A DNA stretch of 64,000 nucleotides from Amoebophrya sp. A120 (lineage: Eukaryota; Protista; Dinoflagellata). This document shows positions 1 to 64,000 of the stretch, one piece after another. The notes below the pieces were generated by a model. The model was not told where the DNA came from and made no database searches. It was given only the letters and a program-made list of their open reading frames with translations. Each line of letters opens with the position of its first letter. Positions within the stretch are counted from its first letter, which is position 1. The stretch is taken from positions 3,692,169-3,756,168 of the forward strand of contig CAJINV010000006.1 of the NCBI GenBank assembly GCA_905178155.1, in the 5' to 3' direction. Position numbers and translations under genes: made by a program.

Positions 1-1212
1 CGATTCGAACGACAAGAAAGCAGCAGAAACTTTTTCGGTCTCTTGTTCTTCCTTCGGCTGTTCCTGTTCTTCCTCGGGGTAGTAGTCGTAGTCGTCGTTG
101 TGGTCGTACTCACCATCCCACTCTTCGTAGGGATAGTCGTTTTCGTACTCGTCATCTTCGCCGACAGCCCCTGCTGCGTAGCGCGAAGATTTTCCTTTCC
201 ACCCGAAACGCGACTTGCCTCCTTTGCCTTTCCCCGGTCCTGGGCGGTTCGGGGTGTACGTTTTTCCTTTGGCCTTGCTGTTGTTCTTGCCGCTCGGCTT
301 CCCGTGGTGGGCGCTCGACGACGGAGAACCTGAACCGTAGGTCAACCCGCGATAATTGGCATAGTTCGGATACCATCGCTGTTTTCCTTTTCCTGCTGCG
401 GCTGTGGCGCTTTCCTCCCGGCCTGCAAACGACGCAAGACACTTGACAACTTGCTTGTCAATGTCCTTGAACGCGTAGGACGCGGAAGCGCCCAAAATTT
501 GTCCCGTCTGCAGCTGAGTTAATCCGAACGATCTTAAGTACAGAAGACCTAAAAACTCTTCTCGTGGAAGATGCGCCAGCGCCTGCGCGCTCTGCTGGAA
601 GCGCGCGCGCGCCGTCACCAGGTCCCCGGTGTCGCTGTTTCTTTCCACCAACCGACACACTTCCGAAAACAGATGCATCTGGAGATCGCCGAACAGAGCC
701 TCCCTAATCTGTTCCAGCATGGTATCGTAGGTTAACGATTCCGCCACTGTTGGCGTAGCCAGATGCGTATGCACTGCCTGCAACGAAATTGCTTGCTTGA
801 TTTGTGGAAGGCCTAAGCTTTCCTCGATCCCGTATTTTCGCAAATTAGAAAGATAGCCCACAAGGTCCCGGCTGTAGGCGTTAAACTGCCCGAGTTCTTG
901 CAACTTGGGGGCGGCTTTCTGATAGTCCCAGCGGCTGAGCGGGGGCGAAGCTGTGGCCGGGGCCTGCATGTTCGGCATGGCGTTCCCCGGCTGGGGCGGC
1001 GTCGTTCCCGCTGTATTTGCTTGGCCGAGGAGATGCCGCGCGATCGGCTCGATCATTTGGGTCAGCTGTCCGAGTCTTCTCATGGTCTCCCGAAACTCTT
1101 CGGGCGTAATCGGCTGCGTTTCGCCTGCCATTGGACTCGGTCCCGCTGCGTGTTGTCCTGTTGGATGTGGCGGAGGAGGGTACTCCGCACCGGAATCGAA
1201 AGGATTGAACAT
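1..1212 (-). CDS. Gag-like ORF of an LTR retrotransposon (runs off the window start)
   Basis: Manual translation of the minus frame from ATG at 1212 to position 1 showed no stop (MFNPFDSGAEYPPPPHP...GKGKGGKSRFGWKGK...EEEQEQPKEEQETEK). It is intronless, lies downstream of a putative LTR and PBS, and is absent from the ORF track because there is no stop in the window. Gag identity is inferred from context and composition. Confidence 0.6.
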   Translation of the reverse strand, partial: MFNPFDSGAEYPPPPHPTGQHAAGPSPMAGETQPITPEEFRETMRRLGQLTQMIEPIARHLLGQANTAGTTPPQPGNAMPNMQAPATASPPLSRWDYQKAAPKLQELGQFNAYSRDLVGYLSNLRKYGIEESLGLPQIKQAISLQAVHTHLATPTVAESLTYDTMLEQIREALFGDLQMHLFSEVCRLVERNSDTGDLVTARARFQQSAQALAHLPREEFLGLLYLRSFGLTQLQTGQILGASASYAFKDIDKQVVKCLASFAGREESATAAAGKGKQRWYPNYANYRGLTYGSGSPSSSAHHGKPSGKNNSKAKGKTYTPNRPGPGKGKGGKSRFGWKGKSSRYAAGAVGEDDEYENDYPYEEWDGEYDHNDDYDYYPEEEQEQPKEEQETEKVSAAFLSFES

Positions 1213-1567
1213 TTTTGGGGTTGTTAAGATGGAAAATTTGTAATGTTAAGTAAGGGATTTTTACTTAGAATTAAGGTGATGCGATATAAGAACTTGTAAT
1301 GCGAAACACGAGCTAACTACTTAAAAATAGGCATGTTTTTCAAAAAAGTTGTATGTGGAAAATTATATGATTTACATGGAGATTAGAAGTATACTATACT
1401 TGATTTATGCGTTTTTACTTGTGTTATTTTGAATTTGTGATGCTGCTTCTGTATAAAACTGTTGAGTTATGTATTTTGTTTTTTATGCTATGTAAAAAAC
1501 TGTAACTATTTATTTTTCGAATTTGTCATGCTACTATAAAAATTTTAAAGTGAAGAAAGAAATAAAA

Positions 1568-1577
1568 TCCGCTACCA
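1568..1577 (-). promoter_or_regulatory. Primer-binding-site-like sequence TGGTAGCGGA
   Basis: Directly 3' of the LTR's terminal CA. It is complementary to a tRNA 3' end ...UCCGCUACCA, which resembles initiator tRNA-Met. Confidence 0.5.
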
Positions 1578-1936
1578 TGTGAAGTTTCCTGTAAATGTGG
1601 TGAACAACAAATTTGGAAACTTTCATAGAGGTTACGATCCTCAATCGTATTGGGGTGTTACCAATTGTGAATTCCAGTATTGCGCGTATATTGGGTTCAC
1701 AAACAAGCCTGACATCGTTCCATTCAAAAATCCACATCGGTCTTCTTTTCATCTGTATCGTTTCTCATCGTCATTGCATTCAGATTAGCACGCTATGCTA
1801 GAAGCTAGTATAGTGTGTACGATACTACAACGATAGGTGTACGATGGTCCGAATAAATATGCTCTGAACGAATACCGATAGTAGTAATGATTTTTGCATT
1901 CAGACAGAAACTGGGTGTACGTCAATACCGATGACA
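1578..1936 (-). mobile_element. Putative 5' LTR (TGT...ACA) of a retrotransposon
   Basis: On the minus strand the family-C element sequence breaks off after CTCTCATGCCTAT. The following segment runs TGTCATCGG...CTTCACA and is immediately followed by a PBS-like sequence. The second LTR is outside the window. Confidence 0.55.
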
Positions 1937-2063
1937 ATAGGCATGAGAGAGCCTTCACACAACCTGTAATGCTAAAGCATGCATCATCGACATCGTAGGT
2001 CATGCAAAATTTGCATGACAAACTTCCCCAATCCTCCAGACCCAGACATATTTGCATTTGATA

Positions 2064-5000
2064 AGACAAGCGGTTTGCCAAATGCTGGGCCAGACGATGC
2101 CGTTCAACTGTTCTCGTTTCGCCTTGTCGCTGAACACAATTTTGCCCAGTTTCCGGCGGTCAATTTGGCGCCCAGCGAGCTCTGGGTAATACTTGTGCAG
2201 CTCCCGGACTTGCGGTTGCTCTTGTTGCGCCGAAGAAGCAGATGTTGATAGTGCACCACTTATTGTAGTTGCAAGGGTAATTATCCTTTCTTCCTCCTCG
2301 CTGGTCATCGCCACGACGTTCACCTGCCCGAAAGTCTCGATGATCTGCTTGTAACACTCTGACTCTGGGTCTTCGTACGCCTCCCGCCCAATCTTGTCGC
2401 AATCGACGTAAATGAAGCCGTATTTTTCCTGCAGCATTTTTCCGATCGTGGTTTTGCCCGACCCAGAAGACCCACAAAGCCCAATCACGTAGACGGGGAG
2501 TGGTTTCGCCATTTTCAAACTCTGCGATGCTTTCTTCGTATCCTGTGCAAAAGCATCGCACTCGTACTAATCGCAGTCATGCAAGACAAATTTCATTTTC
2601 TAGCTAAATCAGCGTGACAAAATCTTTTTGTCATGCTGAGGAAATTTGTGTTGCAATACTACGAGTACGATTATACTTTTGCAGTTCATACTTCGACAGG
2701 AGGTGCAACTTCGGGTCCAATGCGGGACGAGCGGGAGGTCGTGTACTAGTTCTTGGAGGTGGAACTACTACGGAGGTAGAAGATGATGTCGTCTCCAAGT
2801 TGCTCGCGCCGTAGTTCTTGATGTAGTTATCTTCCACTTTCAGCATCCGCTTCGTGACCTGGTAAATCGTCTGCGCGAGCAGTTTTTCACACTGTCCGTA
2901 CAGGGAGAATCGTTTCTCGTAAAGCTTCTGTATCAACAAATTTCGTTCCTGTAGTAGCTGCTCTCCGGCACTCAGGTTGTTTGCGGTGGTCAACATCTGA
3001 GCACCACTGCTCGGTACTAGCATAGCAGGAACAAGGTCGAAGCAATCCCCGGGAAACGTGATGTGGGGCAGAAACGCCCCCAGTTTCCGGAAACGCTGCG
3101 TGGAGGAAGAGGTCTTGGCTTCCAGAAAGTCCGCAACCGTCTGCTGAGGGTTCATCTTCTGCCTAGAAGTAGGAGCCGAGGAAGATGAGACATGGCCGCT
3201 TGTGGCAAATAAAGCAGACACAACTGCTCCTGCTGCCGAGGAGGATGTCCCGGCTCCACCTCCTTGCGAGCTGGCTACACAGGTTTCCGGCTGCACGAGA
3301 ACGCCGTCGTTGATTACGTGGGTCGCTAAGTTTTTCAAGTACGGTATGGAGTTCTCAAACGTTACATTCTCAACTGCTACACGAATTTGTCATGGAAAAG
3401 CACCGTAAGCCGGCAGATGATCGAGCTGCTTCGCATGACAAATTTCGGGAGGGCTAGACAGCATCGAAATCTGCGCCAAACTTGTAATGCAAAAGGCGCA
3501 ATCTTCCTTCTTTCACTTATGCCAGTCTTGCATTGCAAATTCATGTAACAGTTGAAAGTGTAACACTTGAGAACTCCATATACGGCATTGCGCGGTTGTA
3601 ACCCATCTGATTCCGCTCCGCGTACCTCTGACTCTCGGCTTCGCGATATGCATTGCAAATATGTCTGGGTCTGGAAGAGTGCGCGATTTGTCCCGCAGCT
3701 TTTCCAAATGACCCATGAGGTCTGCAATGCAGGACCTGGCGTGACAGATTCTGTGCGAAGATCTCTCTCATGCCTATCCTGCATGAGAAACTCCCCCCCG
3801 ACTTGGTCAAAACTGGAGGACTTTTGGCAATCATGCAACACAGATTTTTGCATGCTTGAGATTTAGCATGACAAGTTGCATTCTTCCAGACCCGGACATT
3901 TTTACATTTGATACGCGACACCGGTTCACAAAATCCGCACCCGACTTCGTTTCTGCGGAAACCACAATCATTTCCAGCTGCGGGTCCGTGCCCGCCGGGC
4001 CCGCGGCGTCTTGCAGAAAAGTGACGAACACCTTCGGGAGCTTCGCCTTCGGCCGCTCCCGGGGGAACTGCCGTTGTTGGGCGGACACCGAATTCGAGGG
4101 CTGGTAGATCGGCATCAGCCGCATCTGCTCTTTCAGGAACAGTTCCACCTGCTCACCCCGTTTCTGCTCCAACGCGATCAAGTCGCGGAATTTCTTCTTT
4201 TCTAACAAAAGGGAGTCGTCGCCCGAGATCCCCTATCCTGTGCAAAAGTATCGCACTCGTATTGCAGTCATGCATTACAAATCCCTTTGCTAAGATAAAT
4301 CCGCATTACAAATTTTATTTCTCATGCTGAGGAAATTTGTAATGCTTTTATACGACCGAGTACGACACTTTTGCAATTCATATCCCCACGACGAGCCGCT
4401 GCTTGGTCAGGAAAAGAGCCTCGGTGAGTAGTAACTTGTGCCCATTGTGCAGTGGAACGTCGAACGTGCCCCCACAACAGACATGGCCATACGGCATGTC
4501 AATCGTCGTTGCAGGTGCTGTACTAGTTGAAGGCGCGGCCGTAAGGTTGTCGTCATCTGCAAAAGAGCCTGCGATTCTTTGGTTAGGATTTCTACTCGAG
4601 GAAGGAGGCGTTCTTGCGCTAGTAGTCGGGTTCTTCCCCCCGTGCGGATGCGGAACAACGTCACGATTTTGATTTTCGTCAAAAACACTATTTTCCAACC
4701 CAATTATTCTGCTACTCGCGCTGGTATTCAGTTGTGACGTGGGCAGTCGGCCTGCCGCGAGGTCGCGATTGGTTCTGCCGTCCGTGTCGAATTCGTATAT
4801 TTCCACTTTGCTCGGTTGAAACCGGAAACCGGACCCACGGGCGTCGAGCACCGAGGTGGAGCCGAGAAGAAGCTCCTCCTCGATGATGGACTGTCGCTGG
4901 TCGTTGTAAAACGAAGAAGAACTACTGCTCGACGTCAGACCCGAGGATTGCAAACCACCGCTACAACTCTGCGGGTGGTTGTGCGTCGACGAAGCAGGTC

Positions 5001-8000
5001 CTCCTCCTGCGGACGCCGACGCACTAGTGGCTGCTGTTCCGGCGGACGACGATAAGGGAACTCCAGTGGACATCGATGTTAAAACACTTGTTCCAGCTGC
5101 GGGGGCACTTCTTTCGTCTGCTCGTGAGGTGGACGAGGGTTTGTTCTTCAAAAAGTCCTTTTGCTCTTCGTCAAATTTTTCGTAGAAATTTAGTCCGCAG
5201 TCGAACTCTTTCGCGATCTTTTCACAGAGGAACTGCAACTTCTCTTCGTTACTCGCGAAATTGTTCTGCAGGCAGTTGGTCGGTGAGGTAAGACCATTTG
5301 TTCGTCGACGTCCAGCAGTGGGGGTAGAAGAAGGCGTGTCCGGCAGCTTGATATTCGCTGTCCCTTTGGAGGAAGTTGCATTATCCGGCTTCGTTAGCAT
5401 ATCCAAGAAAAAAAGACTGTAGGCGTAACTTTCTTCGAGGAACAGCATGACAAATCCGTCTGGCATGAGAGCAAAAACCTGTTATGCGCAGATAGCACGC
5501 GAATGTGAAAACGCCACTGAATCGTGGGCCCTACAATGCATGCCCAGCATGACAGACGCAATCATCTTGCAAGTTGGGCATCACAAAGTTACGCTAACAA
5601 AGTTTTTTTCTTCGATACAGCAACAGTGACTGGTCGCAAACGATCGCGGAAATCAGCTTGTAATTTTCCTCGGTCGGTTTCCCGGCCAGTTCGCGCAGCT
5701 GTTTTTTGTCTTCCTCTTTGTCCTTCAAAGCGACGTGCTTGCTGGAGGTCTGCTGCGCGGAAGTTGTAGTACTGGAAGCATTGACCGGGTGGCCGTTGTT
5801 TCGCTTCCTGTGCTTGGAACTACTACCTCCCTCCTCCTCTGGGGGGAAGCGGAGCATGAGCTGCTTCCAGAAGTTTCCGAACTGCAAAAACACCTTTTCC
5901 TCCTTGTGAATACTGGCATTCGCGGAGGTGGACCCGTTTACCACGTTGGTAGCGGGGTCGTTCATATCGGACGCAGTTGCGGTGTTGGTCCCATTCTTGC
6001 CAAAGCTGATCCTTGCGTAGAGCAAACGGACGAAGTTCAGCATTTTCTTGCACCCGTACTGCTTGCAATCCGCCGTGAGCAAGGACGCCGCGTTGAGGAC
6101 AATCACGTAAATCGAGGTTTGCCGGACTAGCACCGAGAAGAGCAAGTTGTTAAAAATCTTCTCCGCGCTCGCGATCGGCTGGCGCGCGTCTAGCAGGATC
6201 AAGGTCGCATTCTCCTTCTGGTGCTGCGCCGGATCTTTGCTCGCGGACAGCAACCCCCCTTGCAAAGCGAGAACCTTCCGGAAAATGAGGCTGTATTCGT
6301 GGTCTTCGTCCGCCTCATCGCCGTCATAGTAGTAGCTGAAAGTAGAAGATAAATGCCGCGGCGGCTTGTTGTTATTTTGCCTGTCATCTTTTTTACCACC
6401 TTTATCACTATCTTTCCTTGTTGTTCCTGATGCAGCTGTTCTTCTGATGGTTTTCGTCGCTTTATTGCCTACACCTCCGCCCTATCCTGTGCAAAAGTAT
6501 CGCACTCGTATAAATGCATTAAAAATTGCCTCAGCATGAGAAATAAAATGAGTCATGCATTAAATGCATGACTGCAATTACTACGACTACGATACTTTTG
6601 CACAGGATACGCGCGCCCCGGTCGCCGTAGTCGCGCTTCTGTTGATTCCTTGAAAACAGTCAAAATTTTTCTGCAAGCTGGCGGTAATCATGGACATGGT
6701 AACCATGGATGGTAGATTATTTGTACTACTTCCGGCGAATGGATTTTTAGCTGCACCATTTATTTGCATGTCATCTGCATTATGTTGATTTTTCATTATC
6801 ATAGTGCTGATCCCATCCCCCGCCTTCACACCGCCCACTTTTTGTAGCTGTTGTTCCAGTGACCATTTTTTCTTCCGCTGCAAAGCCGCAAACTCGCGCG
6901 CCGCGGCCAGGTGCAGCTCCCGGGGCGAAATGTCGAAAGGGATTGTGCTGGATCCTTGTGACTCTGACTGGTCGGTCAGAGTAGACTTAGGGGTTTTTGC
7001 GGCGTCATCTGCATCGTGGTCTACGTCTTCGCAGTTGTCAATTACATCATCATCGTCGTGGTCCTGGGGGTTCATATTTTTCGTATTATATCCAAAGTCC
7101 AGAAGAAATGGGTCATCATGTTCGACCACATGATCTTCTTTTTTATGCGGCGAGGAAGCCCCCGACTTTTTCCTTCCTGCTGCAAGGGGCCGCTTCTGCG
7201 TCGTGGTGTTTTTGTTTTTTTCCACCCCTGCATGAGCCGCGCCAGTGGTGTGTTGAACAAGTGTAGAAATAGCACCAGAACTCGTGGCGGGCTGCAGCTT
7301 CGACACAACAACTCCCATAGAGTTCTGCCTAGAAGTGAATCCACCCGCCGACGTCGGTGGTGCTACCGTACTTGCGATTGTGGTTCGCAACGCAAGTACT
7401 TCATTTTTACCCAATGGTGGGTCATCAAACGCAGTAGAGGAAGCGGCCGACAGTGGCGCTTTTCTCGTGCTAGGCTGGCGAGTGGAACAAGTAGATTTAT
7501 TGCATGGTGTTCGAACGACGTCGAATTGGTTCGTTGGTGTAGAAGTTACTGTGCTGTTCAGCATGATCTTCCCATTCACATTCTTGTGCTGGTCGTTCAA
7601 TTTCACCTCCTTGCTCTTTTTCCTCTTCTTCTTGATTTCTCCCTTACTATTTGTATTTGCTCCTCCCCGTAGTTCGCTTGTACTTGTAGAAGTTGTGCCC
7701 TGTAGTTTTTGCTGCTCATCATGCTGGAGGAGCTTGTTCTGCTTCCCTGCCGTGGTCGTGCTGCTCTTCGTGGTTTTAATATTGTTTTTACCAACAGCTG
7801 CCACGGGGTTCTGCTCGGAGGTGTAGCTATTTTCGTCCTCATCTTCGCCACAGCTGTCCGACTGCCGGTCACGCGTTATGACAGTGCACAACTCCCCCCC
7901 TCATTTGTATAGCATGAACGGCAATACAAACATCAGCAAGAATGCCGGTTTTGCATGACAAACTTACACTGGAGTCGTGTAGTGCTATTTCAGCTACCAG

Positions 8001-8168
8001 AAGTTGTCATGCAAACAGTGCCATGAAGCAGGGTCTGGATTCGGGGTTTTGCATGACAAATGAGGGGGAGGGGGAGGTGAAGTTGTGCACTTTCATACGC
8101 GTGCCAAAGCAACGGCTCTCGCCATCCACTGCCCCGTTGCCGCAACATCTACTATCGCTGTTCCCCAT
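2064..8168 (-). CDS. COASY: Bifunctional CoA synthase (PPAT + dephospho-CoA kinase) with long N-terminal extension; 3' end lies beyond the LTR insertion
   Basis: PPAT motifs CGGTFDVPLHNGHKLLL (HxGH), LVVGISGD and AGPAGTDPQLEMIVVSAET. DPCK P-loop VIGLCGSSGSGKTT..YVDCDKIG and IDRRKLGKIVFS..LNGIVWP. Exons are separated by elements at 2539, 3345, 3647, 4234, 5400, 6483 and 7877; the frame was checked at 4234, 6483 and 7877. Confidence 0.88.
3345..3580. mobile_element. Introner family D (TIR TAT..TCTCAAACGTTACA), representative copy
   Basis: TSD TACGG. Others: 12177-12443, about 18945-19181 (truncated), 26275-26542, 47170-47417 and 57565-57796. Confidence 0.9.
3647..3913. mobile_element. Introner family C (TIR TATCAAATG/TATGCATTG..TGTCTGGGTCTGGAAG), representative copy
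   Basis: TSD CGCGA. Others: 1937-2063 (interrupted), 18252, about 19230, 21062 (truncated), 23118, 27420, 30046, 41232, 46435, 48140, 48445, 50269, 55885, 58049 and 63906. Confidence 0.95.
7877..8097. mobile_element. Introner family E (TIR TATGACAGTGCACAACTCCCC..CTCATTTG), representative copy
   Basis: TSD CGCGT. Others: 18547-18782, 45824-46037, 46112-46368, 61291-61485 and 62852-63065. Confidence 0.92.
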
Positions 8169-10023
8169 CTTGAAAGATTATCTATCAAGCCAAAATCGCA
8201 ATTACAACGACCAAAACAATCAACGAAATGTCACTTGTCAACCCAATACGAGTGTTCGCAGTCCTTGCAGGAGAGCTAGAGCGCTGTGCATAAAGATAAA
8301 TTAAATTCTGTGCTTGTATGATATCGATATGTGATGTCGCCGTTTCCGTTTATCTTTTTTTATTTGTAGTTTTTCTATTTCTACCTGCTGCACAATAAGC
8401 TACTATTCTGCTGCTCGTGTCAACGAGAGCGAAGCCTAGTAGTGAAATTCTATGAACTATTCTTCGAGGTCCTCGCAAGTGAGTTAATAATACCTCTCAA
8501 TTTATTTTCACAGTAGACATCGTGAAAATTGGTGATTTGGATTATTGGAAGAAGGAGTGAAGAAAGAAATCAGATATTGGAGTTTTACGACGCATCAGTA
8601 ATTACAGAATCAGTTTCAGTTGCTCCAAGCGCCAAGAGGAAACAATAGACCGAGGGGTAATACAAGTACTCGTGGGCAAAAAAATCTTCGTGAACTTCTA
8701 GAGTTTATATATATGGTGTCAAAATAGAAGTAGAGCGCTCTCGTTGCTGTCCAAGAGCTACTTGTTAGAGCTAGACATGATAATCCTAATCGTCTACGCA
8801 AAAGTGGAATAGAAGATAAACACTGGGGCTGGCGTTAGGAATAAGAAAATTATTGGGTCGGGGTCTTCACCAAAAATCTTCAAAATCTACCTTTCTAAAG
8901 CAAATAGTGTCGCTCGTCTCAATTTAAGTTCGTTGTCGCTACTTGTTCTCGCAAATAACATAGCGACACCTAATAAATACAACTAGGCACTACCACCACT
9001 ACGCCAAAAAATTGCGTCGCTGAGGTTCGCTGCTGCCACGTTTGTGTAGATTAAGAGATGTCGCCGGGTTATGAGGGTGAAAGACATGAAGATGAACGTA
9101 GAAAACGGTTATTATCATATACGGAAAACCACGCTGCTGTGCACTGCTCGCGGCGTGTGGTTTAATCGAACTCAGAGTCATATGCACCATGCTTCAAATT
9201 GTGTATCGCAATCATCCTTCTGTAGGGGCGGCGCTCTTGTTCCCTATCCTAGCTTAGAACTACGGTTAAGACGAATACGGCCGTTCGTTTAGATCAACGT
9301 CTAGTACTACGCCGAAACAAATACCGCATGAGGAAGGCATCAAAAAGAACTTCCCTACTTCTTGCCTCACTAGTGTTACGCTACGAAGGCCGGTTGTGAG
9401 TGTAAATACCAGCGTAGCGGTGGTGGAATCTGTCATGATCTTGTGTTTTTGATGTTGCGTCTTTACTTGGCACTGTGAAGTAGAAGTAGATCCTGTCCTT
9501 GTGCCTATATCCAGAGGGCTCTCGCACCTGCAGTTTCGGGCCTGGCTCTGTTTGACAAGAAGCACGCAGAGGGAACAACAACAAGTGTGAACAAAATCAA
9601 GGAGCCTGTCTACGCTCCTGCTGGTTGCGCGTGTGCTGCCCGGCGCAGCACGTCGACCAGTGTAGCAACAGCAGTAGCTCCTGCTGAATAAATGTTCAAT
9701 AACGGAATCTTCTGAAACGTTTCCATTGATATTCTTTTTTCTGACGCCTTGATCGCGCAGATGACATCTTGCATTTATTTCATTCTGATGATGATGCTCC
9801 GTAAGTGCAGGAGCATACATCTCTCCAATAAAAGGAAACGCCATCAGTTCTTCTAGTTTTTGAAACATCAAACTCAAGGTCGCCGCCACAAAATTTGCGC
9901 CCTACACCTTCTCGGAGTATAATTGCTGTGGAAAAATACTAGCTTACAGCTCCTGAACCAGTTAGCGACTCGATGTGGAACTTGTGAGATGGAGTTGAAT
10001 TAGTTCGCACATCCTCCAATCAT

Positions 10024-13000
10024 TTACAGATCCGGAGAAGACTCCATCACAGACTGCGTACTAGCGGGAAGAACTGCAGGTCCACCACGACCAGCTCCCC
10101 CAGGTACGACGGCAACTGCCTCAGTACTAGTACCAACTTGCTGGCTGTTCTGCATCTGTTGTGCCACTGTTCCTTGCTGTCCAGTGCCTACAACAACTCC
10201 TGCAGTTGGTAGCTGCGCCTGCTGCTGCTGTTGAGCGGCCAACTGCATCGGTTGCGAGAGCTGCTGCAAGACAGCTTGCTGCTGCGCGGGCTGCAGGATT
10301 TGTGCGGATCCACCTGGAGCAGTTGCCATTGAAACCACCGCCCCGCCATAATTCCCATTGCGGGGGCCACCACCTGCGCCAACGGGCAGTGAAGGGGCGG
10401 GGGCCTGCTGCCCGTAGTTACTACTCCTGTAATTCCAATTCCCGACTCCAAAACTACCGAAAGAACCGCCACCGCCCTCGAACCCCTTCGGCGTCATGAC
10501 ACAGAGCAGCAACGCACACATTGCGATGAAGAGGAGAATGAGCAGAATCAGCAAGTTTTTGTTGTTCTGCAGTGCAAAACTTGTCGCGTCGTACTAGCAT
10601 AAATCGCAACACAAATTGACTTAGCATCACAAATGAAATTTGTAGTGCGGATTTACCTAACTAACTCGATTTGTAATGCATAACTGCGATTAATACTACG
10701 AGTACGATACTTTTGCACAGGATAGTTCTTCACGAGGTACCCGAGGAAACTGTTTGATTCCCCGGTAGAGTCCTGAATTAGCAGGTCCGACTCCCTTGTC
10801 TCCGTTAACTTCATGTAGGCCTGCGACATTTCCGTGTTAGACCAGTCCGCGCTGGTAGAGACGTCAATCACCTTATCCTTTGCAAAACCAGAACCACGAC
10901 CACCACCAGGATCCTCGCCAGCTGTAATGCAAAATGCGCAAAGGCAAAATTGTCATGAATGTGGTTTTATTTCGCATCACAAATTATAGCGATCGGGACA
11001 AGGTCGTCGTGGTCGTGAAAGATTTTTACGATTTCATACAGCTCTTGGTGTATCCCGACCAGATCTTCCTGCTCCACCCTGGTCAGTTGCTCCTCTGTTT
11101 TTGAAATGACTTGCAAAAGTCTATCGCACTAGTAGAAATCGCATGACAAATTTCCTGACCATGAGAAGTAAAGTTTGTAATGCAGATTTGCCTTGGAAAA
11201 GAGATTTGTAGTGCATGACTGCAATTTATTACTACGAGTACGATACTTTGCAGTTCATATTTGACACGGCAATGTCGAAGCTGTCACTGTCCAGCGTCGG
11301 GGTCATTTGCAGAGTCTTGCACTGTCCCGCGAGCGACTCCACTCGGTCAATCACGTCCCGCTGCAGTTTCCGCTATTGTGTCGAAAAACGTCCAAACCCC
11401 ATAGTCAAGATGGAAAACCTGCTACACAAATCCCTAAGCTTTGGCTGTCGCGCATGACAACTTTGGGCTCGTCGCAATAGTGGCCTTTAGCTAGTGCATC
11501 AGCATCACAGATCCAGTTTGTCATGCTGAATCGAGCATGACAAGTCCCAATAAATGACCACTAGAAAACGCCTCTGATGTGTCCTCTCCGCATGAGAAAC
11601 ATTTTAAGCATGCAGATTTGCAAAACAACTCTGGGGTTGGGACGTTTTTACACAGGATATCCGCAGCCAGGAATTTATCGCCTCCGATTTTCGCCTGCAG
11701 CACTTATCCTGTGCAACAGTATCGTATTCGTAGTGCAGTCATGCATTACAAATCTTGTTCTTAAAGAAAATCCGCATTACAAATTTTATTTCTCATGCTG
11801 AGGAAATTTGTAATGCATTTATACGAGTACGATACTTTTGCAGTTCATAGCACTGCAAGTAGGACAACAACTCCTCCTCCCACAAATTTAAATCCTGCTT
11901 GGTGAAAGGCTTCCCGGACAGCGCATCCTCGGCGTTGGTGCCGGACAGATATGCAGTGCAAAAGCATCGCACTCGTATTGCAATCATGCATTACAAATCT
12001 TTTTCTTAAGGTAAAGCAGCATTACAAATTTTATTTCTCATCCTGAGGAAATTTGTTCAATTTGTAATGCATTTATACGAGTCGTGCGGTACTTTTGCAC
12101 TGCATAACAGAGATTCGGGAGCCAATCTGGAACACTCCTGCTGGTCGATACTGGCGACTCCGGATAGCACGTCGTATATAACCTGCTCAGCTGTTACATC
12201 AATCTCAAGCGTTACAATAGAATCTGGAATTTGTGTTGCAAGAAGTGCACGATCTAGCCTACTCTCATAGGATTGCGCATGACAAGTTCTGGAGTCCCGA
12301 TCCGCACTACAATGATCTGGCGAAATTTGTATTGCAGAAAGTCGAACGCTGTCCGAGTCTGTGTCTGTCATGCTCATCATGCATTACAAAACACAGTAGA
12401 TTCTGTTGTAAGGTTTGAGATTGTAACGTTTGAGCAGGTCATATCGTACTTCATTTTCGTCTGGATTTGTGACTGCGGATGAAGATGATGCTGGTTGTGG
12501 TGGTGATGGTGATGTTCTTCGGATTTCATGATCTCTTTGTTGTGTACTAGTTGTTGACCTTGCAGATGCGAAGCAGTTGAGCTGGCGTGTAGTTCCAGTT
12601 CCTGTAGCTGCTTCTCCTTTTCCGCTAGCCCCAGTTGCAGTAGTGAAAACAATGAGGTACTAGACGACGCACTCGAGTTTTTACCATCTTGCTCGACCTG
12701 CAGATGATCGCTATTGAACTCGTCCTCCGGCCCTGCTTCTTTGAAGACGCCTTTAGCAGGTTGTAGTACAGGTGACCACGTCGAGATCAAATCCAGATCT
12801 AGCAGCGAAGAAGGCGAGTTTTCACTTCTAGATGAAAGAGCCCGCGGCCGCGATGAATACTTGTTGTAGTCCACCTTCCCGTTCTCCAGAAACACCACCG
12901 CGCCCGCGCCCAGCTGCAGCCTTGTCCCGGCCGGAAGGTGAATCAAAGCGCGATATTGCAAGGAAAAATGCCCCCTCCCCATAATATTGGAAGCGCGTGA

Positions 13001-14116
13001 TCCGTCTGAAAATTTGCGACACAGATTTATTGCGGTCACGAATCGGGTCTGTCTTGCAAGGAGGCCCATTCAGGCTTCCTTTCCGCCACGTTATGCAGGC
13101 GATTTGTAATGCTGTAAGGCCTACAGGGGCCCAGCCGTCTAGTACCATGCTTGCTAGTCCCCTACAACTACACCAAAAGGCCCGTAGTGCCTAGGTTTAG
13201 GATCTGCGTGCAGAAGTACTCTCCTGCAACACAAATTTGATTTGTGTATCCAAATCCAGCATCAGAAATTTCGTTTTGATATGGGGAGAGGGGATTTTTC
13301 CTTGTGATACGCGAATCAATGCGTCGATCATGGATTTCTCCTGCTCCCCCGCACGCAGCAGATTCGCGGCCAGCACGAGCACTTTGATAACGCGGTCCGC
13401 GATGTCGTTCCGCAGGACTTGGACACACTTCTGGTTGTTTATGGAAGCGTCAGGATCGAAATCAGCAAAATCGAAATAATTTGTGATGCATAAAATCGAT
13501 ACCACTTGGATCCTCAGTTGCCAAGTGGCGCATGACAGATTTCGGGAGCACCAAAATCCATTTTGTAATGCTGTTTGGGCAAAGAAGACTGCTCCTGTCA
13601 TGCTACTCTGGCAGCGCATCTCCTTCCCCTAAACAGGCTCGCAGTCGCTTTCTTTTGCCTGCTCCCCAACACAGGCCATACGTGCCCTACATTTTATTTC
13701 GACTTTGACGATTTCAATCATGACACTTCCATATTGTTCTTTCTGGATGAAGTAGAGAAAGAAGACGTCTTCTTCGCTGCCGTCGTTGCAAGTGAGGTAA
13801 AACTTGTACTACTTGCCGGTCGCGCGGCGGCACTATGTTGAGCTGCACCAGTCGATGTGGCTCCTTTGGCTTTACTTTCACTCAGCGTCTGCTCCTCGTG
13901 TCGTGAAATCTTGTTCTGGGGTAGAAGCCCGAGAGTCGTAGACTCATCTCGATGGTCCTCGTACTTCTCCTCGTGCACCACAGCCAACGCGGAGGTCCTC
14001 GCCACTTCTACCTTTTGCGACGATGCCCGGTGGACGACGTCGAGAAGGGACACCAATAGAGCGGCGAACAGGCAGAAGTCAAAAGGCTTCATTTTCTTCA
14101 TCCAGCCGGACATCTT
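10024..14116 (-). CDS. Uncharacterised type-I membrane protein (signal peptide, C-terminal TM helix, Gln/Gly-rich tail)
   Basis: N-terminus MSGWMKKMKPFDFCLFAALLVSLLDVV and TM segment LILLILLFIAMCALLLCVM at about 10500-10554. Exons are split by at least 8 TAT..ATA elements. Not all junctions were frame-checked. Confidence 0.6.
12954..13309. mobile_element. Introner family J (TAT..GAAAAATCCCCCTCCCCATAT), representative copy
   Basis: TSD CGCGA. Others: 25844-26168 and 63534-63868. Confidence 0.9.
13440..13733. mobile_element. Introner family B (TIR TATGGAAGCGTCAGGATCGAAATC), representative copy
   Basis: TSD TTGTT. Others: 15060-15367, 16694-17061, 17332-17643 (divergent), 25196-25508 and 57157-57520. 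Confidence 0.92.
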
Positions 14117-14913
14117 GATTTTATCAGATGAAATTGTGATCAAGATGGAGCGAGAACGCTGCACAGGCTCGACAACAAAACCTTTTTCAAAGTGTTGATT
14201 CCTTATCCTTTTCCATACTAGCTGCGCCGGGGTGTAAATAAATCATTCACCTCCTGATTGATGTTCCATTTGCACACAAGACATGATATTATCCGCGACG
14301 GCAAAACCAACCCCGCTGAGGTCAACGACTTTCCTAGACTGCGCACTGCCACTGACTTTTTGTTTTCTTGCCCCGACTGTTCCTCGGTCCTGTCGGATGA
14401 TCGCAGGGCCAGCACAAGAGGAACATCGAATCTTCACTCAGCATGACCACGACGATAACAGCTCAACAACAAGTCACACGAAACTAGGACCGGTGTAGTT
14501 CACTCGTCGATAGACTTCCTTTAGATAAAATTCATCTCTCGGTGATTCAAATTCTAGCGAAAACATCGAAATCGAAACTAAGTACTGCACAATAACAACC
14601 AAGCGACATCAGATCAGATATGTCGGCCCACACAGACCCGACACGAGTAGACGCGCTGAGAACAACAACCCTGCTGGCTGCACGCACAACAGCAATTCAG
14701 CACACACTTGTCACAGATAGAAGAATTTCTATTTTTCTTACAAAATAGTACCTTTCATACACGACGTCCCGTCAACGCCAGCACATGGTTAATTTCATGA
14801 GCGTCGGGTCACCATGAAACAGACGCCTTAAACATGGATCGCCTCTTTTTTCTTCAGCATCTTTCTCAAGAAGAAGAAACTACAGTACGACAACAGCCGC
14901 ATGATTCTAATTT

Positions 14914-17753
14914 CTACTTTTTATTTCTATCGCCCTCTTTGGCCCAAAACAAATCAGGCCCTGGAGCTGGATGCGGCGCACCGACTCCCCCCGGCTGCTG
15001 CAGAAAGCTGCTCTGCAAATCGTAACTTTGGCCTTGAAACCCCTGGGCGACCTGGTTCGTATGGAGGCGTCAAGATTGAAATCGACAAATTTGAAACAAC
15101 TTGTAATGCATAAAATCGATACCAGTTGGAGGCCCTATTTCTAAGCCGCGCATGACAAATTTGGGTAGAGCCGAAATTCAGTTTGTAATGCTGTTTGGGT
15201 AAGGAAGAGGCCTTTTGTTATGCTACTTTAGCAGCTCTATTTCTACCCCGCAACAGGCTTACAATCTGCCTCCCTTGCCTACTCTGCAAGACAGGCACTT
15301 TGAGGGTTGCACTTTATGCATGACAAACCATCTCAACCTTGACGATTTCGATTCTGACGCTTCCATAGTTCGAGTCCGGGAAGTTTTCCGGATTGTAGTT
15401 GAATTTACTCGCCCAGTAGTCCAAGCGCAGCTTTTATCCTGTGCAAAAGTATCGCACTCGTATTGTAATCATGCATTACAAATCTTTTCTTTAAGGTAAA
15501 TCAGCATCACAAATTTCATTTCTCATGCTGAGGAAGTTTGTAATGCATTTGTTCGAGTACGATACTTTTGCACAGGATAGCTTTTTCTCAGTCTTGGCAT
15601 TAATATTTTTTCCACCAATGTTATCAAAGGTTGGGATTGGGTGATTTATTTTAGGCGGGGTTCTTGTTCCGCCACCTGGGCCTGCTGTCGTCGCGCGTTT
15701 ATTTCTATTTGATGTCTTCCTGCTGCCAATGTTCACGTTATTTCTGCCGGATGTTGGTGTAGAAGTTCTTGAGCCCCCGCTAGAAGTACCCCGGTCATAA
15801 TTACCAGACGTGGTCTCGGCGTTGGTCTCGGCGGAGCCGCGGGCGCGGCCTCTGCCTCTTTCATCTTCATCACAGCTACTGCCCCCGCTCGTCCGAAAAT
15901 CATCCCTAATATCTGGCTCTTCGTTTGTTGATATTGATATTCTCTTCCCAAAGCTTAAACTGTAGCCAAACCCGAAGTAAAGAACGGCGTAAACGATGCC
16001 AAGGGAGCAGAGTAAAATAAACACGACCGTGAACCCGAGCAAGATCAGTTCGGTGAACGAAAGCGTGACGTGGCTTGGATCATTTTTCTCCTGGTAGTTG
16101 TCAAGATACTGCTGGTCCTCGTCGTCGTTGTGGCCGGCCTTGGTTTTGTTCGACGACGTACTATAGTCTTCATGCTGACTATGTTCTTGTCCCGAAAGGC
16201 TCCTGTCCACCTCGGAGCTGCTCATCTGCATTGACCCCGAATTTATCATGTTTCTAATCGTTCTTTCATCATGAAGATCTCCTCCCTCTGTAGTACTGCT
16301 GCTCAACGGACTGTAGCTGTGGCCCCAGCCGGTCGTGTGATTATTCACGAGCGGCGGATGGTGCGTGGTGGCGGGATCATGATGTCGGATACGGAAGCCT
16401 CGCGTCGTCGCATTAGCCCCGCTGAAAAGACCTTTCGAGTCGGCAGAAGTAGCGTTGCTCTTCCTGTCACCGCGGTGTAAATAAATGCCATCAAGATCTT
16501 CATCCGCCTCTGGTTCATCCTCTTCAATTACCGGGGAGGTATCAAAGGAAAAAGCCGTTGGGTCCTCGAAATACCGGTGCCAACTTGTCCATTCCGAGTC
16601 AAACCACGTCTGCTGGTTCTTCAACAGCTCAAGAACCCTGGAATTCCCAACCTTTTGACCCTTCTCCTGCACGACTATGCTCTGCAAACACAATATGGAG
16701 GAGGTGTCAGGATCGAAATCGAAAAAATCGAAAGGATCATTTGTGAAGATGCATAAAATCGATACCACCAGTTACTTACATTTAGATTTAGAAGCTCAGT
16801 TTCTTGTTCTTCTAAGTGGCGCATGACGAATTTCGGGAGCTGCACCATCAAAATCCAGTCTGTCGTGCTGTTTCTTGGGCACAGAAGTAGAAGCCTGTCC
16901 CTGTCATGCTACTCTGGCAGCGCATCGTCCTCTTCCCCTAAACAGGCTTGCAATCGGTCCCATTTATTGCCTACTCCCCAAAACAGGCCTTCCGTGCCCT
17001 ACATTTTACGCACTGCAAATTTTTCGATTTATTTGTCGATTTCGATCCTGACACCCCCATAAACAACTCGTCGTGCGCCTTTCTGTGGTCGATTTTTACC
17101 TCTTTCAAAAACCGCCCGCCCAGGTTTCGCCTCCTGTTTTTGCTTTCGGTCTTGACGAACTTTTGCGTCCCGAAAACCGACGCACGCCCAAAAAGGAGCT
17201 CGTCTTCGAAAGATTCCCCCGTGTCACTCTCGACCCGGACAAAAAGTGGGTCTTTTGACGGGTAGGCGCCGGCAAACTCGCCCGTGCACAGTTCCACAAT
17301 GATCCGGACGGGAAGGTGAAGTCGTGGGAGCTATGAAAGCCTCAGAATGGAAATCCTCAAACTGGAAATGATTTGTGATGCATGAAATGCAACGCAAAAA
17401 AGACTGTATTGCAGAGGACGCAATGGAGGCCGACTATTATCCTGCTAAGGTTGAGGAATTGGAATGCTGCTTAGCACGACAGAAGGGCACCCCTTTCCCT
17501 TAGCCTGCATGACAGACATGCTTTAAGTGCCCGGGAAATTTGTCATGCGCAGACTATAAATGCCGCTTCAACTGGAGTCGTTTTTCTTTTTTTGCGTCAC
17601 AAATTATTTCCACTTTGAAGATTTCCAACCTGAGGCTTTTATAGGAGCTGGAGCAACGAGGAGGTGGTGGCTCCTGGGTCGTCCAAGCTTCTGAGTGTTA
17701 ATATCGATGTCCCTCTATCGCGGACGATCGGATACGGATTCACTTCTCTTTCG

Positions 17754-17793
<40 letters not shown>

Positions 17794-20700
17794 GATGAAA
17801 GTCAGCTCCTTCTCCTTCACCATCCGTAGGTTGTCGTTGTTCCGGCGAGGGTGGTGGCCGTACTATGACCGGCGCGGCCGGCGGCTCATCGTCCGAAGTT
17901 GTCTTCATCCCGTGTTCGGTTTGAACACCGGCGGGGGCAGTGGAAATAGTCCCAGTTTCATTCAACATCTTCCTCGTCGTCCCATGATTGTTCACAGGAT
18001 CTTGTTCTAATAATTCCTCGTCCCATAATTCAACACTCGGACTACGTATGAACTGCAAAAGTATCGCACTCGTATAAATGCATTACAAATTTCCTCAGCA
18101 TGAGAAATAAAATTTGTAATGCGAATTTACCTTACGAAAATAATTTGTAATGCAAGACTTGCATTTATAGGAGTACGATACTTTTGCACAGGATACTACG
18201 ACCGTGGACTTCTACGTCGTCCCACGATCGTAGTCGTCCACCTGAAGATGTTCTCAAATGCAAAAGTGTCTGGGTCTGGAAGATTGGTAGGTTTGTCATG
18301 CAGGTTTCCCATGACCCACGCGGTCTGTGCCATGCACGGCCTAGCATGACAGGTTCTGTGAGATCTCTATCATGCCGTTCTTGCATGAGAAATTGCCTCT
18401 AAACTTGTTCAAAAGTGGGCCTCTTTTGGTAATCATGCAACACAAATTTTTCCACAATCCAGATGTAGCATGAGAAGTTACACTCTTCCAGACCCAGACA
18501 TATTTGCAATGCATAGGTGCCGACCGACGAGCAGCGCCACGCGCGATATGAAAGTGCACAAATCCAGCCAATCTCCCTCATTTGTAATGCAAAATCCCCA
18601 ATGATCCAGCTGCTGCCTCATAGCACTGTTTGCATGACAAATCCTGGAGGCCCAAACAGTACTTCTACAGTGGGGTCGTCACAAATTTGTCATGCGTACC
18701 TCGTCTACGTGCGCTTGTGTTTGTATTGCTCTGTTCATGCTCTAGTACAAATGAGGGGGAGGGGGAGTTGTGCACTGTCATATGCGAGAAGTGTGAGATA
18801 GGAGGAACGGCGCGGCCGCACGCCCGGACTGGTACTTCTGCTAGAAGTTCTTGCGCTTCTTCTGTGAAGTAGAGGACGAGAGATAAGAAGATTTTTAACA
18901 GCGGGAGGACGAGGATCAACACCCAATTTGATCCTTCCAGGAGGTGTTACAATCTCAAACGTTACAATAGAATCTGGAATTTGTGTTGCAAGAAGTGCAT
19001 TATCTAGCTTACTCCCATAGGATTGCGCATGACAAGTTCTGGAGTCCCAATCCGCACCACAATCTGGCGAAATTTGTATTGCAGAAAGTGGAATGCTGTC
19101 CGAGTCTGTCATGCTCATCATGCAATACAAAACCCAGATTCTATTGTAACGTTTGAGATTGTAACGTTTGAGCGGGTCATATTTTCCGTTGCTCCAGGGG
19201 GGTAGGGAAACGTTACGCAAGTCCCCGCTTCATCAACTGCAAATGTCGTCTGGGTCTGGAAGAGTCATGCTGTTTTTGCATGACGCGCAAGGTCTGGCAT
19301 GGCAGCTCTAGCATCACAGGTTTCGAGAAGCTGCCGCAATGCCGAATCCGCATGACAAATCCCCCATTTTGGTGACAAAAAGTGGGCAGCTTTTGCTACC
19401 TATCTATGCATGAGAGATTTTTCTGTGTTCTGAAATGCGCATCGCAAGTTTGTACTCTTCCAGACGACCCAGACATATTTGCAATCCATACCTCTTGCGT
19501 GGATATGTTGAGGTAGTTTTCGAGAAAAGTTGTTTGGGCGTCTTTATTGCTCGTTGGTAGAACAAAAAACTCCGGTAGCAATTCCATCAAAACCGCGGAG
19601 CCGTCTTGCGTCGCGCGGTAAGTGGTTTCCATGGAGTGAAATAGCCGGTTCCAGGAGTCAAAGGAGCCTGAGCATGCACTCTGGCAGTTCCCTGACAAGG
19701 AAGTACAGAACGTAAGCGGGCGTGGAGTAGTGGGTGCCTGTGACAATTTGTGTTTGTTTGTCCTGTTTTTTTGCTGGAGGTGGTGATGATTATAAGGACT
19801 ATGCATGCCAAACAAAGAAACTGCCTCATCGGAGGTGAAACAGGATGACAACATGAAACAAGATCCTTCTTATACCGTACAAAAACTTCTGTCCCGCTGG
19901 CATTTCGCGCATCCGTTCCCGAAATTGCCTCAACTATCGAAAGAAAAAACTGCTTCACTGTAAACTTGTGATGCATAAAATGGAACAAAAACGCGTTTGT
20001 CTTGCTACGCATGCAAGACATTGGCAGATTTGCCATGACCGGAATATTTGTGATGCGCAACCCCATGACAGGCATTTTCAGTCGTGTTTGAGAACTTGTA
20101 ATGCTGTAAACAGGGTCAGCAGATCGATTTGTAATGCGGCTTTCCTTGCTAACTTGCACTACAACCTTACGGACTGCAAGAACTTGTCACGCGTGACTCC
20201 CAAAACTCCTAGCTTTGTGTTGCAAAGTCCCCATCTTGACTCTGGGGTGGGGACGTTTTTGCTTAGGATAAGAAGTTCTTGCACTTCTTCTGTGAGCAGC
20301 ACGAGAACTAAGAAGATTTTTAACAGCGGGAGGACGAGGATCAACACAAATTAAATTTGTAATGCGGATTTGCCTTTAAAAAAAAGATTTGTAATGCATA
20401 GAAGCAATTAGTACGAGTACGATACTTTTGCACAGGATAGAAACAGCTGGTCTGCCATGCTGCGCTCCTGGTAAGGCCTCTCATCAATCATATGCAAGGA
20501 AAAACAGAGTGTTACAGTTACACACTTGCACGTGAATTCAGCATCACAAATTTTCTTCGCATGACGGAACTTGTAATGCAGAAATCATAAGGCAAAACAC
20601 ACACGAAACGAGACTCGCAAGCCTTTTGCGCATGACAGAGGTCGTCTGCCTTGCATGTCTTGCAACACTGTGTGTAAATATTGTAACACTTTTTATTTTG

Positions 20701-22880
20701 CATAAATCACCTTCATCGCGTAGTACACCGGCTCGGACAACGAGTGGCTGTCTTTCTCCCCCTATCCTGTGCAAAAGTATCGCACTCGTATTGCAATGAA
20801 TCATGTATTACAAATTTTTTTCTTAAGGTAAATCCGCATTACAAATTTTTTTTCTCATGCTGAGGAAATCTGTAATGCATTTATACGACGAGTACGATAC
20901 TTTTGCAGTGCATACCCCCAGTACTACTTCCCGCGCGCCCACCTGGGTCCTCCCTTGTGGTTCTTGGTCTTGACGGACGATCCCGCCCCCGAGATTCTTG
21001 TACCAGTTCACGTCCCGGGGGCCCCGTGCCGACACCGGCCGCATGGTGCTCCGTCGCTGCTTATCAAATGCAAAAATGTTGTCTGGGTCGTCTGGGAGGC
21101 TCCGAGATTTGTCATGCAGTTTTTCGAAGCTCTCCCACGCCTGGAATGCACGGCCTAACGTCGCAGGTTCTGCAGCCCCAGCCCCCTGGTGATGCGTATT
21201 TTGCAGGAGAAATGCCCTGTCAGCATGGCGAGAAGTGGGCACCCTTTGCAGATTTTTAACAGCGGGAGGACGAGGACCAACACCCAATTTGAAGAGCCCC
21301 GCTGGCGTCGTTGGTTTTGTAGGGCGCGGCATGGTGTTGGAACCATCGCCAGGGATACCACTCCAGAAGCGGGTGATTAAATCCCGGAGAGCCAACGCAG
21401 GAAGGGTGCTGGAGAAAATCAAGCTGGAGCGGGCTCGGGCTAGCCTCAGAATCACTAGGAGGCGGCCCTGGGAGAAGGTGGAAATACTGCGCGAATGGTT
21501 TCAAACAGGCCGGGCACGACTGCTCTATATTCTCGTTGGGGTTGAGCCTTGTGAAGATGGTTTGCACCTGCTTACTGCTGATGGACCGCCAATGAACACC
21601 TGGGTCTGAATTTGGATCACGTCCGAGCATGACGCTCCCTGTCATGAGGGTGGCGCTTTCGCCCTCTACGGTGGCCCCGGCGTCCTTCACGGCGATAAAA
21701 CTGCTCATGTCGAAGTCAAACACCCTCACCGAAGCCTCCGCTTGCCAGGCTTCGTCTCCCGTGTAGCCAATATTGTTAGGCTTTACGTCGTTGTGCGCAA
21801 GCCCGAGGTCTGCAAAAGTGTCGGCGTAACACGCGAATAATGCCCGGGTCAGCCTCTCCTTTCCGAGATCACTCGCCGGAGGCGGGATCATTCCTGCATT
21901 CGGGCTGGTGGTGGCGAGCATTTCTACCTTTTCAAGAAAAAAGAAAAGGCGCGTCTTCAGCTCTCCCTCGCTATTCAGATCAGAGCTTACAACAAGACGG
22001 GACATTCTTGCCACACAATCTTGCGCAGTACGGCTGAGGATTACGTTGAAGATGACCTCGGGAACGTGTTCATCCAGACACTGTTCTGCATTCGGAGAAT
22101 TTTTATTCGGACACTCTACTACTTTGACGACTTGGTGGTCGGGCATCGTTTGCTGATCCGGAAAAAAAAAAGGGCGTGGTGGATTATTGGACACCTCCGT
22201 CACGGTTCCGAAGCTACCAGAAGACAAGCTTCGCGCGTCCCAGCTTATCTCGATGCCGCTGTCAGTTTCGGTTTCCGTTCCTTCGACTAATCGTTCCTCG
22301 GGCGTCTTGTTCTTTTCGTGCGGAAAGATCCTCATCACGGTTGACACATTCCTATCCGGCTCGGCGCGCCCGCGAACCACAGCCAAATCTATCTGATCTT
22401 TCCAGTAGCCCATCGCGTCCTTCTTTACGTGCTCGTCTGGGAGGATGAAGATTGCGCATAACAGGAAAAGTTGATAGCAGAGTCAAATGCACGATTTTTA
22501 ACAGCGGGAGGACGAGGATCAACACCCAATTTGCTTCTACCGTTATTGTTCTTCCGAAGAAAATTTCCTAGAAGTCCACCTTTAATATTTCTTGGCGCGG
22601 TCGAGGAAAAACTCCTTGAAGTGGTCCTTCTCCTTCGTCCCAGGAAAACATCATCCTCTTCATCCACTACACGCAGGGCAAGAACGACCCCCGCTGAGAT
22701 CATATCAGGGCTGTTGCACTCCTCCTGAACACCAAGACGAACATCAAGCGGGCTCGACGTCTTGGAGGTGTTGTAAGACGGGGACCACGACCACCTCGAC
22801 CAGGACGAGGTCGTTGTGTTTAATAGTATCAACACCCTCACCACAAGCAGATGCACCACCCATCTCGCGACGCCGGCCAT
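14914..22880 (-). CDS. Uncharacterised membrane protein interrupted by a 3.6 kb repeat/captured-fragment array
   Basis: Signal-like N-terminus MAGVARWVVHLLVVRVLILL. The frame ...GRSKLGVDPRPPAVKN (22533-22493) continues as LLISRPLLHRR from 18889, then across elements at 18547, 18252 and 18047 into RSPSVELWDEE. TM segment LILLGFTVVFILLCSLGIVYAVLYFGFG; stop TAG at 14914. Confidence 0.65.
18047..18195. mobile_element. Introner family A (TIR TAT-N4-TGCAAAAGTATCGYACTCGTA), representative copy
   Basis: TSD CTACG. Other copies start at 2539, 4234, 6483, about 10568, 11105, 11705, 11950, 15435, 20763, 24085, 24828, 26689, 27236, 28030, 28252, 29273, 29747, 30517, 51753, 52020, 53492, 54121, 60119 and 61528, in both orientations. 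Confidence 0.95.
19182..19934 (-). pseudogene. BEACH-domain gene fragment, frameshifted
   Basis: KFLY^GTHYSTPAYVLYFLVRELPECMLRL, then a frameshift at about 19665, then SFDSWNRLFHSMETTY...LMELLPEFFVLP...FLENYLNI...NVSLPPWS. These are hallmark BEACH motifs. It has no start or end and keeps a GT-AG intron (about 19738-19875) and a TAT..ATA-type element. Confidence 0.85.
20346..21250. repeat. Near-identical copy of 29330-30234 (internal part of the Aurora-like kinase gene, introns included)
   Basis: Constant offset of 8984 bp and identical ORF-track translations. I saw one difference near the right end. Both ends cut through intronic elements. Confidence 0.95.
21292..22492 (-). pseudogene. Intronless, truncated protein-kinase-like fragment
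   Basis: SLSSGSFGTV (Gly loop), VVKVV, FFLEKV, AHNDVKPNNI (catalytic loop) and VRVFDFD. Bounded on both sides by the 41-bp repeat. Confidence 0.7.
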
Positions 22881-24014
22881 TTTTGAACAAGAAGCTAGTT
22901 GTATAGATACTACTAGGTGGTCATGGCCAAACAGTCGGAGTCGCACTCCTCCTTGTCTTTCCCGTGGAGGAGGTGGTCCACGTTGTTCCCCGGCAAATGA
23001 AGAAACTGAAACTCGGCTTGTTTCTACGAAATAAAAGTATTAAAACGGCGCGCTGCACGTAGGAAAAGCAAAGAAATCGACTTCGACGATTACTTCATGA
23101 AAATGAAAAATCTTCACTATCAAATGTAAAAATGTCTGGGTCTGGAAGAATGCGCGATTTGTCATGCTGCTTTTCCATGACCCATGAGGTCTGGAATGCA
23201 GGACCTAGCATGACCGATTCTGTGCGATCTCTCTCATGCCTATACTGCATGAGAAACTCCCTCCCGACTTGGTCAAAACTGGACGACTTTTGGTAATCAT
23301 GCAGCACAGATTTTTGCATGCTTCAGATTTAGCATGACAAGTTGCATTCTTCCAGACCCAGACATTTTTACATTTGATCTTCACGAGAAGAGGCCAACGG
23401 GAGTACGAGTAACGCACGAGTAAGGAACGATGACGATCATGACCACACGAGTGACGCCAAAACGGGATTTAGTTAGTAGTCAAAAGGACGAGCAGGAAGA
23501 GGTGGAGAATGAACAAATAAGAATAACCTCCTTGACCATAGATACCAGGGCGCAGTTGTGCTGGTTTTCGAACGAAGTTGTGCTGGTTTTCCTGAAAAAC
23601 AAACTCAAACTTCACCGCGCCCAGTGGTCACGAGAATTCTTCTACCGTTCATCAAGATCGAATTTCTATTTGTGCATCACTTTAATCGATTCACAACCAA
23701 GTCAAATTGTTCATCCACTGAAGCACTCACTATTCATCTTCCAGATTATTTATATCTTCAATCCTCCACTCGCAATCGCAAGAAAAAACTGCGTCACTGT
23801 GATGATTTTGCAGGATCTGCATCACAAATTTGATAATACACATGGTAGAGAAAATTTGCTATGTGCACTTCCCAAGGGAAAACACCCTTGGAAACTCAAT
23901 GTCTTGCATGTGTAGCAAGACAAAAAGCTTTGTGTTCCATTCCATGCATTACAAATTCACAGTGAAACAGTTTTTTCGTGGGATACTCGCAATAAAATTC
24001 ACAGCCCGATCAAG

Positions 24015-27000
24015 CTGAATCGGCGTGGCTTTGGCTTGTACTGCACGGTTGCTGCTGATGAAGGAGTTGCAGTTCCAGATGTATTATGCATTGCAAAAGT
24101 ACCGCACTCGTAGTAATTGCAGTTACGCATTACAAATCTACGTAGTTAAGGCAAATCAGCATTACAAATTCACTTTCGTAATGCTGAGCCACATTGTATT
24201 GCGATTTAAAGATACTACTGCGATACTTTTGCACAGGATATGTAGTTGCAGTACTTGTCGTCCCAGCCCCTGCTTCTCGCGTTTCGCCTCCCCGCGGCCC
24301 GGCGCCTGTAGCAGTAGCGCCACCACTATCCAGGAAAAAAAACCCATCCGCACCCATTTTTTGCATCACAAACACTGGCACTTATGCATGTTTTGCATGA
24401 CAAATTGGATGGGGATGGGTTATTTTTCCTGGATAGCCACCTCCTTTGTTGATGAAGTTCAAGGCTTTCAAAGGTTGCAGGCCCACGTATCCTGTGTAAA
24501 AACGTCCCCACTCCAGCGCTGTCATGCAGATTTTCGATTACAGGAACATTTGTAATGCGCATCTCCACGACAGGCATCTTCAGTCGCGTTTTGGAATTTG
24601 TAATGCTGTAAACAGGATAAACAGATGGATTTTTAATTCGGTTCTCCTCGTGAACATGCACTATACTACTAACTACAACTTGTCATGCTGGGCTCCCAAA
24701 ACTTCTGGATTTGTGATGCTAAGTTCGCAACTTGACTATGGGGTGGGGACGTTTTTGCATATGATACCACGACCACGGGAGGTGCGCCGGCAGCTGGACG
24801 ATTTTGATGTTGTCCCCCGGCGGTTTTTATGAACTGCAAAAGTATCGCACTCGTATAAATGCATTACAAATTTCCTCAGCATGAGAGAAAATTTGTAATG
24901 CGGATTTACCTTAAGAAAAAGATTTGTAATGCATGATTGCAATACGAGTGCGATACTTTTGCGCAGGATAGTTTTGTGTTCTTGTTCATCTCCTGCAGCT
25001 GTGGTAGTTGTAGCTAGCGCGGCCTGAACACCTCCTTCCAGTTGTACCCCCGGACGACCTCCACCTGGAGCAGTGTGTAGCTCTGCATCCCCCCTGTCCT
25101 CTCCTCCCGGAGCTGCAAACATGTAGTTGCTTCTACCCTGAAGATCTCCTGCACCGCCCCGTCTCGGTGACGCTGGCGCGACCATCTTCAAAACCTATGG
25201 GTGCGTCAGGTTTGAAATCGTCAAAGTTGAAATAATTGTAATGCATAAAATCGAAACCACTTGGAGGCCCAATTACAAATTCCAAGCGGTGCATGACAAA
25301 TTTCGGCGCCGTCTAAATCCAATTTGTCATGCTGTTTAGGGAGAGAAGGCGTCTTTTGTCATGCTACCTTAGCAGCTCTACCGCAGACCCGAAACAGGCT
25401 GACAGTCGGCCTCGCTTGCCGTTCCTGCAAGAGAGGCACCCCATGCCTTGCAATTTATGCATGAGAAATTATTTCAACTTTGACAATTTCAATCCTGACG
25501 CTTCCATAAAGCCGCGCCTGCCCGTAACGCGCTGCTGCTTCGCGGAAACAAAGTCGCTGGGTCGGCGAGCTCTGCAAGATTGATGGTTTGGTTCAGCCGG
25601 TTGTTAGGGTTCGTCGCGTGGTTTATTTGCTGAAGATGTAGTTGATGGCCTCCTCCTCGTTCTCCACCCTCTGTACACGTCGAGGTCGCACCAGGAGGCC
25701 CTCCTGCTTGTCGTGTGGAACAGTACATATCGACCGTATTGGCCCGCTGCAGTTGGTGCTGGTCGTGATGAACAACATTTGAATTTTTGTCCTTACCGTT
25801 TGAAGGTGTTGGTGCAGTGGAAGCAATGCAACTGCTGGTCCTGTATTGACAGGAAAAATCCCCCCTCCCCATATTGAAAAGGTATGTTTCCAAGAATTTG
25901 TATTGCGGATTTGAGGTCACAAATCACGTCTGTCTTGCAAGAAGACAAGGGCAGAAGCTTCCGCCCCATTATGGAAGCGGTTTGTCATGCTGTTGGGCCT
26001 AAAGGGGGGCCGTTTGCCATGCTGAACTACTAGACCCATACGCCCCTACCTAGCCTGGGGATCTGGCCGCAGTGCCTCTCTGCAGTACAAAGCTGATTTG
26101 TGCTGGTCACAAATCAGCATCACAAATTTCCGTTTTGATATGGGGAGGGGGGATTTTTCATTTTGATATCCTGTATCCAAAATTCATTCCACATCCACTG
26201 GTTGTAGTGCTGCCACTTGATGCACCGCCTCCAGGGTTGTTGTTCACCATCGGAAAGAAATTCGCGGAGCGCTGTATAACTTGCTCAAACGCCGGTACAG
26301 TCTCAAACGTTACAACAAAATCTGCTGGAATTTGTGCTGCATGATGGGCATGACAGACTCGCACAGCGTTCCACCTTTTGCAATACAAATTTCGCCAGAT
26401 TTTAGTGAGGTTTGAAGCTCCGGAACTTTTCATGCGCAACCCTATGAGAGTTGGCTAGATCATGCTCATCATGCAAGACAAATCTCGGATTCTAGATTCT
26501 ATTGTAACTACGCTTGAGATTGTAACACCTGAGCGGGTTATACGTTGCTGTTGCAGCGCTCGTCCAGGTGGTCCTCTGCTGGTAGCTAACCCACCACCGA
26601 GGGGAGCAGGAGCGCCAAAAAAGTTGTTCCCACCGGTCGCGATTTTTGATGTTGGAGTCAACATTTGATAATTTCTGCCATTACCTGCTATCCTGTGCAA
26701 AAGCTGCACTATCGTAGTCGCATGAATCGCAATCATGCATGCCAGATAGCTCCTACGTCTACCTGCTTCCCTGAATCTTCTCCACGACAAACTCATTTTT
26801 TCTTCTTCACGAGGAAAAGACCATGATTCATTAATTAAGTATACAACTTTTGCAATGCATAGCAGCAATGGCACATGCAGAACTACTTGTCCCCACGGAG
26901 GTGACAAATTTCAGAATCGCGCGGACACGCTTCACCCCCGACACACCCTGTTTGACCAGCCGCAAGATCTCCTTCTGCTCTTTTACGTACTCGTACAGCC

Positions 27001-30000
27001 ATTCGGATTTTTTCGCCAAGTTTTCGGTTGTACACCTGGTGAAGGGCGAAGGTTGCAGGCAGAGAGTCAGGGTTTGCTGCTTATTCGGACCACCACCTCC
27101 ACCGGGGATGATCGAACATGCTGGGCTGGTAGAAGTTGTGCCCGGGGGACCAACTGGTGCAGTTGAACCGACATCAGTAGCACTACCACAGTTGGAAGTA
27201 TTATTCGCCGCGTGCTGGTCGACGGCATCTAATGGTATGCATTGCAAAAGCATCGCACTCGTATAAATGCATTACAAGTTTTCTCAGTATGAGAAATAAA
27301 ATTTGTAATGCGGATTTATCTTGAGAAAAAATTTGTAATGCACGAGTGCAATACGAGTACGATACTTTTGCAATTCATAAATGGCTTGTACAAGCGATTC
27401 TCCATCGCATGAAGGAATCTATCAAATGTAAAAGTGTCTGGGTCTGGAAGAATGCAATTTGTGATGCTGCATTTGGATTCCAGAAAAATCTGTATTGCAT
27501 GAGCAGCAAAGGGAATGCAATTTTTGCTACGCGGAGAGGGAATTTGTCATGCGGAATAGGCATCGCGAAGCCCTCAGAAAATCTGTGATGCTAGGGCATG
27601 CATCACAGACATCATGGCCAATGCAAAACATGCATGACAAGTCTCAGAATCTTCCAGACCCAGACATTTTTACATTTGATAGAAGCTTTCTTCGTCCAAA
27701 ACAAGGTGGACTTCACCTGATGTTGGCCTCCGCTTTCGAGTAGTAGATGAGTTGTCCTGCTGAGCATCGCCGCCACTGCTGGTGCTGTTTTGGTCGAAAA
27801 CATGCTCTGCTTCTACAGGTGGTCGACGTCCGGTAGCAACCACAGCCGCGTGGTCCTGTAGAAGTGCTGGCCCGTCTTCTTCATCCGGAACGGTCTCCGT
27901 TTCCGTGTCAACTTGTTCTTGGCGGTACAGGTAGCCGCTGAAGGGGGTGCAATTCTCCAGAATTTGGTACAGAACCACGCCTATGCTCCACACATCGACC
28001 TGCCCGTTGATTTGCGGCTCCTGTTTCGATATGCATTTTTGCAAAAGTATATTATACAGTTTTTGCATCACAAATTTTCTCAGCATGCGATGAAATGGAA
28101 TCTGTCATGCTGATTTAGCTAAGGAAGGAGATTTGTCATGCCAGTCCGCAAGTTGTACGTACGACAGTACACGATACTTTTGTAGCGGATAGTCAAAATC
28201 TCGGGCGCCATGTACTCCAGGGTGCCGCATTTGTCGTTCACAACGTAGGGATATGCATTGCAAAAGTTTATCGTATTGCATTTATGCATTACAAATCTTT
28301 TTCTTGAGACAGATCCGCATTACAAATTGAATTTGTATAAAAAACAAATGCTGGTGACTGAGCAAATTTGTAATGCAGTTTTACCAGTACGAAGATACTT
28401 TTGCACTTCATAAGGGACCAACCACGTCGTCGCGTAAAGTGGTGGCCCAACCGAAATCTGCCACTTTCAGTCTCCACTTCCGGTCGAACAAAATGTTGTC
28501 CGGCTTGAGATCTCGATGCACGATTTTCTTCTGCAGGTGGAGATAGTTCAGCACATCCACAAGGGACTCGAAGATTTCAATCGCCACTTGGTCAAGGAGG
28601 GAAGAGGAAGTCGAGGCAGAAAACTCGTTGCTCGAAGTAGATGCGGTGCTTCTCACCATCTCGGCCGCGGAGCCGGTCGACGTGTTCTGGGCTCCTGCTG
28701 CAACATTTTTCCCGCTCGACGTTGCGAAATTGGTCAAGAACGGATTTAGCTTTGATGTAGTTCCACCTCCGCCTGCATGATGCAGGAGCTGCTGCTCCGA
28801 AGAGGACGTAGTGCCAGTATTCATCCCAGCACCTCGTGGAGGCGGCGGTCCAGGAGCTGTTGACCTTGACCATGCAGCTCTGGAAGTACTAGTACCCAGA
28901 GCGCTTGCAGAGTCGGTTCTGTGTAATACGCTGGTGTTGATGGGACCACGAGGACGATCACGAATAGTTGTACTTCTGCTGCTGTGCAGCCTCTGGATCA
29001 GCATGGCCAGGTTGCCGTTGGGGCAGTATTCAAAAACGAGGTAGTGCCGAAGGTCCTGCTCAGAGGGCGAGGTAAAATGCTCCAGAAGTTTCAGCACCAA
29101 ATTATTCGACTGCGAGGTAGTTGTAGTGGTAGCACTAGTGCTACCCGCTTGCGCATCCCCTCCTTTGCTGGACGTTGTCGGAGCACCGACGCCGCTCCCG
29201 ATACTACACGAACTAGTACTACAATTGCTGGAACTACTACAGGCTTCTTCGTGCAAACTGATCTCCCGAAACTATGAACTGCGAAAGCATCGTACTAGTA
29301 TGAATTGCAATACAAATTAGCTCAGCATTACAAATTAAATTTGTAATGCGGATTTGCCTTTAAAAAAAAGATTTGTAATGCATAGAAGCAATTAGTACGA
29401 GTACGATACTTTTGCACAGGATAGAAACAGCTGGTCTGCCATGCTGCGCTCCTGGTAAGGCCTCTCATCAATCATATGCAAGGAAAAACAGAGTGTTACA
29501 GTTACACACTTGCACGTGAATTCAGCATCACAAATTTTCTTCGCATGACGGAACTTGTAATGCAGAAATCATAAGGCAAAACACACACGAAACGAGACTC
29601 GCAAGCCTTTTGCGCATGACAGAGGTCGTCTGCCTTGCATGTCTTGCAACACTGTGTGTAAATATTGTAACACTTTTTATTTTGCATAAATCACCTTCAT
29701 CGCGTAGTACACCGGCTCGGACAACGAGTGGCTGTCTTTCTCCCCCTATCCTGTGCAAAAGTATCGCACTCGTATTGCAATGAATCATGTATTACAAATT
29801 TTTTTCTTAAGGTAAATCCGCATTACAAATTTTTTTTCTCATGCTGAGGAAATCTGTAATGCATTTATACGACGAGTACGATACTTTTGCAGTGCATACC
29901 CCCAGTACTACTTCCCGCGCGCCCACCTGGGTCCTCCCTTGTGGTTCTTGGTCTTGACGGACGATCCCGCCCCCGAGATTCTTGTACCAGTTCACGTCCC

Positions 30001-31274
30001 GGGGGCCCCGTGCCGACACCGGCCGCATGGTGCTCCGTCGCTGCTTATCAAATGCAAAAATGTTGTCTGGGTCGTCTGGGAGGCTCCGAGATTTGTCATG
30101 CAGTTTTTCGAAGCTCTCCCACGCCTGGAATGCACGGCCTAACGTCGCAGGTTCTGCAGCCCCAGCCCCCTGGTGATGCGTATTTTGCAGGAGAAATGCC
30201 CTGTCAGCATGGCGAGAAGTGGGCACCTTTTGCACGTTATGCATCACAGATCTCTGCAGGATCCGAAACACGCATCACGAGTTCGGATCCTTCCAGAGGA
30301 CTCGGACATATTTGCATTTGATACTGCTTCCTGTCGCGGAAATTTTTGGAGGCGGGAGGACCCGCTCCTGTTTGAGCAGCGGCTGTGTAGCTGTCGTCCG
30401 CGGCGCCGCCAGAATTGTTTAGTGCGCCACAACCGGCGTTGGCTTTCACCACCTTGCACACTACCGCATACGCGCCTTCGGCCAACACGCACACCACATC
30501 GTATTTTCTCGTGACTTATCCTGTGCAAAAGTATCGTACTCGTAGTACTTGCAATCACGCATTACAAATCTCTCTCTTAAGGCAAATCAGCATTACAAAT
30601 TTCATTTTTCATGCTGAGGAAATTTGTAATGCATTTATACGAGTACGATACTCATACTTTTGCAATTCATATGACTTCCGGAGGAAACACGGTGGAGGAA
30701 GTGACTTGCGTTAGGGAGGCGCAGGGAAGGGGCTGTTGCTCTTGGTGTGGCAGGTTGTCTGAGGCAGAAGGATAGTACATGGACGAGGACCAGGACGGGT
30801 ACGCACCGTTCTGCTGCGAAGAACTCGTTGGCTGTTGAAACGTCAGAAGTTGCGGCCCGCCGATGAAGTTGTTGCAGCTGCCGCCGCGCAAAGACGTCGG
30901 GGAGACGGGGGGCATGACCCCTCTGTAGTACGTCCCCGAGGTGGTTCTTGCCTGCGCCGTTACGGCCGCGGCCCCCCAGGGCGGTTGGGCGGTAGTAGCC
31001 GTTGTTCCTGCGTATCCACAGTAAATGATTTCCCGTACACGTACCAATGTGGTTTCTGCATGACAAACTTTTCTTCCAATCCTATTCAGCATGAAGATAA
31101 GCGGCATGCTCCAACTTGGTAAAATTTGTCATGCATTTTGTGCATGTACAGGAAATTTGTATTGCATACTGCGGACGACGGGGTCAACATCCCGGCGCCC
31201 TGGAACTGCAGCTGTTTCTCCGGTGAAGAGCCCAACATGATGTTGAAGAGGACGAACCACGAAGGCCTGTGCAA
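24015..31274 (-). CDS. Aurora-like Ser/Thr protein kinase with long low-complexity insertions (ends approximate)
   Basis: After removing elements: [70 protein letters not shown] and [11 protein letters not shown]. Confidence 0.85.
24327..24435. mobile_element. Introner family H (TATCCA.GAAAAA..CCATC), representative copy
   Basis: TSD ACCAC/GCCAC. Also 52793-52911 (TSD CAGAA). Confidence 0.85.
24488..24766. mobile_element. Introner family F (TIR TATCCTGTGTAAAAACGTCCCCAC), representative copy
   Basis: TSD CCACG. Others: 11374-11659, 46777-47004, 47455-47739, 47789-48076, 59757-60036 and a half copy ending at 20270. Confidence 0.92.
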
Positions 31275-34200
31275 CTCCTGCTCCTGGATCTGCTTTGTTC
31301 TACTTCGGAGTAGTAGTTGTGCAGCAGCCTACTACAGCTGCTCCAGCAGCTGCTCTTCTGGATCTGGTGGCAAGACGAGGACCAAGAGGCTCAACATAAT
31401 ACCGCGCAGATGTTCTTTGTTGCTGAGTTCCACCTGAGCCTGGTCGTGCTCATGATCTCGTCCCAGCACAAGGAAAGGTGCTGCTACTCTGAACTACATC
31501 AGCCCATGGTGGGCAGCTGCTCCTGCCGCTGCAGCACCTGCACCCCCTGCACCTCCTTTCACCACAGCCGGGTCCGCGCTCGGCGGCGGTTCGCCCGTAT
31601 TGCCTGCTCCGCGTACACAAACACCAGGGAAAATCCGAGGAAACAGGACAGCAGAACGAAGGGCCAGGTCGTCGGAAGGAGCAACATGGTGCCTGCTGTT
31701 TCCTGCTGATAGATGTTGCTGTTTTGCTGGTTGTGGCAAAATATACGACCAGCTGCTCCTGCACCGCCCAGCAACTCAGCAAAAATCTGTCAGTAGACGC
31801 CCACCGACGTCTGCTCTAAGACAGGAAGTTGCGAGGACATCTTCAAACCAAAAGGGAGGTGGAGCCATACACGATTCTGTTTTTTAATTTCAATTTCTTA
31901 CCGTCTTCAATTCTCTAATTCTCAGTTCAAAAAGAGCAGTGAAGTGAACAGCGGAGAGGTAGAGGAGCAGTGGACGCACTAGTGCTCCACTGATTTTCAA
32001 ATTTCTGCGATATTTATGTCCCTCTCGCTCAGCAAACCGTGAAGTTCAAAAAACACGAGCCTTCTATTACTTGCCTCGTCATAGTCAAAATCCTTTACGT
32101 ATTTCAGCATGTGAAAAAAACACTTCTATACCTCGTCGTTGCAACATGGCAAAAAACTAACAACAACTAAGCCTTCAGTCAATAGCTCTAGTAGTGCAGT
32201 GCGAATAACATTGGAACAGAAGCGGCACCAGATTCGGGGAAACGAGGACAGGTAGCAGGGTTGTACAACTCCTCTAACGTTTGTTTATCATCTACATCTT
32301 CTTCATCTTCCGTCGGCTTCTACCAGCTGAAACAAATCAATGAGCCTTGTAAATCAGAAACATCAAGAGAAACAGCATTTTCTTTATTTTCTTCAGCGCT
32401 GCATCGTAACGCTGTCCGCGGGCGGTAGATGAAGTACGGCAGTCGCCGCTGTTGGTCCCGGAACTGCCACCAAAATCTGCTCCTGTACGTACCAACTACT
32501 ACCTCCCTTCCCAGCGCAGCTGGCGAGCCTGCAACTCCTTCTGTCCATACCAACTGTCTGTGTGGCCATGATGTCGCCCGGCTATCACCATATGCATATC
32601 ACATTCACAACCCACAGTGATGACGTAGTCACAATTACAGCCGATACTCCCGTCTACTTCACAGGATGTTGCATTGACTCTCCACGGTGAGACTACTGTC
32701 GTCGCGGTCTAAGTAGCCGCCGCAACAGGTAGGTGCGGCGCTTCACATTTCACAGCGACGTCGTCACAGTCCCAATCACGGCGATGGTGGTGGTAGTGCA
32801 ACGTTACGACTTTTCGTCCCGGAACATCATATTTGGGTCCTGGGCATAAACAAGCCGTTGGCGAATGCTGCTGCAGTCCACAGTACAGTACAAGACACCA
32901 TCTCCAACTGCATCATCCTTCCTCGTTTCAGTCCACGTCAACAGCATCGAACCGCGGTGCTTCCGGTCAGCGAGAAACTTACCAATCGCAGCTCCAACTG
33001 TCCACTACACGATGCTTACCAGTCGCAAGCAGGAGCGGCAAACATGATGGATCAACCACCGCTGAACCAAGAGCAGCGCGGGTCGTCCAGTAGCTGCTGT
33101 TCACCACGGCGCAGCTGGCGTCACTTGAACTTGTCGGAGGGGGACGCAGCAGTCCTTGTCCCCGCCACCCCCTGCGGAATTCCCGCTATCCATAGCAGCG
33201 CATCAAGGACCCGCTTCATCGCTCGTTTTTCTATGTTGGCCTGTGCGCCTGCACGAGGACCAGGTTTCGCGGGCCAATCCACAGCCATCGCCTAATCGAC
33301 GCCATTGCAGCCTCCACTATGAGGCAACACTATGCCTTTGCATCCGTCGCCCAGCGGCGAGCACAATCCACAACAACCGCAGCTACGACGCGGTTGTCAC
33401 TCCTATTCGCATCCACCACGTGATGGCCGCTTCCACCCACATCAGGAGCCACCGCTATCCGTACTAGCCGGGAGGGTTGGTATACAACACGCGACGTTCA
33501 CGGATTGTTCTCATGGCAGGCCAGACCGCCATCCAACATATCCAAATGCGCAACTTTGAATACTACCGTGGCGGCAGCCGAAGCTGCTGTCTCATGGTCA
33601 CTGCGAAGACTTGTAGTCCAGACCGCGTCCTCGGTGGTCATCACTACAAGCAGATGCTGGACGATGAGTTGAAGCTGCAGCAGCTACCGGCCCGTGCGTC
33701 GTCGGTCAATCGTGGGAAGATCGAAGGCTGATGCTCCCACCATGAGCGCCAGCGTTTATCGGTTCGATTCCGAAGTGCTGTCGCATCCAGATCGTGCTTC
33801 TCGGCAAATCAGCACATCGCTGCTCGCGAAGATCCGTAGTCGAAGCTCCGTAAAATCTACCAGAAAGCGTTGTTTCCTGCAGTCCCCGTGTTTAGGCCAG
33901 ATGTACTGGTGTCCACCATCCGTCCATCCTCTGTACGCAGCACAGTGGTGCGAAGCGCAAAGTCCACTACAAATAAGTCCGCTCATCTTCGGATCAGCGC
34001 GCAGACTTCACTGTCCGCAGTGGGAGCTGCAGACGGAAACGCCCGCATCTGCGGTCACCTGGCGGCACCAGACGCGCCTCTAACTCGCTAGTTTTCAAAA
34101 CGCGAGGAGTCGTGATATCTTCGCTTCGCACAGACACAATCATGGTGAACAAGGGCAACGAAGCATCGATCCTTCCTCCACAGATCAGCAGAGATGACCG

Positions 34201-35717
34201 GTATCCGTACCAGCCGGCACGCTTCGTATCCATCAGGAGATGCTGGCGGCTTTTTCCACAGCCGCCCGTATCCAAATTCGCAACTTGTAGTGCCACCAGT
34301 GACGACACGCGCACTTGCCGGACCGTCGACGCGATAGCCCCCGGTGGTCCGGACCACCGCGGCCATTGGCGCGGCAACAGCAGATGCTGGATTTTTAGAT
34401 GAAGTAGCTGCAGCAGCTACACGTCCGTCTCCGTACATCGTCTACCGTGTTGAAGACCACGTAGAAAATGGTCCACGAGAGGCAGTTTCAGCTACTGGAC
34501 GGCCGCGTACGAAACAGCGCCACTGCCACCTCTACTTTACTTCGCGCGGAATCACATCGCAGCACGTGATCAGTAGTTACAGCTCCGTAGTTGTATCTCT
34601 TCCAAGCCACTGTGTCCACAAAGGGAACATCTGCCTGCGCAACATCCGCACCAACGGCAGCTATGACGACGAATGATCCACCACAGCAAACGTTCAGCTC
34701 CATATCAACACGTAGATGACGCTCTATTCCTTAGCAGGAGGGGTTGGACTTGCGCATCTGCCCGCGGACGAAGCACGACCCGTGGTTGCAACAACCTGCC
34801 GGAAAAACCAGCTTCACCCCGGTGGCATCGTAGGTCGTAGTGTTATCGCTCCGCGCAGACAAAATCATGCTCGACAAGCACGACTAAGTATCGTTCCTCC
34901 GCAGCGCAGCGGTCCACGACGCAGAATCCACGGCTGTCCCGTAGCAGAAGAGTTCCACAATTGCCGCAGTTGCTCACATTGCCGTCCGCATTGGAATATA
35001 GTGCGGACGCCAAGATCTCTCTTCATCTGCTCCTGTCACGCGGCCGACAGCCGCGCTTTGTCCTCGGCGCCGTAGTCGCACTTTCCGGCTGCAACAGACA
35101 GCGGCCGCTCACCACAGAAGTGAACAGCGCATCTCCGTACAGACAATCGTAGTACGGTGCGCTGTACCACACGATGCGGCTGTCGGGTGCAGTAATATTG
35201 AACTACGCCAATCTCACCGGCGCTTCTTTCAACAAGGACAGTTGTCAAAGCCGTATCAGAACCAGGCAACACCCTTAGGTTGCGCTTCTACGACTGTATT
35301 TCTATTCGCCACAACAAGGGGAGCACGACACAAACAAGAAATCAACAACTAGTTGATGTAGCCTCAACGTAAACCAAAGGTGAATACAGCGCTTCTAGAA
35401 AGTGCATTTAGATTTAGCACCGCGACGCATCCGTACCAACGCGTCCGATTAATCTCGAACAACATTTCCCCATCTCAGCTATCGCCCGCAGTGATAGGTA
35501 CTACTGCTGTTTCATTCAGCGTGTGTAGCGCTAGCACTACTTCTCCTCGCTATCTTTTTGATATCGCAGACCTGCTTTGGACTGAGATTTAATTCACAAT
35601 TCTCAACAAAAGTTCAGCAGTTCTATTACTCACATAACCTCCAGGTGGTGCTACTTATGGTCCGCACCAGTAGAAGTAGTTCTTGCACTTCTTTGCAGAC
35701 TGCGGCTGAATAAGCAA

Positions 35718-38700
35718 CTCATTCACTCATTCACAACAAGCTTATCCGTTTAGTAGAGATCATCATCTTCTCTTTCGTCTTTTTGGATGTGCTTACAAGT
35801 GTATCTCTCAAGCGTTTTCGCACTGTTGCCTCATCTTCGTGCGACGTATGTCCCATTACTCATCTTTTGGAACCATACGCCGCACACTCTATATTCCTCT
35901 CGGCCCGATCCTTCGCAAAAATCTTCGGACTCGATTTCGAACTGCACCGGGGGGGAATTCACTGCTTCTTCCTTCGTCTGCCAGTAGTTGCCAGCGGCGC
36001 TGGGAAATCTTTCCCAGCGCCTGCCGCTTATGCTGGCGATGAAATTCGCCTGCCTCAGTTCCGCCTCCGCTTTTTGTTGCTGGATGTTTTCTCTCTGCTT
36101 GTTAGTTTTCTCTCGGCATTTTTCGGTCTTTCCCCGCCTGTCGCCCCTCCTTTGCTTTGGCAGTGGTTTTGTTGGCCGCTTGGCTACTAGGTGAGCCTTG
36201 ATGGCCCGAGCGGCTGGGGGGGCTTCGAGGTCTAGGAACTGGTCGATTGGTAGCCCGACCTCGTCAAAGTCGTCGCGGATTAGCCTGCCCCACGGCGTGC
36301 CTTTGCGCACTTCCTCTCTTGCAAGATAGTGACATGCCTCTTTCTTGTTGCGCAATGCATGCGCCATCCACGCCACGCGCCTCTCCCTGAGGATCGTCTC
36401 CACCGGTGGAACCCCTACCCGCTGGCAGAGTTCCAGCCTTCCGGCGTATTCTGCCTCCCCTTCGTCTGCGTCGTTTTCTTGGGCCATTTGCCAGCCGCGT
36501 TTTTCTCCTTCTAGCGTCCGAAGCGTGCTGTGCTGGAACCATCTGAGGGCTTTCAGGTCGTTTTCGCGGGGCCGCCATGTTTCTGCGTTGTACAAGGCGA
36601 CGGAGTTGACCAAGCTCCGATATAGTGCGGCCTTCAGGTTTTTGGAAATGTCCGGGTCTCTCCAGATGCAGTTTAGGGCCTGCACCGTTGCCCGCGCTAT
36701 GCCCGTTCGCCGGGCCACTTCCTTGCTGGTTCCTGCGTTTCCTTCGACCTGTGTTCCTAGGTATTTAAAGACCCCGACGGTCTTTATTTCGCTGCCGTCG
36801 AAGTTTCGCAGGTCTGCGGGAACCACTTCGCGCCCGCGCTCTGCTTTCTTTTTCTCGAGTATCTGTCTTCCTACCCGCAGCTGCCGCTCTTCTTCCTCCG
36901 TCTTTACTGGCCTGCAGAAGCCTGTCGCCTGATGGTACAGGAGGGCCTTCCTGTCGCCAAGGATGTCCCCACAGCGACTACACACAAACTTATTTCGTTC
37001 CGGATTTATGTGTCTGACCCGCCCCATGCGGTTGAGCCGCACGGGGGCCTCGTGCCATCGCCACCGCACGGTGACCCAGCCGTTTTTTTTGTAGATGCAC
37101 CGGCTGAAGGTGCCGTTGTCCCAGGCAATCAGGTGTGTGGGCCTAATTCCCAGGTCCATCTTCGGCGCCTTGCGTGCGCCTTCCCGTAGTTCCGGCCGCA
37201 GGCCGGTGCCATTCCATTCGACGAGCCAACCGGACCACCGCGCGCCGCTTGCGTCGTCGTAGTAGCATCGTTCTTCTTTCGCCTCGTCGTCTTTTCTTTC
37301 GGGTGGCTCTAGGTTGAAGGTCATGGCCTCCGTTTTTTCCGCGTTCAGCGTCAAGCCCACGAACGCGCACGCGGCCGTGAGCTCTTTCAGGGCGGTGGCC
37401 GCGTCCTCCTTGCTGTCTGCGCGGAGGACCAGATCATCGACGTACCCCAACCAGGACAAGATTGATCGCTCAACCTGCTCGGCCGACTTTCCCCAAATGC
37501 CCTTGCGTGTGAGCACTTTGGTTGTGACGCGCATCGCCCAGTCTAGTACCAGGATGAAGAGGAGCGGGCTCAGGCTCGACCCCTGCCTGATTCCGCACTT
37601 CTGGTCGATTTTGTCCGACAGCCCCTGCGCGCCCGTCTTTAGGCGGATGCTTGACCCGTCGTAAATTTCTTCCACTATCCTGGCAAGCCCTGGCGGCATG
37701 CCCTGCAGAAGAAGAATTTGCCGCATCTTGTCCCACGCGAGTGAGTCATACGCTTTGCAGAAGTCGACGAAGATGAGGACCATGTCCTCGTCGTCTCGTA
37801 TCGCCTGCTCCAATCTGCGCAGCAGAATGAACACGCCGTTGCGGCAGGATAGCCCGGCCACCGACCCCTTTTGCCGCTCGTCTACAGCTGCGTAGGCTGT
37901 TTCCTTGATGCGGTTCAAGATCAGGAGGCTGAGGACTTTTTCGCCGACTGTTAAGAGGGCGACGGGGCGATAATTCTTTGGCGCGTTTTTGGGCCCGGAT
38001 TTGTACAGGAGTGCTACTGCCGCCTCGAGCCAGCTTGGGGGGATTTTTTCGCCAGCAAATATTTTCTTCACCACAGTGCGAAGGACCCGCCGGCCCAGCT
38101 CACTGTTGGCGAAGAACTCGGCCGGCATACTTCCGGCATAAGATTTGCGCGACTTTAACTCGTTGATACCTGCGCTGATTTCGTCATCCGAGATTTCCCC
38201 CTCGAAAGCTTGGGCCCACTCCGGCCGCGCGGCGTTCCTGTTCAGCTCCTCCATGCACTCCCGCCAGGCGTCTGTTTGTTGTAGCTCTGCCGCAGGCTCC
38301 GGTCGTGGTTGTCCGAGGATGCCACGCCAAAACTCCACACGCTTCGCATTCCCGCCTGGTAGGCTGGTCGGCTGCCCTTTCCTGGCTTTTCCGGCAAGCT
38401 GCCGCACTACCTCGGATGTAGCACGCGCGTCTCCCCGGTGTTCCGCCTTCTGCAGGTCCTCTATCTTCCCCTTCACCCATTCTTGTTTGTCCGCCCGCAC
38501 CGCCTGTTTAATCGCCTTCGCCATGCGCTTCTGCTCTGCTTTCGTCATCTTTCCATCGGCCTGCACCCTGCTACGATCCTGGATTAGCTTCCATGTCCGG
38601 TCTGTGATCCATGGTTTCTTCGGGCCCCTCTTTTCTGCCGGCCACTCGCGGTCGAGAGTGCCGCGGAGGATCCTTTCGAACTCCGTCCACACTTGCTCGG

Positions 38701-39900
38701 CTGTCATCGTGTCCCCTTCCATTGCTTCCAGTTTCTCTTCTGTGAGCGTAGCAGCCATTTTCTCGTCCACCACACTTGCAAACTCCTTCGTCCGTTCCAG
38801 CTGTCTCCACGGCTCTTTTTTCGTTCTTTGCTTTCGCATCAGGCCGGGCTGGAAGGAGAAGGTGGCCATCCTGTGGTCCGAGAGTGTAAGTGTCCGCGCT
38901 TCGACGTTCTGGTCGCTAAATAAGCCCCGATCCCGGAACTTGGCCAGGGCGCGGTCGTACTCCCGGAGCTTCCTCCCCTGTGGAAAGCTGCCCCGGAAAG
39001 TCCACCGCCTGCGCCAGGGTTTGCGGTTTATCGTGGAGAGGTCAAGGAGTTCGCTTCTGGCCGCGAACTCCAGGTGCCTTCTGTTATTGTCACTGCCCAG
39101 GGCCCAGTCCGCGCTGAGCCCCGCCTTCCCGATCGTGTATGGCAAGCCGGCATCGGCGAGCTCACACTGCGGGCCACCAATCTCGCAGTTCCAATCACCA
39201 GCGAAAGCCTGAACGTCGTAGGCTGAGTGCGACTCGAGGTCGCGCTGGAGGGCTTGGTAAAAATTGATCTTCTTCGCCGCCTCCGCGCCCTCGGTGGGCG
39301 CGTACACCGAATGCAGATGCACCTTCTTGCTGTATTTCGTGCAGACCGTCACCCGCACGTGCCGGCTGCACTCACGCGCACTTACTCCCTCGACATGGAT
39401 GGAGCGGTGGATCAGGATCATAGTGCCATAAATAAGCCCGCCTGATTTGCTCCGCTCCGCTCCCCCCCCGTACGCGAGATACTCGCTTTCCGCAATCTGC
39501 TCGCCGACGAGCCACCGCTCTTCACCACCAACAGGCCCTTGCTTCGGGCGTCCTCCACCAGTGCGCGGCGCTCTTTGCTGTCTCCGTGTCGCGAGTCCTT
39601 GCCGAGTGTTCGCGCGTTTATGGTGCCCATCCTCAACGCTGGTATCTTTTTCCAGTCTCGGCGGGGTATCTCCCCACCGGCCACCGCGGTGTCGCTCCGC
39701 ATTGTGGCAGCTGCCCGCGATCGATATCTTCGATCACGAGGAGTTATTCGTCTTTTCGCAAAAGTGTAATGCTCTGTCCGGGGACGAGGCCCGCGGACAG
39801 AAGAGTTCCGCTCTGTAGAAGTCAGGGGGCGCGCGCCCTTCTCACCAGGAGGTCCTGGTGTGGCCGGGGTCTTTCTTTTTTTTTTTTGATTTTTTTTGGC
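35718..39900 (-). mobile_element. Non-LTR retrotransposon (APE + RT, RTE-like); 5' end approximate
   Basis: APE motifs MGTINARTL, SVYAPT, AGDWN, WTF, YDRAL and LSDH. RT motifs NYRPVALL, FVDFCKAYDS, GIRQGSSLSPLLF, LGYVDD and FKYLG. Short tandem GTGAATGA tail at about 35718-35734. Confidence 0.93.
35831..39421 (-). CDS. LINE endonuclease/reverse transcriptase polyprotein (N-terminal APE part is in another frame, 39418-39702)
   Basis: 1196-aa ORF carrying most of the APE motifs and all the RT motifs listed for the element. Confidence 0.92.
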   Translation of the reverse strand: MILIHRSIHVEGVSARECSRHVRVTVCTKYSKKVHLHSVYAPTEGAEAAKKINFYQALQRDLESHSAYDVQAFAGDWNCEIGGPQCELADAGLPYTIGKAGLSADWALGSDNNRRHLEFAARSELLDLSTINRKPWRRRWTFRGSFPQGRKLREYDRALAKFRDRGLFSDQNVEARTLTLSDHRMATFSFQPGLMRKQRTKKEPWRQLERTKEFASVVDEKMAATLTEEKLEAMEGDTMTAEQVWTEFERILRGTLDREWPAEKRGPKKPWITDRTWKLIQDRSRVQADGKMTKAEQKRMAKAIKQAVRADKQEWVKGKIEDLQKAEHRGDARATSEVVRQLAGKARKGQPTSLPGGNAKRVEFWRGILGQPRPEPAAELQQTDAWRECMEELNRNAARPEWAQAFEGEISDDEISAGINELKSRKSYAGSMPAEFFANSELGRRVLRTVVKKIFAGEKIPPSWLEAAVALLYKSGPKNAPKNYRPVALLTVGEKVLSLLILNRIKETAYAAVDERQKGSVAGLSCRNGVFILLRRLEQAIRDDEDMVLIFVDFCKAYDSLAWDKMRQILLLQGMPPGLARIVEEIYDGSSIRLKTGAQGLSDKIDQKCGIRQGSSLSPLLFILVLDWAMRVTTKVLTRKGIWGKSAEQVERSILSWLGYVDDLVLRADSKEDAATALKELTAACAFVGLTLNAEKTEAMTFNLEPPERKDDEAKEERCYYDDASGARWSGWLVEWNGTGLRPELREGARKAPKMDLGIRPTHLIAWDNGTFSRCIYKKNGWVTVRWRWHEAPVRLNRMGRVRHINPERNKFVCSRCGDILGDRKALLYHQATGFCRPVKTEEEERQLRVGRQILEKKKAERGREVVPADLRNFDGSEIKTVGVFKYLGTQVEGNAGTSKEVARRTGIARATVQALNCIWRDPDISKNLKAALYRSLVNSVALYNAETWRPRENDLKALRWFQHSTLRTLEGEKRGWQMAQENDADEGEAEYAGRLELCQRVGVPPVETILRERRVAWMAHALRNKKEACHYLAREEVRKGTPWGRLIRDDFDEVGLPIDQFLDLEAPPAARAIKAHLVAKRPTKPLPKQRRGDRRGKTEKCREKTNKQRENIQQQKAEAELRQANFIASISGRRWERFPSAAGNYWQTKEEAVNSPPVQFEIESEDFCEGSGREEYRVCGVWFQKMSNGTYVARR

Positions 39901-40729
39901 TCTTGTTTTTTTTTTTTTTGCGCCCTCCTGCTTCTTCCCTTCAAGACTTCCTAAGTGCTTGCGGTGCTTTAATAATTTTGATTGTGCGAGGCTGTAGTGC
40001 TAGTCTGCGTCGCTCGTTTGAGATAAAGCTACACTTGCTAAATATGCCAGCAAAAGAGCACTGCGATTGGCGGTCGCAGGTCTATAGATGGGCCTCGTTT
40101 TTCCGGTGGTTCAACTAAACCATATGCGAGTGCGGCCCATCAATCCGTCGATCCTGTGCGAGATCGTGCGCGTGCACTTTAATTAGGTGTCGTCGTGCAG
40201 TGCGTTTAAACTTTAGGAATAAATATGTCGCTATGCAGTTGGCTCAGAAACTTTAGTAGTTTTTCAAAAGATGTCGCGAAAGAGAAACAAAGTCAATTCC
40301 TAGCGCGGACCGTTTACGCCTAGAATCCATCGATTCTGTTCTGCAAAGTTGTGCGAAAAGGTGGAAAAACAAGAGAAAAACAACAAAAAAAAAAACAAAA
40401 AAAAAGTAAAAAAAGTTGAATAAGCAAAAAGAAGTAAAAGATGACATTGTCGTGAAACAGCATCTATCACCTCCTCTGAAGGTCGACTGTCGAAGTCCAG
40501 GTTGTAGAGTAATCCTCCCAAGAGCAATAAAACAATGTCTTTCATTGAAATTGTTTTTGTAAAGCTGAAATTTAGAAATAGCAGTAGGTTGAGCAATAAT
40601 CTCATCAGCAAGTATTGCCGAATTTTCGCACGAAGAGTACTATCTCGAAATAATCAGCTTATAGTTTTTCAAAACCGTCTTCTTGGGTAAGTGAAGAATC
40701 AAACGTTTCTGAGCCGCGTCTCAACGACT

Positions 40730-42963
40730 TTAGAATTCGTCACCATAGCCTTCCTCCTCACCTTCACCCTCGGCGGTCTCGATGCCGACCTCCTCGTAAT
40801 CCTTCTCCAGGGCGGCCAAATCCTCACGGGCCTCGGAGAACTCGCCCTCCTCCATACCCTCACCGACGTACCAGTGGACGAAGGCGCGCTTGGAGTACAT
40901 CAAATCGAACTTGTGGTCGATGCGGGAGAACACCTCCGCGATGGCGGTGGAGTTGGAGATCATGCACACGGCGCGCATCACCTTGGCCAGGTCGCCACCC
41001 GGCACGACGGTGGGCGGCTCGTTATCCACAGTAAATTTCTCGTAGACGCACAAATGCGGTCTCCGCATGACAAAACTTGGCTTCGATTCTAGTGTAGCAC
41101 GACAAGTTTTACGCATCAAATTGGTAGAATTTGTGATGCATCTTGTACATGTACGGGAAATTTGTATTGCATACTGGTAGTTGATACCGCACTTGAAGCC
41201 GGTCGGGGACCAGTCGACAAACTGGATGGTGTATGGGATGCAAACATGTCTTGTTCTGGAGAATTGTGACGCTAGTTTGTGACTGGTGGCGACACTGCGA
41301 TATGCAGTCACGCATGACAAGCTTTGCACGAGCAACTATCTGTTCCGGTTTCCACATGACATTAGGGAAGAATCTATTCTCCTCATCATGCATTACAGAT
41401 TTCAGCATTGCAAACTATAGTACATGTGCGATAAGCATGGCAAACTATACACTTTTCCAGACGCAGACATATTTGTATTGCGTATGGTGCGCTTGGTCTT
41501 GATGGTGGCGACGGAGGCGTTCACGTCCTTCGGGACGACGTCACCACGGTACATGAGGCAGCAGGCCATGTACTTACCGTGACGCGGGTCGCACTTGACC
41601 ATCATGGAGGCCGGCTCGAACACGGAGTTGGTCAGCTCGGCCACGGACAGCTGCTCGTGGTAGGCCTTCTCCGCGGAGATGATCGGCGCGTACGAGGTCA
41701 ACATAAAGTGGATACGCGGGTACGGCACCAGGTTGGTCTGGAACTCGGTCACATCCACGTTCAGCGCACCTGGGATAGGAAGATGTTGAGGATATCACAA
41801 AGTCTGGATGATCGATTTCCCGTGACTAGAAACAGACGCGTATTAATTATACCATTCCTCGAGGTTTCCTTGCATGACAAACTTTCAATTCTAAAACATG
41901 AGAAAGCGAATCAGCAACTCGCATCTACCAAAGAGGAACGATGAGCACTTGTCCATCATACAAGTCATGAAGATTTCCCTCAAGACAAGCATTTTTGTGT
42001 GCGCACACTCTCAAACTAGTATAGCTTCAGAAGTGTCAAAAACCTGTATACCATCGAAGCGCAGAGACGCGGTCAAGGACGAGATGATCTGGGCGACCAG
42101 GCGGTTCAAGTTGGTGTAGGTCGGGCGCTCAATGTCCAAGTTGCGGCGACAGATGTCGTACAGAGCCTCGTTGTCGACCTGGTTGGTGACGTCGGTGTGC
42201 TCCAACAGGGAGTGGACGCACAGCACGGTGTTGTACGGCTCGACCACGGCGGTGGACACCTGGGGGCAGCACCACACGGTGAAGGAGATCTTGGACTTCT
42301 TACCGTAATCGACGGACAGACGCTCCATCATCAGGCAGCCCAAACCGGAACCGGTACCACCACCGACGGCGTGGTAGATCAGGAAGCCCTGCAGACCGGT
42401 ACAGTTGTCGGCCAACTTACGGATGCGGTCCAAGCACAAGTCGACGATCTCCTTACCGATGGTGTAGTGACCGCGGGCGAAGTTGTTCGCGGCGTCCTCC
42501 TTACCGGAGATCAGCTGTTCCGGGTGGAACAACTGACGGTAGGTACCGGTGCGGACCTCATCGATCACGGTGGGCTCCAGATCGACGAACACGCAGCGGG
42601 GGACGTGCTTGCCGGCACCAGTCTCGGAAAAGAAGGTGTTGAAGGCGTCGTCACCACCGCCGATGGTCTTGTCAGACGGCATCTGACCATCCGGCTGGAT
42701 ACCTGGGAAGGTGTTTGTGAGTAGATCATCATTACATCGTGATATTTTTCCAAACTAAAAAACAAAATTTGAATCACGCTGGAAACGCAATGAAAACCAA
42801 CTACTTAAGTAGCTTCTACTTCATCTTTCGATACGGTGACGAAACTGAAATTTATTACGAAGTGCAAAATTAAAATACCGTGCTCCAAGCAAAACAGCTC
42901 CCAGCAGGCGTTACCGATCTGGACACCGGCCTGACCGATGTGAATGCAGATAGCTTCACGCAT
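40730..42963 (-). CDS. TUBA: Alpha-tubulin
   Basis: [29 protein letters not shown]...GGGTGSG...[17 protein letters not shown] introns at 42703-42878 and 41770-42051. Non-canonical elements at 41232-41484 and 41023-41173. Confidence 0.99.
41023..41173. mobile_element. Introner family I (TATCCACAGTAAATTTCYCGTA / TATGCAATACAAATTTCCCGTA), copy in alpha-tubulin
   Basis: TSD CTCGT/CTGGT. Others: 31013-31168, about 52596-52751 and 55628-55785. Confidence 0.92.
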
Positions 42964-44490
42964 CTTGTGATAGATTTGTGCCGCTAAAGCGCAAGAAAAA
43001 AGATTAGTACTTCGTTTCCGCTAAGGAGTTTTGGGTTGAGAGAAGAATTGATGTTTCGAAGTCAATTTGCAATCTAAATGTGCGATTTACGAAAGTGAAA
43101 GTGTATCGTCCAGCTTACAAGTTATAATGCGTGACTTCGAGTTGACCTCTCAATTGACGTTTGATGCGTTAAGCGAGCTAGCCATGAGCTGGGGAAGGAC
43201 GCAAAACAACAGCACGCATTTGATGTAGAAACGGGCTTGGTGAGGGGGAGTAAACAACGTTAAAACGTAGTCTCGATAAGGACGAAATCTTAGTGTAGAT
43301 AACCGACTCGGCATCTACGACTCCGTGTGCCTGCAAGGACGAGGAGCTCCCGTAAGTTGAGTTCCAACCAACGCACAGCTCATCTGTCACGCAAAATAAA
43401 AGTCACTTGTGCTTAGTTAGAAAAGAACACCTAGTACATGACTGATTCAACTACGGACAAAACCTCTCATCGGTGAAACATTGCTATAAAGTGCTCTGAA
43501 GTGGATTTGAGTTTTCATTTCCGTCATCGGAAAGCTGCACTCGCTAGGTAGGGCGCGCCGCGACTGTGTCAGGTACGCGAAGTGAAAAAGCCCCTACACA
43601 AAATAGACCTTCCTTTCTATTCTGCTTGTTAGACGGCAGTTTCAACTACTTACAGAACGCAGTGGATCATGCATTGACTCCACCGACCTGCATTGAGCAC
43701 GATCTGTCATCTCCATCAAGACATCTCCTTCTTGGCCGCCATCTTGCAAAATTATAAATATGTCCTTGCAAGAAAACAAAAATAAACGTCCCTCAATTCC
43801 CCTACGGTTTCCGAGATGTAGTTCGGAATGATGAAAACGCAAAGTAGAAAACTGCTATAGAAGTACATCATGAAAGTAATCACCTGTTGCAATGAAAACT
43901 ATCTCGCTCATGAATATCTATATAATCATAGCAGAGCACTGATATCTGATCACTTCTACCAAGAATAATACCACTGGAGTACCAGCACCAAGTGTTTCAT
44001 CGTGATGTAACCGATGCGGAAATGCAGGCAGCTTGAAATTAAAAACGCTTTCTCTTGGAAGTCTGCCAGTTGCCTCTCGTGAAAGCGCAATGATGATGAT
44101 GTTACCCCGTAAAGCGGTTAAGGTGTTGAAGAACTAAAGCGCTCACGCCGTGCTTTCCGGTGCGTCCTGGGAAATACTCGCGCGCAAAATCCCCACTCGT
44201 GTTTTTGCTCTCCCAGCACATCAGCTCATCTCTCGCACTCTGCTCCCCTGAGCAACAAGCTCTGTAATCACAAGAGGCCCGCAAGACACTCGGCCGATGG
44301 GCGGCCGCCAGCAGCTACGCCGCGTGGAAATCATTGGACAACTAAGAGAAGTCGCGTAGCGTACCTACGAGCAATGACTTCTCGCAAGAGTCCGCCGACA
44401 AAAACAATCATTACAGGACTTTAGCTACAAACCGCAGTGGAGTTGACACCACAAGCAGGAGCGTCCTGGACCTGGCGAGAATGAAGATCA

Positions 44491-44988
44491 TTATAACTTC
44501 GTGCGCGCGCTCTCTGGGCAGGTCAGACCCTCCGCCACAAACTCGCCAACGCAGGCGCCATTGGGGTCAGAGGAGACGCAGCGCGCCATTAGAAATCCGC
44601 CAGCGGCCGGCTTGCACACACACCCTTCAACGGAGCGCACCCGGGCACAGACATGCAAGTTCACATCAAGGCCACCGAAGCGGGGATTGTTCGCGTAGAG
44701 GCCCTCGATCCTGGGACCGCTACGTGGCTGAAACGAAAAGTCAAAAAACCCTTCGTTTTGCGGCAATAGTCCGCGGGAGAGTTCCAACGCACTCACCGTC
44801 TTTTCGCCTTCGTCGTTACGGCCCTCCGGAGCGGAGCCGCGCAGGCTGCCGGCCTTGGAATCCCCGTTCGACAGGGTTTCCACCTCCGTGGTGCCCGCCA
44901 CGCTGGAGGGGTCAATCGCCTTCGACAAGGCGATCGGACCCCCCCCCGCCGCCGCAAACAAGCTGATCTTCTTCATCATCTGCGTCAT
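44491..44988 (-). CDS. Small intronless protein with a C-terminal six-cysteine domain, possibly secreted
   Basis: ORF MTQMMKKISLFAAAGGGPIALS...VCARVRSVEGCVCKP..RCVSSDPNGACVG..LTCP, co-oriented with neighbours. No family recognised. Confidence 0.45.
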   Translation of the reverse strand: MTQMMKKISLFAAAGGGPIALSKAIDPSSVAGTTEVETLSNGDSKAGSLRGSAPEGRNDEGEKTVSALELSRGLLPQNEGFFDFSFQPRSGPRIEGLYANNPRFGGLDVNLHVCARVRSVEGCVCKPAAGGFLMARCVSSDPNGACVGEFVAEGLTCPESARTKL

Positions 44989-45662
44989 TTTGGAACGCGA
45001 AGGACAATAGGAGTGCGGTACACGAGACAGCTTCCCTGCGGTTTGGAATGGAACAAAAAACTTCAAAAGCACCAACACACAGTTACAATTTTTAAGTCGC
45101 TGGGAAATAGTATCATTGGTTGCTCACGGTTTATAAATTATACCTTCGGCTCGTCTGAACTCCACTCCAACACAAAAAACTCATCTCAATACTCTCGCTG
45201 AGCTACTTCTTTAGTAAGTAGGAATGCAATAAAAACCCGGAGGAAGTCGCCAAGTTACGCTACTTTAGAATTTTCATTTTGTTTCTCAACCTGGCCAATG
45301 CTCTCCTCCAGCTCAGGAATGTCGCTCGTCGTGTCTTCTTGTAGACAAAGATTATCTCGGTCTAATGTGTCCTGAGGAACGACCCGAACACGATCTTATC
45401 GAACAATCTCTACGCAAGAAAGACTCGAAAAATCACGAGCCTCGCACGACCAATAATTGATTGATAAAATCGAAGGCGCGGTGGTGAGACGTCTACAGAC
45501 ACTACCTCCTTGTGGTAGAAGGAGGAGCAGTCTAAAGTTGTCACACTCACATAGCACAAGCAACAATCTAGATGATCTTCATCTTGTCGAATCGACGGTG
45601 GCAAGCGCCAAGCTACATATGATGTTCGCATTCCTTCGGGCTTCCAAATGAGAGTTGTAGAT

Positions 45663-48600
45663 CTACTTGCGTATCACAAGAAATACGAATTGCCATGATG
45701 ATGATGATGATGATGTTACGGCCACCTTTACATTCTTCCGTTCAGAATCACAGCTCATCCCCCGGTTGTTCAACATCGTCGTCCCAATCATCATCGAGGT
45801 CCTTCTCCTCCGTGTCCTTCCGCTATGACAGTGCACAGCTCCCCCTCCCCCTCATTTGTATAGCATGAGCGGCAATACAAGCATCACCAAGCGTGCCGGA
45901 TTTGCATGACAGGTTTGCTCTGGAGTGTAGTGCTATTTCGGCTACCAGAACTTGTCATGCAAACAGTGCCAAGAGACAAACGGCGGATTGGGTATTTTGC
46001 ATGACAAATGAGGGGGGGGGAGTTCTGCATTGTCATATCCGCATGACCTGCTTTCGGCTCTTTAAATCCGTGGACAGAAACCGCAACGCCTTGGCCACCG
46101 CCTCGAAGGACTATGAGAGTGCACAACTCGTCCCTCTCCCCCTCATTTGAATTTGAATTTGCAATGCAAAAACTAAAACCCAAATCCAAGGGCTTTCCTG
46201 TGGCACTGTTTGCATGACAGATTCCGGAAGATGAGGCCCGAACAATACTACTACATGGGCGCGTGAATTTGTCATGCGCCACAGGCTCCACGTGTGCTGG
46301 TCCTGGTGTTTGTATTGCTGTCCACGCAATACAAATGAGGAGCAGGGGGAGTTGTGCACTCACTCATAAGGACTCGTTATCCCCCGTTGACGCCAACACG
46401 GCCGCCAGCGATTCTTTCGTCTTGGACACCGTGGCATGCATTGCAAAAGTGTCTGGGTCTGAAAGGATGCAACTTGTGATGCTGCATTAGCATTTGGATT
46501 CTACAAAAATCTGTAATGCATGAACAGCAAAAGAGGCCCAGTTTTTGCCACGACGAGAGGGCATTTCTCATGCGGTATGAGCATCAGAAAGCCCTCGCAG
46601 AATCGCTGATGCTAGGGCATACATCACCGACCTCATGGGTCATGCAAAATCTGCATGACAAACTGCTGCACTCTTCCAGACCCAGACATTTTTGCAATGC
46701 ATACGCGGCAGTCGTCATTTGGTGCAGGTCCTTAAAGAGCTGCCGCAAGGCGCCGTCTTCGGAAAAGACACGCAGACATCCTGTGTAAAAGCCTTCCCAC
46801 CCACACAGAGTTGTAATGCTAAAGGAATTGGCATTTGTAATGCTGTAAACAGGATGAAAAAGCGGCTTTCTCATGCGACTTCCCTTGCTAGCCAGCACTA
46901 CACTATTTCGAAGCTTGTCATGCAGAACTCCCAAAACTTGAGGATTTGTGTTGCCGACTTCCCATCTTGACTATAGTGTGGGGACGTAGTTTTTGCACAC
47001 GATAGCAGGCCCTCCGAGGTTAGTTCCTTCAGGGCCTTGGGAAATTTCGTCTTCCGTTCTTCGTGCAGGATCGCAGTCGCGCAGAACCTCACCGAATTGA
47101 TCAACGGGCCGTTCCGGTCGTGGAAAAAGGCGCGTCCGAAGTAGGTCATCACAAAATCCTTCACCGACCTATGGCGTTCTCAAGCGTTACATTATCAACT
47201 GTTACCCGAATTTGTACTGCGAGAATAGCAAAAATCAAAGGGGGGAGGCTGCACCTGTAGCATTACAAATTCCGCACAGATTTACGCGCTGTTTGGCCCT
47301 TCACAAATTTGTCATGCGAAGCAGCTCCATAGTGTGGATGATCATCATCATGATGAGGGTAGTTCTGCATAACAAATTCATGTAACAGCTAAGAATGTAT
47401 CAGTTGAGAACGCGATACAACCCCGTTATCCCGGTGCTCCACCCGATCAACGACCATCCTGAGTAAAAAGGCCCCCACACCAGACGAATCAAGATAGGAA
47501 TTTTGCAACACAAACCTAGGAGCTCTGGGAGTCACGCATGACAAGTTGCGCTCCGTAGTGTAGTGCAGGTTAGCAAGTGCAACCGCATCACAGCTCCATC
47601 TGCTTATCCTGTTCACAGCATCACAAATTCCAAAACACGATTGGAAAAGTCTACAATGGGTAAGCGCATCACAAATGTGCTCCTTGTCATAGCAAATCTG
47701 CATGACAGCTCTGGGGTGGGGAAGGTTTTCTTCAGGATAGCGACAGCCAGTTGTTCGTGAATTCCCGCACCTTCTCTGCCAGCTCCGGTATCATATGTAA
47801 AAACGTCCCCACCCCATGCTCAAGATGGGGGATCTGCTACACAAATCCACAAGTTTTGGCTGTCGAGCATGACAAGTTCATCTGGCTCGCGTTGTAAAAA
47901 TCCTGTTTAACTAGTGCCACCGCATGTTAAATTGAGTATCTTATCCTGATTCTAGCATGACAAACTCTCAGATAGCATAATTAGAAAATGGCTCTCATGG
48001 GGCTGCGCATGAGAGACAGTTTAGGCTTGCGGATTTGCATGACAACTCTGGAGTGGGGACGTTTTTACAAAGGATATCCGGCTGGTTCAGGTTATCCACT
48101 TCTCGCGCTACGTTGCCAAAATGGGCGATCAACCCGTCCTATCAAGTGCAAATGAGTCTGGGTCTGGGAGACTGCGAGAATTGTCATGCTAGTCTGGCAT
48201 GACACTGGAATATGTGTTGCGTGGCCGCATAGAACTCCTCTTGCTTGTCATGCAAAGAAAACGCAGTTTCTCATGCGGGGTACGCAATTCACAACCACGA
48301 AAAAACTTGTCATGCTTGGCAGCGCATCACTGCCTGCTCGCTATTCCTCTCCTTGCATCACAAGTTTAACATTCCAGACCCAGGGATATTTGCAATCCAT
48401 ACGTCTCGAAATTCGCGCACCCCGTTCAGAATTTCCAGGTAAGATATCAAATGTAAAAATGTCTGGGTCTGGAAGATTGCTAGGTCTGTCATGCATATTT
48501 TGCATGACCTGTGATGTCTGCGATGTATGCCCCAGCATCACAAATTGTTTGCGGGTATGTTGATGCCTATCCCGCATGACAAATGCCCTCTCCGCGGGGC

Positions 48601-48864
48601 AAAAACTGGACGCCTTTTGCTGCTCATGCAATACAGATTTTGATTTTTGTAGATTCCAAAAATAGCATTACAAGTTGCATTCTTCCAGACCCAAGCAGTT
48701 TTGCAATTCATATAAGAAGCATCTTCCTGCACCCCATCATTCTGATCCTGGTCCGCTTCCTTCGCAAGCACCAATCCAACTGGAAAAAATGTGGTTGTCG
48801 TTGCAATCATACAGATTGTGGTCACCCCGACTAGGGCCACACGGCAACCAACGCGCTGCAGCAT
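45663..48864 (-). CDS. Uncharacterised signal-peptide protein, 10 exons
   Basis: Removing nine elements plus 5 nt each gives one open frame: MLQRVGCRVALVGVTTICM...YLEILNGVREFRDGLIAHFGNVAREVDNLNQPELAEKVREFTNNWLSLIGWSTGITGLVKDFVMTYFG...VIRK*. Confidence 0.8.
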
Positions 48865-50182
48865 GCTGGTTCTTGTAATTGGCCGAAGATTTTATTTACG
48901 ATGAATCGGGTTCACGTTCAGAACGACAAATAAGGTGATGATAATGAACGGAGTCCTTGCGAGAAGTGATGAAATTTCTCGAGATTTCAGTTGCCCTTCT
49001 AAGAAAGTAGGGGTGTCGTGTAGATTTGCCTAGCGACGAGAGGAAAACAAAACCTCTGTCTGATCAAGCTCCTCGTCCGAAATAAATGATCTCTTTGTGG
49101 GAAATGTGCCTGTGTTATCGTACGAGGTTCTTCGCGTATCTTGATTATAAAGAACTTTTCTTTGTCTGCACCTAGAAGTGGTTCCAATTCCGAACCGAGG
49201 TAGAAAAAGCGGAAATCAAAAATAAACATTGAAGATCACCAATACCATCGTCATCTAGACTCGTTCAGGACACAAGAAAAGTGTATTAAAAGAGCCGTAC
49301 AATTCAACAATCGGTGAAAAAGTTGTGCGTGAAAGTTGGCCTGCTTCTGCGGCGAAGAAGAATGATCACCGATTACTCATCACGATCTTTGTTGCTCAAG
49401 AAAGTACTTCCGCGCCAAAAGCTACCTGTAGCGAGGCTACGGCATCGGCGTCAAGTGTAGTGCCAAAAAAAATAAAAATTTTCGTCATTTCAGAAAAGCA
49501 GAACAAGCCGGCAGCTGGACGTGGTGTGCTCAGGCGAGGAAATTATATTTCTACATGTACTTCCGGAAGACCGGACTACTGGCGAATTTGTTGTTCTTCG
49601 CGCTTCATTCTTGACACTCACTCCCCGGTCGATCTCCATCTACTTGTTTCTCCGCCAGCGCGTAGAACTCCTCTACTTTTTTTTCAAGAAAAATACGTCC
49701 TTGCAGTATGGTTTTCTTTTCGTCCACGGAAAAATCAAAATAAGTAATCAAATTAGATACCTCAAAAAGAAAAAACTAGGATTAAATTGCAAATATTTGA
49801 AAGCAGCAGCTGCGGTCTTCAGTAGAAGTTGCTTAACTTGTTCTGCGATATGAAATTCAGACGAAAGCGGGCGAAGAGGGTCAGAACGGTTTGCACTGCG
49901 CTAAAAATCTTCTGAATCACAGTAAAACAAACGATGTTCCGCGTGTTCCTCTGCGTGCGGGAGATTGATAAATGATGTCGCGAGGGCAAACCAAAATCAG
50001 GATGCTCCTACAACGACAACGTCTGGGCGGGAAACAATCATCAGAGCAAAACCAAAATCGTTTCTCTTTCTGTTGCGATCAACCACCCGCAGAGACAATC
50101 CCAAAGGAACTGCACGTCGTGAAAGACCGCACGACCTGCTTCAGCACACCGGACCACTGCAGATGCAACTTCCGCATCTATA

Positions 50183-53100
50183 TCAACGCGCCAACACCGT
50201 TTCCAGACTCTGACTCGCGAAATGCGCGACATCCGGATCGGAGTCCGATTTTGCCAGGTTTTCCAGCGTATCAAATGTAAAAATGTCTGGGTCTGGAAAC
50301 TTCTGATGCTGTGTGGCGTTACATGAGAAGGCCACAATTGCTGGCTCAGCATGACAAGTTTCTGAGCTTCTAGGTGTTGCCTATTCTGCATGACAAACTA
50401 CGTTTCTGCATGACACAAAAGTGGGGCTCTTTGGTAATGTGCATGACAGATTTAAGAGTCATGCCAGACAAGCATGACAAACTTGCATTCTTCCAGACGC
50501 AGACATTTTTACATTTGATACAGCGTTTCCACGGCCCGCCGCTGCAGAAAATCACTCTCCATTGCTAGCGCTTGGAGTAACTGCGGTAAGGCGCTTGTCC
50601 AAGGAAAGAGATCCTGCGTCAGTGTACTTCTACTTCTCAAGTCAAATCTTGTTTTCATGATTAGCAACACAAATTTAAATCGCATGTCAGAGAAAAGGAA
50701 AACCGATGCGCCATCATATACGTGAAGTTATTCATGTAAACAACTGCCTCTTCTCTAAATGGAGTTTCAGCATGTTGACAGGCGCCTCTATCTTCCATGT
50801 ACTTTTGCAGCACATAGTAGTGAGTTACACTGACACAGCTTTGTTATTATCTTGGATAACTCTAGCGACGTTGAAACGTACGTTCGGAACGGGATCCTCG
50901 GCGAGGGACAGAATTTTGTCGGCGATGCGGAACTGGAATGTAAATGGTGAGCAATTGTTACTACATCCATAAAAAAGGCATCTGTCATGCGGAAACCGCA
51001 TCGGTGTAATTGTTTGTCATGCGATGCACGCATCAAAACCAGTACCTGCACTTCCTCCACGTCTTTCTCGCCGTAATTCGCGGGATCGATCTGAATCATC
51101 TTTGCCATCGCATTATGCATTTTTGCAAATTATGTGTCATCTCAGTCTGGATTTGTTATTGTAGATCCAAACGACGCAGATGCAGAAGATTTGTAATGCT
51201 TGGAGAGGAGTGCACGTCGACCAGGGGGGCACTTTGTCATGTATTAGTGTTGTTTATTGGACCTCCAATAACCTACCACCTCGAAAACCTCCTTGCCATT
51301 TCCTCGTGTCGTATCAAAGAGACCACTCTGGCATGTTCATGTTGCAAGTATCAGCATACAAGTCGCGGCAACAAATGATCAGCTGCATGTTTAATATTCG
51401 TAGTCCAGACCCAGATTTTTCATAATTCACAATTGATACGCTTGTATCGCCGTCACGCGAAGTATGCAACACAAATTTACCACATCAGAGTAGACATCTC
51501 CGCGTACGTACATCAAAGTGTGATCAACAGAGATAATAATTTCATCGAAAACTAACAGCTAGCAATGTCAGAAGAGGCAAGGGCGGCTCTCATGATGCTG
51601 TTCTGTATTTTATAACAACTAACGCACTACGAGAACAAGAGCCCGGTGGTGTGTTGAACAGGCTTGGTCAGCGTGAGCGTCGTGGTGCTAGTGCGGTAAA
51701 TTTCCAGCGTGGATACGAAGCAGGTAGTTTTCGTGCGAGATCAGGTCCTTCTTATGAATCGCAAAAGTAAATCGTACTCGTGCAAATGCATTACAAATTT
51801 CCGCAGCATTTCAGTTCATTATCATTTCATTGAGAAATGAAAATTTCCTCAGCATGAGAAATGAAATTTGTAATGCGGGCTTGCCTGACGAAAAGGATTT
51901 GTAGTGCATGACTGCAATTACTACGAGTGCGATACTTTTGCACAGGATACTTCTCGATCTCCGGCAACACGTTCTCCTTGGTCCAGGTGGTACCCAGAAT
52001 GTTGCCGAGCTTCTTTAGTTATGAATCGCAAAAATATCGTACTACGTATGAATTGCATTACAAATTTCCTTAGCATTACAAGTTTGAATTTGTAATGCGG
52101 ATATGCCTTAACAGAAAGACTTGTAATGCGTAAATGCAATCACTACGAGTACGATACTTTTGCACAGGATATTAGTGAGTCGCAGGCTGCTTCTCGCACG
52201 AGGTAGACCGGGTCGCCCAGCCAGGTCTTTGTGGTACTCGAGGAGGCGGCAGTGTTGGGGTTTGGTGGCATCGTGTTGTTGGACGTTGTCATGCCTTGCT
52301 GGCTCATCATCGTCGTGCTAGTATTCACATCGCCCGATGAAGTGGCTGCTGTTGATCCTGCTTGGGTACTAGCAGCTATCAAACAAAAAAGTGTTAACGT
52401 TAACGGTTTTCACAGATGGCAGCTATGCATTACAAATTGTGCCTTCCATGCATGTTGCGCAATACAAATTTGGGCACCTTTTCTGATGCGTTACTGCATC
52501 ACAAATTCCATTAACGTTAACACTTTTTCTTGTGATAGCAGCTGTTCCTGCCGCAACGGCCTGCGCGCTGTTTTTCAGTGCGTACCAAATGTGCTTATGC
52601 AATGTAAATTTCCCGTACATGTACAAAATGTATGACAAATTTCGCTAACTTGCAGTGTGCAACTTGTCATGCTAGACTAGGACTGAAGGCAAGTGTTTTG
52701 TCATGCAGAGACTGCATTTGTACGTGTTGTACAGGAAATTTACTGTGGGTAATGCTCGGTAAAAACATCCTCCCCCAGCACCTTGGCCAGAATATCCACA
52801 GAAAAAGATCCATCTTCCCCATGATCCGTATTTTGCATCACAAACGCAGACCTTACTGCATGTTTTGCATGAGAAATTGCATGTGGACAGATGTGTCTTT
52901 TTTTGTGGACACAGAACGGGGCAGCACTCCAAGACCGCGAGCCGCACCCGCCACTGCTTGTCGCACGACAGATATCCCACGAAAAAACTGCTTCACTGTG
53001 AACTTGTGATGCAGAGAATGGAGCACAGAACGATTTGTCTTGCTACACCTGCAAGACATTGGATTTTTTAGCGTTTTTTCCCTTGGGAAGCGCGCATGGC

Positions 53101-56100
53101 AAATTTTCTGTGTCATGTGTAACAAACTTGTGATGCAGATCTTGCAAAGCCATCACAGTGAAACAGTTTTTTCGTGGGATAACAGAGCTTGTAGTGCTGG
53201 CAGTAAGGATTCGTTCAGGAGGGACACTCGGATTACCTTGGCCAGGTGCGGGAGATGCTGGATCAGCTGTAGCCGCACATCCGACGACTCGTCGCGAATC
53301 AGCTCCAGGATGATTTTCGTGAGAATGGTGACCGTGACGTGTTTCCCGACGTAGGGAGAGAGTTTTAGCACCGCCTTCGAAAGTTCCTGTCGCACCTGTT
53401 GACTCGGATCCTTGGTCAGTTTCTGCAGGTGCTGTTGGATCAGCGTCGTCAACTGCGACGCTTGGGGAAACTGGTTATCGGAACCACCTGGTATGCAATG
53501 CGCAAACGCATCGCGCGAGCAACTTCTAGATTCGTATAACAACAATTTGAGTTCTGGAGCAACATCATATAATCTCCAAACCGTAGATGAAGGATGTTGT
53601 GTCGCGCAGATGAATCAACCACAGACAGCAAAACAGATCTACTGCCTTCATGCACCGGGTAGCTTTTGCTATTTTTAGTCCGAGCACGACGATGCTTTTG
53701 CACTGCCTACCTGCGGCCAATTCGCTGGTGTCCAGGGAGATGGGAGAAGGTGTGATCTCCCCATTATTCTGCTTATTTGCCGCATCGCTGTCAGCGAGAA
53801 CCTGGTTTTGATTTTTATACTCCCCTTCGTTCCTGACATTTTTTCTTCTGGCGTGGTACTAGCTGTAATAAATGGTCGCCGTTCATTCACAACCGGGGGC
53901 TTGGTGGGTTAGGATTTGGACACAACTACAACTTGGTATGAATCAATAAAACAGAAAGTAGTGGCAAATGAAAATGTAAAAAAAATCTTCATCTTGAACT
54001 ACATTACAACGTATAGTGTGTACCTTCGCGACGCTTGGCAATTTGAAGACGGCCAAGCTCCTGACTTCCGGCTCGTTGTCTGTGAGTAGTTTCTCTAAAA
54101 TCTTGCCGACATAGTCTGTTTATGCATTGCAAGAGTACAACCGCACCACTACGTAGGAATAATTGCACCTCCACAAACTTGAATTTATTTTTACTCAGTG
54201 TAAAAAATACACTCAGGTTTGTCATGCTGATTGGATTCAGCTCGATAAAGGTGCGTAGATTTGTCATGCGTATCTGCAATCCGTACGACTACGAATGCCG
54301 TACGACTACGAATGCCGTACGACTACGAAGGCCTCACGTACCCGCACAAAGGCAGCGGAGTTTGTCTACCAGCCTGCTCCGTCGGCCCTGGGCGAGGAAA
54401 TACGAAAGCAGGGTCGAACAAGTGTGTTCCACGTAAGGAACCGGCTCGACACATGGAGCCGATCATAAAAACACACACACGCCCAACTCGCTTCGGCAGG
54501 CGGGCGCGCGATAGGCCTTGTTCCCTAGCAGCTTCCGTCCTTGCACAGAGCGGGCCACCCGCTTGCCTGGCCTAGAGCACCAACGTGGCGGGTGGCAGGT
54601 GTCTCGGTCGTGGGGGCTCTAGAGCCTGTGGGGCGCCCCCTACCAAACGGCTAGCAGGCTATGCGGATCCCGTATCTGGTAGCGACCCAAGTTGTGCGAT
54701 AGCGGGCTAATAGCAGTTTGTGTCTGCCTTCGCTACAATATGACCAACTCGGCTATGTGTCGTGTGACCTACTTGCAGTAGGTCGCTTTGCGAAGGTACG
54801 TAACATTTTTGAAAGTTTTATTGGATTTAATCGTTGGGCGCGTTATATTTGTCATGCGTATCTGCAATCCGTACGACTACGAATGCCGTGCGGAGCCAGG
54901 AATGGGGCGTAGAAATGCCCTACCATCCTGAACACGAAGTCTCCGATCTGTATTGCACAAAAGCAATGCTGCAATCGAGTTTCTTTTTCGGCGGCGGCTT
55001 CGAATTTCTACGCCATCGCCTTGGCTCCTGCAGGAGGCGGCGTAGAAATTCCATACCGCCATGAGAGGGAAGTCTCCGACCTGTGATGCACAAAGGCAAC
55101 TGTGACTTTGAGACCGGACTGCTTTTCCCGGGGTGGTTTCGAATTGTCCGCCCCGTTGCCGAAGGAACACCCTGCGCCCGGCTGTAGCGCTTCGCGCACT
55201 AAGCCACTATGCGCGCGCCTGATGCGAGGCGAGGCCGAGGGGCGGACACTGTCCGCACTGATGCCGAACACCCTTCCCCCACTACCGCTTTGCGAACTAA
55301 GCCACTGCGCGCGCGCCTGATGTGAGGCGAGGGGCGGACTCTGTCCGCCGCGATGCCGAGCAATGTTCCTCCACTCGCGCCACTAGGGATGCGCACAAGG
55401 CCCCAGCGTGGGGACCCTGTCCCCACGCGTGGACCTTGTTTGTCATGCATATTTTCCATGACCAATGATGTCTGTGATGCATGCCGTAGCATCACAGATT
55501 TTTCATGCGTATCTGCAATTCGTACGACTACGAATGCCGTACCGTACTTTTGCATGTGATACCGCCTCCAGTGCGTTCGAGGCTGTTCGATCCTGTTGGT
55601 CCTCTTCAAGCTGCAGGTCGTTGTCTTTATGCAATACAAATTTCCCGTACATGTACAAGGTGCATCACAAACTTCACCGAACTTGGAATGTAACGCCTGT
55701 CATGCTAAACTAGGATCGGAGCCAAGTTTTGTCATGCAGAAACCGCATTGGTACGTCGTCGTGTACGGGAAATTTACTGTGGATAGTCTTCAATTTCCTT
55801 CAACAAACCTGGGACGAAGAGCTTCAGCAAAATTTCCGGGAGAAAGTCCGCCATCATGTACCGCACTCGCCAGGACTTGTCCCCTATGCATTGCAAATGT
55901 GTCTGGGTCTGGAATGGTGCAACTTGTAATGCGCATTTTTCAACACACAAAAAATCTCTTATGCCTAGACAGCAAAACAGGCTGCTCACTTTGTCACCGG
56001 ATTAGGTATCGAGGCACCTGCTCAAAACCTGTAATGCTGGGCCTTGCATGCCAGACCTCCTTGGTTATGGAAAAACAGCATGACAAAAATCTGCATCCTT

Positions 56101-58381
56101 CCTGACCCAGACATGTTTGCACTGCATATCCGCGACGGACTTGAGGAGGACCTGCTTATCCTTGCAGTAGATCGCGTTTTGTATTGCCAAAACCCGCACA
56201 GAGTCCTGCTCGTCCTCGGCTAGAAGCTGCATCAGCTGATTCAATTGCTCATGAATCGCCGGCGGAGTGGTGCTTATCCCAGCGCCGGTGTTGATGCTAT
56301 CGCTTTGTCCACCTCTGGACATCCCTTGTGAAGTCAGCAGAACGTCGGCGACCTGGTTGGTTTACTGGAATTTGAAAATTTGTCATGCACAGGACTTGTT
56401 CGCACACAGAATACAGGTTCTTTTGTTCATCTCATGCAGATCTGATATGCTTTATGGATTCGTGACACAAGGAACCCGCCCCGGTCACTTACCTATGTAA
56501 GTAAAATTTTTTATGATAATCATAATTTCTTATTCTTATACTGTGACAAACTGCGCCGCGGCAGCTCTCCTGACCATGGGAGTGTCATCGCGGCATAGCC
56601 TGGCGTACGCCGCCAGGTATTCAAACTCAGGCGGATCGGGTGGCTGCAGCTGCTCCCCAGCACCGTTACTATCCACTCCTCCACTGGCCGCGCTAGACGC
56701 CGTCGGGCCGAAATTTTGGTTCCACCACCGACTTATGGGTATAATCGTCGGTAGCAACGCTAGCGCGCTCATTCTGCTCGTAAACCAGTCGTGCTGGGCC
56801 AAGCGGTGGGTCAGGGACGCGAACTCCTCAAATAGCGAGGTAGACGACGTTTGATGCTGAGATCCTGGGTCCATCGCTGCCTGCTGCTTGTAAAACTCGG
56901 GAATCAAGTTCATGATTTTTTGCAAACCCGCCGTGGCCTGAAAATAGATTGCATTTGATTTTCATTTGTATTTCATGCTTATGGGGTGGGGTCACATAAT
57001 TCATTCCCACTCGTTCGTCACAAGAAAAACACACAAGAAGTTGTTGTTGACAACTCTATGGTCTCTCTACTGATCTGACAACAAACATTTTATACCTTCC
57101 CCCTCACTATTGCTTCTTCCTTGTTGGCCAATTCTTCCAAGACTGGTATCAAGCAGTATGGGAGTGTCAGGATCGAAATTGACAAAATTGAAATGATCTG
57201 TAATGCATATTATGCATTACAGATCATTTCAATTTTCTTGCTTTTTGCGTAGCATTTTATGCCATAAAATGCTACGCAAAAAGCGACTCTATTGCAGAGG
57301 ATGCAAGGAAGGCGGATTGTAGTCCTGGTAAGGCTTAGGTGTTGGGCTGCTGACTAGCATGACAGAAGGCAGCTCTTTTTCCCTAAACCGCATGACAGAT
57401 TCGCTTCCAGGACGGGGAGAATTTGCCATGCGCCGACTACAAACTGTGGCTCTAAGGGGCATCGATTTTGTGCATCACAAGTTTTTCGATTTTGTCGATT
57501 TCGATTCTGACACTTCCATAAGCAGCTCCCATACTGTATCCCCCCACAGAATTCCAACACAAAATATCACGTTCTCAAACTTTACATTCACAACTGTTAC
57601 ACGAATTAGTAAAAATGCAAGAACAGCAACAGGCAAAGGGGCAAGCTTGCTGCTTTCGCATCACAGATTTACATGCTGTTTACCCCTTCGGAGATTTGTC
57701 ATGCGAAGCAGCTTGGACGTCTGGTGGCGTAAGGTAGTTCTGCATGACAAATTCATGTATACAATTGAGAATGTAACCACGTTTGAGAACGCCATACAAA
57801 ACGGCTATCTGAGACCTGGTCCGCCAGTTCCACGAGCAATTCCTCTTCATCGTCAGCAGCCACTTCCGCGGTAAGAAACGGAATCAGTTCTTCTCGTACC
57901 CGCTCTGGGCCCAGAGCAAGGGAAATGGTCGCCAGGTTCTCGATCGCATTTTTTCGCTGAAACAAGTGGTCCGATCGGAGCTCGTCGATCAGGATAGCAA
58001 TGGGGTACAGATCGTCCATAGTCAGGTTTTTCGTCTTCACAGGGTGAATATCAAATGCAAAAATGTCTGGGTCTGGAACAGTGGAACTTGTGATGCGTGT
58101 CTTGCATTCCTGGAAAATGAAAATCTGTGTTGCATGAGCAGCAAAAGAGGAGCTTGTTTTGTCGTGCAAAAACGCAGTTTGTGATGCGTGGTAGGCATCA
58201 GCAGGCGTCTCCAAAACTTGTCATGCCTGGCTGCCATTGCAAGCGTTTCAATCATGCTCAATTCAGCATCACAGATTTCCAGACCCAGACATATTTGCAG
58301 TGCATAGTGAAACTGCCCAGCCGCAAACTCCCCCGAGGCGGCGGAGGAGGACGAGCTAGACGGGTGGTGACCTGATACCAT
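50183..58381 (-). CDS. PPP2R1A: Protein phosphatase 2A scaffold A subunit (PR65, HEAT repeats)
   Basis: DDLYPIAILIDELRS..ALGPERVREELIPFL, DWFTSRMSA, LCRDDTPMVRRAAA, EDEQDSVRVLA, DKSWRVRYM, TDNEPEVR, RDESSDVRL, WLGDPVYLVREAA, DPVPNVRFNVA and SDPDVAHFASQSL*. Confidence 0.96.
52377..52537. mobile_element. Introner family K (TAT..AAAAGTGTTAACG), representative copy
   Basis: TSD GCAGC. Also 63119-63293; related copies at 29475-29688 and its duplicate 20491-20704. Confidence 0.85.
52973..53181. mobile_element. Introner family G (TIR TATCCCACGAAAAAACTGYTTCACTG), representative copy
   Basis: TSD ACAGA. Also 23774-23985 (TSD CTCGC) and a half copy starting at about 19935. Confidence 0.9.
54259..55540. 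repeat. Three copies of a 43-bp sequence ATTTGTCATGCGTATCTGCAATCCGTACGACTACGAATGCCGT with 0.5-0.6 kb spacers
   Basis: Copies at 54259-54301 (with extra tandem 17-mers to 54329), 54847-54889 and 55498-55540 (2 mismatches). All lie inside the element 54121-55561 in the PP2A gene. Confidence 0.92.
57184..57284. repeat. Two adjacent perfect inverted repeats (26-bp and 22-bp arms, 1-nt loops)
   Basis: AAAATTGAAATGATCTGTAATGCATA-T-TATGCATTACAGATCATTTCAATTTT and GCTTTTTGCGTAGCATTTTATG-C-CATAAAATGCTACGCAAAAAGC. Confidence 0.95.
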
Positions 58382-60051
58382 GGTCGTCCTGGTCGTGTCG
58401 CTTGCGCTAGCAAGATGAATTATGGAAAAGGAACAGCGCGTCGTCCTTTTCGCGAAAAAATCTTCCTCCTGTGGTACCGTGGAATAAACGTATTCCACGT
58501 GGTCTTCACTTAAGTCGTTCTTGTTCCGGCTGCATCTTCCTGATGCGCGTCGTCATAATTGTGATGTGCCATTCAACTGCTTGCGGAGCTGCACATGATT
58601 CACGACGGCGTCATCTTCGCATCATCGTGGTCTTTTGGTTCTAAATAAAAACCTTTCCACGCCACTATATGTTCTTGCTCTTCTTCTTTATTTTTCTGCC
58701 GTCCAATAAATACAGACTCAGTTCCTTTTTTGCATCTCACGAAGAGACAAAGACAGTTGACTTAAGAGACGACAATAGCTGTAATAAAAGAACGGGAAGA
58801 GGAAGATGCGACCTTGTGATCATCGCACCTCTTGATAGGGCCGTTGGCGTTGGTGAAGTCGTTTACTTACTTGCCATCGTCTACTTGTACTTCTGTAATC
58901 TCCTGATTCATTTTTTGAAGCCAGAGCCGCACCACAACTATCGGTACCACTTTCATGGACAAATGTTACACTTACAAATTGCACGACATTCTGGCACCAA
59001 CTCCGAAAGGAGGACGAAAATAATCGGCCCGCAGAGAGATGAGGATGACCACCCCGAGCAGTGACAGACACTAGAGCCACCAAGAACAAACGCAAGACTA
59101 GAAAAGAGTTGAAGTTGTTTTTTGATGTGACGACCAAAAACATTTCGTCCTCGTCGAAATTTATTTTTGGTACAACATCGTACAATATTCAAACTGCTGT
59201 TTTTTCTTTTTTGGTACAGGTACTACTTTCAGGGCGAATTTCGTTCGATTTTTCTTCTGCTTGAGAGGTTGGTACGCAGAAGCACTTCGAGCGTATATAA
59301 CTCAAGTAGGTACATATAAAGTTCTTTTTCAATCACCGGCCTAGTACTACTACTAGTTCCGGTGTACGGACAAATTTTTTTAGGTCGTTTTGTTCGTAAG
59401 TTATTTTTCGGGTTCGGGTCCTTGTCCTAGACGCGGAGGTGAAACTAGAACTACAGAAGTAAGGCGCACCTGATTTGATGAGTAGCAGAATCTTCTGTAC
59501 TCAAATTTCATCAAACTGCAGGATATCTTCTGGGTCGTTTGTCTCTACAACTGTCGAGAAGAGGAGGCACTAGATATGATGTAAAGACCACACTGAGCTT
59601 ATTTTTGGTGGTGAAACTCGATAGGTTTAGGTGGTGGAAAGAGGACATACAGATAGTATTTTCCGTATTAATCCGTAAATTTTGCATTTTATTTTTTTTC
59701 GTCTCAATAATACAACTTGACTTCACAGTGCGGTCCTCCTCGTCCTGCTGAGCACTTATCCTGAGTAAAAACGTACCCACGCCAGAGTTGTAATGCAAAT
59801 CTGCATGCTGAAAATGTTTCTCATGCGGAGCTCCATGAGAAGCATTTTCTAGTCGTGTTTTGCAATTTGTCATGCTCCAATCAGCATGGTATTCTAGATC
59901 TGTGATGCTGCTGAGCTAGCTGAAACAGCACTATACTACGAATCCAAATTTGTCATGCAAAAAAGCCAAAACTCGTGGATTTGTCTAGCCGATTCCCCAT
60001 CTTGACTCTGGTGTGGGTACGTTTTTACTCAGGATAGCACTGACTCTTTGT

Positions 60052-61743
60052 TCATTTTACATGCGCGATTTCCGCATTGTTGGTTTGCTTCAGGCCCTCC
60101 ACTTGGAACGAAAACGCCTATGAACTGCAAAAGTATCGCACTCGTATAAAAGCATTACAAATTTCCTCAGCATGAGAAATGAAATTTGTGATGCGAATGC
60201 ACCTTAAGGAAAAGATTTGCAATGCATGACTGCAATACGAGTACGAAACTTTCGCACAGGATAACGCCATCCCCTCGTCAATGAACTCGCCGATCTGTAA
60301 TATGTTTTGGAGGTTTTTCGATTTGAAAATCTGTCATGCAGAACTTGGATATCAAACTGCATGCGCAATTCATGTCATGCATGAGAAAAAAAATTTTCTT
60401 TTCTATAGTACCTCGTCGTCCACATCTTGCTCTGTGTAGTCCCCCGTGCCGACTACGCGTTTGCTATTCTTCGAAAAAGTATCGTGTTTGTACTGATGAT
60501 GTTGCAGGTTTTTACTTTTTCTTTTTGCTGCATGACAGAGAGATTTGGTCTCTTTCCTCATGAACTACCTGCTGAAACACATTGCATCATCAAAATTTCT
60601 TGTGATGTTCTTAGGGTTATAGGACCACGAACAACTCCGTACTCGTACGTTACTTTTGCAATGCATATTTGAAATACAGCACCCATTCGTCCTTACTTAT
60701 CCTTCCATCGTTGTTCTCGTCCATATCGGAAAGCATCTTTTTCGCCGCAGCCCCGGAAAACCTTTGGAAGATATTGTTGGGTAGTTCAGCATGACAGGCC
60801 TTTTATTTCTGTATCCGAGCCTTGCATGACAAATTGTTCTTCATCGCGTCCAGCAAATTGTACCTTTTGAACACTTTCACTGCTTCGTCGATTTCTACTT
60901 CGCCACTGCCGTTTTCTATCCAACAGAAAAGCCGCTTCTTGATCTTGCCTACCAATAGCAATACCAACCTCCCGTCGTCAGAATTCAGATACTAGTTGTA
61001 GTTGTGCTTGCCTATGTATTATAATACAGAAATCATGACGAAACATCGAACAGCAGCGGCTTCTGATGTAGTTAGTGTTTGCGTTTGTCTTTGTTTCCCC
61101 TGAGCAGGGGCAAATGTATTTTGTCCTGGTGTAGTTCTTGGAGGTTGATGCAAGCAGAACCAGGTCGACGACGAGCATGGTAAGACTAAGATGTATGTAG
61201 CAATCAAGCGACTTATCTGAAAATCTGTTGTGGATATCCTTGTCGATTTTTTTGAAGCTTTCTTCAATCTTCGCGACCAGTGCCGCGGGCTATGAGAGCG
61301 CACAACTCCCGTCCCTCTTTGCATCACAAATTGAAATTCTAGAACAACAAGGCCAAACAGTACTAGAGTCAACCACGCATGATGAAGTTGTCATGCACAA
61401 CATCCATCTGTATTGGTGTTTGTATTGCTCCCCATGATGCCCTCCAAATGAGGGGGTGGGCGAGTACGGGTTGTGCACTCTCATACGGACAGCTCGGTTT
61501 GCTTGATTGTCGACCGGTCGACTTCCGTATCCTGTGCAAAAGTATCGTACTCGTACTCGTAGTAATTGCAACCATGCATTACAAATCTCCATCGCAAGGT
61601 AAAACAGCATGACAAATTCTCTTTGTCGTGCTGAGCTAACTTGTATTGCAATAACTACTAGTACGATACAACTTTTGGAGTTCATATTCCGAAGCGCGCA
61701 AAGCTGGCTTGGAGCTACCGCAACAGCGCAACAACAAGGCCAT
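60052..61743 (-). CDS. Small two-EF-hand calcium-binding protein with N-terminal Cys-Cys
   Basis: Reconstructed MALLLRCCGSS...SFKKIDKDGSGEVEIDEAVKVFKRFSGAAAKKMLSDMDENNDGRISKDEWVLYF, which contains two canonical EF loops. The 3' exons are less certain. Confidence 0.82.
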
Positions 61744-62669
61744 ATTGGACGCAGCTTCTACAACTACTTCAAATTAGCGTTAACACGGTTAGGTCCTCTG
61801 GTGAATTTGAAGGATCTTCGCTAAGATGGTACTCCACGTCGACAACTACAATGCTCTCATACATAAGTAGTACCACAACTACCGCAGCTCTCCATTCTTC
61901 TCTACAACTCCTTCCACTCACTACTTGCTCGTTGCAGGAAAAGTCGTCGCTGCTTCGTCTCGCCTCACCCGATTCGACTCTCGTCGAGAAAAATAAGCAG
62001 CGATCACGCTCGAAAAGAAGGAGTGCCATAATTGCACTTCGATCGGAATCGAATCTTCCAAATTACGCGAAATAAACACGAACTCTCAACAAGATCGAAC
62101 GATTGGCCCAAGAATTGAGACACGCAGCCTGCTCATGCCCTTTGATAGTTTATTTCAGCACCTTTGTTTTTTTTCAAAATCTCGTCGTGTCGACCGGTGT
62201 GTAACTGTAGCCTGGTCTGCAAAATGTTGATGCTTTTATTTTTACGCGGGGGCAAGCTACAAATTCTGTGCTTCTTTTTGGTCGTGGTCGAGCCTACTTG
62301 AACTTGATGTTCTGGGATTACTATATTGGCACTGTCTACTGTTATCGTTCTTAGAGATTTAATTATGTAGCCCTTCTTCTTGATGCAACTGATGACATCT
62401 TTTCTATGGGGGGAGAAATTTGACTGCTTCTCTAATGTATGAGACACCAAAGCTGCCACGCTTATTGGATAAACAAGCGCTAGGACGACAGCTATGCGCG
62501 CCGCTCAGATGCGTTTTTATGTAGTAGAGCAAATCGTCTACGTCTTTTCTTATTGATGAAGCTGATAAACGTAAAGAAAAAGATTAAGGTTTTTTCATAT
62601 AGTACAAGAAATTTGAAATACAGGAAAATAAACATGCAGTAACGAATGTAGATGAGCCTTGCTCACCTC

Positions 62670-64000
62670 ATCAAGGCTTTGATACGAGTGCAACGACTAG
62701 ACTACTGACTCTGCTCCCCACTAGAAGTTGTCGTTGTTTCCATCTTCAGCCGTGGTCTCTTCACACCATTTCCTCGCCTCCGCTGGTGGAGAATCCTTGG
62801 TCTTCTTCCGTGTCGCTGGCAACAAGCGCGCTGGGTCCCCGCCTGCCAGCTTATGATAAGGCACAACCCCCCCTCCCCCTCATTCGTATAGCATGAACGG
62901 CAGTAGAAGCTTCAGAAAGAGTGCCGGTTTTGCATGACAAATTTGTCCAGGAGTGCAGTTTGGGCTTCCGGAGTTTGTCATGCAAGCAGTGCCAAGAGGC
63001 AAAGCCTGGATTTGGTATTTTGCATGACAAATGAGGGGGACGAGGGGAAGTTGTCCACTGTCATACAGCAACGTAATTGTTCAGAATGTGGGAGTCGTCG
63101 TAAAACTGCATGATGTTCTATGACGGGAGAAAGTGTTACCGTTAACGGAATCTAGCATGCAGAAATGCATGAGAAACGGCGGCCAAGCGACCAAATTTGT
63201 ATTGCATAGCACGCACGATAGCAAAAATGTGTCATGCATCACTGCGATGCCTCAAGAACAAAACCGCTAGCGTTAACACTTTTTTGCTTGATATGTTCGA
63301 CTTCTTCTGCGCAGGAGTCGCACCCGTTGCATCCCCAGCAGTGGTCCCAGCTTGTCCTACCGATTTCTTGCCCGCCATTGCGTTCGTGGCCCTGCTAGTA
63401 CTAGAGGCAGCAGCCGGCGCAAAACCCTGCAGCACGGCCGCGCTCTCACCACCTCCTGCGCCAGGGGGCGCTGCGTTGGCGGCGGAAGCCCGAAGGGCGA
63501 CGGTCTGCTGCTTGGTGGTGCGGGTGCCGGGCTTATCAAAATGAAAAATCCCCCCTCCCCATATCGAAACGAAGTCTGTGATGCTGGATTTGCGTACACA
63601 AATCAGATTTGTTTTGCTGAAGAAGACTGCAGGCCCGCGCCAAGCCTAAGTAGAGCGGTTTTGGTCTAGGCGCTCAGCATGGGAAACGTCTGCGCTGGAG
63701 GCCTAACAGCATCACAAACCGCCTGCATAATGTATGCGGCGGTTGTCTGTGGAGTTGCCTTTTTGCAAGACAGAGATGATTTGTGACCCCAAAAAATCAG
63801 CATTGCAAATTCTCTGCGACGTACTACTTTTTCGATATGGGGACGTCGGGGGATTTTTCCTCACAATAGGGTTCCTGCACGTTCGACTTGTAGATCGCAG
63901 CCAGTTATCAAATGTAAAAATGTCTGGGGCTGGAAGATATTGAAACTTGTCATGCACGTTTTGCCTGGGCCACGATGTCTGTGATGCATGCCCTAGCATC
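62670..64000 (-). CDS. 3' part of an unidentified low-complexity gene
   Basis: Ala/Pro/Thr-rich exon-like segments between elements at 62852, 63119, 63534 and 63906. Stop position is approximate. Confidence 0.45.

Follow-up and report, generated by a model that had tools for sequence, protein, structure and literature searches.

A shared internal motif in introner families of Amoebophrya sp. A120, a candidate site for a transposition cofactor

Our analyses revealed that a 12-base motif (consensus AATTTGTVATGC) recurs inside all 12 families of TAT...ATA intron elements found in a 64-kb window (the whole stretch of 64,000 nucleotides analyzed here, from Amoebophrya sp. A120) and its related loci, with two to five copies per element on average, in family-fixed places and on both strands. 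On balance, the motif is probably a site for one double-stranded DNA-binding protein that helps assemble the transposition complex on these elements. The original prediction had proposed a transposase-binding site, a splicing mark, or a DNA-excision mark; the first of these, widened to a transposition cofactor, is the best fit, although a search for the binding protein found none, and transposase and integrase were absent among 54 ORFs of at least 330 aa from 413 kb.

Element families and distribution of the motif

Elements were called without reference to the motif, from TAT...ATA ends, a 5-bp direct repeat, and terminal complementarity. At a score of at least 15, the caller returned 70 elements in the window and none in two shuffles. 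From an initial 132 metagenome loci, 52 from other records without the terminal-repeat pattern and 4 overlapping loci were dropped; the 76 related loci combined with the window gave 388 elements, which fell into 11 families of 5 to 139 members each, or 12 after one split. Two of those 52 loci, L026 and L117, are unrelated tandem repeats. The element ends read T/A/T at frequencies of 0.98 to 0.99, followed by variable positions 4 to 10 and by A at positions 11 to 14 (0.64 to 0.90). The TAT, the A-run, and a 5-bp duplication are common to all families, and positions 15 to 30 are family specific. The duplication is perfect in 278 of 398 elements, the direct repeat having been demanded by the caller itself. 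With TAT, seven variable nucleotides and an A-run, a direct repeat, repeated families, and non-GT-AG removal, the elements have the features of A120-type introners. Elements of each family in the window, to which no strand is assigned, and the LINE ORF used as a negative control are as follows:

4234..4382, family 0 element; sites at about 4272 (-), 4303 (-), 4317 (+), and 4335 (+); same-strand pair with 31-bp spacing; duplication TCCCC
50269..50520, family 1 element; 5 sites; cDNA-like contigs skip the element and one duplication (50263 to 50521)
58049..58306, family 1 element; 58307 is joined to 58043 in contig pieces, with the element and one duplication gone
52973..53181, family 2 element with 4 sites; cDNA-like contigs skip it
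59757..60036, family 3 element; every site reads GCAU.ACAAA in the inferred transcript; the left boundary is where an RNA contig ends
7877..8097, family 4 element, from the motif-blind caller and family clustering
57157..57520, family 5 element, from the motif-blind caller and family clustering
25844..26168, family 6 element, from the motif-blind caller and family clustering
52793..52911, family 7 element; one same-strand pair only, 32 bp apart, whose transcript reading is UUUGU.AUGC; cDNA-like contigs skip it
3345..3580, family 8 element; sites at 3385, 3433, 3480, and 3530; the sole family without a 30- to 33-bp pair
52377..52537, family 9 element; skipped in cDNA-like contigs
12177..12443, family 10 element, from the motif-blind caller and family clustering
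55628..55785, family 100 element; one end is the motif itself at positions 4 to 15; skipped in cDNA-like contigs
41023..41173, family 100 element in alpha-tubulin; the INYQPPT reading permits a cut only 0 to 2 nt before TAT
35834..39733, minus strand, LINE ORF (RVT_1), negative control; 0 sites

The motif is real and strongly enriched, as had been proposed. Specifically, the 13-mer AAATTTGTVATGC has 40 exact matches in the 64-kb window against 0.01 expected, and ATTTGTVATGC with at most one mismatch has 261 against 4.76 expected, 203 of which lie inside called elements (13.3/kb vs. 1.2/kb outside); 66 of the 70 called elements hold at least one. When sequence homologous to elements was masked beforehand, a matrix score of at least 12 was reached by 284 matches in 17,751 bp of elements (16/kb) and by 19 in the 46,249 bp outside (0.4/kb; shuffles gave 1.6). 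All six positions quoted in the original prediction hold a site within 0 to 3 nt, and its claim of at least 11 families agrees with the 11 families (12 after the split), each with members in the window. Its multiple copies in both orientations were likewise found, at least two sites occurring in 69 of 71 window elements and both strands being used in 59 of 71. The supposed scarcity elsewhere held for the LINE ORF and for RNA-covered exons (three weak matches in 4,152 bases), but not for the leader of a likely LTR retrotransposon or for some GT-AG introns, sites being present in two of four RNA-verified GT-AG introns and in one of two presumed GT-AG tubulin introns. An Rfam search gave no matches. 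Viral contigs gave three matches to the pair pattern, all without terminal repeats, and none to the terminal-repeat pattern.

The families had been described as otherwise unrelated, which is true only in part: although the motif occurs in all 12, alignment at z > 3 persists for 10 of the 66 family pairs when the motif and ends are masked, and for 6 of 66 when half-sites are masked too. These comparisons used alignment z-scores, masked BLAST between elements being underpowered (8/9,591 within family 0).

Geometry and conservation of the sites

The sites are set at discrete spacings rather than roughly every 20 to 40 bp, as first suggested. Adjacent sites in window elements are a median of 32 bp apart (quartiles 31 to 51), with only 45% of 203 spacings within 20 to 40 bp, and the sites originally quoted at 3385, 3434, and 3482 are themselves 48 to 49 bp apart. 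Of the 12 family consensuses, 11 have a same-strand pair 30 to 33 bp apart (the null gave a mean of 2.3 and a maximum of 8 in 20,000); such a pair is also present in 51 of the 71 window elements and, among locus elements without the search pattern, in 168 of 250. The inward site nearest the end lies at 29 to 31, 37 to 41, or 49 to 52 bp, a 30/40/50-bp ladder, in 10 families; families 0 and 100 have no site on it. Phase to the end gave R = 0.81 at 10.5 bp (p = 0.0006, look-elsewhere p = 0.003; 11 values, 10 families). An 11-bp period fits nearly as well (R = 0.79), so phase by itself cannot tell DNA from duplex RNA, and because blocks are common to families, the spacing and phase tests overcount independent cases. 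Several conserved copies at a fixed end distance and spacing constitute an arrangement of the Sleeping Beauty IR/DR type.

Both strands are used about equally. Among 285 stranded elements, 588 sites lie in one transcript sense and 541 in the other, and orientation bias is absent in 11 of 12 families; a point against the cofactor reading is that family 7 has 10 of 11 copies in one orientation. The variable base of opposite-strand copies does not covary (0.353 observed, 0.365 expected, 2,139 cells), which argues that motif-to-motif RNA pairing is not selected. Against this stand RNA folds, run without a shuffle control, in which 39% of the bases in motifs are paired to a second copy. Insertion both ways round, together with the lack of opposite-strand covariation, indicates a double-stranded DNA site. 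Excess conservation, fixed spacing, and absent strand bias thus back the idea of a common cis-site read by one factor in any orientation.

With respect to conservation, the mean consensus frequency is 0.918 in the motif core (406 columns), 0.773 in other interior columns (1,288 columns), and 0.89 in the terminal repeats, an excess at the motif within families that is partly circular as measured at consensus-called sites. From family to family, the spacers are almost random (0.277 in the left 9 spacer bases vs. 0.275 expected). The original prediction was to fall if the families had common ancestry and no excess conservation at motif positions; some ancestry is indeed shared, but motif conservation is in excess. 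Relative motif content is 0.97, 0.90, and 0.76 at 0, 1, and 2 duplication mismatches (278, 99, and 21 elements), and private changes in the 57 youngest copies amount to 0.44% in the core and 0.40% elsewhere. Decay after insertion is +1.9 points in the core vs. +4.0 points in other conserved columns, with overlapping intervals; the core point estimate being about half the other, some postinsertion selection is allowed. Copies that keep the array may transpose more, in which case the array would be conserved along master lineages and erode after insertion.

Splicing of the elements and alternative readings

A narrower form of the cofactor reading, contained within it and possible though not favored, is that the transposase itself reads the motif, as an interior copy of its terminal site comparable to the inner direct repeats of Sleeping Beauty. 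The TAT, A-run, and duplication of every family agree with this, as do end positions 4 to 15, which form a degenerate motif in families 0, 1, 7, and 100 (means of -3.9, -6.1, -9.2, and +1.9 vs. -25 +/- 9 for random sequence). However, the other eight families match weakly at these positions (-14 to -27), the inner terminal repeats differ by family, and the LTR-retrotransposon leader holds sites. Given the family-specific end positions 15 to 30 and the presence of the motif in that leader, a host or shared cofactor would be a likelier reader of the sites than a family-specific transposase. The mobilizer may be a Ginger-like, integrase-derived transposase, the 5-bp duplication and TA termini being as listed for the Ginger-like family 38, and the paired ends would mainly define splicing.

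Removal of elements from RNA was seen at 14 joints in each of three runs of one sample (runs presumed to be RNA) and at two further joints; the raw RNA runs X9 and X10 gave 19 and 125 reads, at element ends only. The element and one duplication are removed whatever the orientation or flanking bases, and 12 of the 16 verified introns are unreadable as GT-AG. The flanks of 285 elements have no G or AG bias, and thus the element itself must define the cut. T stands at +2 in the sole register common to all joints (four mismatch-informative joints, the GT-AG relics, and tubulin, whose INYQPPT residue at the 41023..41173 insertion we take to be conserved), and we infer that cutting takes place 1 nt before TAT, which makes U the second intron base (+2), and 4 nt after ATA. 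The counts of duplication mismatches at the five positions (16, 21, 15, 16, and 27) are uninformative on register. The following introns and relics are on the minus strand:

54116..55562, minus strand, 1446-nt intron with TAT/ATA ends; 9 sites; three copies of a 43- to 49-bp internal repeat; cut 0 or 1 nt before TAT
50592..50860, minus strand, decayed element, spliced; 1 site; cut 1 or 2 nt before TAT
53488..53710, minus strand, element relic, readable as GT-AG given a cut 1 nt ahead of the end triplet; terminal repeats retained; no site scoring at least 9
50933..51045, minus strand, GT-AG intron in which no terminal repeat was called; sites at 50979 and 51011 form a full same-strand pair with 32-bp spacing
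56353..56541, minus strand, GT-AG intron; one top-scoring site (56377)

GT-AG introns without called ends retain strong sites, one of them a full 32-bp pair, an observation that we count against the cofactor reading.

It is less likely, though conceivable, that the motif is instead a splicing mark. A host protein bound to it, on DNA during transcription or on pre-mRNA, would then bring a U1-less spliceosome to the ends of the element, and insertions lacking the motif would be lethal. All 12 verified non-GT-AG introns hold at least one site and 11 hold at least two, while the four GT-AG introns hold 2, 0, 0, and 1, and the relic at 53488..53710 turned GT-AG with its ends kept and its sites lost. 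The unbiased flanks, the strong sites kept in old GT-AG introns, and the report that U1 was undetected in A25 or A120 (PMC7789003, available text) are also consistent with a splicing mark, and AG at the 3' cut is associated with a low content of the motif (3/19 vs. 12/358; p = 0.03, one of 13 tests). On the other hand, sites decay with age, elements with zero or one site and intact ends occur within open frames, and the four leader sites fall where no intron was called. The UUUGU reading is missing in 24 of 348 stranded elements and the other reading in 33, indicating that neither RNA strand is required. The notion that GT-bearing elements lose the motif faster was rejected: a first G(-1) effect (7/83 vs. 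4/202, p = 0.016), which would have favored a splicing mark, was not replicated (6/105 vs. 9/272, p = 0.21), and a control position outscored G(-1) in the retest.

The start of the window holds a putative LTR retrotransposon:

1..1212, minus strand, Gag-like ORF that continues beyond the window edge; P0002, of Amoebophrya AT5.2, is a relative (40% over residues 73 to 228)
1213..1577, minus strand, AT-rich leader of a likely LTR retrotransposon; 4 same-strand sites at 1235, 1291, 1432, and 1520
1578..1701, minus strand, LTR-like segment TGTGAA...TTCACA, followed by the primer-site-like TGGTAGCGGA (1577-1568)

The segment 1578..1701 resembles an LTR, and TGGTAGCGGA resembles a primer site. For the Gag-like ORF, no Pfam family and no longer homolog were found; there was a weak Atlas lead (0.90, 99 shared features), and the single-sequence fold was unusable (pLDDT 41). 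P0003 is an unrelated repeat protein. The leader has 4 sites against 0.035 expected, and a second primer-site-like, AT-rich stretch at locus L073 has one site on the same strand. It is nonetheless improbable that the motif is an RNA packaging signal, by which Gag would bind excised intron RNA before reverse transcription, integration, and formation of the 5-bp duplications. Packaging signals lie between the primer site and the Gag ORF, the four leader sites lie between the primer-site-like sequence and the Gag-like ORF, and the L073 site agrees with this, but no Gag ORF lies behind the L073 leader, and the leader sites are 56 to 141 bp apart, not 31 to 33. Helical spacing and phase, equal use of both strands, and inferred ends of the spliced intron that differ from the element ends also argue against packaging.

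Fainter still, and already largely refuted, is the prospect that the motif was simply inherited from one ancestral element and now has no function. The masked interior blocks common to 6 to 10 of 66 family pairs and the universal end signature are what common descent would leave, but the core is conserved like the ends amid near-random spacers, spacing is held at 30 to 33 bp, and the first site in family 1 falls at 30 (15 ends) or 37 to 40 (91 ends), with few between. Programmed DNA excision of the ciliate IES kind is the most far-fetched reading: the geometry suits a DNA-binding protein and the element and one duplication are removed exactly, but X1 contigs at depth 24 to 34 run unbroken through elements (e.g., 50492-51802, 53155-54288). 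Contigs drop rare forms, and this evidence covers the X1 joints listed, so it speaks to common rather than to rare or stage-limited excision. An element-skipping contig also skips GT-AG introns, identifying it as spliced cDNA; since the elements skipped in cDNA-like contigs are present in DNA contigs, the excision branch of the original prediction is not supported.

Implications and comparison with known systems

Beyond the cofactor reading, it is conceivable, if rather unlikely, that one host DNA-binding protein, helically phased inside both ends, licenses both transposition and splicing in either orientation and at any flank. Such a protein would mark the segment on DNA during transcription and direct the U1-less spliceosome to the TAT/ATA cuts; intron identity would be read from double-stranded DNA, and an array-bearing mobile element would be a harmless intron. 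A motif that serves transposition only would be a known kind of internal site extended across families; one that serves splicing too would amount to DNA-read intron definition, for which we know of no precedent. In either case, the shared 12-bp site with its strict geometry provides a bait for finding the protein, and the inferred register predicts directly what lariat sequencing should show, namely U at +2. The motif may also give a handle on the splicing of these noncanonical introns, and it bears on the questions of introner spread and splicing raised by Farhat et al.

The available text of Farhat et al. 2021 (PMC7789003) describes A120 introners with inverted repeats of TAT, seven variable bases, and an A-run, with short direct repeats, and in many families; it gives ~30,000 introners, no transposase found, >60% of introns without GT-AG, and U1 undetected. 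The present elements have the same ends, direct repeats, RNA removal, and noncanonical splice sites, whereas, relative to that text, the internal cross-family motif, the spacing rule, and the single splice register appear here only; no description of a cross-family internal motif was found in the literature searched. A120 family 38 is listed as "Ginger, 5-bp TSD, TA/TA termini," ~810 bp, with Copia-integrase homology, in the available part of Gozashti et al. 2025 (PMC12130899). All 12 families share its 5-bp duplication and TA termini; compared by description only, family 38 is ~810 bp with integrase homology, whereas the present elements are noncoding.

As in the nonconventional introns of Euglena, described in the consulted part of PMC12501133, the introns are non-GT-AG and have sequence at a fixed distance from the boundaries. 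However, the Euglena signal is a complementary CAG/CTG-type pair at the boundaries, whereas the signal here is internal, repeated, and without covariation. Fritillaria likewise has transposon-born introns removed by an altered spliceosome (PMC11282704 and PMC13326754, each in the portion available), but it retains U1 and biased splice sites (AG-AC/AT), whereas here the flanks are unbiased and, in the inferred register, U at +2 alone is constant. The closest parallels to the cofactor reading are the Sleeping Beauty IR/DR, with its host cofactor HMGB1, and the Tol2 subterminal repeats, in which repeated inner sites, their sequence, and their spacing matter for the synaptic complex; for Sleeping Beauty, the inner binding sites and the distance between them both count (PMC8151067). 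Those sites belong to a single family and were experimentally shown, whereas here one site, read from sequence, is common to 12 families whose inner terminal repeats differ. Unlike in Sleeping Beauty and Tol2, the sites are spread over the full element, which doubles as an intron.

Motif enrichment in introner families

The 12-base motif is strongly enriched in the window, where AAATTTGTVATGC occurs exactly 40 times against 0.01 expected and 11-mer near matches number 261 against 4.76. A matrix trained on elements gave AATTTGTVATGC, with core TGT.ATGC and information content restricted to ∼12 bases. To guard against circularity, elements were called blind to the motif, from TAT...ATA ends, an outer 5-bp direct repeat and terminal complementarity, which returned 70 elements in the window and none in two shuffles. 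These elements contain 203 of the 261 near matches; site density is 16.0/kb within elements versus 0.41/kb elsewhere, with all element-homologous sequence masked. Exons yielded three weak matches in 4,152 RNA-covered bases and the LINE ORF (window 35834-39733) yielded none, in keeping with the original observation that the motif is scarce in exons and the LINE. The LINE ORF is intact, spans 1300 codons and includes a reverse transcriptase; no element lies within it.

A metagenome scan with the same-strand pair pattern gave 132 loci, of which 80 have one common contig prefix; only that group shows terminal-repeat patterns. Together with the window, the 76 non-overlapping loci used from this group (349 kb) yielded 388 elements, whereas 103 kb of shuffled sequence produced 4 false calls. 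The elements form 11 families with at least five members, or 12 once one family was split. Window elements matched locus elements at 74-96% identity, nearly full length for 61 of 70, and their end signature is that given for A120 introners in the accessible part of the published account (PMC7789003). Taken with the AT5.2 relative of a window ORF described below, this signature points to A120 or a near relative as the source.

The families had been called otherwise unrelated, but they are not entirely so: when motif and ends were masked, 10 of 66 consensus pairs still aligned at z>3, and additional masking of half-sites left 6 of 66. Common blocks join families 3, 4, 5, 6 and 10 and, separately, 0, 9 and 100. 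Because within-family control alignments passed z>3 in 30-100% of trials, there may be further hidden ancestry. Common ancestry can explain the presence of the motif; it does not explain the motif outliving its spacers.

Several other repeats were observed. In every family the inner terminal repeat (element-end positions 15-35) holds a short unit, repeated or palindromic, that is particular to that family and is a candidate family-specific transposase contact. Window 20345-21249 and 29329-30233 form a 905-bp duplicate (99.9% identity, several elements inside), which may reflect recent duplication or misassembly. An AT-led sequence of 23 bp or more, absent from the 76 loci, has four copies (window 18893, 20318, 21254 and 22496), located at edges of truncated elements and of this duplicate. 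A spliced 1.4-kb element (window 54121-55561) carries three copies of a motif-bearing 43-49 bp repeat and two further internal repeats, with no ORF >124 codons.

Spacing, strand symmetry and decay of sites

Site placement is fixed within each family. Of the 12 consensuses, 11 contain a same-strand pair 30-33 bp apart, against 2.3 under the null; this range was picked post hoc after data inspection. As the loci had been selected by the pair pattern, spacing was retested on the window alone (51 of 71 elements) and on elements without the pattern (168 of 250). The tiling every 20-40 bp described initially applies to 45% of 203 adjacent spacings, the remainder lying outside that range. Two perfect 32-bp pairs at metagenome loci (L022:952-995 and L024:2263-2306), both picked by the search pattern, have no family match in the surrounding sequence.

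In 10 families the end-nearest inward-reading TTTGT site begins at 29-31, 37-41 or 49-52. These positions follow a 10.5-bp period with R=0.81 (p=0.003 after allowing for the look-elsewhere effect), and a period of 11 bp does almost equally well. In families 0 and 100 the polarity is reversed, and they lie outside this ladder. Sequencing run X9, from a different study, contains a loose end with a site at position 37 of a family 1 end.

As first observed, the motif is present on both strands, with 588 versus 541 sites by transcript strand, and 11 of the 12 families are inserted both ways without orientation bias. The variable base shows no covariation between complementary motif copies. A family 7 element with sites only on the UUUGU strand is spliced, and an RNA contig ends at the edge of a family 3 element whose sites all lie on the opposite strand. 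Thus, two-way insertion, strand symmetry, the lack of covariation and these single-strand-site elements favor a site read on double-stranded DNA over an RNA word or stem, a preference tempered by the near-equal fit of the 11-bp period. The family 7 copies are mostly oriented so that the transcript reads UUUGU.AUGC, a bias that would fail correction for 12 families:

Window 24327-24435 and 52793-52911; loci L010, L011, L028, L034, L077, L078, L095 and L122: family 7 copies, transcript UUUGU.AUGC in 10 of 11

Consensus conservation is 0.918 in core columns, 0.89 in terminal repeats and 0.773 in remaining columns. Motif content falls from 0.97 to 0.90 to 0.76 with 0, 1 and 2 duplication mismatches. 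The accompanying mismatch gain is 1.9 points in the core (interval 0.4-3.5), 1.6-2.1 in terminal repeats and 4.0 (1.0-7.8) in other conserved columns; older subfamilies inflate the last value, and the caller is biased to intact ends. Private change is equal in the 57 youngest copies (core, 7/1,587; other columns, 4/1,002). This decay and equal private change therefore indicate that single sites lack strong protection after insertion, although weak or redundant protection may act.

Removal from RNA and probable splice register

Three contig sets from one sample, assigned to RNA by a tool's guess, each provided 14 exon-exon joints in one minus-strand HEAT-repeat gene, which we take to resemble the PP2A A subunit; two more joints were found besides. 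Each called element is absent from the contigs together with exactly one duplication, and because GT-AG introns are missing from the same contig, the element-skipping contigs are spliced cDNA. Mismatched duplications allow cuts {1,2}, {1-5}, {0,1} and {0-3} bases 5′ of TAT, the family 100 element in alpha-tubulin (41023-41173) restricts the cut to {0-2}, and relics readable as GT-AG (e.g., 53488-53710) place it 1 base ahead of TAT. From these few joints, the sole common register would start the intron 1 nt before TAT (U at +2) and end it 4 nt after ATA. Element flanks have neither G nor AG bias. Nearby GT-AG introns (window 50592-55562) start GTAT, GTAC or GTAG, as if old elements.

A role as a splicing mark is less likely than one in transposition. 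In its favor, each of the 12 verified non-GT-AG introns carries at least one site, while the GT-AG ones hold 2, 0, 0 and 1; against it, a G(-1) signal from a smaller set disappeared in the larger element set. DNA excision, also proposed originally, is not the main fate, since contigs of sequencing run X1 continue unbroken through elements and the skipping contigs are cDNA, contigs being blind to rare forms.

Sites outside introners and a proposed reader

Sites also occur in a likely LTR retrotransposon, whose 5′ end would span window 1-1701 (minus strand):

Window 1701-1578, minus strand: LTR-like segment, 124 bp, bounded TGTGAA...TTCACA

Downstream of it comes a TGG sequence that resembles a primer site, then an AT-rich leader, then a Gag-like ORF. 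Four same-strand sites lie in the leader versus 0.035 expected, with no 32-bp spacing. Only one full-length relative of the ORF was found, P0002 from Amoebophrya AT5.2, which presumably extends into a retroviral-type protease motif; Atlas offers a further, weak lead in a match to Retrotrans_gag. The GT-AG intron 50933-51045 contains a complete 32-bp pair and no called ends. The leader and intron sites therefore argue that the motif's reader probably serves more than a single transposon family. A second CA-TGG junction at metagenome locus L073:1030-1200 (minus strand) precedes AT-rich DNA with one strong same-strand site and no Gag ORF behind.

On balance, we lean towards a single DNA-binding protein that would occupy the array, helically phased to the element ends, and aid assembly of the synaptic complex of a Ginger-like integrase-derived transposase. 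A cofactor, either from the host or shared between families, is a likelier identity for this protein than the transposase, although 4 of 12 families have element ends similar to the motif; none of 54 ORFs encodes a Ginger-like transposase. The data directly show enrichment, conservation, spacing, strand symmetry and exact removal from RNA, from which protein binding, a part in transposition and the splice register are inferred.

The motif is a real feature of already known elements and probably undescribed so far. The accessible portions of the literature searched (including PMC7789003, PMC12130899, PMC12501133, PMC13326754, PMC11282704, PMC8151067 and PMC11453091) hold no description of an internal motif of Amoebophrya introners, though figures, two supplementary files and subscription papers may; two motif strings had no matches in 12 of the 14 supplementary files of PMC12130899. 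The array can be seen as a variant form of the protein sites found inside cut-and-paste transposons. Unlike those sites, the motif crosses families and lies in elements that double as rule-breaking introns.

Follow-up and report, generated by a model that had tools for sequence, protein, structure and literature searches.

A single gene of Amoebophrya sp. A120 is interrupted by 3.6 kb of DNA in which a 33- to 41-base stretch of the gene itself alternates with pieces of three other genes (Table 1). The array is partly confirmed as a real genomic structure. All inserted pieces lie in sense relative to the host gene, and their donors are self genes that are all still in place, two of them on other scaffolds. 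We did not find a second low-copy repeat-spacer set at ≥95% identity elsewhere in the window (the whole 64-kb stretch of DNA that was analysed), and Rfam gave 0 matches over 18500-23200. A metagenome scan with the repeat yielded 0 matches; with the host exon it yielded 368 pattern matches, 0 of them confirmed. A limited search of the open-access literature (supplements excluded) found no published description of this layout in Amoebophrya.

Table 1. Features of the array, its host gene and the linked donor (positions are those of the window; X1-X3 are short-read samples).
Feature	Position	Strand	Remarks
5′ coding exon of host gene, as far as repeat	22534..22880	(-)	ORF 22425-23039; hydrophobic N-terminus; putative start codon
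R4, 41-bp repeat, joined to host 5′ exon	22493..22533	(-)	X1 record 8, X2 record 16
Spacer 3, internal piece of kinase-like gene and ~40 nt non-coding donor DNA	21292..22492	(-)	
R3, 41-bp repeat, one mismatch	21251..21291	(-)	Short-read contigs join both neighbours
Spacer 2, copy of 29330-30234	20346..21250	(-)	2-nt overlap with R2
R2, 33 of 41 bp	20315..20347	(-)	X3 record 22, loose end
L′, diverged copy of host exon 3′ of repeat	20271..20314	(-)	In-frame 3-nt gap
Truncated introner attached to L′	20024..20270	(-)	Host copy has no introner there
BEACH gene piece with introns	18942..20023	(-)	~Residues 489-603 of P0004
11-nt filler	18931..18941	(-)	Unique in window
R1, 41-bp repeat, joined to host downstream exon	18890..18930	(-)	
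Host gene downstream part, exons plus five introners	15572..18889	(-)	Gene model tested down to 15572
Spacer 2 donor inside protein-kinase gene	29330..30234	(-)	Still in place, 9 kb away

A 25-base core of the repeat matches the window exactly at 4 places, compared with 0 in 100 shuffles. The sequence-only reading had described four direct 41-bp copies; the four copies stand, and the uniform length does not, since R2 has only 33 bp and R3 carries its mismatch. R1, R2 and R4 are identical to one another, R1 and R4 across all 41 bp. Collapsing the array to one repeat gives the frame NNNGRS-KLGVDPRPPAVKN-LLISRPLL, and reading through the collapsed sequence confirmed the earlier claim that the host frame is thereby restored. 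When the five downstream introners were removed with 5-nt duplications the frame stayed open for 784 codons, whereas removal with 3, 4 or 6 nt led to a stop by codon 186-192 (removal with 2 nt is frame-equivalent to 5 nt). Read without collapsing, the host frame reaches a stop at codon 152, inside spacer 3. Unless splicing removes the array, the host gene is probably inactive; we ascribe no function to the array. The downstream part has a predicted transmembrane stretch near codons 618-654. An alternative hydrophobic frame through the repeat was set aside; it is the original frame that runs through the five introners. Eleven GT/GC..AG pairs near the array ends keep the frame, an observation made with no control that we do not count as evidence. 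The raw RNA run X9 placed 0 reads on 21205-22790 and is uninformative, and no listed sample is recorded as RNA.

We then compared the assembly with short-read data (k~31 contigs, and raw reads for X9) from 6 of the 11 listed runs, leaving out X4, X5, X7, X10 and X11. A first read placement was swamped by introner repeats, and its joint and loose-end tables were uninformative on the array. Contigs in two to three samples (X1, X2, X3) bridge spacer 2, R3 and spacer 3. The join of spacer 3 to R4 has a depth of 46.1, compared with 45.2 for R4 plus host (X1), as expected of a single copy, and the R2-spacer 2 junction is visible as a loose end equal to the start of spacer 2. The contig covering 22493-23142 shows 0 differences. 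In X1, bubbles hold both versions at depths of 42.6 and 45.4, where single copy is 42-45, so donor and copy are both present; in X6 and X8 pieces, spacer 2 sequence is at about double depth. A chimeric-read or gap-fill artefact, which had been named as an outcome that would undo the structure, is thus contradicted at the visible junctions by the bridging contigs. The junctions could be real and their order mis-assembled, with an intact host gene and the spacers in a separate repeat-linked unit. This is highly improbable in our judgement. It draws on the inability of k~31 contigs to phase across 33-41-bp repeats (R1, R2 or R4), on the R1-spacer 1 junction, absent in 3 of the 3 contig sets covering the repeat, and on there being no listed piece that spans the whole stretch. 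Yet the spacer 3-R4 join is at single-copy depth, and in three contig sets no loose end showed another flank of the repeat; the rearranged order would thus require one free circular copy per genome.

Spacer 2 matches its donor, a Pkinase gene by Pfam, at 904 of 905 bases, which bears out the earlier claim that a 0.9-kb piece was copied from a nearby, putatively Aurora-like gene. Both of its ends fall inside introners, and its single mismatch lies 7 nt from the R3 junction. The donor flanks lack the repeat, as do those of the spacer 3 donor.

Spacer 1 had been taken for one BEACH fragment of ~1.4 kb. Its BEACH identity (Pfam PF02138, E 5.7e-08) and its introns hold, and its unity does not: it is a composite of the 11-nt filler, the BEACH piece, an introner fragment and the 44-bp L′, with two different introner families fused at 20023/20024. 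The BEACH donor, P0004, sits on a 9.2-Mb contig; the copy carries a frameshift near 19665-19671, and 3 of the 3 differences shown are synonymous. Including R2, L′ has 88.75% identity over 80 columns. L′ is far more diverged than R2; 39 identical bases have P 0.002 at 85% identity. By its sequence L′ may come from an allele or a paralogue; we did not find its origin, and in a weak test no longer protein matched the host first exon. The filler can fold back on R1 in a weak hairpin (DNA fold -7.0 kcal/mol, computed without a shuffle control).

The coding part of spacer 3 corresponds to approximately residues 879-1267 of P0002, located on a 139-kb contig, at 95% protein identity. P0002 aligns from 22452 on and the match to donor DNA reaches 22489, so the ~1.2-kb piece described as an intronless kinase fragment is kinase-like but not wholly exonic. 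Capture of unspliced sequence, proposed for two of the fragments, is supported; all three retain intron or non-coding donor DNA. Spacer 3 has no Pfam kinase match; the kinase-type columns GxxG, ND-K-xx-N and DF are invariant among 6 relatives. Between spacer 3 and the other copy we list 30 substitutions, along with one indel of 6 nt. Fourteen of the 30 are synonymous, against 8.2 ± 2.4 expected (P 0.013), and four distant relatives (24-32% identity) could not polarise them. A-to-G editing as their origin was ruled out, the spectrum being mixed.

The junctions have a fixed exit and a variable entry. Read along the sense strand, each of the four repeats terminates at one and the same base and gives way to outside sequence with no homology at the exit. 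The repeat is entered at bases 1, 1 and 9. Candidate microhomology, none of it at the exits, is short and lies at two re-entries: two exact nucleotides and an imperfect match (AATT..GT) at spacer 2, and a kinase donor flank (loose end) that matches the repeat start at 5/6 bases, a post-hoc single case of a type of match that occurs at 0.8% of window positions. In spacers 2 and 3 a mismatch lies within 7 nt of entry. Exit without homology and imperfect microhomology at re-entry fit a staggered break re-primed on the overhang. The likeliest reading, to which we give an even chance, is that the array is the scar of one such break, with a putative 41-nt 3′ overhang and several rounds of templated synthesis. 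Iterative template-switch break repair, one of the two routes first proposed, is supported as the likely one.

In this repair scheme a free 3′ end would copy about 1 kb from another locus and then let go; the released end would re-anneal close to the tip of the facing overhang through a few bases of microhomology, copy 41 (or 33) bases again as far as the nick, and leave once more before ligation, three times in all. In one round the end would enter a homologous host copy (L′ plus introner) and then switch to the BEACH gene. All rounds would form one recent episode; recency is suggested by the host frame, stop-free over 784 codons, and by the identity of R1, R2 and R4. Linkage to its donor would explain why spacer 2 equals it, and spacers 1 and 3 would differ from their unlinked donors because these may now be other alleles, the synonymous bias of the differences being allele-like; the organism forms sexual spores, although the spore study observed no zygote (10.1101/2025.04.10.648098). 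Signs of error-prone copying are the mismatches at entry, the R3 mismatch, the BEACH frameshift, the introner-introner switch and the filler that can fold back. Elsewhere, breaks with 3′ overhangs give tandem duplications, second and third duplications and accompanying templated inserts (PMC5730883), a 43-bp overhang and a 'TD+' class have been described (PMC9442499), and yeast makes multi-fragment templated insertions from distant loci (PMC11724301).

Several observations count against a repair scar. All three unrelated donors are in sense, which has a chance of 1 in 4 to 1 in 8 and which DNA templating does not need; we found no cause for a 41-nt stagger; and inserts beside tandem duplications, in the published accounts available to us, are local (in cis), whereas those here are of kilobase size and come partly from other scaffolds. 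An old insertion with only the donor under selection would also fit the synonymous excess of spacer 3, for which a rough hand estimate gives about 36% synonymous, compared with 47% seen, and the one mismatch of R3 is more probable in an old array, at 0.46 for d 0.015 against 0.04 for d 0.001.

The sequence-only reading had favoured repeated capture at one site, each capture duplicating a long target. Capture and duplication are upheld; separate events are less likely than several rounds in one repair episode. Captures spread over evolutionary time at a re-cut hotspot, each regenerating the target, seem to us improbable. They would account for the graded distances from the donors (1/905, at least 3 plus a frameshift, and at least 30/~1200) and for L′ being far more diverged than R2, and experimental re-cutting does give second and third duplications (PMC5730883). 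The least-diverged spacer, however, lies between the other two, the mismatch of R3 is missing from R2 and R1 although R3 would be their template, and the host frame is undecayed over its 784 codons.

The common orientation of the inserts could instead reflect a LINE reverse transcriptase acting in one target-primed reaction, in which it would copy fragments of unspliced nascent RNA, jump without homology to the 3′ end of a displaced 41-nt flap of the target, copy that flap and move on to another RNA, three times. End-to-end template jumping is expected to give joins that lack homology and fall at one fixed base, and these enzymes use both DNA and RNA templates (PMC6895275). Tripartite chimeras flanked by direct repeats exist (PMC2104539), L1 makes two-transcript insertions (PMC11702581), and a 1300-codon reverse transcriptase ORF lies 13 kb away at 35831-39733, with LINE-1/R2 as its best solved relatives. 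We nevertheless regard this route as unlikely. Neither poly(A) nor the 3′ end of a LINE lies at the junctions, no LINE piece is present, no word of ≥13 nt is shared between the array and the local LINE, no piece has lost an intron and breakpoints lie inside introns. Duplications by APE-LINEs are usually 10-20 bp (PMC6895275) or 7-18 bp (PMC6007223), with 126 bp for R9, and internal target copies are not part of the published chimeras compared, so far as those accounts were available. A link to the neighbouring LINE itself was ruled out, with no shared sequence and no duplication around the LINE.

A dedicated, programmed system that acquires and keeps self fragments as guides, for silencing or for exon shuffling, and removes the array from the transcript by repeat-guided non-canonical splicing is extremely improbable. 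The precise fixed boundary and the undecayed host frame would suit it, and so would the splicing of this lineage, which is non-canonical for the majority of introns and frequently takes place at direct repeats (PMC7789003). It is opposed by the single locus in 64 kb, the unequal repeats, the composite spacers with filler and frameshift, the lack of an integrase, Cas or transposase match in the 30 ORFs scanned, and the absence of an Rfam match and of inverted ends like those of introners. We are very doubtful, too, of a recurring capture route in Amoebophrya, driven by a LINE reverse transcriptase or an introner-mobilising nuclease with a stagger of ~41 nt, whose arrays of self gene fragments would lie in exons throughout the genome and be spliced out non-canonically at the repeats, sparing the genes. 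If true, eukaryotes would have an acquisition-like process, one that could also help to explain introner movement and splicing, and the allele-like spacers and L′ would record a diploid stage.

If the array is a one-off scar, it would record, unusually cleanly and in nature, an iterative templated repair in which one break end used at least 4 templates and re-copied the target in each round, and it would show how exons can be shuffled in a parasite with a compact genome. Should the captured pieces preserve other alleles, they would be genomic evidence of mating. The array also bears on whether an insert as long as 3.6 kb can be removed by non-canonical splicing at 41-bp direct repeats. The annotated 'genes' P0001 and P0003 are fragments, a warning for annotation.

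With CRISPR arrays the structure shares direct repeats of about 30-45 bp that alternate with captured fragments. In those arrays spacers are tens of bases long and of near-constant length, repeats of constant length are regenerated at each acquisition, and the newest spacer lies at one end. Here the repeats measure 41, 33, 41 and 41 bp and lie in a coding exon, and the self spacers, partly composite, are of kilobase size (about 1380, 905 and 1200 bp). We detected no leader and no Pfam match to cas1/cas2 or another integrase in 30 ORFs or exon pieces (9 + 21). No polarity is apparent: the least-diverged spacer is central, although linkage of spacer 2 to its donor confounds age. The analogy drawn in the sequence-only reading is therefore not supported beyond geometry.

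Amoebophrya introners (PMC7789003) are likewise exon insertions with a direct repeat that are potentially frame-restoring when splicing is in register. Those in the window (40 introner-like elements in a TAT..ATA scan of 100-480 bp) are 150-370 bp long with inverted ends and 5-nt duplications; the array has neither and ends in direct 41-bp repeats. LINE chimeric retrocopies fuse 2-3 transcript pieces in sense within a flanking target duplication, and co-oriented inserts, a target duplication and a LINE in the genome are all present here. Against the retrocopies as published in the sources available, the array has no poly(A) and no LINE part, keeps its introns, and has a longer duplication and internal target repeats. 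Templated insertions in yeast dna2/rad27/RPA mutants and in cancer share with it non-reciprocal multi-fragment copies and fold-back filler (PMC11724301); they arise at nuclease breaks, mostly in mutants, and the accessible part of that account describes no long target copy between fragments. The array has both a flank duplicated around the insert (R1 and R4) and inserts that are copies with their donors retained. Compound tandem duplications (TD+) at 3′-overhang breaks (TMEJ/cNHEJ; PMC5730883, PMC9442499), as far as the sources available describe them, have in common with it a staggered-nick duplication of ~40 bp, repeated copies and adjacent inserts, and show re-entry microhomology, for which the array has candidates. 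The array differs in being natural and fixed in a protist, with inserts of 0.9-1.4 kb from at least 3 loci, each bracketed by a copy of the target.

The array at 18890-22533 is real and was correctly spotted, as its spacer 2/R3/spacer 3 and spacer 3/R4 joins are seen in short-read contigs, and it is more complex than the sequence-only reading had described. There are four copies of the host-exon repeat (R1-R4), as claimed, but not of an equal 41 bp. The three spacers are captured pieces; spacer 1, however, is not a single BEACH piece but a composite that also holds L′ (a diverged host-exon copy), part of an introner (a short mobile intron with inverted ends) and filler. Nor is the kinase piece purely exonic: all captured pieces retain non-coding donor DNA, and all lie in sense orientation to the host. 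The 25-base repeat core occurs 4 times in the window and in 0 of 100 shuffles.

Features of the array, in sense-strand order, and of the nearby retrotransposon
Feature	Position	Strand	Remarks
R4	22533-22493	-	follows host 5′ exon
Spacer 3, kinase piece	22492-21292	-	between R4 and R3
R3		-	one mismatch; between spacers 3 and 2
Spacer 2	21250-20346	-	copy of 30234-29330
R2		-	33 bp; after spacer 2
L′		-	diverged 44-bp copy of host's next exon stretch; directly after R2
Introner part		-	after L′; meets another introner family at 20024/20023
BEACH piece with introns		-	after the family switch at 20024/20023
Filler, 11 nt		-	between BEACH piece and R1
R1	18930-18890	-	adjoins host downstream exon
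Non-LTR retrotransposon, 1300-codon ORF	35831-39733	-	RVT_1, E 8.9e-25
ORF upstream of it	39418-39999	-

Collapse to one repeat restores the host frame, as had been proposed: with five introners and their 5-nt duplications also removed, 784 codons are open without a stop, and the uncollapsed frame stops at codon 152. The collapsed protein starts with hydrophobic residues and contains a stretch that resembles a transmembrane segment; it matched no Pfam family and searches found no relative. The window is eukaryotic and introner-rich, and proteins that cluster with its pieces are assigned by their source records to Amoebophrya sp. A120. Introners, found at 15572-18782 and throughout, have TAT..ATA inverted ends and 5-nt target duplications, matching the description in an excerpt of PMC7789003, and at five introns in a row (15572-18782) the frame is restored when each element is taken out together with 5 nt. 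A strict scan gave 40 introners (15% of the window); repeats make up 24-29% by self-BLAST. Three copies of a ~47-bp unit at 54256-55543 (95% alike, spaced 590-650 bp), a region with a 17-bp tandem run at 54281-54333, are probably an introner subfamily.

Eleven sequencing runs were on record and six were used. Contig evidence for the joins covered 21205-22790 in three of them: X1 and X2, from one sample that may be the assembly's source, and X3, from another sample and study. In X1 (depth 60.8), X2 (39.9) and X3 (5.9) alike, one contig carries spacer 2/R3/spacer 3, with 0 differences. The sole X3 difference from the window listed is two extra A in a homopolymer at 22161. Spacer 3/R4 was spanned by an 83-nt X1 contig (22440-22522; 50 + 33 letters around the donor's departure point; depth 46.1 versus 42-45 for single-copy contigs), and there X2 continues into the donor and X3 has no cover. 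All three runs continue from R4 into the host. Only X3 shows R2/spacer 2: there 30 letters of the repeat run into a loose end that agrees with the window, which misses the bridging rule by one letter. R1/spacer 1 was absent from the contigs of all three, possibly because this join lies against an introner of high copy number, where short paths may be lost when contigs are simplified. As contigs cannot phase across R1, R2 and R4, the order of pieces rests on the assembly. Depth independently indicates duplication of the captured pieces: spacer 2 is at ~2x single-copy depth in runs X6 and X8, BEACH is at 44-49 versus 22-28 in X2, and X1 has the kinase piece in two versions, at depths of 42.6 and 45.4.

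All donors are still in place, and the repeat is absent from those donor flanks that were visible. Spacer 2 matches its donor, 9 kb distant, at 904/905 positions; the one that differs lies 7 nt away from the junction. Spacer 3 is 95% identical to part of a protein of 1555 aa (residues ~879-1267) that is encoded on a 139-kb contig, with at least 30 substitutions (union of two runs) and one 6-nt indel; 14 substitutions are synonymous versus 8.2 expected (P 0.013). The BEACH piece agrees with its donor (1547 aa, 9.2-Mb contig) in its exon residues except for a frameshift at residue 528, and the two have at least 3 DNA differences, 3/3 of those listed synonymous. Unbroken contigs of 8785 nt (X2) and 2880 nt (X1/X2) carry the kinase donor region, ~12 kb in which introners are almost absent, which is unusual compared with the window; the donor's protein family has distant relatives only (5 matches). 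Public annotation makes separate proteins of the captured kinase and BEACH fragments, so that P0001 (21259-22413) and P0003 (19089-19854) are likely spurious gene models.

The unequal distances of spacers from donors suggest unequal ages, as serial capture in separate events would give, but the spacer that almost equals its donor sits in the middle and is the only spacer with a linked donor, the repeats hardly differ from one another and the host gene shows no decay, which makes serial capture unlikely. One recent episode, with unlinked donors later replaced by other alleles, is the simpler reading, although the modest synonymous excess is compatible with an old insertion and R3's mismatch is likelier under old age. 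L′ and the extra introner would come from a homologous copy of the host gene; a paralogue might also have supplied L′. The single-episode reading needs outcrossing, for which an excerpt of 10.1101/2025.04.10.648098 gives expression evidence, with no zygote observed.

On the sense strand all four repeats share one end base, and spacers 2 and 3 start right after it without clear homology, each mismatched to its donor within 7 nt. Entry is at repeat base 1 twice and base 9 once, with a 2-nt overlap plus an imperfect match (spacer 2) and a 5/6 match in the kinase donor flank. Fixed exit with microhomology-guided entry is expected from two nicks 41 nt apart. We favour, with moderate confidence, a compound tandem duplication whose templated inserts are of kilobase size. 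After such paired nicking, a 3′ overhang would be extended on a foreign template and re-anneal close to the tip of the overhang on the other side; the target would be copied again as far as the nick, and the end would escape once more. In a fold calculation made without a control, the filler adjoining R1 could pair back onto that repeat. Single rounds of such repair, with second and third duplications and templated inserts, are known at Cas9-nickase breaks (excerpts of PMC5730883, PMC9442499), and distant insertions of multiple fragments at yeast breaks (excerpt of PMC11724301).

A mirror-image route (PMC6895275, PMC11702581, PMC2104539) would have a LINE reverse transcriptase start from one of the nicks and switch templates, from nascent RNAs to the flap of the target and back. 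It accounts for the common orientation of the pieces, and a LINE-type ORF lies 13 kb away, but the array has no poly(A), LINE sequence or intron loss, and we hold the route possible but doubtful. The best solved relatives of that ORF are LINE-1 ORF2p and R2. The element seems to start in another frame, and a search found no target duplication around it. It carries what we take to be endonuclease-like motifs; Pfam gave no such match. Beside it, diverged direct repeats at 33450-34600 (spacing 730-746 bp), in an introner-free stretch, suggest an old tandem unit.

It is improbable that a recurring capture route builds such arrays genome-wide, with removal by non-canonical splicing at direct repeats. 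No cas or integrase family matched among 30 ORFs or exon pieces of the window, and Rfam gave no match in the array region. On present evidence the array should not be filed as CRISPR-like. The likeness proposed earlier does not extend past geometry, which is all that the two have in common: here the repeats are of unequal length and the spacers are kilobase-long, composite and self-derived.
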